The notes below the pieces were generated by a model that saw only the letters and a list, made by a program, of their open reading frames with translations, had not been told where the DNA came from and searched no databases. The position numbers and the translations under genes were made by a program. This document shows, in pieces, positions 1-64,000 of a DNA stretch of 64,000 bases. The stretch comes from Octopus sinensis (taxonomy: Eukaryota), in assembly GCF_006345805.1 (NCBI RefSeq), contig NC_043008.1:50344001-50408000 (forward strand), given 5' to 3'. Position 1 is the stretch's first letter. The number at the start of each line of letters is the position of its first letter.

Positions 1-465
1 TTATGATTTACGATGCCTCAGATATTACACATCCGAAGAAATTATGGGTTTGGGCGCAGTAGATATTTATAATTTCCAACTTTACTCTCTAGGGACGCCT
101 CTGTGCATGTGTGTGTGCGTGTGTATGTGTGTGTGTGTTTGTGTGTGTGTGCACGCGCGTGTATACACCACACACAGACGCCCGACGTACAACCACTACG
201 CGGCTTCTGTCAGTTAACTCCACCCATAATGTACTGATCGACCTGTGGCCGAAGCAAAAGACACACGCCCAAGATAGAGTCTTGGGAAAATACCCAGAGG
301 AAAAAAAAAAAAAACGGGAGGAACCACCTGCTGTTTTCTTACACGAAAATTCCATGACAAACACGAATTGATTATCAAAGAAGTCGTCAGTGTGGGAGGG
401 GGGGGACTTTCTCTGCTTGACGAAACAAGAGAGTGACCCTCGTTTTTCATCTATCCATCTATCTA

Positions 466-527
466 TCTGGTGGTTAGGATTCCTGGGTTTCACCCAAGAA
501 TTCCAGGTTCGATTACCGGCATGGGAA
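466..527 (+). pseudogene. tRNA-Glu(TTC)-derived pseudogene, 5' acceptor strand lost
   Basis: TCTGGTGGTTAGGATTCCTGG-GTTTCAC-CCAAG...GGTTCGATTACCGGCATGGGAA follows the eukaryotic tRNA-Glu D-arm, anticodon (TTC at 489-491), T-arm and 3' acceptor. The stems are mismatched and the 5' end merges into (TCTA)n. Confidence 0.75.
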
Positions 528-529
528 TG

Positions 530-718
530 CATATCTATCTATCCACCTACCTACCTACCTATACCTATCTACCTATCTATCTGTCTGTCTGTCTGTCTAT
601 CAATCAATCTGTCTATCTATCTATCTATCTACCCACCTATCTATCTATCCACCTATCTATCTATCCACCTATCTATTTATCTATCCATCTATCTATTTAT
701 CTATCCATCTATCTATCC

Positions 719-764
<46 letters not shown>

Positions 765-820
765 ATATATATATATATATATATATATCTACCTACCTAC
801 CTATTTACCTACGTATCTAC

Positions 821-857
<37 letters not shown>

Positions 858-895
858 AATCTATATGCATACAACTATATACACACACACACATG
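530..895. repeat. compound (TCTA)n/(TA)n/(CA)n microsatellite
   Basis: Directly visible; explains ORFs 390..920 and 470..970. Confidence 0.95.
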
Positions 896-1280
896 CAACA
901 CAACACAACTAAGCACATAGAGGCAAAACAAGGTGGAAGAAATAATACTCGGAAACCAAAAATAAAGTAAAACATTTTTTAATTAAAGCACCACAAAAAT
1001 AGAATATAACAGTTTGTTAATGTTTTCAGCTTTCATAAAATGGGCTATATATATGTATGTGTATATATATATAACTGGAACTGTGTCAATGACCATGTTG
1101 CAGTTGGTGCAAGGAAAATTTTGACAGGCGATTATAATAAATGCAGACTTTGTGTTTGAATGGCTAATGGGTGTCCTGTACACTGTAATTGCTTTACTTT
1201 GAACTCACCGGCTTTGATCACATCACCTGCCTGACAAGTGCATAGCCAATATATATATATATATATATTGGCTATATATA

Positions 1281-1659
1281 GGCGCAGGAGTGGCTGTGTG
1301 GTAAGTAGCTTGCTTACCAACCACATGGTTCCGGGTTCAGTCCCACTGCGTGGCACCTTGGGTAAGTGTCTTCTACTATAGCCTCGGGCCGACCAAAGCC
1401 TTGTGAGTGGATTTGGTAGACAGAAACTGAAAGAAGCCTGTCGTATATATGTATATATATATGTGTGTGTATATGTTTGTGTGTCTGTATTTGTCCCCCT
1501 AGCATTGCTTGACAACCGATGCTGGTGTGTTTATGTCCCCGTCACTTAGCGGTTCAGCAAAAGAGACTGATAGAGTCCTGGGGTCAATTTGCTTGACTAA
1601 AGGCGATGCTCCAGCATGGCCACACTCAGGTGACTGAAACAAGTAAAAGAGTAAAGAGT
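1281..1659 (+). mobile_element. tRNA-derived SINE family A (CORE-like), near full length
   Basis: A/B-box-like head (GTGGCTGTGTGGT...GGTTCAGTCCC), CORE-like ACCTTGGGYAAGTGTCTT, internal (TA/TG)n and an AGTAAAAG tail. Near-identical copies at 12864, 14733, 25633 and 55545. Confidence 0.85.
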
Positions 1660-1719
1660 ATATATACATAAAGAGAAAGAGAAAGTTGTCTGGGGTCAGG
1701 CTCAAATGGCCAAAGGCAC

Positions 1720-1953
1720 TTATTGCAGCTTTTTTTCAACAAATTCTAATCAACAAAAGCAATAACAATATTTAACAAAAACATCTTTAAATGATGGTCT
1801 GACCGTCTGCCAAGCAAATGGGAAGCAGTAATTGAAGTAGATGGTGAATATGCTCCGGAAAAATCATTTAAAGATGTTTTTGTTACACGTTATTGTTTTT
1901 GTTGGATAAAATTTGTTGGAAAAAATCTGCAATAATTATGCACCAACCCAATA
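1720..1953. mobile_element. Tc1/mariner-type MITE, left TIR truncated
   Basis: Long inverted arms (TTATTGCAG...AAAAACATCTTTAAATGAT / ATCATTTAAAGATGTTTTT...CTGCAATAATTATGCACCAACCCAA-TA). A half copy lies at about 5905-5989. Confidence 0.75.
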
Positions 1954-1968
1954 TATATATATATATAT

Positions 1969-2057
<89 letters not shown>

Positions 2058-2271
2058 AATAAGAAAATGGAGGGGATCAAGAGGTGGTATTCATCAACTT
2101 TTAGACTTTTATATTATGTCAATTTATTTATTTATTTATTTACTAAAAGGACAATTATAACAATATACATACATGTATAACGTATTATGCTTTACATGTA
2201 TAATATATAAAATATAAAAATATCAGTAATTATTAAAATATATAACATATAGCAATAGAAATTGGGATAAT

Positions 2272-2395
2272 ATCTTACAGCTGTTTCAGCCAAGAGGTAA
2301 AAATACCTCATTCTACCTTTATCCCTCCAGTAGACTGAAGTAATTAGCAGACGAAATTGAGGTACTTGGGTGCTTCTCTAGGCTTCGTAAGAGAT
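2272..2395 (-). ncRNA. degenerate type I hammerhead ribozyme (Penelope-type), core G5U
   Basis: Minus strand: AUCU-CUUACGA-AGCCUAGAG...CUCUUGGCU-GAAA-C-AGCU-GUA-AGAU. Stems I, II and palindromic stem III all pair. Confidence 0.65.
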
Positions 2396-2561
2396 TTTAG
2401 AAAGTATATAAGGTTAAGTTATAAATATAAATACACACTAATATACATACTTTTACATATACATGCATATACATAAATATACATAAACACATGTCCCTAC
2501 ACTTAAATGTACATGCATATTTGCATGTATATGCATACAAATGAATCAATTGCTATTATTA

Positions 2562-2613
<52 letters not shown>

Positions 2614-2796
2614 CAGATGCATTATATTATTCATATTACATAAAATATAAACAGAGGTGTGAGAAAGTTATAAGAGAATTAATATTGTAATTTATAAAAT
2701 CAATACATCTTGAAGTTATTTTAGTTATGTAAGGATGAAACTGTATATACATGAGGAACACACACACACACACACACAACACACACACACACGCAC

Positions 2797-2856
<60 letters not shown>

Positions 2857-2925
2857 CATATAAATTAGAAAGTGGAGATACATCAATTAATAAGTATATT
2901 TATTAACTGCAAAATTAAACACGAT

Positions 2926-3009
2926 ATCTAACAGCTGTTTTGATTCATACTTTAAACATTATAATTGTATTAATTAAATCATTTTATAAAGCATAATCTC
3001 GTTAGAGGC
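2926..3009 (-). ncRNA. highly degenerate hammerhead ribozyme relic
   Basis: Minus strand: CUAACGA-GAUUAUGCUUUA...UAAAGUAUGAAUC-AAAA-C-AGCU-GUU-AGA. Two core substitutions; stem II and palindromic stem III are retained. Confidence 0.45.
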
Positions 3010-3127
3010 AGAATAATAGAGAGAAAGAACTGGTTTCTAACCTAAATCCAAGGTTCCTTCATTGGAATTTCAACATCAACAACAGGGTATTTTTGTATGC
3101 ATGCATGCATGTATGTATGTATGTATG

Positions 3128-3159
<32 letters not shown>

Positions 3160-3319
3160 CATGTATGCATGCATGTATGTATGTATGTATGTATGTATGT
3201 ATGTATGTATGTATGTATGTATGCATGCATGCATGCATGCATGTATGTATGTATGTATGTATGTATGTGTGCAGATTTGTATGTTTTATGTATGTATTCT
3301 CATGCATATAGCTACATAT

Positions 3320-3660
3320 CTAGACATGCTCATATATATTTAAATGATAAATGTCTTGAAATTTTAACAGATTTTTATAGTTCCAGTGATGGATTGGATC
3401 TGTTGTCTTCAAAATTAGCTTTCTGCTTTCTAGTTTTGAGAAGCCTAATTTCTCAAGATTGGTATTTAGGAAATCTGTTACATATCCCAGGGCCCCAATA
3501 ATTACAGGTATAAACCTGAACTTGTAATCTGTATAGAGTAACTGCAGATTTCTCAATAGTTCAGCATAGGTGTTCTCTTTTTCACTGATCTTCAGTTTTA
3601 TGTTAACATCCGCTGGACAGCTGATTTCCACAACTGCCCCACAGTTTCTCTTCTCACATA
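3320..3660 (-). mobile_element. 3' fragment of an RLE-type non-LTR retrotransposon (R4/Dong/NeSL-like endonuclease C-terminus)
   Basis: VVEISCPADVNI...EKENTYAELL...FIPVIIGALG matches the restriction-like endonuclease tail (E-x-x-x-P, K-x-x-x-Y, IIGALG). Confidence 0.8.
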
Positions 3661-3704
3661 CGTATGTATGTATGTATGTATGTAAGTATGTATGTATGTA
3701 TGTA

Positions 3705-3749
<45 letters not shown>

Positions 3750-3926
3750 GTGTGTGTGTGTGTGTGTCCTTTTGTCTGCATTTGTCACGCACCACTGCTT
3801 GACAACAAGTGTTAGTGTGTTTACACTTAGCAGTTTGGCAAAAGTGACTGATAAAACAAGTACCGGTGGTGGTGGGGTTAAAAATAAAGTCTTGCTTGAC
3901 TAAATATCTTCAACATACATACATAC

Positions 3927-3959
<33 letters not shown>

Positions 3960-4112
3960 CACATGCACAAAGGGGGGATGTGTGTGTGTGTGTATAGACA
4001 TTTGCTTTCTGTGTTTTATAACTACTTGTTGTTTTCTCACTGTCCTACCCCCACCCACTCTCTTCACCATTGTCTTATGTCAACAAACACATATACTCCC
4101 TCACATTTTGGC

Positions 4113-4145
<33 letters not shown>

Positions 4146-4446
4146 CAAGCGTGCACACACACACACACACATAGAAGTTTCTGCCTGTTATTTGTAAGCC
4201 ATTCCTCTATTTGTGTGTGTGTGTATAGATACATGCATACATATATACATACATACATACATACACACACACACATGTATGTATGTATATATATATATAT
4301 ATGTAGACACCGATACATAATATATCTACATGCGAAAACACACACACACATATACATTCCCACAGACAGAGAGATACACATTCTTCTTTTACTCATATGT
4401 ACACATTTCACTCTCTATTTCCCTGTTTTTGATATATACATGTGTG

Positions 4447-4483
<37 letters not shown>

Positions 4484-4509
4484 GTGTATATATATATATA
4501 TGTATATGA

Positions 4510-4547
<38 letters not shown>

Positions 4548-4734
4548 GATATATATATATACACACACATATACATATATATATCTATTATATACATATA
4601 TACATATACATATGTATATGTATATACACACACACAGACTCACAGAGGTACACATTATACACACTTCATATAGTTTCCTTTTCAATGACATATCTTATTC
4701 ACACATCCATCAAATATAAACATTCACATGAGCA

Positions 4735-4900
4735 AACCACCACCACCACCACCGCTGCCACCGCCACCACCACCACCGCTAAAACCGCCACCACCACCAC
4801 CGCTGCCACCGCCACCACCACCACCGCTGCCACCGCCACCACCACCACCGCTGCCACCGCCACCACCACCACCGCTGCCACCGCCACCACCACCACCACC
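4735..4900. repeat. 21-bp GC-rich minisatellite built on (CCA)n
   Basis: Repeated CCACCACCACCGCTGCCACCG unit. Confidence 0.9.
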
Positions 4901-5273
4901 ATTGTCACCATTTTATATCCGCCTTCCATGTTGGCATATGCTAGACAAGTCGTCACATGGCCCATGTTATTTTCTTTCGGGTTCTACTTGCTCCAAAAGA
5001 CGGATTATCTGTCATACATGTTATGTCTCTTGGGTGCAATTGCTGGGTGTCCTTCCTGTTGCCACCCACGAAATTCCAAAGTGTACTGAATGTGTTTTCT
5101 TGTAGTACCAACAACACAAAAGTACTCAGCAACTCGAGGCACGTAGACCAAGGAGGGGAATAAAAGAAGGGGAAGCAGAAAGGTTAGAAATGGAGAGCTG
5201 AGTGGATGGAATGGGCAGAAATGTCTGGCAGCAGAATACAATGAGATTGAGAAGAGGAGAGAGAGTAATTCTT

Positions 5274-5620
5274 TTCTACTCTAGACACAAGGCCTGAAAA
5301 TTTGGGGGAGAGGGGCTGGTCACTTAGATCGACACCAGTATGCAACTGGTACTTAATTTATCGACTCTGAATGGATGAAAGGCAAAGCCGACCTTGGTGG
5401 AATTTGAACTCAGAATGTAAAGACAGGTGAAATACCACTAAGCATTCGCCCGGTGTGCTAACGTGTCTGCCAGCTCGGCTGCCTTGTAAAATACCAATCC
5501 TTATATCTTTACTACCCACAAGGGGCTACACACAGAGGAGACAAACAAGGACAGACAAACAGATTAAGTCAATTTTCTCAATCCCAGCGCGTAACTGGTA
5601 CTTATTTAATCGACCCCTTC
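5274..5620 (-). mobile_element. SINE family B, one full copy plus one 3' fragment
   Basis: Reverse complement of the GAGCTGGCAGA...GAGTTCAAATTCC...GCCTTTCATCC...AAGTACCAG family seen more than 15 times in the window. Confidence 0.8.
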
Positions 5621-5675
5621 ACCATCTACTTCAATTACTGTTTCCCATTTGCTTGGCAGACAGTCAGACTGTCAC

Positions 5676-5904
5676 TTAACCCTTTAGTGTTTAAACTGGC
5701 CAAATCCAGCCCAATATATTCTACATGTTTTATATTCAAACTGGCGATATCTAGCCTCTCACTCCTAACCTACAATGCCATTCTGAAAATAAGTAATCAC
5801 ATCATTGAAACCTCAAAGCAATAAGATAATGCATGATTAATTCAAAACAATTTGAGTGAAAAAGTATTATATTTAACAGAGTGTTCTGAACACTAAAGGG
5901 TTAA
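5676..5904. mobile_element. piggyBac-type MITE
   Basis: TTAA-CCCTTTAG...CTAAAGGG-TTAA; related copies at 38511-38739 and 52431-52638. Confidence 0.85.
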
Positions 5905-7214
5905 TGATGTTTTTGTTAAATATTGTTATTGTTTTTGTTGAATAAAATTTGTTGAAAAGAAGCTGCAATAATTATGCACCAACCCAATATGTAGTACCAG
6001 TCATACGATTGGGGTGTATGACACTGTAATGACAGCTCAAAAGGCTTGCATGCATACAAGTCCCCCACCACCATTACCGACTTGAGAAAAAATTTTGGGT
6101 TGAAAGGGTTACCCAATTCCACTTACAAGGTATTGGTCGACCCACCTCTATAGTATAGAATATCAACTAAAACCATTCACAGAATGGGTTTGAGCCTCTA
6201 ATTGCATAGTTCGCATAGTCTCAAAGGGAACTTCTTGATCATACAGTAATGCCTGTGGCTATAGAAGCAATTTGCTCCCAAGAACAATATGAAAGTCTCT
6301 TTTGCACCCTTGAACCCAAGCACCCTTCTTGCCTCTTTTAAAATAAAAATTTTAAACCCTGACTGCTTCCACAACAACCTGTATTTCTCTATATGGAGAA
6401 AATGTTAAGTGTTTGGGTCGATAAATAAAGTACCAGTTTCGCACTGGGGGGCGATATAATTGACTTAATTCCTTTGTCTGTCCTTGTTTGTCCCCTCTAT
6501 GTTTAGCCCCTTGTGGGCAGTAAAGAAATATATATTCAATACAAAATTTAGTGATATTTGTCTCTTCAATTGTGCAAGTAATTCTGATGCCGATGGTACA
6601 GTGCTAGAAATTCTAATGCAGCCTGGATGTCAGTAGCTGCTGATTGTTCTGTTCTTCAAATGCTATGGAGATTAAACCATTTCTTGAACTTTCCATTCCA
6701 CCCATGACAAGAAACAAAGCATTGCAATGACTTTCTCAGTTTCTTCTTGTTTCCACTGTTTAAATAAATTTAATGACTTTTATTGGTTAATATGGCTTGA
6801 AAGGATGACAGGTGACACTTTGACATATCATTCACCCAAACACTTAACATTTTCTCCATATTCTTCACATTAGTTCCAGAACTACACGATTCTTATCTTC
6901 TTTTATCTTTTGCTTGTTTCAGTTATCAGACTGCAAGCTTTGAAGAATTTGGTTGACCAAATCGCCTGTCCCCCACCTCACCCTGTCCTCCGTACTTATT
7001 TTCCAGCCTAGTACTTATTTTATCGGCCTCTTTTGCTGAACCGCACTGGGCTGTGGGGGACACAAACAAAGCAACACAAGTTGTCAAGTGGTGATGGGGG
7101 ACAAACACAAAGACACACACACTGAGGTCAGGAAAGCCAGTAGCTACATCAGGCACCATTCTGATCTGGCAATGTTTCTACAGCTGGATGCCCTTCTAAT
7201 ACCACACCACACAC

Positions 7215-7245
<31 letters not shown>

Positions 7246-7254
<9 letters not shown>

Positions 7255-7524
7255 GGGAAAGTTTACGAAAATAAACAAAAGACGAAGGCAGGTGGAGTAC
7301 AAACAAACAAATGTATGAGTATAGCGCTCAGAAATAGAAAAAGTCTTTTATGTTTCGAGCCTACGCTCTTCAACAGAAAGATACACAGAAAAAACTGTTG
7401 AAGAGCGTAGGCTCGAAACGTAAAAGACTTTTTCTATTTCTGAGCGCTATACTCATACATTTGTTGTTTGTACTCCACCTGCCTTCGTCTTTTGTTTATT
7501 TTCGTAAACTTTCCCTTAATATAT
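7246..7524. repeat. foldback palindrome (about 130-bp arms, 18-nt spacer) carrying a hammerhead-like motif in each arm
   Basis: Arms 7246-7376 and 7395-7524 are near-perfect reverse complements; motif CUGUUGA-A-GAGC-GUAG-GCUC-GAAA-CGUA-AAAGA. Confidence 0.85.
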
Positions 7525-7734
7525 CACGCGCTCACGTGGTCTCACTTTGATCCTATATTCTACCACTACCAACTCTTACCTTTCCTTGACGGACACTACC
7601 TCTCCATTGGACTTTTTTACCTCTAAGGACACCTACCCTCTGGCTGCACCTTTCCTACACAGATCAAAGTGACTTTGTTATTGATATATATATATATATA
7701 TATATATATTCATATATCCATCCAAAGCAAGGGT

Positions 7735-8235
7735 TTATATGTCTTTTGGATCCATTCCAAATGACTTCATTGTAGTCCCTATGCCATCCTTAAACCTTTT
7801 TTTAGGTTTACACCAACAGTGTTTCCCCTCTGCAAGCTCACCATAAAACAGCTGTTTCAGCATGCGTTCATCTGCCATTCGAACATGGCCACACCACCTC
7901 ATTTGGGTCCTCAAAATCACAGCTTTAATTGAGGTGATGCCTGCAGATGCAAGGACATCAGTGTTTGGAGTAAAAGAACTCCATTTAATTTTTTAAATGC
8001 AATGAAGACATTTTTGGTGGAATTGTTCTAACTATTTAAAATGCCTTTCATAACAAGTCCATGTTTCACAAGAATACAACAGGAATGGTAAGACAAATGA
8101 TTTGTGAAGAGCCAGCTTTGTATTCTTATTTATATGTTGATGGCACCAAACACGTGACTTCAAGCCACCAAATGCTTTTGCTGCCCTTTGAATTCACAGA
8201 TGTATTTCTGTATCAAGATTTCCACCATTTGGTAC
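7735..8235 (-). mobile_element. RTE-clade LINE ORF2 fragment, decayed
   Basis: QMRWCGHVRMADERMLKQLFYGEL...KPKKRFKD is the typical RTE post-RT region. Confidence 0.85.
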
Positions 8236-8536
8236 AGAGCTTCCAAGGCAGATGAATGAATCAACAACCTCAAGTAATTTAACCTTAACAAGAATTTTTT
8301 TATATTTATATATATATTATTTATATTTAATTCTTATTTAATTCTTTTTCACACATCGTACGTTTTTTATATATGTGTATATATGTATTTTTTTACTTTT
8401 ATATACATATATATTTATATTTCTTGCATATCTTTTACTTTTTTATATTATTAATTGGACACAACTGACATAAACACCTTCTCTCTTCTCATGCACAGAA
8501 AGAGAAATATATTCAGACATATGAATTCAGAGAGAG

Positions 8537-8615
<79 letters not shown>

Positions 8616-8984
8616 AAGAGATTTAAATATCTGATGTCAATTAAATTCAGCATTGAATCAGGAATGCCAAATAGATAGCGCCAAAATGCCTGTGCCGAAA
8701 ACATCTCACACTTTAAGTATTGTTCTGAGTAGTTACATGATACGATGGCATAATAAGAGTACTTAATTATGTTTCGTCATCATCGTCATCATCAACATCA
8801 TTATCCTCATCATCGTCATCATTGTCATCATCAACATCATCATCCCTATTTAACGTCTGTTTTTCCACGTAGGGACAAAGGTTTGACAGTTTGACAGGGT
8901 CCAATGAGCTGCAGAGCTGCGTCAGGCCCCAATGTCAGCTTTGGCATCATGGTTTCTCATACATACAACATACATACATGTATG

Positions 8985-9025
<41 letters not shown>

Positions 9026-9241
9026 TATATATTATGTGAAATAGAAAGATGAATAATCTTGTAGTAGATTAATCAAAAGTTTACCGATACCTTAGTAGCA
9101 AAAATCACAGCAGTAAACAGCACGGTGGAGGTACAACCATCTGGCGTTGCAACCGTGCGTTGGTGCGGATAATTGAAATTAAAACATTATTGGTGAATTG
9201 AAGAAATGGAGCTGAACGCAGATTGAACAGAAATCGTTTTA

Positions 9242-9333
9242 TTTCATTCTACACGTGTTTCGAAAGGCACAAATTACCAAAATCCGATTGAATAATGGGA
9301 CCATATTGTGTCTTTCTCTTCAGGAAGAAAAAA
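9242..9333 (-). ncRNA. type I hammerhead ribozyme, mirror copy
   Basis: Reverse complement of 9343-9433 with the same intact core. Confidence 0.75.
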
Positions 9334-9342
9334 CGGATTTCC

Positions 9343-9433
9343 TTTTTTCTTCCTGAAGAGAAAGACACAATATGGTCCCATTATTCAATCGGATTTTGGT
9401 AATTGTGCCTTTCGAAACACGTGTAGAATGAAA
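9343..9433 (+). ncRNA. type I hammerhead ribozyme, intact core
   Basis: UUC-CUGAAGA(9353-9359)-GAAAGACACAAU/AUUGUGCCUUUC (stem II, 11 of 12 pairs)-GAAA(9414-9417)-C-ACGU-GUA(9423-9425)-GAA. Confidence 0.8.
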
Positions 9434-9517
9434 TAAAACGATTTTGTTCAATCTGCGTTCAGCTCCATTTCTTCAATTCACCAATAATGTTTTATATATA
9501 TATATATAATATATATA

Positions 9518-9563
<46 letters not shown>

Positions 9564-9576
9564 ATATATATATATG

Positions 9577-9641
<65 letters not shown>

Positions 9642-9935
9642 AAATATAGGGAATAAATAAATGTATATATTATATATATATATATAATATTATATATATA
9701 CATACACACATGCACATATACATATAATATATATATATATACCTCACATATGCACACAGTTATGTGAGTGTGTATGTGTGTGTGTGTGTGTGTGTTGTGT
9801 GAAATATTGTCCCAGTTACCATCAAAAACCACCCACCACCACCCATGCTTAAAGTGGTGCATCATTAGAATGAAGTCATCCCAGTTATCAGAACAACAGG
9901 GTTACTGTTTATACCCTGGTAGACCCACTATCTTT

Positions 9936-9982
<47 letters not shown>

Positions 9983-10379
9983 CATATCTAACACACACAC
10001 ACAGGCATCCCATTTACTCATGCTCACCATCAGACACCGAGTCAATGCTGAAGCTTGTCCATATCTCTCAACCTAGTAGAAATAGCAGCTAAATCTCCCT
10101 CACATTTCGCATCCGAGCATCTTACATAAGGATAGGACACCGTAGATAATATATTCTTTCGTATTCCTGAAATGACAGGGTGGTCATGGTTAGAACGCCA
10201 TAGATCGTAAGCCTTCTTCATAAGGGTTGTTCTGGGTCTAAACAACCTCTATCGCACACATACACGCACATGCGCATGTGCGAGCACACACACACATGCA
10301 CGCGTGTGAGCACACACACAAAGCAATAATACTCGTCACACCCTGATGATAATGATGTTAATGGTAAACGCAAACTGTA

Positions 10380-10413
10380 GTATGATAATAATTATTATTA
10401 TTATTATTATTAT

Positions 10414-10451
<38 letters not shown>

Positions 10452-10563
10452 ACAGCAGCAGCAGTAATAGTAGCAGCAGCAGCAGTAGTTGTAGTTGCAG
10501 TAGCGGCGGCAGTAGCAGCAGCAGCAGTAGTAGTGGAGGTAGTGGTGGTGGTGGTAGTAGTAA

Positions 10564-10602
<39 letters not shown>

Positions 10603-10641
10603 CAGCAGCAGTGGCAGCACTAGCAGCAGCAGTAGTAGTAG

Positions 10642-10714
<73 letters not shown>

Positions 10715-10830
10715 CATGGTGGTGACAGGGGCAGAGGTGATAACAGTGGTTGGGGGGGGGACTGGTAGCAGTGATGAGTGCAGCAGCAGTGGCAGCAGCG
10801 GTGGTGGTGGCAATGGCAGTGGTGATGTGG
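10380..10830. repeat. compound trinucleotide repeat (ATT/AGT/AGC/GGT)n
   Basis: Directly visible; source of the homopolymeric ORFs. Confidence 0.95.
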
Positions 10831-10849
10831 ACCTGTAGCTGGAGATGTA

Positions 10850-11062
10850 TACGAGGGGGTACTGAAAAGTTCCTGGATTTGGGTAAAAGAAAATACAGGA
10901 TGATCCATTAATTCTGATTTTATACAACATATTCCCCTCTCAGATTCACACACTTACTGCAGTAGTCCTTCGGTTTTTCCAAGTTCTGTAAAAGAACCCG
11001 GAAGATTGGGCCTCCAACCAGGCCTTTTACGACACCCTTAAAGCCAGAAACCTTTCAGCACC

Positions 11063-11070
<8 letters not shown>
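10850..11070. mobile_element. mariner-type MITE
   Basis: TA-CGAGGGGGTACTGAAAAGTTCCTGG...CCAGAAACCTTTCAGCACCCTCTCA-TA; imperfect TIRs with TA target site. Confidence 0.8.
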
Positions 11071-11107
<37 letters not shown>

Positions 11108-11228
11108 TATATATTTTTTTTATTAATATTTAGCAGACCTGTAACTCTCAGATCTTGAGTCACTCTGTTGCTTCTGCTAAATATTAATAAAAATATACAT
11201 ATATTCATATTTTGAGTTCTATTTTTCC

Positions 11229-11820
11229 TAGGCAGACAAACCACAAATCCCTTCAGGTAGATGGCCCTGCTCAATCTGTAGAAAAGGTGTAGGTAGAAAG
11301 TGCATAAGATGCACCCAGTGTAAGCTCTGGACACATAAAAGGTGCAGCAATATCAGAGGAAGGTTAACAGGGAAACTAGCTTTTGTATGTGGAAGATGCA
11401 CAGGTACAATAAACACTGAAAATGGACAGAAAATAGATTCTATCAACTGCCAGGAGAGCAAGTTAGAGGTAGTCGGTAGCTTCTGTTATCTTGGTGATCA
11501 AGTTAGTAGTGGTGGTGGATGCTCCGAGAGAATAGCTGTGAGAATAAGATTAGGCCGGGTAATGTTCAGAGAATAAGATTAGGCTGGGTGAAGTTCAGAG
11601 AATAAGATTAGGCTGGGTGAAGTTCAGAGAATAAGATTAGGTTGGGTAATGTTCCTACCCCTGCTGGCAACAAAGGATGTCTCATTCAGAGTGAATGGCA
11701 GATTGTTTGACGCCTGCGTGTGAACTGCTATGCTGCATGACAGTGAAACATGTGCTATGACAGCTGAGGTCATGCGTAGGCTTGAAAGAAATGAAGCCAG
11801 TATGCTTCATTGGATGTTTT
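11229..11820 (+). mobile_element. RTE/RTE-X LINE ORF2 fragment with Cys-rich (PHD-like) insert; internal 29-bp tandem repeat at about 11539-11654
   Basis: CSICRKGVGRKCIRCTQCKLWTHKRCS...FVCGRC...KLEVVGSFCYLGDQVSSGGG; four copies of GAGAATAAGATTAGGCTGGGTGAAGTTCA. Confidence 0.8.
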
Positions 11821-12780
11821 GCAATCTTAAAATCTCCTCATACCTTCTGTAGTATGTTGCAAAAGTTATACCCACCTCTGGGCTATAACTGAATTCTGTT
11901 ATGGAGTTTAATACGCCATCTGGCGAAAATGAACTTACTGCATTTTCAGACTTCTTTGCATACAGCTCCAATAATTGTTGTTGTTGTAGTTGTTGCTGTT
12001 GCTGCTGTGTTGCTGTTGCTGTTGAGCGGTCCGAACTGTAGTCCTTTGCTATTCGTAAGACCTGCAGAAGAGAAAGCAGGTCAACCCCCGACACCGAGAG
12101 CATCGACAGATGGATGAATGCGCATCCAGGCTCAGTGGTTGCGTAGGAAGTCGGGGACAAGAAACAGGAAGAAAGAGTCAGAGAAAGTTGGAGCGAAAGT
12201 GTACAACAGGAGTTGCCCCACCCCCTGCCAGAGCCTCATGGAGTTTTAGGCGTTTTCTCTCAATAAACACACACAACGCCCGGTCTGGGAATCAAAACCG
12301 CGATCCTCCGACCGCGAGTCTGCTGCCCTAACCATTGGGCCATTGCGCCTCCTGCAGTTGCTGCTCTTGTGGTTGCTTTTGCAACCGTATGATAGAAGCT
12401 AATAGGTCTTCAATCATTTCTCAAGTTGAATCACAAATAAATTGTTAAATATTCTGCATGAGCTTCGAAACCCTCATCGCCAGAATGTTGTATCCTTTAT
12501 CTCCAATGTTGTGGTACCACCACGATATTGCGACAGATGGTTTAGATACACTGTACCAGTGTTGTCACAATAAACAAGATTACAATGCAACTGTAATAAC
12601 CATGTAACAATCCAACAATCTCTTCACGAACCAACAATCAATATTCCAAACGAACCAATCAGTCGACACCTTTTGCCTTCACTGTGAACTCATCTCAAAA
12701 GGACACACAAACTTCTCTCTGACCACTGCTATTTATAATTGCTTGGTTCAGTCTATTTCTTGCAAGAGGGTTTCATGACT
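11821..12780 (-). mobile_element. Gypsy-type LTR retrotransposon remnant (LTR end, PBS, gag start), interrupted by a SINE
   Basis: Minus strand ...TACAACA-TTC-TGGCGATGAGG (LTR end plus PBS-like) near 12470-12492; gag-like NSITEFSYSPEVGITFATYYRRYEEI. The distal LTR boundary is approximate. Confidence 0.65.
12028..12352 (-). mobile_element. tRNA-derived SINE, family C variant
   Basis: Head GGAGGCGCAATGGCCCAATGGTTAGGGCAGC...GATTCCCAGACCGGGCG is shared with the copies at 22148, 27779 and 49590, but the 3' half differs. Confidence 0.75.
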
Positions 12781-12863
12781 GGAAGAAACATGTATATTTT
12801 GACCCAGCCAATTATTTCCAGTGAAATATTTTATCAATATCTGAATATTTTATCAATATCATA

Positions 12864-13278
12864 GTCGTAGGAGTGGCTGTGTGGTAAGTAGCTTGTTTAC
12901 GAACCACATGGTTCCGGGTTCAGTCCCACTGCGTGGCACCTTGGGCAAGTGTCTTCTACTATAGCCTCGGGTCAACCAAGGCCTTGTGAGTGGATTTGGT
13001 AGACGAAAACTGAAAGAAGCCTGTCGTATATATGTATATACATGTATATATGTTTGTGTGTGTATATGTTTGTGTGTCTGTGTTTGTCCCTCCAACATCG
13101 CTTGACAACCAATGCTGGTGTGTTTACGTCTCTGTAACTTAGCGGTTCAGCAAAAGCGACCAATAGAATAAGTACTAGGCTTGCAAAGAATAAGTCCTGG
13201 GGTCGATTTGCTCGACTAAAGCCGGTACTCCAGCATGGCCACAATCAAATGACTGAAACAAGTAAAAGAGTAAAAAAG
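12864..13278 (+). mobile_element. SINE family A, full length
   Basis: High similarity to 1281-1659. Confidence 0.85.
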
Positions 13279-14732
13279 ATTATTATGTTTTAACACAGCT
13301 CTGAGTAAATTCCTTTGTCAAGAAAAACATTTTTCTTCAGCAAGTATTGTGAATTAATCTGGTTTGGTATGAAAAGTTTTCTTTGATTAACTGACCTTAC
13401 AAAATTCATGCTTGAATAAGTTAGCTTGTACAGAGACATCTCACTTGCTGGTTTACAGAAGCAAAAATTTCCCTCAAGTCACTCCAACTTGCTCTGTTAA
13501 AAATAGAAGGAAACGTGGAGTAGTATAGTCCTACATAAGCTATTATATCATTGATTTGTTTCAGTCATTGGACTGTGGCCATACTGGGGCACTGCCTTGA
13601 AGGGTTTACTCAAACAGATTGACCCCAGGACTTATCTTAAATCTGGTACTTATGCTGTTGGTGTCGTTAGCTGAACCACTAATTACGAGGATATAAACAA
13701 ACCAACACCGGTTACCTAACACTGGCAAGGGACAAACACAAAGATACATGCACACACACACGCACACACACACACACACATGTATATATATATAATATAT
13801 ATATATATTACTTTCCAGTCATAAGGTTGCGGCTATGCTGGAGCATCACCTTGAGGAATTTTAGTCTAATTGACCCCAGAACTTATCTCCTTTTTAAGTT
13901 GGTACTTATTCTATTGGTATCTTTTTGCTGAACTGCTAAGTTACAGGGACATAAACACACCAACACCAGTTGTCAAGCAGCGGTGGTGGACAAACACAGA
14001 CAGTCAGACACACACGAACACACGTACAACAATTGGAGCCTGGTGTAGCTGTCAAACTGTCCAACCCACGCCAGCATGGCTAGCAGACATTAAATGATGA
14101 TGATGGTGGTGGTAATGATGATGATGATGATGGTGGTTGTGATGGTGATGATGATGATGGTGGTGGTGATGGTGATGATGATGATGGTGGTGATGGTGGT
14201 GGTGGTGGTGGTGATGATGATGATGATGATGATGATGCATTTTGGTTCATTCTGGTCACATCCTATTTGATTGGCAAAGTTGAACATAAACCGAAGTCAA
14301 AGTCGCAAATTTTGTCTTTTCTTTTCTTTTTTTTCTTCCTGGTGTGGGCTGTTCAATAATTTATGCCCGTGGTGGTGGAGGGAGCATGTTTATTATTTTA
14401 AAAGACCAGCCAAGCTATTCCATCCTCACATAATAGAGAAGATATTCCAATGTTTGGCCTAATCCAACAATTGGCATTGTCTAAGTTTATGTAAATACAA
14501 TTGACCATAAAATCACCCTGGAAAGTAAATGGGGAATTTTTCGTTTTATTTTTTGAATCTGAAGAACACTTAATCTACGACAATATAAACAAAGACGAGG
14601 AAAGATATTCAATATTTGGCAATAAAAATTTAGCAAATGTTGTTGTTGTTATTGTCGCCTAGTCTCTGGTCATTGCTCCTTATATTACCAAGAACATTCT
14701 AGCTGGGACCAATGTGTCTGTCTTCTATTTCC

Positions 14733-15138
14733 TACTCTTTTACTTGTTTCAGTCATTTGACTGTGGCCATGCTGGAGTACCGCCTTTAGTCGAGCAAATC
14801 GACCCCAGGACTTATTCTTTGTAAGCCTAGTACTTATTCTATCGGTCTCTTTTTGCCGAACTGCTAAGTTACGGAGACGTAAACACACCAGCATCGGTTG
14901 TCAAGCGATGTTGGGGGGACAAACATAGACACACAAACATATACATACACACACACATATATATATACAGATATATGACGGGCTTCTTTCAGTTTCCGTT
15001 TGCCAAATCCACTCACAAGGCTTTGGTTGGCCCGAGGCTATAGTAGAAGACACTTGCCCAAGGTGCCACACAGTGGAATTGAACCCGGAACCATGTGGTT
15101 CGTAAGCAAGCTACTTACCACACAGCCACTCCTACGCC
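14733..15138 (-). mobile_element. SINE family A, full length
   Basis: Reverse complement of 12864-13278. Confidence 0.85.
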
Positions 15139-16494
15139 TTTTCATTTCTTTTCCTGTCTGTGTTCTTAATTTCAGACATGAGACACAATTTTGTCTGTGT
15201 GCTTGAGAAACTGGCTTCCCAACCACATAGTTTCAGGTTCAGTTCCACTGCATGATGCTTTGGGCAAGTGTCTTCTATTATAGTCCTAGGCTAACCAACG
15301 TTGTGAGAGTAGATTTGGTTCATGGACACTGAAAGAAGCCTATCATACATACCCACGCACACATACATACCTACGCACACACACACACACATGTATATAT
15401 ATCTACTTTTATTCTTTTACTTGTTTCAGCCATTTGACTGTGATCATGCTGGAGCACCACCTTAAGGGATTTTAGTTGAAGAAATCAACCCCAGGACTTA
15501 TTCTTTGTAAGCCTAGTACTTTTTCTATTGGTCATTTTTGCTGAACTGCTTAGTTATGGGGATGTAGGGACAGACACAGAAGTTTTGCTTTAGGATTTGG
15601 CTCATAAATGTTAGAATATAGTAGGATTCCTTTGTACAAGGTTTGCAGGGTTTGTTATTACCTTGGTATGGTTGTGTGTGAGAGAGTATTTTCTACTTCA
15701 CGTTAAACGTTGTTTTTTTAAAATTTTAATTGCCACATATGTTTGGATAGTGATGTATCATTTTTTTCTGTTTGGGTTGCAAAGAGCATGTGAGTGTAGA
15801 TCTTGGAAGGATGAAAGGCATAGTCAACCTTGGTGGAGTTTGAACTTAGGATGTAGAGACACACAAAATGCTGCTAAGCATCTTGCCTGATGTGCTAACA
15901 ATTCTACTAGATTGCCACCTTAATTTCTTTCAAATATTCCCAATAAAATGCATTAATAATTTCTAGCAAATATTAATAGTCTATTTCTGTATTTTTTCCA
16001 CCCCTTTTTCTGAAAATTAACCTTTTTTTCTTTTCCCTTCAAATATGGATCGTGTCATTATTGATGTTCTTATAAATGTTTAGCCCCAAATCAGTGCTGA
16101 TGTAGCAGACTTAGGATCAAAAATATTCCAGCTATGACCATCTTGCCTTTTTATGCAAGGTAACCTAGAACCATATTATCCAATGGGGAATTTACCAAAA
16201 CTGTTGTTCAGAGGAAATATAGCTGCTATTTCTAAAAAGGTGTGCGATCATGTAGAGACCTTCTCCTTTAGCTCATAAATACTGGTTTCAAATTTTGGCA
16301 CTAGGCAAGCAGGGGTAGGGCAAATCAATTATATTGACCCTAGGCTCAACTGGTACTTATTTTATCAATGTGAAAAGATAAACGGCAAAGTTGACCTTGG
16401 TGGAATTTGAACTCAGAACATAAAGATGAACAAAATGCCAGTTTGGCTCGTAAACATTGTCTAGTAATTGTTGTTAATGTTTAGTCCAGGTCAG

Positions 16495-17547
16495 CACTGA
16501 TTAAGCAGTCAACAAAATTGAATGTATTATATTCATTATGGATGCAAACCAACTTTTTAAGACTAATTTTTCATGCTGATTTCAAAATTTCAATCCATTT
16601 GTATGCAGCACGTATCAGTTTTTCAGTAGATTCCTGCAGGTATTTACATATTTGTATATATGAAATCATTAATGTCATAAATAAGGACAGATTATTTTTA
16701 GAAAATAAATGAATTTATTGAACTAAAAATCATATTCATTCTACAAAGAGTGAATACACAAAAAAAAAATGGGTCAGACAAAACAGACAAAGTTAGAACA
16801 AGAGAGTTAGAAACATTGTGATTTGGATTTCTTGCAGTGTTCCTGATCTGGTTGATCATGGTAAAGTGTCAAGTAATAGTCAGCCAGCATACTGTTATTC
16901 CAGAAGCCTTGGTACTGTTTCTCCATAGCACTAATGTCCTGGTGAAATCTTTCACCATAGCCATCAGACACTGCTCCAAGGGTATCTGTGAAGAAATCCA
17001 GATGGGAGTCCAAGAAGTGAACTTTCAATGACATGCAACAACCCATTGCTGAGTAATATTTCAGAAGATTCTTGATGCCATCTTTGTAGTCCATTGCCTT
17101 CTTGTTGCCCAAGAAATTCCCACAGATCCAATTGAAAGCATTCCAGACAGGAATGCTTTCCTGTTCATCCAGAATTGTCTTGAAGTTGACATCTTTGAGT
17201 ACTTCTTTAATTTGGGGCCCAACAAAGATACTCTCTTTCAACTTCACCTATGTGAAGACAAAACTTGGTTGGTTAATTTCAAGATGATGAAATATTGCTT
17301 CTGAACTATGCAGCAATGAATAATGTGGTTTATTTTAAAGGTATGTTTCCATGATGTAAATGAAATACATGCATACACGTCATCTATTGGAATTTCTATA
17401 TAATGCTTGAGCTAAAACCAAAAAACTTTCTCATCTCGAAAACTGCACGTGATGTCAAAAAACTAATTGTATATTTGAAATCAGCATTAAAAACTACACT
17501 AAGTGCACCTTGACATTTGCTTGATGAAAAATACTTGTTGACCAGTG
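16495..17547 (-). mobile_element. internally deleted Chapaev3-like (CMC) DNA transposon with transposase C-terminal remnant at 16807-17247
   Basis: IFVGPQI...FLGNKK...MSLKVHFLDSHLDFF..LGAVSD..GERFHQDI..ME..YQG; CACTG terminus at 17547 and inverted subterminal ATGCTGATTTCAAA motifs. The family name is from recall. Confidence 0.7.
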
Positions 17548-17888
17548 GTGTAATCAGAGGCACTTCAACCATGACAATCCTGATTTTTCCTAAGAACAAT
17601 GAACCCAAGACCACATTATCTAATATGGACATTTTTAAGATGGTAAGCAGTGGCTTGAAGGAGATTTGGCTGCTATTTCTAGATGGTTAAACGACTACGT
17701 AGAGACTGTCCCTTTATTAGCCTGGAGTGGATAGAGTTGCAGAGAAGAGATATATAACAGACAAGTCAAAACTTTGACCTGGTTTCACCCTTTACTCCAA
17801 GTTGTAATCATCTCCGTCCTCTAACTAAACTTAGCCTTCCTACTCTTGCAGAAAAAAAGCAGGAAACTATATATATATATATACATAC

Positions 17889-17964
<76 letters not shown>

Positions 17965-17970
17965 TATATA

Positions 17971-18005
<35 letters not shown>

Positions 18006-18115
18006 CATATAATATATATATATATATATCATCATCATCATCATCATCATCGTTTAGCGTCCGCTTTCCATGCTGGCATCACACACACACACACATACAT
18101 ACATACATACATACA

Positions 18116-18151
<36 letters not shown>

Positions 18152-18163
18152 TATATATTATAT

Positions 18164-18206
<43 letters not shown>

Positions 18207-18614
18207 ACATACACACACAAACATATATATATACATATGCATACACATATGCACACATATATACATGCACACACACAAAACGCATGCATATGTGTGTGTG
18301 TGTGTGTGTGTGTGTATGCATGCATGTGTGTATGTATGTATAAATTCTATGCATAAAATAAAATAAATTTTGTTAAACATCAAACAATTTGGTTTCAGTT
18401 GTTGCACGCCCCACCCCCCATTCACCTCACCCTCTTTACATCTGCAAGAAATCAATATTTACTTCAAATGGGTCAAGTCAAACATGCCCCTCCATCCCTG
18501 CCCACTCCCCACCAGACAGTGACATTACTGTCTCAACTGTTAACTTCCTCATAGGAAAATATCATTGATTTCTTCTGATTGAGCACAAGGTCAATTCGTT
18601 CTGTAAGGACTGAC

Positions 18615-18646
<32 letters not shown>

Positions 18647-18771
18647 GCAGACAAACAGACAGACAGAGAGGGAGAGAGAAGGAGGCATAAATGGTTCATC
18701 TGATTCTTAATATATTACTGGTATGTCTTGCATAAACTTCAGGTGTGGTTGTGTGGTAAGAAGTTAGCTTT

Positions 18772-19843
18772 GGCAAGCTGGCAGAATCGTTAGCACGCTG
18801 GACAGAATGCTTAGCGGTATTTCATCTGCTGTTACGTTCTGAGTTCAAATTCCGCCGAGGTCGACTTTGCCTTTCATCCTTTCGGGGTCGATTAAATAAG
18901 TACCAGTTACGCACTGGGGTCGATATAATCGACTTAATCCGTTTGTTTGTCCTTGTTTGTCCCCTCTGTGTTTAGCCCCTTCTGGGTAGTAAAGAAATAG
19001 GTATTTCATCTGCTGCTACGTTCTGAGTTCAAATTCCTATTTCTGTACTATCCACTAGGGGCTAAACAGAGAGAGGACAAACAAGGACAGACGAATGGAT
19101 CAAGTCGATTATATGGATCCCAGTGTATAACTGGTACTTAATTTATCGACCCCGAAAGGTTGAAAGGCAAAGTTGATCTCGATGGAATTTGAACTCAGAA
19201 TGTAACGGCAGACGAAATATGGCCGCGCATTTCGCCCGGTGTGCTAACGATTCTGCCAGCTCGCCGCCTTTCTAAATTCAAATTCCTCCGTGGTCGACTT
19301 TGCCTTTCGTCCTTTCGGGGTCGATTAAATAAGTACCAGTTCTGCATTGGGGTCGATATAATCGACTTAATCCGTTTGTCTGTCCTTGTTTGTCCTCTCT
19401 GTGCTTAGCCCCTTGTGGGTAGTAAATAGGTACTTCATCTGTTGTTACGGTCTGAGTTCAAATTCCGACATGGTCGACTTTACCTTTCAGGGTCGATAAA
19501 ATAAGTACCAGTTACGCATAGGGGGGTCGATGTAATCAACTTAGTCCCTTTGCCTGTCCTTGTTTGTTCCCTCTATGTTTAGCCCCTTGTAGGCAATAAA
19601 GAAATAAGTTAGCTTTGGTGAGCTGGCAGAAACGTTAGCACACCGGGCGAAATGCTTTGCAGTATTTTGTCTGCTGTTATGTTCTGTGTTCAAATTCTGC
19701 TGAGGTCGACTTTGCTTTTCATCCTTTCTGGATCGATAAATTAAGTACCAGTTACACACTGGTGGTTGATGTAATCGACTTAGTCCCTTTGCCTGTCCTT
19801 ATTTGTTCCCTCTATGTTTTGTCCCTTGTGGGCAATAAAGAAA
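18772..19843. mobile_element. cluster of tandem and inverted SINE family B copies inside a family A head
   Basis: + copies at 18772-19036, 19275-19605 and 19617-19843; - copy at 19037-19270; flanking TAAGAAGTTAG duplication at 18757 and 19844. Confidence 0.85.
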
Positions 19844-20395
19844 TAAGAAGTTAGTTTCCCAACCTCATGGTTTCGTGTTCAGTCCCATTGCATGGTACCT
19901 TGGGCAATTATCTTCTACTATAGCTCTGGGCTTTGTGAATGGATTTGGTACGTGGAAACTGAAAGAAGCCTAGTAAATATATATATGTGTGTGTGTGTGC
20001 ATATATAAATGTTATCTATCACATATACTTAACGCATAAAACTGGTGTATTTGCTGGTAGGCTGCGAACTGGTTTGGTGGATAATACTCCCCAAAAGCAC
20101 CAGGTGAAGTAACTCACCTCTAATCCCATCATCCATCCATCCATCCATCCATCATCATCGTTTAACATCCACCTTCCATGATAACATGAAAAAGAAAATA
20201 TGTACAATCTTCATTTATTTTTATCAAAAAAATTAAGTTACGACAAAAGTATTATTATAGTTATGATAAATGTATTATTATGATTAATGACACTGAAAAT
20301 ATAAAAAAAACGAGGCTAATTAATTTAATGAATCAAGTATTATAACATTGATGTGATACTTACAGTATACCTACTTTTGCACCCCACTGTATATA

Positions 20396-20634
20396 TCATC
20401 ATCATCATCATCATTTAGCGTCCGCTTTCCATGCTAGCATGGGTTGGATGGTGCAACCGGGGTCTGGGAAGCCAGGGGGCTGCACCAGGCTCCAGTCTGA
20501 TCTGGCAGTGTTTCTACGGCTGGATGCCCTTCCTAACACCAACCACTCCGTGAGTGTAGTGGGTGCTTTTTATGTGCCACCCGCACAGGTGCCAGACGAG
20601 GCTGGCAAACGGCCACGGACGGATGGTGCTTTTT
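20396..20634 (-). mobile_element. RTE-type 3' end with (GAT)n tail
   Basis: Same CCATGCTAGCATGG...GATGATGAT tail as at about 21970-22070, 25455-25620, 28100-28467, 38260-38510 and 58755-59035. Confidence 0.7.
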
Positions 20635-20729
20635 ATATATACACGTATATATATATTATAACAAACTGAGGAAAAGAAATCCTTCAAAGGGGTGTGTTAA
20701 ACATCCAATTCACTGATACTTTCTGAACC

Positions 20730-20819
20730 AAGGACCCTGAAATGGCTTATATATAATGGAACTGTGATTATGTGTATCAGAAAAAAAACATATGTAAGTC
20801 GAAACAATTTGTTGGCCTT
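20730..20819 (+). ncRNA. degenerate type I hammerhead (core G8 deleted)
   Basis: AAGGACC-CUGAAAU-GGCUUAUAUAU/AUAUGUAAGUC (11-bp stem II)-GAAA-C-AAUUU-GUU-GGCCUU. Confidence 0.55.
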
Positions 20820-21359
20820 TTCCGGTTTTTATAATTATTTATATATTATATTACATTATATATTATATTCATAGGATTTAATGTAATATTGTAATCTAAA
20901 TAAATTATTGGATTGTCAATAGAATATTGGTATATATAATTTATTTTTATACATATATATAAAATTAAAATTAAAATGATGATGATGATGATCTCAACTT
21001 GGTCAGTGGATTCCTTGTTAGCTGAGTGCTTCTCAGCTTTAAACAAAGAGTTACTCTCTTCTCGACACTGACGAGCAGACTGGCTATTGAACCTTTCCTG
21101 GACTGAATCAACACAAATGCTGTCAAATGAGTCCTCTGTAACCATATCCAATAGAAACAACAAATGGTTAGCACTCAATAAAAAAGTAAGAATTACCCCA
21201 AACCAGGATTGCATATGAAAGATATTATGCTGTTATGAAGGGCAAAATCAACATGAAACAGCTAATTCAGAGAAATGTTGTCATCCATTGGAAGCATTGA
21301 ACAAAAACTTGTAAAACAAACATAGCCATTGTTTGTCAGTTGTAAGGGGTGTTGTTCAT

Positions 21360-21805
21360 AATCCTTTCTACTAAAGGCACAAGGCCTGAAACTTTTGGGG
21401 AAGGGACTAGTTGATTACATCGAACCCAGTATTTCACTGGTACTTAATTTATCAACCCCGAAAGGATGAAAGGCAAAGTTGACCTCGGCAGAATTTGAAC
21501 TCAGAACGTATAGGTAGACGAAATGCCGCTATGCATTTTGCCCGGCCTGCTAACAATTCTGCCAGCTTGCCACCTTGTCTATATTATAATCTTTTCTATT
21601 ATAGGCACAAGACCTGAAATTTTTGGGTAGGGGACTAGTTGATTACATCAACCCTAATGTTTCATTAGTGCTTAATTTATTGACCCCGAAAGGATGAAAG
21701 GCAAAGTCAACCTCGGCGAAATTTGAAATCAGAACGTAATGGCAGATGAAATACTGCTAAGAATTTTGCCCGGCATGCTAACAATTCTGTCAGCTTGCTG
21801 CCACA
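21360..21805 (-). mobile_element. two tandem SINE family B copies (short-tail subfamily)
   Basis: Direct repeat of about 225 bp, each copy ending in TAGAAAGGATTAT-like sequence on the minus strand. Confidence 0.8.
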
Positions 21806-22147
21806 TTGATCAAATAAGTAGGGGAAGTTCAACACAGCCCTTTGGCTTGTTGGATCCTGTCAAACTTCCCAACGTATGCCAGCATGGAAGATACATGTTA
21901 AACAAAGATGACAATGACGACAACGATGATAAAGAGGAAGATGATATACATTTGTAGGTATATCAGATAAGATCAGACTGGAGCCTGGTGCAGCCTTCTG
22001 GCTTCCCAGATCCCCGGTCGAACCGTCCAACCCATGCTAGCATGGAGAACAGACGTTAAACGATGATGAAGAAAAAGGTGGAGTGAATTCATTATTAGTG
22101 TTTTATACTAGTATCCACAACTAGTATTTTATACACTATCATGAGAT

Positions 22148-22443
22148 GTGTTTGTTCCTTCTCAAGCCATGCCTGGCTCATAGGGCCGGTTTCCTGGTTT
22201 CCTTGGCTTACAGGTTCCCCACCTGGACGGGACGCTGATCCGTCGCAGGTGAGCTGCAAGATGCAGGAGGAAAGATTGAGAGAAAGTTGCGGTGAAAGAG
22301 TCAGCAGAAGTTTTGCCATTACCTTCTGCCGGAGCCGCATGGAGCTTAGGTGTTTCACTCATAAATACACACATCGCCCGGTCTGAGATTTGAACCCGCG
22401 ATCCCTCGACCGCTGCTCTAACCACTAGGCCATGTGCCTCCAC
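22148..22443 (-). mobile_element. tRNA-derived SINE family C
   Basis: tRNA-like head; target-site duplication ATCATGAGAT at 22138 and 22444. Confidence 0.85.
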
Positions 22444-22919
22444 ATCATGAGATATATTGTCTGTTAAATAAATTAGCTCAATTAACCCAATTTCGCTATA
22501 AACACACAAGCACTTACTACTATTCACTTGTAATGATACTGAGCATCTGAGCAAAGGCAGTTTAATTTTTGCCTTCATAGCAAAATATTAATTTCATTTT
22601 GGATGTTCATTCATAACATATGGATTAATAATGTTGTGTGCTAGTATGTACTTTGAGCTCAAAAGGCATCAGAAATTGTGTCTTTATAATATCAAATTAG
22701 TTTCCATTTACTAAATTCTATACTGAATTCCATGCATTAAAGAAGTTTTGAATGCATCATTCATTTACTTTTTTTTTTTATATTTAATAATCATTAATTA
22801 TAATTTAGTTGGAGCCTGGCACTACCTATCTTTCCTACAAAGAGGGCATGCTTCTGATGTATATACATTCCTATATAAACTAATATATACACATTCCTAT
22901 ATAAACAAACATATGTTTA

Positions 22920-23830
22920 TATGAGGTTTGATCAACAAGTATCCGGACTGTTGCTATAGTAACGAAGCTAAAGTACATGGAGTGAGGCTGCTTGGCACAG
23001 ATTGACCTTAGACTCTGCTGTGCATGTGTACTAGGTTTTAACATTATAGCTCACTTCTGCTGTATACAGCAGTGCTTGGAAGGAACGTGTGTAGCATGTG
23101 ATCGTTGCATTGACCATGACAGAGAAAGTTGTCATGGCGAGACCTGCTCAGAGACCTACACAAATTTGCAGAAAGTGTATGGAGAGGAGTGTATGATCTG
23201 CACACAAGTGTACGGGTGGTTCAGATTTTTCTAAGATGGCCGAGAAAATGTCAATAGTGATGAACATTCTGGGAGACAAGCAAACAGCAGAACTGAGAAA
23301 AACATTGCAGATGTGTTGGTAGCTGTGAGAGGAAATCGTCAAATCACCATCCATGAGTTATTAGAAGATGTGCAGATTAGTTACAGTTCAGTCCATTATC
23401 ACTGAAGATTTAGGTATGAGACGTATGTCTGCCAAGTTTGTGCCAAAACTGCTTTCAGCTGACCAAAATCACATTCAGGTTTCAGTTACACAAGATTTTA
23501 TATAGTCTCTGTGTTGAGAATGTTGAAAACGTTTTGAAAACTTTGCGTAAGCTGAAATGAAGGAACAGTGTGCTTCTGTGAAATTCTGTTTTCTGCTGAG
23601 GAAAATGGCAGCTGAAACAGTTGTCATACTTCAAACAGCTTACAAGGATGCTGCCATGTGCAAAACACAAGTTTACGAATAGTTTTCATATTTTAGGAAT
23701 GGTCACTCATTGCTTGAAGACTAGTCTCATTCAGGGCACCCATTGACCTCCCGAATGGATGAAAACAACTTGAAAATTCTTGGAGCAATGTCACCGAACA
23801 ATTGATGAACTTGTTCATGTGACTGGTGTA
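22920..23830 (+). mobile_element. decayed mariner element with two different transposase N-terminal (HTH) segments
   Basis: ETYTNLQKVYGEECM..TQVYGWF..F*DGRENV.SDEHSGR and EQCASVKFCFLL.K.AAETV..LQTAYKD....KTQVYE*F; TA-TGAGG start. Confidence 0.8.
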
Positions 23831-24104
23831 TTCAGAATATAAAGACGGATGAAATGCCACCAAGTATTCTACTCGGTGTATCAATGATTCTATCTGGTCA
23901 CCTTATAATATAAATATGCTGGCTATCCACAATGATCCATTTTATAGTACTGAAGCACTTAGAAAGAGATACTGGTACAGGTTAACTTCAATCGCTGCAG
24001 TCGAAACATATGTAGGTCAGATGTATATGCTGTAGGAAAATCTTAAATAAAGAAACTTTTGGATGTGAATAAAATCTCCACTCTCCTCTTCATTATCAAT
24101 GGTG

Positions 24105-24186
<82 letters not shown>

Positions 24187-24832
24187 TCACACACATATAT
24201 GTTTATTCTTAAGCAAGAATAGTATTGACAGTGGCCTTGAAGTTTTGGCCAGTTAAGCAATCATTTTACTGTAATGCAGTCAAGTTAATCTTGACTATAT
24301 ATATTCTGTGTTGGGTTGAAGTCTTCCTTGGTTGTGTGTGTTTGAGTAGGATACAGTACAATGAACACCTACAGAGAAATGTACAGGCCAAGAAACCTTT
24401 ACACCTCACTAAATACTTTTGTGAACATCAGTGCACAAGGAAAACAATTTTCTACACTATCAACACCATGACATGCCTGACTAATAGTCACCACCTTGCA
24501 AATAAAATATAAAATATCAAAAATGTAACAACAACAGGTAAAAAAAAACTGACCAGCTACTTCCATTCTTTTGTGAACCTTTAAAAATTTCCATCCCAAA
24601 ATAGTTGACACACCCAATTACTAAGGTTTTAAATGCTGGACTTGGTTTCGCTGACCTTTACATTGTCAAAGCAAAGGATTAAATTGAATAAAACCAAATG
24701 TAGCTAAAACTACCGACACATCTTGGGGCTACCTAACAAACAGACACACACAAACACACTCATGTTTACAAAGCTCTACACACATGAATATATTCTAAAC
24801 AATAGCATAACACCGAAATTTAATCAAATGAA

Positions 24833-25145
24833 GGTGCATGACTCAGTGGTTAGAGTGTCGAGCTTACGATCATAAGGTTCTGAGTTCAATTCCTGGACCG
24901 GGCTGCATGTTGTGTTCTTGAGCAAGACACTTTATTTCACGTTGCTCCAGTTCACTCAACTGTGGAAATGAATTGCAATGTCACTGGTGCCAAGCTGTAC
25001 TGGCACCTTTGCCTTTCCTTTGGATAACATCAGTGGCGTGGGAGAGGAGGCTGGTATGCATGGGTGACTGTGGGTCTTCTATAAACAACCTTGTCTGAAC
25101 ACGTGCCTTGGAGGGTAACTTTCTAGGTGCAATCCCATGACCACC
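24833..25145 (+). mobile_element. tRNA-derived CORE-like SINE, family D
   Basis: TGACTCAGTGGTTAGAG...GAGTTCAATTCC head followed by GTGTTCTTGAGCAAGACACTTTA. Confidence 0.7.
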
Positions 25146-25632
25146 TTTTTAAAATTTAATCAATAAAAATTTCTCCAAAACACCTCTCCATAACAACACA
25201 TCCTAAAACCTAATTACTACCCCATTCAAACACACATACCCCAGGAAGACTTTAACCCAACAGAGACTATATAAAGCCAAGATTAATTCTAATGCATTGC
25301 ATTTCAATGATGGTTTAGCTGACCGAAACTTTGAAATCACTGTCAACAATTTTCTTGTTTAAGGATAAACTTCTACACTGTGAAAGTAGAGAGTAACCCT
25401 TCAGATTAATGTAAAATTGTTTTTATTGTAACTGAAACTTAAAAAACAAGCATTAACTCTGCTGGGTGGTTGATGGTAGGAAGGGCTTCCAGCTGTAAAA
25501 ACTATGCCAAAACAGACACAGAAGCCTGGTGCTGTCTTCTGCCTAGCCAGCTTCCGTCAAACCATCCAGCTCTTAACAGCACAAAAAGCAGACATTAAAC
25601 GATGATGATGAAGATGATGATATACTTATATA

Positions 25633-26041
25633 GGTGTAGGAGTGGTTATGTGGTAAGTAGCTTGCTTACCAACCACATGGTTCCGGGTTCAGTCCCACTG
25701 TGTGGCATCTTGGGCAAGTGTCTTCTACTATAGCCTCGGGCCGACCAAAGCCTTGTGAGTAGATTTGGTAGACGGAAACTGAAAGAAGCCCGTCGTATAT
25801 ATGTATATATATATGTGTGTGTGTGTATGTTTGTGTTTATCCCCCCAACATCGCTTGACAACCAATTCTGGTGTGTTTATGTCCCTGTAACTTAGCAGTT
25901 CGGCAAAAGAGACCGATAGAATAAGTACTAGGCTTACAAAGAATAAGTCCTGGGATCTATTTGCTCAACTAAAGGCGGTGCTCCAGCATGGCCACAGTCA
26001 AATGACTGAAACAAGTAAAAGAGAGTAAAAAGTAAAAGAGA
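25633..26041 (+). mobile_element. SINE family A, full length
   Basis: High similarity to the other family A copies. Confidence 0.85.
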
Positions 26042-26945
26042 GCAAGTATGGTTCTCTTCTGCTTTTTAATTATTTAGATTCTTCTTTTGAGGAAGAAGCA
26101 GGCTTGTTTCTAGCAAAGATACAAAGTTCCATCATTCGGAATGTAGTTTATGAAAACAATGTCCCATTCTAAACTTCAGGAAAGTCTTGCATATTTTTAC
26201 TGTTCCCCTTACTGATTGCATTTGTAATGACTGAATTAGTTGGTTGATTTACTTGTCTGAAAACCCAAGCTTATCCAGACTATCGGTTAGGCATTTACTA
26301 ACAAAACCAAGTGTACCAATTATTATCGGTATAAATGTAAATTTCTAATCTGTGTAAATGTATTTGTGCATGTTTGTGTGTGTGTGTGTTTGGGTTAGTT
26401 TGTGTGATTCTCATCATGCGATGGTTCTGATCAAGCATCACCATCATACATGCAGAGTCATTCGTTTCCATCCTTCTGTGAAAGCACGCTCCGGTCAAGG
26501 TTAAAAAATTGCTTTACATCATGGAAGCAAGTGGAGATTGCTGACAAGAAGTGCCAGCTGCCATAGAAAAATCTTGCATCAGTGAATTTGAATATGATCC
26601 ATGCAGGAATGGAAATGTGAACATTATAAGGCAGTGATGATGGTGGTGGTGGTGGTGGTGATGATGATGATGGTGGTGGTGGTGATGATGGTGATGATAA
26701 TGATGATGATGATGGTGGTGGTGATGGTGGTGATAATGGTGGTGGTGGTGGTGGTGGTGGTGGTGATGATGATGATGGTGGTGGTGGTGGTGATGATGAC
26801 GATGGTAACCACACAAAATTTAAGTAAAAAAATAGGTAAAATGATTCAGAATCCTTGTCCAGTACTGGATCAATCCCCAAAATCTAATCTGTTTGTACTA
26901 ATCATGAGGCCAAACATCCTCAAAAGTTTCATCCGAATCCATCCA

Positions 26946-27323
26946 TGCTTAGTGGTATTTCGTCTGCCATCACGTTCTGAGTTCAAATTCCGCCGAGGTC
27001 CACTTTGCCATTTCATCCATCCGGGGTCGATTAAATAAGTACCAGTTACTCACTGGAGTCGATGTAATCGACTTAATCCGTTTGTCTGTCCTTGTTTGTC
27101 CCCTCTGTGTTTAGCCCCTTGTGGGTAATAAAGAAATAGGTATTTCGTCTACCGTTATGTTGTAAGTACAAATTCCGCCGTGGTCCACTTTACCTTTCAT
27201 CCTTTTAGGGTCAATAATTTAAGTACCAGTTACACACTGGCGTCGATGTAATCGAGTTAACCCCTTTGTCCGTCCTTGTTTGTCCCCTCTGTGTTTAGCC
27301 CCTTGTGGGCAATAAAGAAATAG
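26946..27323 (+). mobile_element. SINE family B headless head-to-tail dimer (about 185-bp unit)
   Basis: Units 26955-27139 and 27140-27323 are joined at GAAATAG|GTATTTC. Confidence 0.85.
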
Positions 27324-27778
27324 GTACTCTGAATAGTGTATCAGTTGATGGAATGCTGCATCATGTTCTGCATATTCAAAGGGTGATTAGCTCTTCCGAT
27401 GATGAAGGGGAGAGGTAAAGCAGCCCTGTGACCCTATAGAGATCTCTAAGGGAACATGTCCTCACTGCTAGGTGGATGGATGATTATGAGACAACAGAGG
27501 AGCAGTGATTTTTAGATCGGGGTTGGGGGTTGGGGTGGCATGTGGTGGAAGGGAGACTGGAAGAGAGAAGAGGTGATGTCACATCAGCGAGTGAGAAGAA
27601 AAGTTTCCCTCTTGTTCATGTTACCTGCGACAGAGGTGAGATGTGGCAAAGAGAGGTCATGGCAACCCGTGTTAAGAATTGAACAATCTGCCAGTGGTAC
27701 CCGACTGCAAGTTGAGGTAAGAACAACTTCATTTATGTTCCTTCAAACCACATTGGTGAGAAAGGACCTACAAACATT

Positions 27779-28071
27779 CGTTGTTTGTTGTTTCTCGAGC
27801 CATCCCTGGCTCATTAGGGCCGGTTTCCTGGTTTCCTTGGCGTATAGGTTCCCCACCTGGACAGGACGCCGGTCTTTCACAGGTGAGCTGCAAGATGCAG
27901 GAGGAAAGAGTGAGAGAAAGTTGTGGTGAAAGAGTCAGCAGAGGTTTGCCATTACCTTCTGCCAGAGCAGGTGTTTTCGCTCATAAACACACACATCGCC
28001 CGGTCTGAGATTCGAACCCACAATCCCTCGACCATGAGTCCGCTGCTCTAACTACTAGGCCATGTGCCTCC
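27779..28071 (-). mobile_element. SINE family C
   Basis: TSD ACCTACAAACATT at 27766 and 28072. Confidence 0.85.
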
Positions 28072-29914
28072 ACCTACAAACATTGGAACTCACAGAGGGG
28101 ACGACAAGGGGCTGAGACTCCTGGTGGGGTTTGCTGTGTTTGAAAAGATATGTCAAGCTAAGTAAAATTGTGGTTGCCCTTGCATACGGGCTTGTCCCTT
28201 GCAGCCCTTTCCAGCTGAACATCCCTAATCTTGCAGGCTTGTAAGTGCTGGTGCCACATAAAAAGCACCTGTACTGGTGCTGCATAAAACCACCCGATGC
28301 ACTCTGCTAAGGGGTTGGCATTAAGAAGGGCATCCAGCCATAGAAATCATGCCAAAACAGACAAGGAGCCTTAACAGCTCTTCAGCAGGTCAGCTCCTGT
28401 CAAATTGTCTGACCCATGCCAGCATGGAAAACGGACGTTAAATGATGATGATGATGATGATGATGATCCAGTCCAGCATTTGATCGGGCCCCAACTTATT
28501 GACACACCACCCTCAAAAGGATAAAAGATGAAGTCAAATCCAGCTGTGAAGTCAATCTGAATTCATAATATAACAGAACAAAATTTCTACTAAATTTAAT
28601 TTTATTTTTGTTTTTATTAATTATAATTCATTTTCCAACTGTTGATGGACGCAAGGATGATAAACAAGGGGATAAGTTTGTGGAGCAAAATTGTAGATCG
28701 TATAGAATTCCATAGTTAGGACCTTCAACCATATGAAACTATTGTACTTTTTTCTTGTACGTATATGTGTGTGCCTGCGCGCGCGTGTATGAGTGTGTGT
28801 GTGTGTTTTCTGTTCTTCCAATTCTACTAAACCATTGATTTTAGACCTAAACTACAAATAATTTGTTATACGTGGCCAGACAGTGGGAGGGGGAATAGTC
28901 AGTCAAATCGGCACTGGTACTTAAATGGTACTTTATTTTAGCGCCTACTGAATGACAAAAGGGAGCAGTCAACCCTCGGCGTGATTCGAGCTTAGAAATA
29001 TAAAGGGAAATAACTAAAGACCGCAAAAGACATTTCATGTTTTCTACCACTTTACCGATTCCGTTCTACAAATCCATCAGCCAAGCCCCGAACCTTTACC
29101 CATAATCTAATAATATCGATCTCTTACACAGGTACACGGTCTCAGATGTGTGTATGCGTGTGCAAGGGAGGTATGATTCAACCTCAGCATGCAACTGGTA
29201 CCTCTTTTATCAACCCCGGAAGAATGAAAAGCGAAGTCGAGTTCGGAGATTTGAACTTAGAACGTAAAAAGCCTTAATGGAATAGCGTTATATATTTTGT
29301 CCTATACTCTATCGATTCTACTAGTTCACCACCCATAGGCTACTATCATTATTATAATTAATAACAATAAAAGTATTAGTTTCAATAAACAACAAAGTTT
29401 GATGAGTAAAATTGTTGGCTTTACAGAATTCCATAGATAGAATCGTAAATTGTTTGAAACGAATGTACTTCTTTCTTTTTGTTTGTTATTTTTTTCATTT
29501 TTATTTGTTTTGATTGTTGTACATTTTCTTTTAAAAAGTTGTTTTGTTTCTTTTCTATTTGTTATTTTGTTGCACACAGCATCTCTACACATACACCAAA
29601 CACATACATGTATACACGAAATGGAAATACACATACAGATAAGGCAATAATTACACAAACACACATACACATACATATTCACACGTACGAAATAGAACTA
29701 CTGATAAACACAAACACATACACATACACACACACACAAAATAATAGATTCACATATAGATAAACATACACACACACACGCGCGCGTACACATACACACA
29801 CGTACACCAAAACACACACACACACGCACACATAACGAAACACACACGCGCATACAAACAGACACACACGCATGCACGTACACAGAGAACACACACATGA
29901 CCAAAAAGCAGGCT

Positions 29915-29983
29915 TGTGATTGGCTGAGGCTAGCCAGGTCAGATCGCCTGCATTGCTGGAATCATAACAAGTCTGCAGCCATC
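29915..29983 (+). promoter_or_regulatory. putative CRTC proximal promoter/5' UTR with inverted CCAAT box
   Basis: GATTGGCT (ATTGG at 29919-29923) about 60 bp before an ATG in strong context GCCATCATGG. Confidence 0.45.
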
Positions 29984-30094
29984 ATGGCGAATCCACGGAA
30001 GTTCAGTGAGAAGATAGCTTTACATAATCAAAAGCAGGCAGAGGAGACAGCTGCTTTCGAAGCTATTATGCGCGAAGTTTCGGGAGCTACTAGG
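29984..30094 (+). CDS. CRTC1: CREB-regulated transcription coactivator, coding exon 1 (TORC_N CREB-binding domain)
   Basis: [37 protein letters not shown] is the diagnostic CRTC N-terminus; 111 nt ending at AGG|GTAAGT, phase 0. The symbol is nominal for an invertebrate CRTC orthologue. Confidence 0.97.
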
Positions 30095-31565
30095 GTAAGT
30101 CATGATGTTTCAGTCAATTTTTTCCCCTTTCCACTGACTAATCTCGTGTATATGTGCCTGTATATATAGATATACATATATATATACACTCACACATACA
30201 TACATCATACACGCACACAAATGTGCGATGTTCTGTGTATTTGTCGTAACGAGAAAAAAAAAACGAAGCAAACATTAAAAGAATAAAAAATGGAAAAAGA
30301 ATCAACAAATAAGCGAGCAAACAAAATTTTACGATTCGTCGGTGTTGATTTCTCTCTCTCATCTCCTCTCTTTTGCAGACTTCATCTCATCTCCTTCCTT
30401 TACTTTCCTCTCATCTCATCTCTTGTCATTTCATCTTCTTCTCGTCTCTCTTTTCCACTCAGTTCCTAATCATCTCATCATCATCATCATCACAAAAAAC
30501 CGTCGTCGTCGTCTCATTATCTCTTCTTTCAGCAAACATCGTTGTTTTTTTATTATTTGTCTTGTTTAATTTTTATCATCTCATCTCATCTCGCCTAATT
30601 TCCTCATCACATCGCATCGCTTATCAAGTTGACAACAAACACTCACACACCCACAGACACTCGCACACACACATAATGCATACTATACATACATACATCT
30701 ACACTCCATACATACATACATACACACACACAGACACTCGCACACACATATATACACATGCATGCACACATACAAATACACGCACACACACACATACATA
30801 ATGCATATAACACATACATACATCTACACTCCATACATACACACACACACATACAGACTCCCTCACAGCAACAACAGTGGTGTTGACAGGGGAGGGTTGG
30901 ATGCAGCTATATAATCATTTTAAGGAGTGAATCTCGAAGTGGACACAGCTATAAATGATAATATGTAAATAATATCATAATAATAAGTTTAAAAAAAATA
31001 AAAAAAGACTTGGATGCAACAGGAAAGAAAAAAAAAAGAAAAATGGTCGAGGGCTACCTGCAGGACACGAACCAGCATCCTATGTATGTATAAAATTGTG
31101 TATAAATACAGCTATAAACACGCATCTATCTTTCCTGAACACACACAGAGAAGAGGAGGAAATTAAATACTAGGAAGGAACAGCTCTCTCTCTCTACACA
31201 CACACTCATACATAACATATATATACGCGGCCATATAACTTTATATATATTTATTATATATTATATATATATATATGATTTTTGAGATGCACATTGTTGG
31301 CGTGTGTGAGTGGAATAACTGTTTGGCATGTTAGTCAGTCTGTCTGTCTGTCTAGATGTCTATTATATATTCTCTAGATGTGCTTCTTTTGAGTCACCAC
31401 CACCTCGGCTCTCAGTAACCATCACTGCCAACTTAGAGCACTTGTTGTTGTTGTTGTTGTTGATGCTGTAGTTATTATTGTAGACGAAAATGCTTTTGCT
31501 GTAGTTTATAAATGTTTATTACACCAACTGTCGTGCCTCTGTGTGTGTGTATGCATAATACTAAG

Positions 31566-31604
<39 letters not shown>

Positions 31605-31908
31605 CGTTTTTCTGGTGTCCTGTACCCATATATGCATGTATATATACACATAGATGTAGGTACGTACATATATGTATTTATATATGCATATGTTTTATTT
31701 ATCATTTTGTTATTATATGATCGAACGCCACGCATCCACTTCCAAGTAAGTGATCTATATATATATATATATACATGTATATATATGTATGTATATATAT
31801 ATATACATATATATATATTGGAGAGCTCTTCTCAGCTCAACGTTTGTGTGCCAACACATCCACAAACACACACTTGTACTCGCTCACTCACTGTCTCTCG
31901 CACATTCA

Positions 31909-31943
<35 letters not shown>

Positions 31944-32672
31944 AATATACACACACATATATATATATAGGTTGGTAGGTAGGTGCGTGTTTGTGTTTGT
32001 ATATGCATGCGTAATAACGTTTACCTAAGGAGAGATAACTCTATTTTAGGAAACAATCCCCCTTTTTGCTCCCGTCGCTCTTAGGTTTTTCTGCCCCACC
32101 TCACCTTCCTTGAGTCCTCGTATTTTTTTTATACATAAACAAGCAGACTGTCAGCTACAAGTTTCAGCATTAAATAAAGCAGGCAGGGTTGTGGTGTAAA
32201 TGCCTTTCCATATAAAACGAGGTGTTTTTTCCTTTCCACGCACGGACTTTACAGTCAATACAAATCGTAAATCGAAACGAAAGTACGGGCTAAGCTCGTT
32301 TGCACAGTCGTTGTTCACTAGATATGTGTGTATAAAGGTTTTGCGTTGTTCACTTATTTGTTTATTACTAGCAGTTATTTCTTTGACTAATATCTGTTGG
32401 TAGAGATAGGTTAATACTTTCCGTCTGATCTGGGCTGCTGAGCTGAACTTGATTTTAGGTAGGAAATTGCTTGTTGGATGCCTTCTTCCTCCGTTAAAAA
32501 CAAAGCTAAGTGTTGTCTTTTACAAGTGAACTAAATTACACTTTCTACGCCTTTTTCCATCCAACTTCTTCCACTGTAGAAATAAATGGTTTTACCTCCT
32601 TATCACCAGCACACTTCATACATAGTTATTATACATAGCTCCTTTTGTGTATATTCATGTTGTATATGCATG

Positions 32673-32723
<51 letters not shown>

Positions 32724-33850
32724 CACACTCTTGTGTTATAGGCATTAGACGTATATCTACAGATATGTTTTTAAGAATATACATATGCGTGTTAAAAGGA
32801 GTAACACAAACCCTTTTAAGAGTGGAAGACATCACTACCTGCTGTTCATGTTGGCGCTCTGACTGAGTGCTTGAAGATATGGAGGAAAAAATGCACTGAG
32901 AAGCAAATATAAGAGGCATGCACATAGTTACACTCGGTGTTCTCCAACCAACAATCTAATTATCCAATCTGTACATTTAGTGTTGACACAGACCGTCATC
33001 GCAACATCTACAAAAGAGTTCGATGGTAACCAGAAGAGAGAGCATCGGTGCATCACGTCTGGAGTGTGTGTATTATGGCTGTAAACGTATACTTTTCATA
33101 TGTACAAATCATATAGGTGCATACATTTCACATTTATGTTATATGCATGTGTATGTTGTACATGTGTAATATGCATGTATATATTGTATATACATGCATG
33201 TTTGTACATAGACACACACGTATAGCATAAACACTCAATACACAAACATAGTAGACTCAAAGCATCTAAAAATTTATATTATCATCGTTGCCGTTAAATG
33301 AGATATATATATATATATATATATTAGGTACTGCGCATACCTCTTATTTTGTTTATGCAATATATGTTTCTATGTGCATATAACATTTTTGTATGTGCGG
33401 TATATATACGTACGTTATATATATGTGGTAATTATACTTGCATCTGCTACACACGTACGTTATATACTACACATAACCGAATTGTGTGCAAATTAAGACG
33501 GATATTACACGTGTGTATGTAATGTATGTATTTGTTACGGAACATATTACAGCGGTATTCTGTCACTGGTTTTAGTCATAATCGACCTCGATAATTACTG
33601 CTTCGAACGCTGTTTGTCGAACCGGTGCGAGACATACACAACCCAGATTTCAGACAGGTGTAAACATGAAATGTACGCACACACACCATTGACTTCTGCA
33701 CGCTTACCAACTTCAGTGCAAAGCCCTTAACCAAGCCGATGAGGAGTGTGTTTGAACCTTGAACCACGTGGTTGTCAAGCGAATTTTTAAACCACACATC
33801 TACGCCGGTGCATATGCATCCATGTTTGTGTGTGTGGTTGTATGTATGTA

Positions 33851-33889
<39 letters not shown>

Positions 33890-33977
33890 TTACAAGATAG
33901 CTGTATTATACATAATATAGAAGATCTTTCACTATATTTCTCGTGTGTTTATCTGTGTTCGAACGTGTATGTATGTC

Positions 33978-34020
<43 letters not shown>

Positions 34021-34952
34021 GATTGTGTGTGTGTGTCATGTAGTGTACGCATTGTCTATTTTGTTTTCACTCGTCAACATTTTGACTGTTTTGGAGATCG
34101 CTTGTCTCATGCAATCTGTGTTGTGTGCTCTGCAGTGTCGAATGGTGGCGAATATCTAGAATTGTTGTGTGCAGGCATTCTTATTGTACAAGTAATAGTA
34201 GTAGTAGTGGTGGTGGCATCAACTTTGTGCAGCTAGATTTTGTCGCCTTGCTGGCAGCCACGACGACTCGTTCGCAATTCCCGACCACTTTCGACTGACA
34301 CTCACTCACACACACACACACACACTCTCTCTCTCTCTCTCACACACACGTACACACTTGTATGCACACATATTCTGACTTAGGCATCAGACACAGACAC
34401 CCTCTTTAGCACTTAGCACTGCTGGCTATGTTTGCACACATCCATACATATACACACACGTACACACACACATACCATCTCTCTCTCTCTCTCTCACACA
34501 CAGATATTATTACACTTGGCGTGCTCGCAAACAGTCGCACCATTCCGGAGCTTTCCTTTGCACACACACACACACACACTCTCACTATATAAATTGTGTG
34601 TTATAAAATGATCGCCAGATATACATAGATCACTTGAGTGATACAGTTGCAAATCTTTCCTTCCCCGCCTCTCATATTTATATCAATTTTACGAAGGTAG
34701 GCATTGCAAGTAGTTGCTTTCTCGCTCGAATAAGCACTAGTCTGTTTGACAAAATTCGTGACTCGACTCGCTTAACCTGGAGAAATAAATACCTGATTTT
34801 TTTTTGTTTTTTTTTTTGTTTTTCCTTTCTTTAACCCATTGAAGAGGTCAGGTCTAGCGAGCCGTCGACTCCATCACCACCAAAATCATTATCACGTCCC
34901 CCCGGAAGATATAATCTCTATACAAAGTGCTAGTGTTATCTATCTAATGCGC

Positions 34953-34986
<34 letters not shown>

Positions 34987-35448
34987 CATAAAACCGTCAT
35001 CTTGGTGGCAAACAAGGTTTTTAAAATGGTTTTAGATGCATACATAAACCCGAATCCAAGCCACGATTAGGTAGACATCCTCCACCCCCCCTCTTTCTAT
35101 GTCACCCCCTCCCCTTCCCCAGCTAATATATGCACTCAGCAACAACAGCAACAATTATTCCACTATCATCCTTGTAGATTGATTTTATTTGGTCGAATCT
35201 GAACGTTTTAATTATTCATAAATTAATAAAAATATATATATATATGTAAAAATAAAAATTTATTTGTTTTTTTTTTATATCTCGTAATTAATTACTCATT
35301 ATTGCTTAGTTTTTATATAGTAGTAATTTAAAATTAAGTTGGTTATCTTGATATGATAATAATAATAATAATCATATCACAATACTTCTGAGGTTTTTTT
35401 TATTAAAACATATTTTTATGGTTACACGCTGCGAGTGGGTGTGGGTGA

Positions 35449-35481
<33 letters not shown>

Positions 35482-36040
35482 TATATATGTGTGTGTGTGA
35501 GAGAGAGAGTGGTGTGTACATATGGATATCGACGATTTGGTGAAGCAAATCCTGGCCTCTTGCTTTCCTCCTCGGCACCATTATAGCATATTCTTTCACT
35601 ATTCAACAGGTTGATTGTTTTAGCACCACCATGAAGACAGTCTCCATGCAATACAGCAGTCCACGAATGATGCATTTTATTGTATTTCATTCTCATATTT
35701 TCTCTAAAAAAAGAACCCTTAAGAACAATAAAGGTTATATATATATATTATTTATATTATTATCATTATTATTAATCTATATATGTATGGTTTGTGTGTA
35801 TATATGTGTGTATACATATAGATATATATTGTGTATACACACTAATGCAAATTTTATATATATATACATACCACACACACACACATACATACATACATAG
35901 TAATAAAAAAATTTCGTGACAGGTATATCATTTTAACACTTAAAACTCCCTTCTTAGACCGCCTAACATAATATTACTAAGATAATACCCCTAGGTCCGT
36001 GGCTTGTATATTTATATATGACTTGTATATACTACGACAG

Positions 36041-36148
36041 GGGGCGTTTCAAAAACATTTGCACATTACCCAAAACCTTGGTGCATACCGTGGAGGGTCT
36101 CTACCCAATGTGAACCAGATTGCGTCCAGCAATAGTGGAATTCTGCAG
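36041..36148 (+). CDS. CRTC1: CRTC coding exon 2
   Basis: CAG|GAFQKHLHITQNLGAYRGGSLPNVNQIASSNSGILQ|GTATGT; contains the conserved GGSLPNVNQI; 108 nt, phase 0/0. Confidence 0.93.
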
Positions 36149-38510
36149 GTATGTATGGAGTTTGTGTCGTTTCACCAGTGCCATTGTTCTTCTCTCTCCT
36201 AAACGGCACTCTCTCTCTCTTCTTCTTCTCTCTCTCTCTCTTTTTCCCATAAGCTTCCCCCTCTTTCTCTCTGTTGCTGTTTACGGTGTTTCTCTTCAAT
36301 CTTTTTCTCCACTTCAGATATTAACCAAGCTTGCGTCGAACTCATATATACACGCTTTTCACTCACGAAACTTCTGCCTTTCTCTCTCTCTCTAACTAAA
36401 TATTTACCTCTTTTTCCTTTTTACTAAAAAATATTGGGTGTGCATCGAAAAAAAAAAAGAAAAAAACCCCAAAAGCTAACCAATAAATAATAACAATGAT
36501 GATTAATAATCTTGATAATGATCTCGATATTTAAAAATTACTAATGACGATTAATAATTATAATAATGGTGATGATGATTGCACTGAATACTTTGACACA
36601 AAATAGGCTTGGTTGTTGTTTGGGGAGGATTCAGTCAGCTGAATTAATCTCAATCTACCCCTGGTGTGTGTTTTCGTCGTCTTCGAGATATGGTTGTTTC
36701 TGAAGTATTTGAAGAGGAAACAACCATTTGTAGGTGCAAAAACTAATTTACTGTGAGGATTTTAGTCCGGCACCATTGCTCTTTTGTGACAGCCATACAA
36801 TTAGTAATAATGCTTGGTTTCTTTTATTTCTCACCTCACCCCCCTCAACAACCCACCATAAATATTTCGGTTTGAGTGCTGCTTATGTTGGTTGGAGCCT
36901 GACAAATTAGTATAGTTTTTTGAATGGAGGTTAAGTGGAAACCCCTGCTTTTCAGCATTGCTAGGTTGTCTGGTGACATGACATGTACTGCATATTGTTA
37001 AATGAGAGGAGGGAGGGACACATTCGTTGTTTCTCATGCCTTTGCGCCTTTACATTTATATACACACACATATATATATATATCCTTGTGCGTGTGTGTG
37101 CGTAACCATGACCTCATTTCCTTCATTTGTATGCTTGTATATATATAAACCATATATACATACTTGCACATGTACAATTATACATGTATGCATGTTGTAC
37201 ACATATTCACGCACACACACGCACGTATAAGCATGTATGTGTGCAGGGGGTGTAGCATGCACTCATTTGCATATGTAAACATGCATGCATATTACACAAA
37301 TACAAATATGAAATGCACATTTCATACATTCACAACATGTACAAAACATTTCATATACACTTATATGTATTTGCACATACATATATACTTACACATGCAC
37401 ATAGATACATAAGCAACTGCAAGATTCCATTCCCCAACAAAAATCTGTTTTGCTCCAAACAGGGAAACTATTAAAAACTGAACCCTTTCATGACCTGGGC
37501 TTCTCGAAACATATATTGTCAAGAGCTCTGATTGTGTACTGAGAACATTTACTTGAGAGATCATACAGTAACGTCGACACTTTGAAAATCCCTTTTGTTT
37601 AATAGATTGCACTACTGCTCATCTTTTGTCATTTAATGGCTCTGATTTTACATGTTAACTAGAGAGATTTCATAAAATGCATTTCACTAAAGTCAAGGAA
37701 TTTAACCACTGGCAATGCCTTTGCATTAAATTTTTACTCTATGAAATACCAAGAGTGATATGCCATCATATGTGTGTGGAATGTTCTTGAGTATCTTGTT
37801 CCAGACTTTGGCAACGAAAAAGTAAAAGGAATATTGTCAGATCTCAACATGCTGTTCCTCGAATTCCTATACTAAAAACTTATATAGTAACAGTTTAGCA
37901 TTTAAAGGCTTGCAGTTATAGAACTACTTCATAAAAGATTTATGAAACTTGATGAAAGTTTTCTTTGAGATTTTTAGAAGGTATCTTGATGCATTTCTCT
38001 GTAGTATTCCAGATTAACCACTTGTAAGCCTACGTTAATTTGTTGGCCCACCAAAAGATGCTATATATTTTGAAAAACTCAACAAAATTATTAGACCCCC
38101 TGAATATTGAGACAAATGATAGAGTACATTAAACTCTGAAGGCTGTACTCTTCCTACAACAAACTAAACTAACAAACAACTACAAGATAGATGTGCAATG
38201 TATGCACACAAACTCAGTATACATATATAACTATGCAAGGAAATAAGGGGCCGGGAGTTGTGGCAATTTGTTGTACTTGAGAAGATCTGGCAAGCTAAGA
38301 AAAGTCGTCATCCATACATACAGGCTTGTCTTTTACAGGTGCTGGTGCTACATCAACACACGCATGCTGGTGGCATGTAAAAAGCACCTAGCACACTCTG
38401 TATAGTGGCTGGCATTAGGATGGGTATCCAACCATAGAAACCATGCCGCAACAGACAATTGAGGTGTGGCCAGCTCCATGTTCAACCCATGCCAGCATGG
38501 AAAACAGACA

Positions 38511-38739
38511 TTGACCCTTTAGCATTCAGATTATTCTGTCAAATGTAATGCTTATTTATTCACATTGTTTTGAATTAATCATGCAAAGACATCGTAGCAT
38601 TAAAATTTTGAGGATGTAGTTGCTTATTCTTAGAATGACATTGTAGGATAAGTGTGCAAAGCCAGATCCGGCCAGTTTGAACACAGAACAGGTTAAATAT
38701 TTGGGCCGGATACGACCGGTTTAAATGCTAAAGAGTTAA
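38511..38739. mobile_element. piggyBac-type MITE inserted in the TTAA of an RTE 3' tail
   Basis: TTGA-CCCTTTAG...CTAAAGAG-TTAA splits ...GGAAAACAGACA|TTAA|ATGATGATGAT. Confidence 0.75.
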
Positions 38740-41700
38740 ATGATGATGATGACATATGTATAGATATTCAACTTAAAGTTCAATTATTCACAATTATTAG
38801 CAGACATTACAGCATATTCTGTTTGCCTCAATCTTTTGATGAGGCTTAATATTTCACCCCTTCACCCCACATCTTCTCTGTAATAAAGAACGACGTGTGT
38901 CTGTGCACTGCTTTTCATCTTAACATCAATTCCATATCCCATAAATCATATGACAATGAATTCAGTATCTCTTACAAGTTTGTATTTTCATGAAAGTATG
39001 TGTATGTATACTCATGCATATATGTTACAGACAAGAGCTTCGGTTTCAATTCAGGTGGAAGGAAATGAGGAATATAAATGCCTAGAAAGCTTGAGATTAA
39101 AAGAGTGAGGAAAAGAAATTGAAACAACGAGAGACTGAAGGAGAAACGATTGTAGTGGCTGCTTTAAAAAGAAGCAGAAATTATGAGACTGATTCAGAGC
39201 AAAATAATTCAGGAGTCTGAAGAAGTAAAACTAGAAACTAGGTTGGAAAAATACAAGCAAAATGTTCAAAATGTGGTGTGAAGATGTGGTTAAGGAAAAG
39301 AATTTCATACACTTCAAAAGCAAATTCTAAGTTCAGTTTTTGTTGTGGTGATGGACAAGTAGTGTTCCTGTCTGTTCCTTGTCTTTGTGAACAACAGTTA
39401 TGTGTCAGTGTGCTACCTTTAAGGTAGCATGTTAGCTTAGCATATACATAAATACATGCATGTGTATTGTCAGCACCAGCAGTGTCATTTTAACATTCAC
39501 TTTTCTATGCATTGATTCTCAAGCATGGAAAAGTGAATTCATTGAGACATATTTTCTATGGCTGGATGCCCTTCTTGTTGACAACCCTCACCTGTTTCCA
39601 CAGAAGATTGAAAGCAAATAACACCACTTGTATGATGGTGATGCTTGTTTACAACTATCATATGTCAAGACAAGTACACGCACACACACGTGTGTGTGTA
39701 TGTATGATGGGTATCTTTCAGTTTCTATCAAATCCACTACAAGGCTTTGATCAGCTTGGAACTATAGTTGAAGACACATGTTCCATGTGCCACACATGTA
39801 GTTGGAAAACGAACATCTTAACCAACAGTTGTGCTTATGTGTCTCTCTCTCTATATATATATATGTGTGTGTGTGCACACACAAGTATTTATATATTCAC
39901 TTTTACTTCCCCAGTCGTCTACCAATCCTTAAACATCTTCCACATCACAGAACTCTTACCATAGCTACCACTTACCTGCTATAAATAGTAATCAAGCTCC
40001 TCTCATGTCACACCCTACTATCTTAAATTAGGAACCAGCAAACGGGACAGTGTGATTACGACTGGGATATTATTTGTTATGGGTCATTCCAAAACGGGTT
40101 GTCTTGGGGCTAAGCACTGACTGCCATTTAGTGGGTCATCTTTTATTAGTCTACATCCCTTTTATTATTCTAGTGCTGTTTCTCTTTGGAGATGTATCTT
40201 CTCCATTCACTTTCAGTTCTTAGTGACATAAGTTATGCTGTACTCTTTATTCTCATTTTATTGACAATGGTTGAACGATGTTGTTTATTTTGGCTGTTCA
40301 TCTCCAATAAGTTATCTTATGAAAACTACATAATGTTGTTCATTCTCTCTGTTCATCTCTGGGAGTTATTATCTGTTGAAGCTATACAGAGTTGATTATT
40401 CTCTCAGTTCAACTACAGATAACTGTAGTTATCTATAGCTTATCTCTGTTCACCTATTGTAGTTATTTGCATTTAGAAACCCTGTTCATTCTTCCTGTTC
40501 ACCTTTTGGAATTGTTTACCTGTAAAAGTTCACTTAAAGGTGTAGATTACTTGTAGGAGTCCCTTATATCCATTCATGAATTGTTTTTAAGCTCTATAGT
40601 ACTTTTCATTCCCCCAAATTATGTACAGTTGTTCATTTACCATGGAAGTTTCTTATCTCTCTTTATCTACTGTAATGATTAAATAGGTTTTTACCTACTT
40701 AAGTTCTACTAAGTTCTTCCTCCCTGTTCATCTGCTGCAGTTGCTTTCCTTACAGCTAGATCCTCATGTTGTTCATTTTTGTTTTTTTTAATTACCTTTA
40801 GCAATTTGTAATGTAGAACAATTACTCGACTTACAGCAGCACCAAAATGTTCTTCTTCATCATCTCGTTGCCTGGCTAGCTCCAAATCAGTCATGACCAT
40901 CCCACATTTTATTCAGACATGGTTTATCTCTGACTACATCATTGTAATCTGTCCATCCCTGTTTAATATGACAGAGCAACGTGTGATTTAAGGGTGATTT
41001 AGCTGATACTTTGTGCAGGTCAAATTGTTGTTTAGCCCTCAGATAAGTCCTGACTAAGCATACCTATGATAAAAAAAGCAGTCCAGTTGTAACTATCCCA
41101 TCTTCTATTTAGACATACTATCTATCTAGATTTGCATTATCCTATGTTTGATTCTTTCTTTTAAAAGCAGTTTGGAAAAAAATCGAGCAATTTAGTTGGT
41201 ATTTCATGCAGGTTGAGCAATCTACCTGTAAAAGCTATAGTTAACTGTTCATTGTCTTTTCACTGCATAAAGTAATTTTGATATACAACAGTTATTTGTG
41301 CCTGCATGACTGTGTGGCTAATAAACTTGCTTCTTGATCACTTAATTCTGGGTTCAGTCCCATTGCTTGGCACCTTTAGCAAGTGTTTTCTACTACAACC
41401 TCAGGTTGACCACAGCCTTGAGTGGATTTGGTAGATGGAAATTGAAAGAAGTCTATGTGTGTGTGTCCCCCTTTGTCTTGATATGATGTGATTGTTGTAA
41501 GCGAGTGTCACCGTCATACAGGCAGTGTCCTTCACTACCAGTCTTCTGTGGAAACATGTCCAGCCATGTGGAAAAATAACTTTCTTTGGATTCAGATGGA
41601 AGTAAGCAGCAAAAAAGGGCATTGGGTCACAGAAAATCTACCTCAACAAAAATCTGTCCTCATTCAAGCATGGAAAAGTGGACATTAAAACAATAACGAG

Positions 41701-44700
41701 CAATTGATGTTAATCTGTGTCACTTGTTCTGCACTGTTCAACAATTGTCTCCTTACTAGCACTACCATATAGGTCGGACTGACAGATCTTTGGGTCTCAC
41801 CTCATTGTTCAGGTGACTGCCCACATACCAAACTGGCTGGCTGATTTGGGGTTACACAGCATCATGAACCTGTTCTTGACCCCTATTAAATTGCTTGGGC
41901 GATGATGAAACAATGTACTCTGTTAACCTATGGAAAGCAATGTACCATTTTCCAATATTTATCTAGGAGCTACAGACACCTGTTCGTTATCTCTTTTCAT
42001 CACCCATGGTAGCTTACACTCATCTCTTTCTTAAATTTTTATTGCACACACACACACATTCACATTTTGGTGCACCACTCTTTCTGTTTCATTTTTCTTA
42101 CTTTTTATCTTCCTCTGTTTTTCTATCCTCCTCACAAAATTTATCCATGTGCCCCCCCCCCCCCCCAGTTCTCTCTGTATTTTTTCTTGACTAACCTCTT
42201 CATTTCTAATTCCCTGTTGTTACTAACAATACTCTAAATACCCTTCTCTATGCTTCCTGTCATTTTGTACATCTCTGGTTTTCTCAAACTTTTCTCTACC
42301 AAAAGCCCCTTTTATTTAAAGAAATTTACCTACAGCCTCCAGGCTTCAAAGGTTCACTCAACAGATTTTGAACTTGATAGATCCTTAACACTTTCCATTC
42401 AGGGAATTTGAAACCCAGATTTGGAACTGCTGCTCTACGTCCTTTTATACACACCCCGTTAAAACCTCTCTATCCTTGCCATACTCTTTACTCTTTCTTT
42501 ATTCTCTATTTCTTTTAAATCCTTCTGTTCTTTGTTTTATCTCTCATTTTCTTAATTCTCTTCTAGCTTTCACTTCCATTTTTTTCTCTCTCTTTCACTC
42601 TTTTATTCTTTTGTTTTCTCTCTCTCTCTGGACTATTTACATCTTTTTTACTTTCTCTTTCAGTATCAGTCTTCTATTTGTATTTCTGCTTTCTCCATCC
42701 ACCCATCTATCCCTTTTCCCCACCCTAGCCTATCCACGTTATCTTTCATTCTTTCCCTCCCTCCGTCTTCATCCATATATCTGTCTATCTATCTTTCTTT
42801 CCCACAGCTATATCTTTTTCCTTCTCTTTCTCACATTTAATCTCTCCCTTTTCTCACTTTCCCCATCATTCATGTTACTTCTTCCCTTCCCTCTCTGTTT
42901 TGAAGTGTCTCCCTCTGTTGCCACCCATTATCTTTTGATCTTCCCCTCTCCCTTGTTATGCTCTCCTTTTCTGCCTCATTCCTTAAGCCCTTATTTTTCT
43001 CTCATTTCTTTCCCCGTTATACAGATTCTCTTGCATGTTTTATCTTATCTATAGAAATCTGTACCAATTGCATCACTTTAAATGAAAAGCACCTGGTTCT
43101 TTCTTTTATTTACTCAGGTCAGAATATATGTAGATTTAATTTGTCATAAACTCATGCAGTTGTCACTAGTGCCATGGACACTTTGATTTTGAAAACTATA
43201 AACAAACATAAGTTCTGAGGTTATTTTATACTTAAATAAGATAATTAATTGTAGATTTAAAAGCAAACTAAGCATGCTTATGTTTTATTTAGAAATGAGA
43301 GAATGAGGGATGTATATTCTCGTAGTCGTTATATTATAGCAAAGCAAGAAATTGATAAACATGCAAGATAATTATCCCCATCCATGTTAAAAAAAAAACC
43401 CCAAAAACTACCAATTCATGTTTTGTTTGTGTATAAGAATTTAATTTTGACCTTGCTCTTCCAAATTCTGCAAGGCTTGGCTTGCTGGCCTCAGTACAGA
43501 CTTGCCTTGTATTTCAGCTGAACCTGTTCTTCACTCCTTAACAAACCTAATTCTTAAAACTGTGCAATTCTATTATGGAAATTGGACTTGATTTCCATCT
43601 GCTTTTACTCATTCCTCATTTATTCCCCACTCCTCTTTTCTGCTTTTTCTTTCTCTTTTGCTTTGTCTTGTGTAGATTTTTGTTCAGCAATGCATCCTTA
43701 TTGATGCTTAACCAGCTGTCTATTCAGATTTTCTCTCATATCTCCTTTTTTTTTTTTGTGGGTGGTTTATGAAAATGATTAACTTTTTTTTTCTCTTTTG
43801 ACTTGAAATTTCTCTTAATTATTTATTACTACCATATTCAATCAAACTAGGTGGGAAAATGTTTCATTACATATTTAAAGTCATTTAAAGTAAATATTCT
43901 GTTGTTGTGGTACAAAAATGTTCCACTACAGGACACGAAATGTTTCCTACTCCCCAAACTCTTCTGAAAGATTTCAAATTAGATTTTAGCAATTTCTACA
44001 TTTTTAGTAACTTCCCGTCTTTCAGGAACCGTATGCAAAACCATCATTTCCACCCACCACCCTCTTTCAAGTTGTCATGCCTTCAAAATAATAAACCTTT
44101 TGAAGAACTATTAGCTTGCATGACAACTGGAAACCATTTCTCTCTTAACTTTATGGAAAAGTTGGGCCGGTCTGAACTTTATTAACTGGTTGTTGTATTC
44201 AATTAAGATTATTTTCTGCATGAAATCTTACATATCTTTCTTCACAGATCCTGTTTGTTGCTTCTGAATAAACTCTTGACATGCTTAACATTAAATCACT
44301 ATTAATGCTTCAAAAACTAACATTTGTCTTATGTTTCTCTGTTTTGGAATGCATTAATTTTAAAAGATTTATGTTGACAATTGAATTTATTCATATAAAT
44401 ACTTGTTTTTGTTGCATTTAAAAAAAAAATATTTTGATACATGCAATCCTAAAATCTTTTTTTGCTAATATTTAGAAATGTTTTTTGACAATAATTTAGG
44501 AAAGTTTGTCTTTACCAACTTTGCACTTTATCAAATGTTACACTATGAAAGACTTTCATGATTACAATTATTTACAGAATCATAGATTCTAGCTATCTGT
44601 GCAAATTGCCAAAGACGTTCACATTTTAGCAAAAATGAAAGTGTAGACCAACACTTAACGTGCCCTCATAGATAACTGTCATGTTTCTTGCTATTGATTG

Positions 44701-45145
44701 TAAATATATTGTCAGTGATGAAACAACCTAGCATTGTCAACCAAAGAGGAAAGAAAGGAAAGAACTTGCCTAAACTCATTTATTATTCTTTTTCTTTCTT
44801 TCCAAAATTACTGTCTTTGGAAACTTGTTTTAAAAGATGTTACGATGGTGTCTAGAGGTGATGTGAGCTTTAATGCTACAACAGCTGGAATTACATCAAC
44901 TCACACTGACAGATTGGTTTTGCTTTGCTAAAACTGTTTCTTGCATAATACAAGCTCATTTACCAGTGGTGACCTATCTATTCTAAAAACAGATTATTTC
45001 ATATTTCATTTTGTGTTTGGTTTGCAAGATTCTTGATGTGAACTTACATGTTGAAACAGATTGCGTTGTATCTTGGGAGGGTCATTATGCTAATAATAAA
45101 CACATGCATTGGTTCTGTTTAACTTCTTTTATTATTAGTCAGTTG

Positions 45146-45355
45146 AAGGTGGTGAGATGGCAGAATTGTTAGCATGCTGGACAAAATGCTGAGCATTTCT
45201 TCTGGCTTTACATTCTGAGTTCAAATACCGCTGTGGTTGACTTTGCCTTTCATCCTTTTGGGGTCAATAAATTAAGTACCAGTGAAACACTGGGGTTGAT
45301 GTAATTGACTTATCCTCCCTCCAAAATTGTTGGCCTTGTGCCAAAATTAGAAACA
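45146..45355 (+). mobile_element. SINE family B
   Basis: TSD ATTATTAGTCAGTT at 45131 and 45356. Confidence 0.85.
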
Positions 45356-46262
45356 ATTATTAGTCAGTTAGTTAACCATTTAACCAGTTAATTAATCAAT
45401 TGTTTAATTAATTACATGGTCAATTAATTGATTATTTAATTGGATTGATTGACCAAAGAATTAAACAATTGATTAGTTAAATTTTAACTAATTAACTAAT
45501 AATAATAATAAAAGTGAAACAGACCCAGTGCATGTGTTTATAATTGGTATAGAATGACCCCACTAAGATATAGCAAGATTATTTTGCAGTTGTATGTTCT
45601 TTCAACCAAGTTCATCAGTTCTGTTTAATATGTAGGCACAAGGTATTTTAGTAATAATAAAAGTGAATGTAAACTGTACAATTTGTCTAAAATTTACATT
45701 TTCAGATTCAATTTTATTTCAGATTGTGAAAAGATATTTGATATATATATATATATATATATATATTTCTTCATTTCAATTATATCAAAAAATGTTGCAA
45801 TTTGGTTGTAAATTTATTTGCATTAGCCATCACCATATTTTCACAATTACTGATCCAGTTATATTAATTTAATTCTCTATTCTCTGTGTACATAAAGCAT
45901 AGCCTAGAAACTAAAATATTTCGTATAATCATGTTTTCATTACATGTGGCCTTGCTGTGGATGGAATCTTGAGTACACACCCTAAGTTCTAGTCAGCTCA
46001 GCATGGATATCTGAATGACTGCAGTATCATTACCCATGCTACTTTCTCAAAAACTTGTGGATTTTTTCACTAACATTCATTCCACAACAAGTATATATGT
46101 TTTAAACATATACTTATTTACCAAATTTTAATTTTTGGGGGGTTGGGGTGGTGGTTAGTAAGCATTAAGTGCAATATTCTTTACTTACTTGAGAACATTG
46201 TATATTTAAGTGTATTAATACTCACTGTTGTACATCTTAGTATATTCAACTTTTATATATAT

Positions 46263-46494
46263 ATTTCTTTACTACCCACAAGGGGCTAAACACAGAGAGG
46301 ACAAACAAGGACAGACAAATGGATTAAGTCGATTACATCAATCCCAGTGCATAACTGGTACTTAATTTATCGACCCTGAAAGGATGAAAGGCAAAGTCGA
46401 CCTCGGCAGAATTTGAACTCAGAACGTAACGGCAAATAAAATATGGCTATGCATTTCGCCTGGCGTACTAACATTTCTGCCAGCTCACCGCCTT
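46263..46494 (-). mobile_element. SINE family B
   Basis: TSD TTCAACTTTTATATAT at 46245 and 46496. Confidence 0.85.
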
Positions 46495-47088
46495 TTTCAA
46501 CTTTTATATATTTATTCATAGATTCAGAGAGAGAGGTCAGTTTCCAGAGCTGTATAGCTGAGTGATTTGGGGTATAGTTAGGGCAGTTGGTGTTAAGGTA
46601 ATTGACTTAAATATTCAAGAAGTACCAGTTACGCAGTTTAAGAGTGGGCATTGGGAAATACAAGTATCAGTGCTAATGTATGGTTACTATTGCAGATAGC
46701 TTAATTAACCTGGTGTTCTCACATCAGGTTTATTATTCTAATTGTATCAAAGAGTATAACAAGAATGTACTTTTATTGTTGGGTGAATAATTTTTCATCT
46801 GAGATAGGTAATCAATAGTTTGAGAGACGGCCAACAATATCAAAGTACTGTATGTACTGTGATTTTATTTGGCCCAGGATTACACACTACAGGGTACTAT
46901 TCTCTCATCAACATGAATTGCCATCAAGGGAAAATGCACAATTTTTTCATTAATTCCATGTTCTGAGAAAAGGGGATTGTACTTTTCATGCACACATTTA
47001 CTGGGCTTTGCTCAGTAGCCATTCGAATTTTGGGATCTTTATTTATACATTTCTTTTGCATCATTTATAAAACAATATTACAATGTAA

Positions 47089-47302
47089 AGGCGGCAAGCT
47101 GGCAGAAACGTTAGCATGTTGAGTGAAATACTAAGCGGTATTTTGCCTGTCTTTATGTTCTGAGTTCAAATTCTGCCGAGGTCGACTTTGCCTTTCATCC
47201 TTTTGGGGTTGATAAATTAAGTATTAGTTGCATACTGGGGTCGATCTAATTGACTGGCTCCCTCCCCCAAAATTTTGGGCCTTGTGCCTAGAGCAGAAAA
47301 GA
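47089..47302 (+). mobile_element. SINE family B
   Basis: Full head GGCGGCAAGCTGGCAGAAACGTTAG through the tail. Confidence 0.85.
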
Positions 47303-48251
47303 ATATCACAATGTGAAAAATCATTATCCTTGTTATTTCCATATTTACAACATTATATTGATTTGAACTTGAGCTTTCATGAAATTCCACTACTTCTAAG
47401 TCATCTCTCTCTTTCACACACACACACATCCATGCACATTCTGCCATTACAATTTCTGGATGCATTATTTGTGTGTGTGTCTGCATGTCCCCTCAACCTC
47501 TCCATCATGAGCTGTTGCTTAGTTATAAATTAATTAGTGCTAAGCAGATGATAGATAAAACAGCTCTTGGATAGACTACCTGCTTGTTGCAGGTAACATT
47601 CCCATAAGATGTAGCTATTTCTCCACATGTAGAACTGAGACATTTCTAGAGAAACTACATAACACCTGCAGCATGTATACTCTCACTTATAACCTGTGTG
47701 TCTATGTAATATAATTATGTGTGAATGAATATATGATTCTTAGCATGGAAAAGTTTATGTAAGAATCATATTTCTCATTGGTCTAGTTATAAAATTCAAA
47801 AAATATCAGACTCAGGAGAGATTCAACTTCCTTGTCACACAAACATATTTTGTTGATATTCGTATTTCAGAAAAGCATTGATGAGAGAATCAATATTCAT
47901 CAGTATCCTAGAATAGCATTAAAAAAAAAAGAATGAATTTGTATCAACACATAATAACTACAACATAATTATAAATGGAGTGCTCAGTTTTAGAGAGTGT
48001 TTATCTAGCTGTATTGAGACCTTTGTAACATATGTTCAAAGTATATTTGTTGTTTAGATTTTAATATATATATATATAAAGACTTTTTAGTTTTTATAAA
48101 TCAAAGTAAAATAGGATAACGATATTAATATATGAACCTAAGCATTTCACAATTTTTTCCTGATTAGAATTTATTAAACAGGTCTTAGGATTGCACTTTA
48201 TTCAAATTGGCACACACACAAAAAAGTTGTCTTACCTTCTATTTCTTACAG

Positions 48252-48356
48252 ACTGCACTGCAAAACCTCAAAGACATTGAACAAGGCAGAGCTGGTCCAC
48301 GTGATCGCTCTAGACAAGGATTAGTACAACAGCGAGGTCGTGCATTTCCAACACGA
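48252..48356 (+). CDS. CRTC1: CRTC coding exon 3
   Basis: Polypyrimidine tract plus ACAG|TALQNLKDIEQGRAGPRDRSRQGLVQQRGRAFPTR|GTATCCTTT; 105 nt, phase 0/0. The R..GLV..R motif resembles vertebrate CRTC exon 3. Confidence 0.8.
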
Positions 48357-48365
48357 GTATCCTTT
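48357..48365 (+). other. U12-type (minor spliceosome) 5' splice site
   Basis: GTATCCTTT is an exact match to the RTATCCTTT consensus, placed at the in-frame exon end. Confidence 0.85.
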
Positions 48366-48817
48366 GCCAAAATTAATTTTTATTTTGTTTCAAATCAAAA
48401 CCTTGATGTTTGTATATTTATTCTTTCTGTAGTATTTTTATATATTCTTTATAAATGCTTGATGCTTGATAATATGTAGCTTTGGTTAACTCTCACAGGT
48501 AGGTGATGAAATGCTTTAAAACCTGAGTCAGTAGGTCTTACATGTTAAATATCTGACTTAGTCTCATTGTTGTTCCTCAAATCAACCTGAATGAGTAGAC
48601 CTATAATTAAGGTCCATTTTGTCTTTTTCAGATTTTAATTTTGTAAGACTGTGTATTCTAATATGTACTTCCTTATTTTAAGACAGCACTGTATGATTTC
48701 AGTATGCTATTTCTTGCAAGTCAAGTGACTAAGTAAATGTTCTTGATTGTTCTGGAACCATACCTGAACACTGTTCTGTAGGAGCCGGTTGCATCATAAC
48801 AGCCAAGGGCGTTTTAC

Positions 48818-48869
48818 ATCAAGCATACATATACAAACTAGCTGACCAGTTTGTATATGTATGCTTGAT
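48818..48869. repeat. perfect 22-bp hairpin with 8-nt loop
   Basis: ATCAAGCATACATATACAAACT-agctgacc-AGTTTGTATATGTATGCTTGAT. Confidence 0.9.
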
Positions 48870-49196
48870 AGTATAATCCAGTTGGAAACATTGGTCAGTT
48901 TGAGATGGATTTGTTTCTGTCGAATGCACTAAGATTACTTGACAAATCATCGCAAAATTGTGTCCATCAGTGCCTCACACTATATGTGTTTTCATGTGCC
49001 TGGAGAATTTGGTAGCATAAATGTGTCAAAGGGTGTTATATTGTTCCTGGTGTGATCTAAATGTATTGGTATTTGACTCACTGGAAATGTAGGCATGTAG
49101 CCTATGTATGAACTGAACTTATGAATTAAGCTGTGCTCTTTGTATCCCTATAGTGGCTTCAATCATTGGACTGTGGCCATGCTGGGGCTTTGCCTT

Positions 49197-49309
49197 CTGT
49201 GGTTCCCAACCTGGGGTCCACGCGCACACACAGACATACACATAAGAGTAAGCATATTAAAAGGGGTCCATGGGAAAACTCATTTAAATAAAAGGGTTGG
49301 GAACCACAG
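49197..49309. mobile_element. hAT(Charlie)-like MITE
   Basis: TIR CTGTGGTTCCCAACC / GGTTGGGAACCACAG. Confidence 0.7.
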
Positions 49310-49589
49310 GTATTTCTTGACTGGTATGACTGGTACTGATTTTACTGGGTCCAGAAGGATAAAAGGCAAAGTTGGCTGGGGCAAAATGAAATACCACCAG
49401 GTGTTTTGTACAATACTCTATTAATTCTATCATCTGCTATTATCTTTGTTTTTATTGCATGGATTATTGAATGTGGCCTAGTGGTTAGGCTTGTTGGACT
49501 CCTGTTTCTAAGATTATGAGTTAATTTGTATCCTCGGATAAGGCATTTCATTTCATGTTGTTCCAGTTCACTTGGCTGACAGTGTGTCT

Positions 49590-49883
49590 TGTTTGTTCCT
49601 TCTCGAGCCATGCCTGGCTCATAAAGGCTGGTTTCTTGGTGTATAGGTTCCCCACCTGGACAGGATGCCGGTCCGTCGCAGGTGAGCTGCAAGATGCAGG
49701 AGGAAAGAGTGAGAGAAAGTTGTGGCGAAACAATCAGCAGAAGTTTGCCATTACCTTCTGCCACAGCCGCTTGGAGCTTAGGTGTTTTCGCTCATAAACA
49801 CACACATCGCCCAGTCTGAGATTCGAACCCACGATCCCCCGACCACGAGTCCACTGCTCTAACCACTAGACCGTGTGCCTCTA
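49590..49883 (-). mobile_element. SINE family C
   Basis: TSD CTGACAGTGTGTCT at 49576 and 49884. Confidence 0.85.
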
Positions 49884-51072
49884 CTGACAGTGTGTCTACT
49901 ACAAAGTGGCACTTTGCAGAGTATTAACTCAAGATCTTGTAAATGCAATATGTTAATGGTCCTTGACAGCTTCTGCACGTTGGAAGATGATCCTAATTAA
50001 ATATGCTAGAAATTTCTTATACAGGTGATTAAGAGATTTCTTTCCCTCTTCTTCAATATATTGATATTTGAAGGTTTTCTCACTCTGTGTATCTTTATTC
50101 TTAACCAGTGATGTGTATCTATGCTAAAAGAATTTCATTTAGTTATAAGAGGCATGTAAAATGCTATGAAACATTGACTGCTAGAAGCCAATATATTTTC
50201 TCTAAAACCAATCTGCTTCAATGCATCTCTTCTCTAGAACAAATGACAAAAATGAGATAAAAAAAAAACTCATTTTTAATTTAAATATTATCTGCCTTAC
50301 CATAATTTCTAAATACTTTGTTTTCTTAAGTTGATCCAAAATGAGTTTTTTTTTCCTTTGTAATCCTATTCTTGGTTTTTATAAATTATCTACATCAGCG
50401 TATATTAATATTTGATTCTATTTCTGTTTCTGTTTCTACAACCTGCCCAACTCCTGCCTATGCTATTTTAATTTATGTATTATTGTAAGGATGCCCAACA
50501 TTATCCAGCTTATATTTTCATATCAGTTCAACCAGTCCTTTCATTGATGTCATTTTTTTTTTAATTAGTACTCTAAAAAAAATGCTTAAATTTGAAAAAG
50601 ATATTCTGTTGTGTGTGTGTATCATTCCCAATATTGTTGTTGGCATCCTTTTGTCTTGGGAGACAATAGAGTTGCGCATAAAGTAATCCAGTCTGGTTTT
50701 TACATTTCATGTCCTCTCCAGTTTCCTCTCCAGTTTTGCACAGGCCTGGGCTAGATGTAAGAAAATCCTGGGTAGCCAAATCGTCAGGATTCCCCTCTCG
50801 ACCTTGCTGACATAGTCCAAAGGAGTGCAGAGCATTACGTTTGGCACCAGCTTGGTTGCAGGAGCTGCCGGAAGAGTGTCGAGTCGAACACTAAACCGCC
50901 TACGGGGCTCCACTCTGGATTTATTTGAAGATTGTCTTCTTTCTGTAACCCTGGATAAGGGCCCATACCGAGTACTGTTAGCCGGAGCCAGCTGAGCCCG
51001 GGACTCGTGTCAGGCAGGGTTGTCACTCCTTGAAGTAGTGAAGAAAATCGCTACCCCAATATATTTTATATA

Positions 51073-51122
<50 letters not shown>

Positions 51123-51297
51123 CAAACTTTGGAAGTGTGGAATGTGTTATCTATCTATCTATCTGTCTGCCTACCTGTCTATCTATCTATATATATCTAT
51201 ATACATCTATATTATATATATAGATGTAAGTGCAGAATGTTGTATATATATATATATAATATATATGTATATATATAAACTTTGAAAGTGCAGAATG

Positions 51298-51344
<47 letters not shown>

Positions 51345-52189
51345 TTGAAAGTGCAGAATGTTATATATATATTTATGTATATGGAACATATGTGATTATC
51401 GTTATCATCAAGTTGAATGTTATGTTAATCTAGACTTTATTCATTTATTTACTTTTCTCTTCGATATCATCACATATTTTCATTTCTTTTTGTAAGTCTT
51501 GATTTATAAGATGACACAGTGTTGCAGTGCTGAATCTGCTTCTCTTATCTATGTTGAAGATTTTTTTCTACTTTTTCTCAGTTAGCAGAAGCGAACTCAA
51601 AATGAAGCAGAATAAACAGCACAATATCACCATCCTTTGATATTATTATTATTATTATTAGTGATTTTTTTACTGCATCATGGAAACCATTTTGTGTAGA
51701 ATAAGCACAACTGATGCCGTATTGATACAGAAAATCTGTTGTAAACATTTCATTTCTGATAACTTTTTCACACTGCCTCCTCTGTACACATGCTACTATT
51801 TTATTTATTTATGCTTATTTGACCGAATATTGCTGGGTCAAGTTAGGCTGTAGAGAAATAATGAGTTTCAGCTTACATCTAAGATGGCATGAAACATTGA
51901 CCTATAGAAGTCAATAGATCTGCACTAAAACCAGTCTGCTTTCATAGTCAGTTGTATGAAAGGTGTAGTAAAAATGAGATAAAAGAATTAAGCTGTTTTC
52001 TATTTAAATATTGTGTCTTGATTTAGTTTTTAAATGTTTTCTCATGGTTGGAAAAAAACCCAACTAAACAAAGAAACAAGACCTTGTATATAGTAATTTA
52101 CTTTCCACCAGCCATTTTCCTGTTTATGTATGTACTAAGAGAGGAAGGAGGGGAATGGTTGTGGCATTTCTTTTGTATTTACTGTTTAA

Positions 52190-53070
52190 TAATCCTTTCT
52201 ACTATAGACACGAGGCCTTGAACTTGTGGATAGTGGGGATAGTTGACCACATCGACCCCAGTACTTGACTGGTGCCTAATTTATCTACCCCGAAAGGATG
52301 GAAGGCAAAGTTGACTATCGCAGAATTTGAACTTGGAACATACAGACGAAATGCCACGAAGCATTTTGCACAGAGTGCTAATGATTCTGCCATCTCACTG
52401 CCTTCATTTGCTGTTTAACAATATTAACCCTTAACCCTTTAGCATTTAAATAGGCTATATCCAGCCTAAATATTCTACTTGTTTTCTGTCCAAACCAGCT
52501 ACATCTGACCCCTCACACCTACCCTACAATGTCATTCTAAAAACAGTTGCACCATCATAATCTTGAAGCTACAAGATAATGCATGATTAAATTAAAACAC
52601 TGTGAATCAATAGAGTAATCTGAATGCAAAAGGGTTAAAGTAATGAGCTGGCAGAATTGTAAGCATGCCAGGTGAAATGCTTAGAGGCATTCCAACTGTC
52701 TTTATGTTCTGAGTTCAAATTCCACTGAGGTCAACTTTGCCTTCCATCCTTTTGGGGTCGATAAAATAAGTATCAGTTGAACACTAGGGTTGATGTAATT
52801 GACTTACTCCTAACCCCAAATTGCTGGCTTTGTACCTAAATTTGAAACCAATAATATTAACCCTTTTGTTATCATATTTCTATTTAAATTCACTGCCATC
52901 GTTTCTATATTTTTTTTTTAATTATGAAGAATTTAATATAATAATTGTCATAATTAAGATGTTTTTTGGAACTTAACATGAAATTTTGGCAGATGGTTTT
53001 TGATTTAAAGCAGGAAATTTGTATCATAATAGCCAGGGAGTTTCAGGTATGTTGGTATCAGAAGGATTAA
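52190..53070. mobile_element. cluster: SINE B (-, 52190-52405), piggyBac MITE (52431-52638), SINE B (+, 52644-52852), second piggyBac-like MITE (52857-53070)
   Basis: Family sequences plus TTAA-CCCTTT...A(A)GG-TTAA-type ends. Confidence 0.75.
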
Positions 53071-55544
53071 ACTGCATCAGAAAGTCAGGATTGACAAAGC
53101 TGGGAACACAGCTAATGTCTCTGTTATACTCAAGGCATGATCACACCTAATGTACACATCTGGGCAGGTTATTATGGTAATTTTTCATTGCCCAGGCACT
53201 GTAGTTACCTTCCCATAATGTCATTCAGATAAGTAGCAGAACCATATGTGCATTTCAAATGGAAAATTCATAAATTAATTCATTTTCTGTTGCTAATTAA
53301 AGCTGTTCTGTTCTGATAGACATATAAAAACATTTTGCATGGTAGTTCATGTGTTCATATGCATGTAACATGAGGGAATGTCTGTGCCTGCCATTCACAA
53401 AATGTGAACTCAAAACAGCTGTAGAGAATAGAGTTTATTTTACAATTAAATCTCATGGTGAATCATGGTATTTAGTTATGGCATCTTGGGCAGTTATCCT
53501 CTACTTTGGTCCAGGGCGACCAGTTACTTTATGGGAGGTATTGATTGATAAAAACTATTAAATCTCTCTCTCTCTCTCTCTCTCTATCTCTATCTCTCTC
53601 TCTCTCACACACACACAGACATATTTGTACAGAAGTTGTCATTGCCATTCCTTCACATGAGGCTGCCTTCCATTAAAAAAGGGTTTTGCTATGCTTGGAT
53701 TCCCAGTAAACATTATATGTTGTTTTGCTACTTAGTGGAGTAAACAAAAATCCCTTCTATTGAGAATAGTTAAGGGAGGGAGAGCATTCAGTCTTGAAAT
53801 ATGAAGAATCCATCCTACCTGTGCCAGCAAGATACAAAGTAAATGAATATGCTTGTGCATACATACGTATGAATGTACCTACGTATGTATGTATACTATC
53901 CTTGAAGCCGCCCTTTGGATGGCATTCAGGCTAGCTCCTGCCGAGGGCACCTTTGAGGCCTTGGGTCCCACTATTGGGCTGCTTTGCGGCCCTTTACTCT
54001 TGTGTAATGAAACATATTTGTGCAAATATGCTAAGCATTGATGCTGATCATAGTTTAATCAATAAGCGTAGGAGTGAGGTAAATACAGTAAAAATCGTGG
54101 GTGGGGCCCCATTTAAGTGGCCCTTCAGAAATTGAACCTCCTTACAATACTTCCTGGGAGTTCATGGTATGAAATTCATTGTCATTGCTCCAATTTGGTT
54201 GGTAATGCCATGTATTTAGTTTAAAATGCAATACAAATAGGAAGGGTCAGTGGGGCCCCAATTAGGGGACCTTAAAAAATAGACCCCCCCCTCATAGTAC
54301 TTTCCCTGGGATTAGAGGAGTTGCTGGTTTGAGTTTCGTTGTCCTTGCACCAATGGTCCTGGATGAGTTAACAAACATAAAAACGAAATAGACAGAAAAA
54401 CATCACTCAAATTTATATTAAAGTAAAAATAACAAAACAAGAAGCTGGTAAATTTTTTTGTATTTATTCACCATTACAGATGTTCTATTTGTTAATACGG
54501 ATCGCAAAGTTGTAGATGCTGGAAAAACATCTAAGAAATTTGCTGTTAGAAATTCTTCAAACGCTTCATCCAGATGTAAATTAGTATTATTTAATTCTCT
54601 GTCTGAAGAATTTCTAAGCAGGAAGTTTCTTTCATGTCTTTCCACCATGTACAACTTTGATTCCTATCAGCAAATGAAACATATGTAATGGTGAATAAAT
54701 AATGTCAAAAAATTTCCCAACTTTCTGTTTTGTTATATAATAACTCTACAAGCAATATTTCTAGAATTTTCAACTCTGCGATGTAACCCACATTAATACA
54801 ACTAACACATATGGATTGTAATAATGGAATAAGCAGATGTGCTTCAAGAGGACACAGCTTGGATTTTACCCTACCTATATACACATATATATATACATAT
54901 ACATACACATATATATGATGGCTGTAACTTAGTTTTGGGCTATGTTATTACTCTGTTGTTCTCGTAAACATGCGCCGCATGGGTGTGGTCTTTCAGTGTT
55001 GCTAAGGACCGACACTATTTTAACAAAGATGAGTGCCTTTTGCAACAAATATTTGGAGAGTTACCACCCATGCTGACACATACTTTCATTCCATCATGGG
55101 ATTTTCAATTGAATGTTTTGCCATTCTTGGTTATGGCCAGCCACTGTATGTAACACATAAGAGAGATTTTAAAAATCAAGTGTTGTCTGTGCCTGAAGCA
55201 CTTTAAAGTGAAGAAAAGCCTTGCACAGGGCATACCCCACCCTCTAAACTTGTATTCGTTTCCTCACAAAAATGAACTAGTTTACATCATTGGAGGCAAA
55301 TGAAGTTGCAGGGTTACATCTAAATTATTGTTGAGTCTAAGCAAAGACTTGTGGTCTTTCACTACTAGTAATTGGATGGCTGTTGACACTACTGAGTTAA
55401 CCTGCCCTTTGATAGGGTTTTTATCTGGCAGGGTGTCCAAACAAAACCACCTTCCTTACAAAGTAGGTTTGCCAGTTTACCTGTTGACAACATGACTGTG
55501 CGACAGATTGTACTGGGTTATATACATATATATATATATATATA

Positions 55545-55903
55545 CTTTTACTTGTTTCAGTCATTTGACTGTGACCATGCTGGAGCATCACCTTTAATCA
55601 AGCAAATCAGGACTTATTCTTTGTAAGCCTAGTATTTATTCTATCGGTCCCTTTTGCCGAATCGCTATGTTACACCAGCATCGGTTGTCAAGTGATGTTG
55701 GGGAGACAAACACAGATACATAAACATATACACACACATATATATATTCATATATATGATGGGCTTCCTTCAGTTTCTGTCTACCAGATCCACTCACGAG
55801 GCTATAGTAGAAGACACTTGCCGAAGGTGCCATGCAATGGGACTGAACCCGGAACCATGTGGTTGGTAAGCAAGCTACTTACCACACAGCTACTCCAATG
55901 CCT
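55545..55903 (-). mobile_element. SINE family A with internal deletions
   Basis: Reverse complement of family A. Confidence 0.8.
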
Positions 55904-55910
55904 ATACACA

Positions 55911-56069
55911 CTTTATTATTTTAAGCGGCAAAAACATCACAAAAAAACTGCTACTCAGAGTTTCACATTCATTTGACAGTTGTGATTGAGATCTCAATCA
56001 CAACTGTCCAATGAATGTCAAACTCTGAGTAGCAGTTTTTGTGATGTTTTTGCAGCTTTAACAATAAAG
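55911..56069. repeat. spacer-less palindrome (about 160 bp) centred on GAGATCTC
   Basis: AAAAACATCACAAAAA..CTGCTACTCAGAGTTT..ACAGTTGTGATTGAG|ATCTCAATCACAACTGT..AAACTCTGAGTAGCAGTTTTTGTGATGTTTTT. Confidence 0.9.
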
Positions 56070-56124
56070 CATATTACTCTACCTCTAGTATTTGAGTACT
56101 ATTTTTCCCACCTTGTTTCACATT

Positions 56125-56158
<34 letters not shown>

Positions 56159-56492
56159 CATACAGTTTCAATATATACAATATGCTATGTGTATGTGTGT
56201 ATATATATATATATGTATACATACATACACATATATATATATACTTTTTCTTTGTGAGTTTGAAGTTGCTGAATTTGCTCCAATTTATAAAATTTACTTT
56301 CTAAATCATTTGACACAAGCTAGAATCATTCTGTTTATGTTTTGTATTTGTCTCATAATGCTTAATGAAACAGCTTGAAGTGTTCTAAATTATTCAACAG
56401 AATTTCTACTTTGTTGCTATAACAGCATCTCTACTTAGTTGTTCTAGAAAAAGAGGGTGAAGGAGAGAGAGAGAGAGAGAGAGAGATAACTA

Positions 56493-56524
<32 letters not shown>

Positions 56525-56527
<3 letters not shown>

Positions 56528-56873
56528 AAGAGAGAGAGAGAAAGATAGTGTTGCTTTGGGAGATAATGGCAGATAGGCTGAGAGATATTTGAATGAGACA
56601 GAGACAGATAAGTAAAAGGAGGAGAAAGATTGAAAAAGCAAAATATATTAGAAAAGAAAGAAGTAGGCATAAATACATACATACATACACACACACACAC
56701 CACACACACACACACACACACAGAGAATAAGAGAGAGAGAGAAAGATAGTGTTGCTTTGGGAGATAATGGCAGATAGGCTGAGAGATATTTGAATGAGAC
56801 AGAGACAGATAAGTAAAAGGAGGAGAAAGATTGAAAAAGCAAAATATATTAGAAAAGAAAGAAGTAGGCATAA

Positions 56874-56931
<58 letters not shown>

Positions 56932-57125
56932 TTGTGTGTGTGTGTGTATATATATATGTATGTGCATATGTATCTATATATTTGTGTGTGTGTGTATATA
57001 TATATGTATGTGCATATGTATCTATATATTTGTGTGTGTGTGTATATATATGTATGTGCATATGTATCTATATATTTGTGTGTGTGTGTATATATATGTA
57101 TGTGCATATGTATCTATATTTGTGT
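56525..57125. repeat. two copies of a 201-bp direct repeat followed by a minisatellite of about 39 bp
   Basis: AATAAGAGAG...GAAGTAGGCATAAATAC at 56525 and 56726; repeated GTATGTGCATATGTATCTATAT units. Confidence 0.9.
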
Positions 57126-57157
57126 GTGTATATATATATATATGTGTGTGTGTGTGC

Positions 57158-57195
<38 letters not shown>

Positions 57196-58028
57196 TTTTA
57201 TGTGTATTTTTACCAGGTTGTGCTATTTATACATGGCCTGGGCCTATGCTGGCCAAAACCTATCAAAGTTACACATATATATGTATTTTTATGTGTATAT
57301 ATATGTATATTTGTGTGTGTGTCTGTATATATATATATATATATATACACATATATGAGAGAGAGAGAGAGAGTTGAAAAGACATAGATATGGAATGCTA
57401 TTAGGTATGAAAGAGAAATCTTACTGAGAAGAGAAGATAGAGAAAGAATTGGAGATATATGGAGACAGAGTATAAGACAGTGGGAAGTAGAAAGACAGAA
57501 AGGGGGAGAGAAAAACAGAGAGCAGGTATGTAGGCAAAATGTTTTAAAAACCCAGAAGCAGTTTAAGAGGAGGAGAGAGTAAATGATAGAAGGATATCGA
57601 TATATATTTTAAAGTTCATTCTGCATTCTTAAATCTTATCTTGCATATAATAAAATGCTATGTGTTTCACATAAGTCACAGTGGCAGAGGTAAGCTAAAG
57701 CAATAAATAGTGAGTGATAGTGAGAGGTTTACTCAGAAATCATTTTGCAAACTTTTATTCGAAATAATATTTACACACAAGCATCATCATCATTTGATGT
57801 CCGTATATTTTCTATACGTCCAAATAGAAAATAACGCACAAGTGTTCAAATGATTTTAACTTAACCTTAGAAATCTTTATTGAGGACTGGGTCTGTGGGG
57901 TAAAGGGTGGCTATAAGAGAAATCCAGGTGAGCTGATATGCAGGTAGTGATGCAGATAAACATGATTAAGTATGATGTGTATATGGTGGTTGTCTACTCC
58001 TTATGCAGAGTTTGACCACCTCCTGTAC

Positions 58029-58600
58029 CTATACCTTAGAACCATCATGGCATCTGATGTGGCTTTTTAAACCAGACAATGTTTTGAAAAGACACCCACA
58101 TAGATTGCATATCTGATTTGATCCACCAAGAGCTGCAGATAAGTTCAGGTCTTTGTGGATCTTACAATGTCTTTTGAAGTCTTTTTGCAAACCTTCTGGC
58201 ATACATTGCACTGAAAGGTGTGCACAGACATAGGCAGAATAGTTGGTGGAGGTTCGTTTTTCCATGGGTTTGCAAATGAAAAGAAAGGCATGGTCTGTCA
58301 AACTGCATACAAAAAGGTCATTGTGATTCACCTCGATCGTAACATTCTTCCTTCTTCCTTTAATCTAATGCCATTCCTGTCGTCAACCCTCACCTGGAAG
58401 CAGACAATAAAGCAAACTGGGCTGGACAAATGCCCAATCTCTAATTTTTCCTCACTATCTTCTCACACTGTTTTGAACATATCCACTCACCCTTCCTAAT
58501 CCTTGGTCCATACTTTCTCTTGTATTCGTCTTCTTGTACCTTGAGAATAGGTCCTGACCATCATCTTGCAGCTAGTCCCACCATCTCTTATGTAATGCAA
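58029..58600 (-). mobile_element. RTE-clade LINE 3' coding remnant with terminal C2H2 finger
   Basis: ICNLCGCLFKTLSGLKSHIRCH; upstream RPILKVQE..IQEK resembles the decayed RTE 'GRP..R.KD' region. Confidence 0.65.
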
Positions 58601-59221
58601 ATTAACCATGTATCTCTTTTATAGCAAGACACATGCACCTGTCTCTCTATCACACTTGAGCCTGTCAATAGCTGACATAAAAGTAAAGCCACTTACCCTT
58701 CTGTACTACAACCCCACTCAGCTGATGTGTGTATGTGTATATATATATATATATCATCATCATCGTTTAACGTCCGTTCTCCATGCTAGCATGGGTTGGA
58801 CGGTTCGACCGGGGATCTGGGAAGCCAGAAGGCTGCACCAGGCTCCAGTCTTATCTGGCAGTGTTTCTACAGCTGGATGCCCTTCCTGACGCCAACCACT
58901 CCGTGAGTGTAGTGGGTGCTTTTTACGTGCCACCTGCACAGGTGCCAGGCGAGGCTGGCAACGGCCACGGTCGGATTGGTGTATTTTATGTGCCACCGGC
59001 ACGGAAGCCAGACGAGGCGGTGCTGGCATCTGCCACGAGTCGATATATATATATATATAACTTACCGCAACTGCGGTAAGTACGAAATCACAGGTGATAC
59101 AAGACTAAATTCATTTTTAAATGTCTTGCTTTGAAAAATTGCATTCGGTATGATTAGTAAAATTTTTGGTAGAAATGACTAATGTCCCTCTTAGCGTGTG
59201 GCATGTATGTGTAATAATGCC

Positions 59222-59282
<61 letters not shown>

Positions 59283-59369
59283 TATTCGAGACAAAACCAC
59301 TATTTTGCAAAACAAACAAGGAAAGACTTAATTAATACATAAAATTTTAATAAATAGTCAAAAAAACCG

Positions 59370-59412
59370 CCACTACAATCGTTTCTTGTCTTGATCGACA
59401 ATCTTCAGGTGG
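59370..59412 (-). ncRNA. type I hammerhead ribozyme, mirror of 60909-60951
   Basis: Exact reverse complement. Confidence 0.75.
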
Positions 59413-59834
59413 ACTTCAATTCATTATTGCTCTAGCATATCATTGATACACTTTCATCCACTTCTACATACAAATACATCATCATCATTGTCACCATTAT
59501 CATCATCACTTAACGTCTGGTTTCCATGCTGGCATGGGTTGGACAGTTCAATTGCAGTTGGCAAACCAGAGGAGTGCATCGACCTCTATTATCTGCTTTG
59601 GTATGGTCTCTATTGTTGGGTGCCCTTCCTCAGATCAACTACTTTGCAGGGTGTACTGGGTGCCTTTTACGTGACATCATCACTGGTGTGGTTACCAAGT
59701 ACCTTCACCTTTTCCTCCATGGCAGGTCATGTTTTCATGCTGTTGTTATCCGTAGATTTATTGCAGGAACTTTGTCATAGCAGTTGGGGTAACAGTCTAA
59801 TAAAATAGATGGAATGAGTAAAATATTTTATTAG

Positions 59835-59876
59835 GTACGACACATGTTTCGACCTGTTCTGAGTCTCTTCGGGTAC
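59835..59876 (-). ncRNA. hammerhead variant, mirror of 60443-60484
   Basis: Exact reverse complement. Confidence 0.65.
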
Positions 59877-60442
59877 ATCTATAAACAGAGTCTAACTAGA
59901 GATTTTCTGATTCGGTTTTACATACTGCTCCATGTCCATCACCAGAGGAACATAAATTTCCAAACAGTTCTTATTCAAAGTGATAAGTTCTCAGAGAGTA
60001 GATACATTTTCCAAAATTTGAGCAGGTGGAAGTCTTCTTGCAACTGCTGCGATAATTATTAACTGGTAATTGAACGGTAAATGTGTATTTTTATATACCT
60101 TGGACTTGCCACCTCAATGTTTTTTGTCAAGAGTTTCACCTCCAGCCGTTCCTGTTGACTGACATAACGAACGGCTGGAGGTGAAACTCTTGACAAAAAA
60201 CATTGAGGTGGCAAGTCCAAGGTATATAAAAATACACATTTACCGTTCAATTACCAGTAATAATTATCGCAGCAGTTGCAAGAAGACTTCCACCTGCTCA
60301 AATTTTGGAAAATGTATCTACTCTCTGAGAACTTATCACTTTGAATAAGAACTGTTTGGAAATTTATGTTCCTCTGGTGATGGACATGGAGCAGTATGTA
60401 AAACCGAATCAGAAAATCTCTAGTTAGACTCTGTTTATAGAT

Positions 60443-60484
60443 GTACCCGAAGAGACTCAGAACAGGTCGAAACATGTGTCGTAC
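60443..60484 (+). ncRNA. minimal type I hammerhead, core U4C variant
   Basis: GUAC-CCGAAGA-GACU-cagaaca-GGUC-GAAA-C-AUGU-GUC-GUAC. Confidence 0.7.
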
Positions 60485-60908
60485 CTAATAAAATATTTTA
60501 CTCATTCCATCTATTTTATTAAGACTGTTACCCCAACTGCTATGACAAAGTTCCTGCAATAAATCTACGGATAACAACAGCATGAAAACATGACCTGCCA
60601 TGGAGGAAAAGGTGAAGGTACTTGGTAACCACACCAGTGATGATGTCACGTAAAAGGCACCCAGTACACCCTGCAAAGTAGTTGATCTGAGGAAGGGCAC
60701 CCAACAATAGAGACCATACCAAAGCAGATAATAGAGGTCGATGCACTCCTCTGGTTTGCCAACTGCAATTGAACTGTCCAACCCATGCCAGCATGGAAAC
60801 CAGACGTTAAGTGATGATGATAATGGTGACAATGATGATGATGTATTTGTATGTAGAAGTGGATGAAAGTGTATCAATGATATGCTAGAGCAATAATGAA
60901 TTGGAAGT

Positions 60909-60951
60909 CCACCTGAAGATTGTCGATCAAGACAAGAAACGATTGTAGTGG
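60909..60951 (+). ncRNA. minimal type I hammerhead ribozyme, intact core
   Basis: CCAC-CUGAAGA-UUGUC-gaucaa-GACAA-GAAA-C-gauu-GUA-GUGG; all three stems close. Confidence 0.8.
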
Positions 60952-61122
60952 CGGTTTTTTTGACTATTTATTAAAATTTTATGTATTAATTAAGTCTTTC
61001 CTTGTTTGTTTTGCAAAATAGTGGTTTTGTCTCGAATAATATTTTATAATATTTTACTATAAAATTGATTTAATCCTAAATCTGATTTTTTCCCTGTAAA
61101 TTTGGATTTATTCCCTAATATT

Positions 61123-61161
<39 letters not shown>

Positions 61162-61343
61162 GATTATCTTTATAACAACCAGTTTTGCATGTTTGCTTGT
61201 GTGAAACAGAATTCATTGAGGCAGATATTCTATGGCTGTATACCTTTCTTGTTAACACTCACTCTTTTTCAAGCAAGGTAATATTTCTCAGTCATTAGAG
61301 ACATGTTTTCAAGAGGAAATGAATGACAGTGACATGCATTTGT

Positions 61344-61408
<65 letters not shown>

Positions 61409-62098
61409 ACGCATACACACACACACACACACACAATGGCTTTCTAATAAGTAATTCAAAATTTGGCATAATGTTTTTTATTAATTGTCATAGGTTGTTA
61501 ATATTGCACATGTTGGTCAAATTACTCTTCTACACAAAGGTACTGCTGAACATAGACTCCAGCACTTGTGTTGCATTTGTGCCATCATTAAACCCAAGTC
61601 TCAAATTGACTTTGGAAAAGTTCAGGTGTACACTGTTATCTACCTCTTAGCTTTGTGTTTTTTATTGAATCATTGTCTTTGAAGACTGTAGGTTGGTGTC
61701 AGAGGTTGCCAAATTCAGCCTGCACAGCTGATGGGGACCATTGTCCAGCTCAGTTTACTTATCTGATTTGTTACCATAGATGTGTCTGGTTGTGCGTTGT
61801 CATGATGAATGTGGATCGGTTTCCAGTTGTAGAACCCATGCAACAACAGGCAATTGGAGTCTGACCCCCAAAACATGGTTCTGAAGTGAACTTCTTAAAC
61901 ATAGAGCCATATTTGTGCTTATCTCCATAGCTTTGCCTAAATTAAAACTCTTTTTCGAAAGTGTGCTCAAAGCAGCTGAGATAGAGGAATAGACACTTAT
62001 CTGTTGTGAAAATAGCACATAAGATTTTATCAGTGCCAAATATATGTATAGATAGACACTGAGAAATGTAAACATGCATTCTTGTGTGTCTTTTTACG

Positions 62099-62298
62099 TA
62101 TTTCTCTGTGGACAGAAAATGAGTGAGTAACTTGAGTCAGTTTGTGACTACAGTTGGAATCTTCTGAAGCTTTGCGCATCTCATTCTTTCCACAGATGAT
62201 GATTAATGCATCAGGAAGTTAACTCTTTTCCTGTCCACTGAGAATTACTCAACTAATATGTCAGTTCATTCATATTTCTTCTGTCCACAGAGAAATAC
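62099..62298. repeat. MITE-like element with 19-bp terminal inverted repeats
   Basis: TATTTCTCTGTGGACAGAA / TTCTGTCCACAGAGAAATA. Confidence 0.55.
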
Positions 62299-64000
62299 AT
62301 AGAAACACGTGTTTACAATTGTTTAGACATTTTCTTAGCTTTGGTTAAATCTTGAACTATTTTCAGTAGATACGTATTTCTGTTATATCTTGACAGCAGT
62401 TATGAGAAGTATTCCTTCTTTGCTGCCATGCCTCGTCTTTAACATCTCTTGTATTTGCTAATATTCTCAACACCCTCTCATATCTCCGTTATCCCCCACT
62501 TACTGTAGCCATCATTATGTTCCTTTACATCTCCCTCCCTGCCACTTTTACACCTTAAACATCATTTCTCCGCTTTCTGATTTATCCTCCTTCCCAAGCC
62601 ACATCTATCTCTCTCTCACCTTTCAACATTGGTACTACTCATTAACTGCACTTCCATTCTGGTTCATCACTCACTATATTGACCTTTGTCTCCATCTCTT
62701 CTAATATTCGCATGAAATACTCTCACTCCCCCCCATCCCTGATCCACTGTCCATATCATCTCTTATGCTCACCTTCTTGTATCTTGAGTGTCACCCTTTC
62801 ACTATCATTTTTATCTTCTCTCCAGCTACTCTCACTCTCTCATATAATGTGAGTTAGCAGTGTATCTCCTCCATAACAAGACACTTGTTCCTGTCTCTCT
62901 TATACTTTAGACTCTCAACACCTTGCATAAAGCCACTTCCCCACCTCTTATATTGTTCCTCTTCTTAGTTGAGGGGACTTTTTCCTTTTCTTTTCCTGTC
63001 TTGCAAGTTACTTGGTGACCTCACTAGTGCCACTGGCATGAAAAGAAGCACCCGGTGCACACTGTCAATTAGTTGGCATTAGGAAGGGTATCCAGCCATA
63101 GACACCATGCCAAGGCTGACACTGGAGCTCAATGCAGTCCTGCAAACTGCCATGGACAAAATGAAGTGTTTGTGGCCTTTGAGAAAGTCTTCTGCACTCC
63201 CTATTCCCCTGTACCCACTCATTTCTACTTAACTGCACCTTGAAAGGCTTCCATGAGATGAAATAGTGATTATCCTCATTATTACTATTTTGCCTCTTTC
63301 TACCATTGTCACTCTTCTGTCGTGAGAGTAACCTTGTAACTCCTCTACAGTAAGAAACTTGTTTTGTCAAAGCCCTTTCTCTCATACACCTCTCATCTCC
63401 TAGCATAAAACTTTCTCCCTTTCTACTGCTCAGTTGAAGGGTCTTCTTGTTCTTGTAAGTTGCATGGTAACTTCATTATGTCTTGTGCCATCAAAGTAAG
63501 CACTCAGTGAAATGGTTGGTGCTAGGAAGGGCATCCAGCTATAGAAATCATGCCAAAGTAAACAGTGGTGCATGGTGTAGTCTTTGGACCCATTAGATCC
63601 TGTGAAACCATTGTAGCCATGTCATCATAGAGCATAGATATTGATGATGATGATTGAACTCATTCACTTTTTGTCCATTGAGGAAAGAAGGGACACGTTC
63701 ATGTTTGTCAATGCAGATATGCACATTTATACAGTATCACTGAATCTTGTGTTACTTTTAGTAGAGATAAACCAAAAAGGGAGGAATCTTTCTGGCTGCT
63801 CAGTCTGTCAGGAATAGCAACCAGATTACTCTCATCACCCATCTACTTGACCATGTTTATTTAATAAACTGTGTAGTGGAGGATTGGGACCCACCAGATC
63901 ATATAGTCGTAGATACTTCTAAAGAGATGAGATCGTCGTGAACTGAATGCCTGCTTACATTTTCAGTTCTGACCTGGACAAGGGCAGTGTCACAGAAATT

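What the first reader, a model, noticed from the sequence alone, without database searches (positions are those of the whole stretch)
2272..61048. Recurrent hammerhead-ribozyme foldback elements at (TA)n sites: a candidate RNA-level system
Seen: at least eight sequence-unrelated hammerhead-type motifs (2272, 2926, 7395, 9343, 20730, about 56015 half motif, 60443, 60909). They share the type I layout: stem I, CUGANGA, stem II, GAAA, tiny and often palindromic stem III, GUH. Four loci are head-to-head palindromes; in three the centre falls at or inside the ribozyme 5' part, and most loci abut (TA)n. Established: Penelope-like elements carry minimal type I hammerheads with palindromic stem III thought to cleave as dimers, and they often leave inverted terminal copies. 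Inference: many non-coding Penelope-derived families here insert as self-antisense hairpins, so each ribozyme comes with its own inhibitor strand and forms a long dsRNA. In an animal with heavy A-to-I editing this could couple editing to self-cleavage.
Basis: partly seen in the sequence, partly recalled or inferred. Interest (0 to 1): 0.8.

Follow-up and report, generated by a model that had tools for sequence, protein, structure and literature searches.

The report
Penelope retroelement traps spliced host exons
The hammerhead motifs are real parts of Penelope-type jumping genes, and the largest mirror-image insert is a DNA copy of a spliced host RNA joined to the element just in front of its ribozyme; these elements therefore copy spliced sense RNA, and they likely build their mirror-image inserts by priming twice on one RNA rather than to regulate the ribozyme.

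Summary
The interpretation does not hold. The motifs are pLTR ends of Penelope-like elements; two families (B, H) are protein-coding with Hydra-clade motifs. Hammerheads, (TA)n targets and inverted copies are published. New here: family H has an intron whose acceptor lies 13 nt before the ribozyme core, and the genome holds 615 unspliced and 441 spliced junctions. Spliced copies stop at one 5' limit 23 nt upstream of the junction, which explains why palindrome centres sit beside the ribozyme. The 59273-61125 palindrome carries five host exons from a 221-kb locus on another contig, joined at a GT donor to that acceptor. Five such insertions trace to three host loci, none with a cis partner within 143-317 kb. 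Paired arms always have one tailed and one short end, and some do not overlap, which points to twin priming on sense RNA and against the published antisense-template idea. I found no support for coupling to RNA editing, and could not test it directly.

The parts
2272..2395 (-). Decayed type I hammerhead, family A (core G5U; stem III ACAGCTGT; long loop II)
   Evidence: intact-core relative in L201
2926..3008 (-). Degenerate hammerhead-like motif (two core changes); no other copy found
   Evidence: sequence
7246..7524 (.). Head-to-head palindrome of short family C (minimal hammerhead, core CUGU-N-GA + extra A); tailed arm on minus strand ends at (TA)17; plus arm starts at the core
9033..9494 (.). 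Head-to-head palindrome of family B, 3' pLTR of a coding Penelope-like element; intact hammerheads 9353+ and 9323-; tailed arm 9033-9338 (minus), short arm to 9494; (TA)n on both sides
20730..20815 (+). Degenerate hammerhead-like motif (core CTGAAAT); no other copy found
   Evidence: sequence
29984..30094 (+). Coding exon of a CRTC/TORC gene ending at a GT donor; everything 3' of it likely lies in its intron
   Evidence: Pfam TORC_N E 7.5e-22; donor; next exon not located
54429..54736 (.).
55911..56125 (.). Palindrome of family F truncated inside loop II (3' half of a hammerhead only); tail ends at (TA)n
59273..60151 (-). Short (untailed) mirror arm of the chimeric insert: host exons 1-5 plus family H pLTR to position ~149; abuts (TA)26 at 59225-59276
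60152..60282 (+). Captured host exon 1 (3' part); source G000:C14:60233162-60233031, ends at GT
60283..60376 (+). Captured host exon 2; source C14:60227605-60227512, AG/GT
60377..60580 (+). Captured host exon 3; source C14:60122357-60122154, AG/GT; contains the older family G hammerhead (60443-60484), a passenger
60581..60617 (+). Captured host exon 4 (37 nt); source C14:60106780-60106744, AG/GT
60618..60899 (+). Captured host exon 5; source C14:60012332-60012051; its GT donor coincides with the junction to family H
60900..61125 (+). Family H pLTR exon, starting exactly at the element's splice acceptor; hammerhead 60909-60951; ~73-nt tail; abuts (TA)n at 61126-61159

Best explanation
The motifs are the hammerhead-bearing pLTR ends of several Penelope-like retroelement families, and the 59-61 kb palindrome is a retrocopy of a spliced host RNA joined at a splice donor to the acceptor in front of the family H ribozyme; the mirror-image form likely arises because the element primes both target strands on one RNA. 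Shown: family H has an intron ending 13 nt before the ribozyme core; spliced, unspliced and host-exon-fused copies all exist in the genome; the ribozyme is copied uncut; paired arms have one tailed and one short 3' end. Inferred steps: (1) transcription starts at an initiator-like site 23 nt upstream of the splice junction, or in a host gene whose donor is spliced onto the acceptor; (2) the enzyme nicks both strands of a (TA)n target and starts reverse transcription at two internal sites about 75-85 nt apart downstream of the ribozyme; (3) both cDNAs run towards the RNA 5' end and are joined head-to-head by microhomology. The fold centre therefore marks the template's 5' end, not a regulatory design. 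Whether the host-to-element splice occurs in cis, to an H copy missing from this assembly or further away (about 60%), or in trans (about 30-35%) is open.
For: Full-length H unit at C2:30656195-30664445 with RT and endonuclease ORF pieces, donor GT at 30662376 and acceptor AG at 30664203. It has 84 homologues at E<=1e-10, mostly 530-780 aa. Exact junction counts: 615 unspliced, 441 self-spliced; reversed-pattern controls 0. In the first 100 listed spliced matches, 32 head-to-head pairs, 31 of them with a gap <=30 nt; unspliced pairs are mostly kb apart. In 40 spliced loci the 5' match stops at exactly 23 nt in 14 arms and goes further in only one. 20 of 20 paired loci have one tailed and one short arm; in L232, L235 and L247 (3 of 20 single-match loci) the arms overlap by 0-6 nt, which a single cDNA folding back cannot give. 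Five chimeric insertions end at a GT donor of the source exactly where the acceptor begins: window (exons 1-5), C5:30.25M (1-4) and C7:50.76M (1-2) from the C14 locus; C7:84.91M from a DUF4674 gene on C5; C3:162.24M from C4. In 4 of the 5, both arms carry the same spliced exons. Contigs of run X18 (kind not on record) join exons 1-2 and 2-4 of the C14 locus. In vitro, a Penelope protein cuts and extends both strands, starts at two internal sites that delimit the tail, and uses uncleaved RNA (PMC11167929).
Against: No acceptor-bearing H copy lies 317 kb (C14), 200 kb (C5) or 143 kb (C4) downstream of the last captured donor, so the splicing partner is unidentified. One tested candidate chimera (L149, rhodanese domain) had no source found. 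18 of the 22 loci were not searched for a source, and some are plainly not chimeras (L146, L147/148). Many junctions with a short spacer fit single-cDNA fold-back as well. The start site is inferred from truncation limits only. A non-genomic G precedes 9 of the 14 full-length arms, but each can also come from the partner arm or spacer, and the 3 arms joined to other sequence show none, so a cap signature is not shown. The full-length H copy read is frameshifted (three frames). Twin priming is extrapolated from a different clade (Poseidon).
Confidence: 0.8

Rival explanations
1. The exon capture is as described, but the palindromes form when one cDNA folds back on its 3' end and copies itself.
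For: Both arms share subfamily variants and splice form in most two-armed loci examined; many centres have a short asymmetric spacer.
Against: The second arm ends at about 153 in 20 of 20 pairs, whereas the first ends at 238. Three loci have nearly or fully non-overlapping arms, and 4 of 20 pairs are perfect palindromes with no loop.
Confidence: 0.2
2. Antisense-template self-priming makes the head-to-head copies, as proposed for rotifer Penelope elements, which also explains intron retention.
For: Proposed in PMC3846280; 615 junctions retain the intron end.
Against: 441 junctions are precisely spliced, and most are in head-to-head form; host exons are spliced at sense GT-AG sites. It could still apply to unspliced copies or other clades.
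Confidence: 0.04
3. One reading: the fold-backs are a selected RNA-level system in which the antisense arm blocks the ribozyme and A-to-I editing releases it.
For: Fold-backs are predicted to pair 81-98% of bases and so would bury the ribozyme. Three of the five palindromes likely lie in a CRTC intron and would be transcribed. The one common variant inside the H ribozyme (29 of 124 arms) keeps the dimer helix paired, A-U versus G-U, which suggests selection on the element's ribozyme.
Against: Palindromy is family-dependent (family C: 1 of 29 others) and is explained by the insertion mechanism. Stem III needs a second sense copy, which a single palindrome does not supply. Editing would alter A6, A9, A13, A14 and A15.1 (established core chemistry). 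Several arms are truncated or mutated in the core. A search of 'cephalopod' + 'A-to-I editing' + 'hammerhead ribozyme' found 0 papers.
Confidence: 0.04
4. The chimeras come from reverse-transcriptase template switching or RNA ligation rather than splicing.
For: No cis partner was found for any of three sources.
Against: 5 of 5 traced junctions coincide to the base with both a host GT donor and the element's AG acceptor; two of those donors are also used at internal exon junctions of the window copy.
Confidence: 0.03
5. The palindromes are assembly artefacts of fold-back reads.
For: Arms are up to 99% identical, and the assembly has indel noise.
Against: Arms differ in length in a fixed way (tail or none), each side has its own flank, older palindromes have diverged arms (75-93%), and centres recur at one element position across contigs.
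Confidence: 0.02

Closest known systems
Hydra clade of Penelope-like elements (PMC8557442, section 11 read)
   Same: C-terminal endonuclease, DKT, CxCX5C linker, no CCHH pair, CxxC before the conserved E, hammerhead in the pLTR, (TA)n targets, inverted 5' copy with a one-sided tail.
   Different: The H unit spans 8 kb with a tandem-repeat region and a 1.8-kb intron (Hydra elements are described as <3 kb). Spliced genomic copies and host-exon fusions are not mentioned in the parts read.
Minimal hammerheads of metazoan PLEs (PMC4209133, parts 1-2 of 4 read)
   Same: Type I, palindromic tiny stem III, extra base after A9, many families per genome, dual motifs on opposite strands 100-700 bp apart, D. 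virilis intron ending at helix I.
   Different: Here the intron is shown spliced out in hundreds of genomic copies and used to trap foreign donors; family C has a fixed A6U core.
Adineta vaga Penelope elements (PMC3846280, passages and Discussion read)
   Same: Head-to-head palindromic junctions, tail, host sequence moved with pLTRs.
   Different: There the host gene kept its introns and lay between two pLTRs, and an antisense template was proposed. Here host introns are removed and exons are fused by splicing to one pLTR.
SVA exon trapping (SVA_F1/MAST2, MRPS18A; PMC12593883, passages read)
   Same: A host exon is spliced into an acceptor in the element and the chimera retrotransposes.
   Different: SVA is non-autonomous, L1-driven and uses a cryptic site. 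Here it is the autonomous element's own intron acceptor, multi-exon captures across >200 kb, palindromic products, and no cis partner found.
Poseidon PAc in vitro mechanism (PMC11167929, parts 1-2 of 4 read) and L1 twin priming (recalled, not read)
   Same: Two internal start sites delimiting the tail; both strands cut and extended; uncleaved RNA as template.
   Different: The paper does not derive the inverted copies from this in the parts read; L1 twin priming gives inversions without duplication.
Non-LTR retrozymes (bioRxiv 10.64898/2026.07.22.740005, part 1 of 5 read)
   Same: Short PLE-derived hammerhead elements; family C may be one.
   Different: Retrozymes are head-to-tail tandems; the window's elements are single or head-to-head.

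Membership tests
Type I hammerhead ribozyme | CUGANGA, GAAA and UH cores with stems I and II | tested here: met
   Met for 9353, 54603, 60913 (perfect) and 60447 (U4C); not met in full by 2272, 2926, 7395, 20730, 56015
Type I hammerhead ribozyme | Short palindromic stem III able to form a dimer helix | tested here: met
   Self-duplex -10.3 (B), -11.1 (A), -6.0 (G) kcal/mol; for H and E the script cut the stem too short, so pairing is read from the sequence
Type I hammerhead ribozyme | Self-cleavage | not testable with these tools
   Indirect test: 13 of 20 loci start at the cleavage site, but in the position control 6 of 33 truncations fall there against about 3.4 per neighbouring position: no clear peak
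EN+ Penelope-like element (family H) | RT followed by C-terminal GIY-YIG-type endonuclease | tested here: met
   Pfam gave no hit on the frameshifted pieces themselves; one homologue carries PF01541 and one PF00078
EN+ Penelope-like element (family H) | pLTRs with hammerhead, partial tandem, inverted 5' copy, one-sided tail | tested here: met
EN+ Penelope-like element (family B) | Endonuclease ORF end upstream of the hammerhead pLTR | tested here: met
   32-34% identity to a homologue of H's protein, E about 1e-20; RT not reached in 1.5-kb flanks; Pfam 0 hits
Hydra clade | DKT, RWK, CxCX5C linker, no CCHH, CxxC and CxH around E and N | tested here: met
   H: DKT, KWK variant, CxCX5C, CxxC, but CxH is absent in the copy read; B has CxxC and CxH; homologues: DKT 61, CxCX5C 61, R/K-W-K/R 66 of 84
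Hydra clade | (TA)n insertion | tested here: met
Hydra clade | Short element (<3 kb) | tested here: not met
   The ORF region is about 2.5 kb but the pLTR-to-pLTR unit is 8.0 kb; described as a general tendency, not a strict criterion
Hydra clade | Phylogenetic placement with reference Hydra RTs | not tested
   No named reference set was at hand; the assignment rests on motifs, so 'Hydra-like'
EN+ Penelope-like element (families A, C, D, E, F, G) | Link to an RT/EN ORF | tested here: inconclusive
   C: no upstream ORF link in 30 loci; the others had too few copies in hand
Non-LTR retrozyme | Head-to-tail tandem of hammerhead units | tested here: not met
   No such tandem among the window's elements
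Exon-trapped retrocopy (SVA-type) | Junction at host GT donor and element AG acceptor, introns removed | tested here: met
   5 of 5 traced insertions
Exon-trapped retrocopy (SVA-type) | Source element in cis downstream of the donor | tested here: inconclusive
   None within 317, 200 and 143 kb; could be further away or polymorphic

The most novel reading that the evidence does not exclude
The acceptor in front of the family H ribozyme is used in trans: element RNA is spliced onto free donors of host pre-mRNAs with very long introns, so any such transcript can be tagged with the pLTR and copied into (TA)n sites as an intronless hairpin gene. In favour: no cis partner near any of three sources, and two different H subfamilies (three diagnostic differences) fused to three different donors of one host locus.
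Probability: 0.3. Interest if true: 0.85.

Novelty: new variant of a known kind. Interest (0 to 1): 0.63.

Why it matters
Penelope-like elements are described as keeping introns on retrotransposition, and the origin of their inverted copies is called unexplained (PMC8557442 section 15; PMC3846280 Discussion). One young family here supplies over a thousand exact junctions that make this testable. Spliced sense RNA is a major template. Palindrome centres mark its 5' end. The two arms map to two start sites. The family also makes processed copies of host genes by exon trapping, giving near-perfect hairpins of host exons that could yield dsRNA or small RNAs against the parent gene (untested).

Tried and rejected
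The Rfam scan was swamped by microRNA models matching microsatellites and hairpins; only 150 of 295 rows were shown. Pfam found nothing for the PLE ORF pieces and PDB sequences nothing meaningful. No RNA holder was listed on record for 60152-61118, and contigs cannot show editing or read ends; A>G was not in excess of G>A in the laid contigs, which mix paralogues, so this is no evidence either way. Differences between retrocopies and source exons show no consistent A>G excess in C14- and C5-derived copies; the C4-derived copy has five A>G among about 12 differences, not separable from polymorphism. A second laying of reads at the acceptor gave no result, so RNA evidence for that junction is missing. 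A subfamily-specific search for the cis partner could not be run as written; neighbouring stretches were scanned instead. The source of the L149 rhodanese fusion was not found. The palindrome column was faulty (it missed the known palindrome) and was replaced. Alignment had wrong coordinates and was discarded. My first clade label 'Neptune-like' (notebook) was dropped after reading the motif definitions. The 'clear cap signature' in my notebook is withdrawn. Earlier-finding look-ups returned nothing. Literature searches for spliced PLE copies, PLE exon trapping or PLE twin priming listed no such report, judged from titles and abstract starts; the library lacks most subscription journals, Arkhipova 2003 and 2006 and Schostak 2008 were not read, and no supplements were opened, so prior description cannot be excluded.

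Full report
Checking the observation. I scanned both strands with a type I hammerhead descriptor. It found seven strict hits (9353+, 9323-, 54603+, 60447+, 59872-, 60913+, 59408-) against a mean of 0.03-0.05 in 100 local dinucleotide shuffles. 2272 has a G5U core, with an intact relative elsewhere. 2926 and 20730 have two core changes and no second copy in 1.68 Mb held. 7395 has a family-wide CUGU-N-GA core in which position 7 varies among copies, which fixes the register. 56015 is a half motif. Five head-to-head palindromes exist, one of them (54429-54736) missed. Such motifs are common in this genome: 19 hits in 980 kb of stretches not chosen for ribozymes, against 0-1 in shuffles.

What the motifs are. 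The window is G000:C12:50344001-50408000. Family B (9343) has at least 325 candidate places. Longer copies carry the end of an endonuclease ORF upstream of the ribozyme and end at (TA)n, and their palindrome centres vary from beside the ribozyme to about 700 nt upstream. Family H (60909) has a full unit on C2 with RT and endonuclease pieces and 84 homologues. Its motifs (DKT, CxCX5C, no CCHH pair, CxxC) match the Hydra clade as defined in PMC8557442 section 11; no tree was built. Family C (7395) is a short element of about 190 nt, nearly always single. Hammerheads in pLTRs, opposite-strand pairs, inverted copies with a one-sided tail and (TA)n targets are all published.

Why centres lie beside the ribozyme. 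Family H has an intron of about 1.8 kb whose AG lies 13 nt before the core, as reported for D. virilis. Exact patterns give 615 unspliced and 441 self-spliced junctions. Among the first 100 spliced matches are 32 head-to-head pairs, 31 with gaps of 30 nt or less; unspliced pairs are mostly kilobases apart. In 40 spliced loci (20 of those pairs and 20 of the 36 single matches) the upstream match stops at exactly 23 nt in 14 arms and exceeds it once. That limit sits at an initiator-like TCA site, so I infer it is the RNA 5' end. A cap-derived G is suggested (9 of 14 arms) but not shown. In family B, four loci share one 5' limit 21 nt before the core, though they were selected by a query containing the centre. 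Cleaved RNA is at most a minor template: over 1000 junction-bearing arms are copied from upstream of the ribozyme, and truncations show no clear peak at the cleavage site (6 of 33 after dropping 12 deletion or duplicate rows and one uncalled row of 46).

How the two arms arise. In 20 of 20 pairs one arm runs to the tail end (about 238) and the other stops near 153. In L232, L235 and L247 the tailed arm covers only about 148-238 and barely meets or misses the short arm; four pairs are loop-less palindromes. This fits two priming events at two internal sites, as shown in vitro for a Poseidon element that cuts and extends both strands, followed by head-to-head joining. Both arms usually share splice form and subfamily variants, so one RNA likely templates both. 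This step is inference; single-cDNA fold-back remains possible for many junctions. The antisense-template proposal cannot account for the spliced palindromes.

The large palindrome. Its arm is not one element. Bases 60152-60899 match five exons spread over 221 kb on C14, each bounded by GT and, for exons 2-5, AG, at 98-100% identity. The last exon's donor falls exactly where family H begins. The 60443 ribozyme is a passenger inside exon 3. Two further insertions join exons 1-4 (C5) and 1-2 (C7) of the same locus to the same acceptor. Contigs of one run of unrecorded kind join exons 1-2 and 2-4. A pattern for foreign exon-like ends before the acceptor gave 30 matches at 22 loci. Three were searched for a source: two traced to multi-exon loci on C5 (DUF4674 gene) and C4, again ending at GT donors; one (rhodanese domain) was not traced. 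A fourth is the C5 chimera above; 18 were not searched. This is exon trapping as known for SVA, here by an autonomous element's own acceptor. I found no report of it for Penelope-like elements in seven searches, with the limits given under Tried and rejected.

Cis or trans. No acceptor-bearing H copy lies within 317 kb, 200 kb or 143 kb downstream of the three last donors. The C7 chimera carries a different H subfamily from the window and C5 chimeras, so at least two H copies served one host locus. Lost or polymorphic intronic insertions of a young family explain this without new biology and I favour them (about 60%); trans-splicing is not excluded (about 30-35%).

A CRTC exon at 29984-30094 makes it likely that the three 3' palindromes are transcribed in an intron; the fold-backs I folded pair 81-98% (the large one was not folded). 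But a single palindrome supplies one sense copy of a dimer-type ribozyme, editing would hit core adenosines, and palindromy depends on family and template. No RNA data here could test editing. I rate this model at about 4%.

Papers seen: PMC4209133 and PMC11167929, parts 1-2 of 4; PMC8557442, passages and sections 11 and 15; PMC3846280, passages and Discussion; bioRxiv 10.64898/2026.07.22.740005, part 1 of 5; PMC12593883 and PMC6962438, passages. L1 twin priming, initiator consensus and hammerhead core chemistry are recalled. No supplements were read; those of PMC4209133 and PMC8557442 may hold related observations. The host species was not identified.

Verdict. The elements are known in kind and the proposed regulatory system is unsupported. 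The spliced copies, the exon trapping at the ribozyme-adjacent acceptor and the two-start arm pattern are a new variant that makes open questions on Penelope transposition testable. Interest 0.63.

Noticed in passing
L326:1400-2210 (G000:C25:1271766 and many other places); L154:810-947: A dispersed ~404-bp head-to-tail tandem family with an intact type I hammerhead (stem III ACTGCAGT), i.e. a retrozyme. Its ribozyme-containing part forms the first segment of the C3 chimera, ending at a possible GT donor just after stem I.
   Followed up: partly
window 7395-7422; loci L061-L090: Family C has a fixed A6U change in the hammerhead core (CUGU-N-GA) with a variable position 7; activity unknown.
   Followed up: partly
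L170 (C22:28403838) and L174 (C10642:48009): An LTR-retrotransposon RT-like fragment fused to the H acceptor in one arm, while the opposite arm is an unspliced H end; possibly two different RNAs in one insertion, or one locus assembled twice.
   Followed up: partly
L149 (C2:103191597): A rhodanese-domain coding stretch fused directly to the H acceptor; no source copy found.
   Followed up: partly
L037:2710; window 60435-60443; L137, L138: Other hammerhead families also show a pyrimidine-rich AG just before helix I or the core, suggesting the acceptor arrangement is general.
   Followed up: no
L060, L252, L254, L265, L271: A second spliced leader variant of family H joined to the same acceptor; not included in the count of 441.
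   Followed up: no
G000:C2:30658019-30658991: Asparagine-rich linker between RT and endonuclease in family H, like the N-rich inserts described in rotifer Penelope elements.
   Followed up: no
window 29984-30094: CRTC/TORC N-terminal coding exon with no further exon recognised in the following 34 kb.
   Followed up: partly
window 16807-17247 (-), 11232-11576 (+), 3320-3600 (-): Fragments that look like other transposon ORFs; the second has a weak PHD/C1 match.
   Followed up: no
window 18772-19426, 21358-21798, 26954-27326, 46257-47306: An abundant ~180-230-bp repeat in tandem and inverted arrangements (77-90% identity), able to form long dsRNA without any ribozyme.
   Followed up: no
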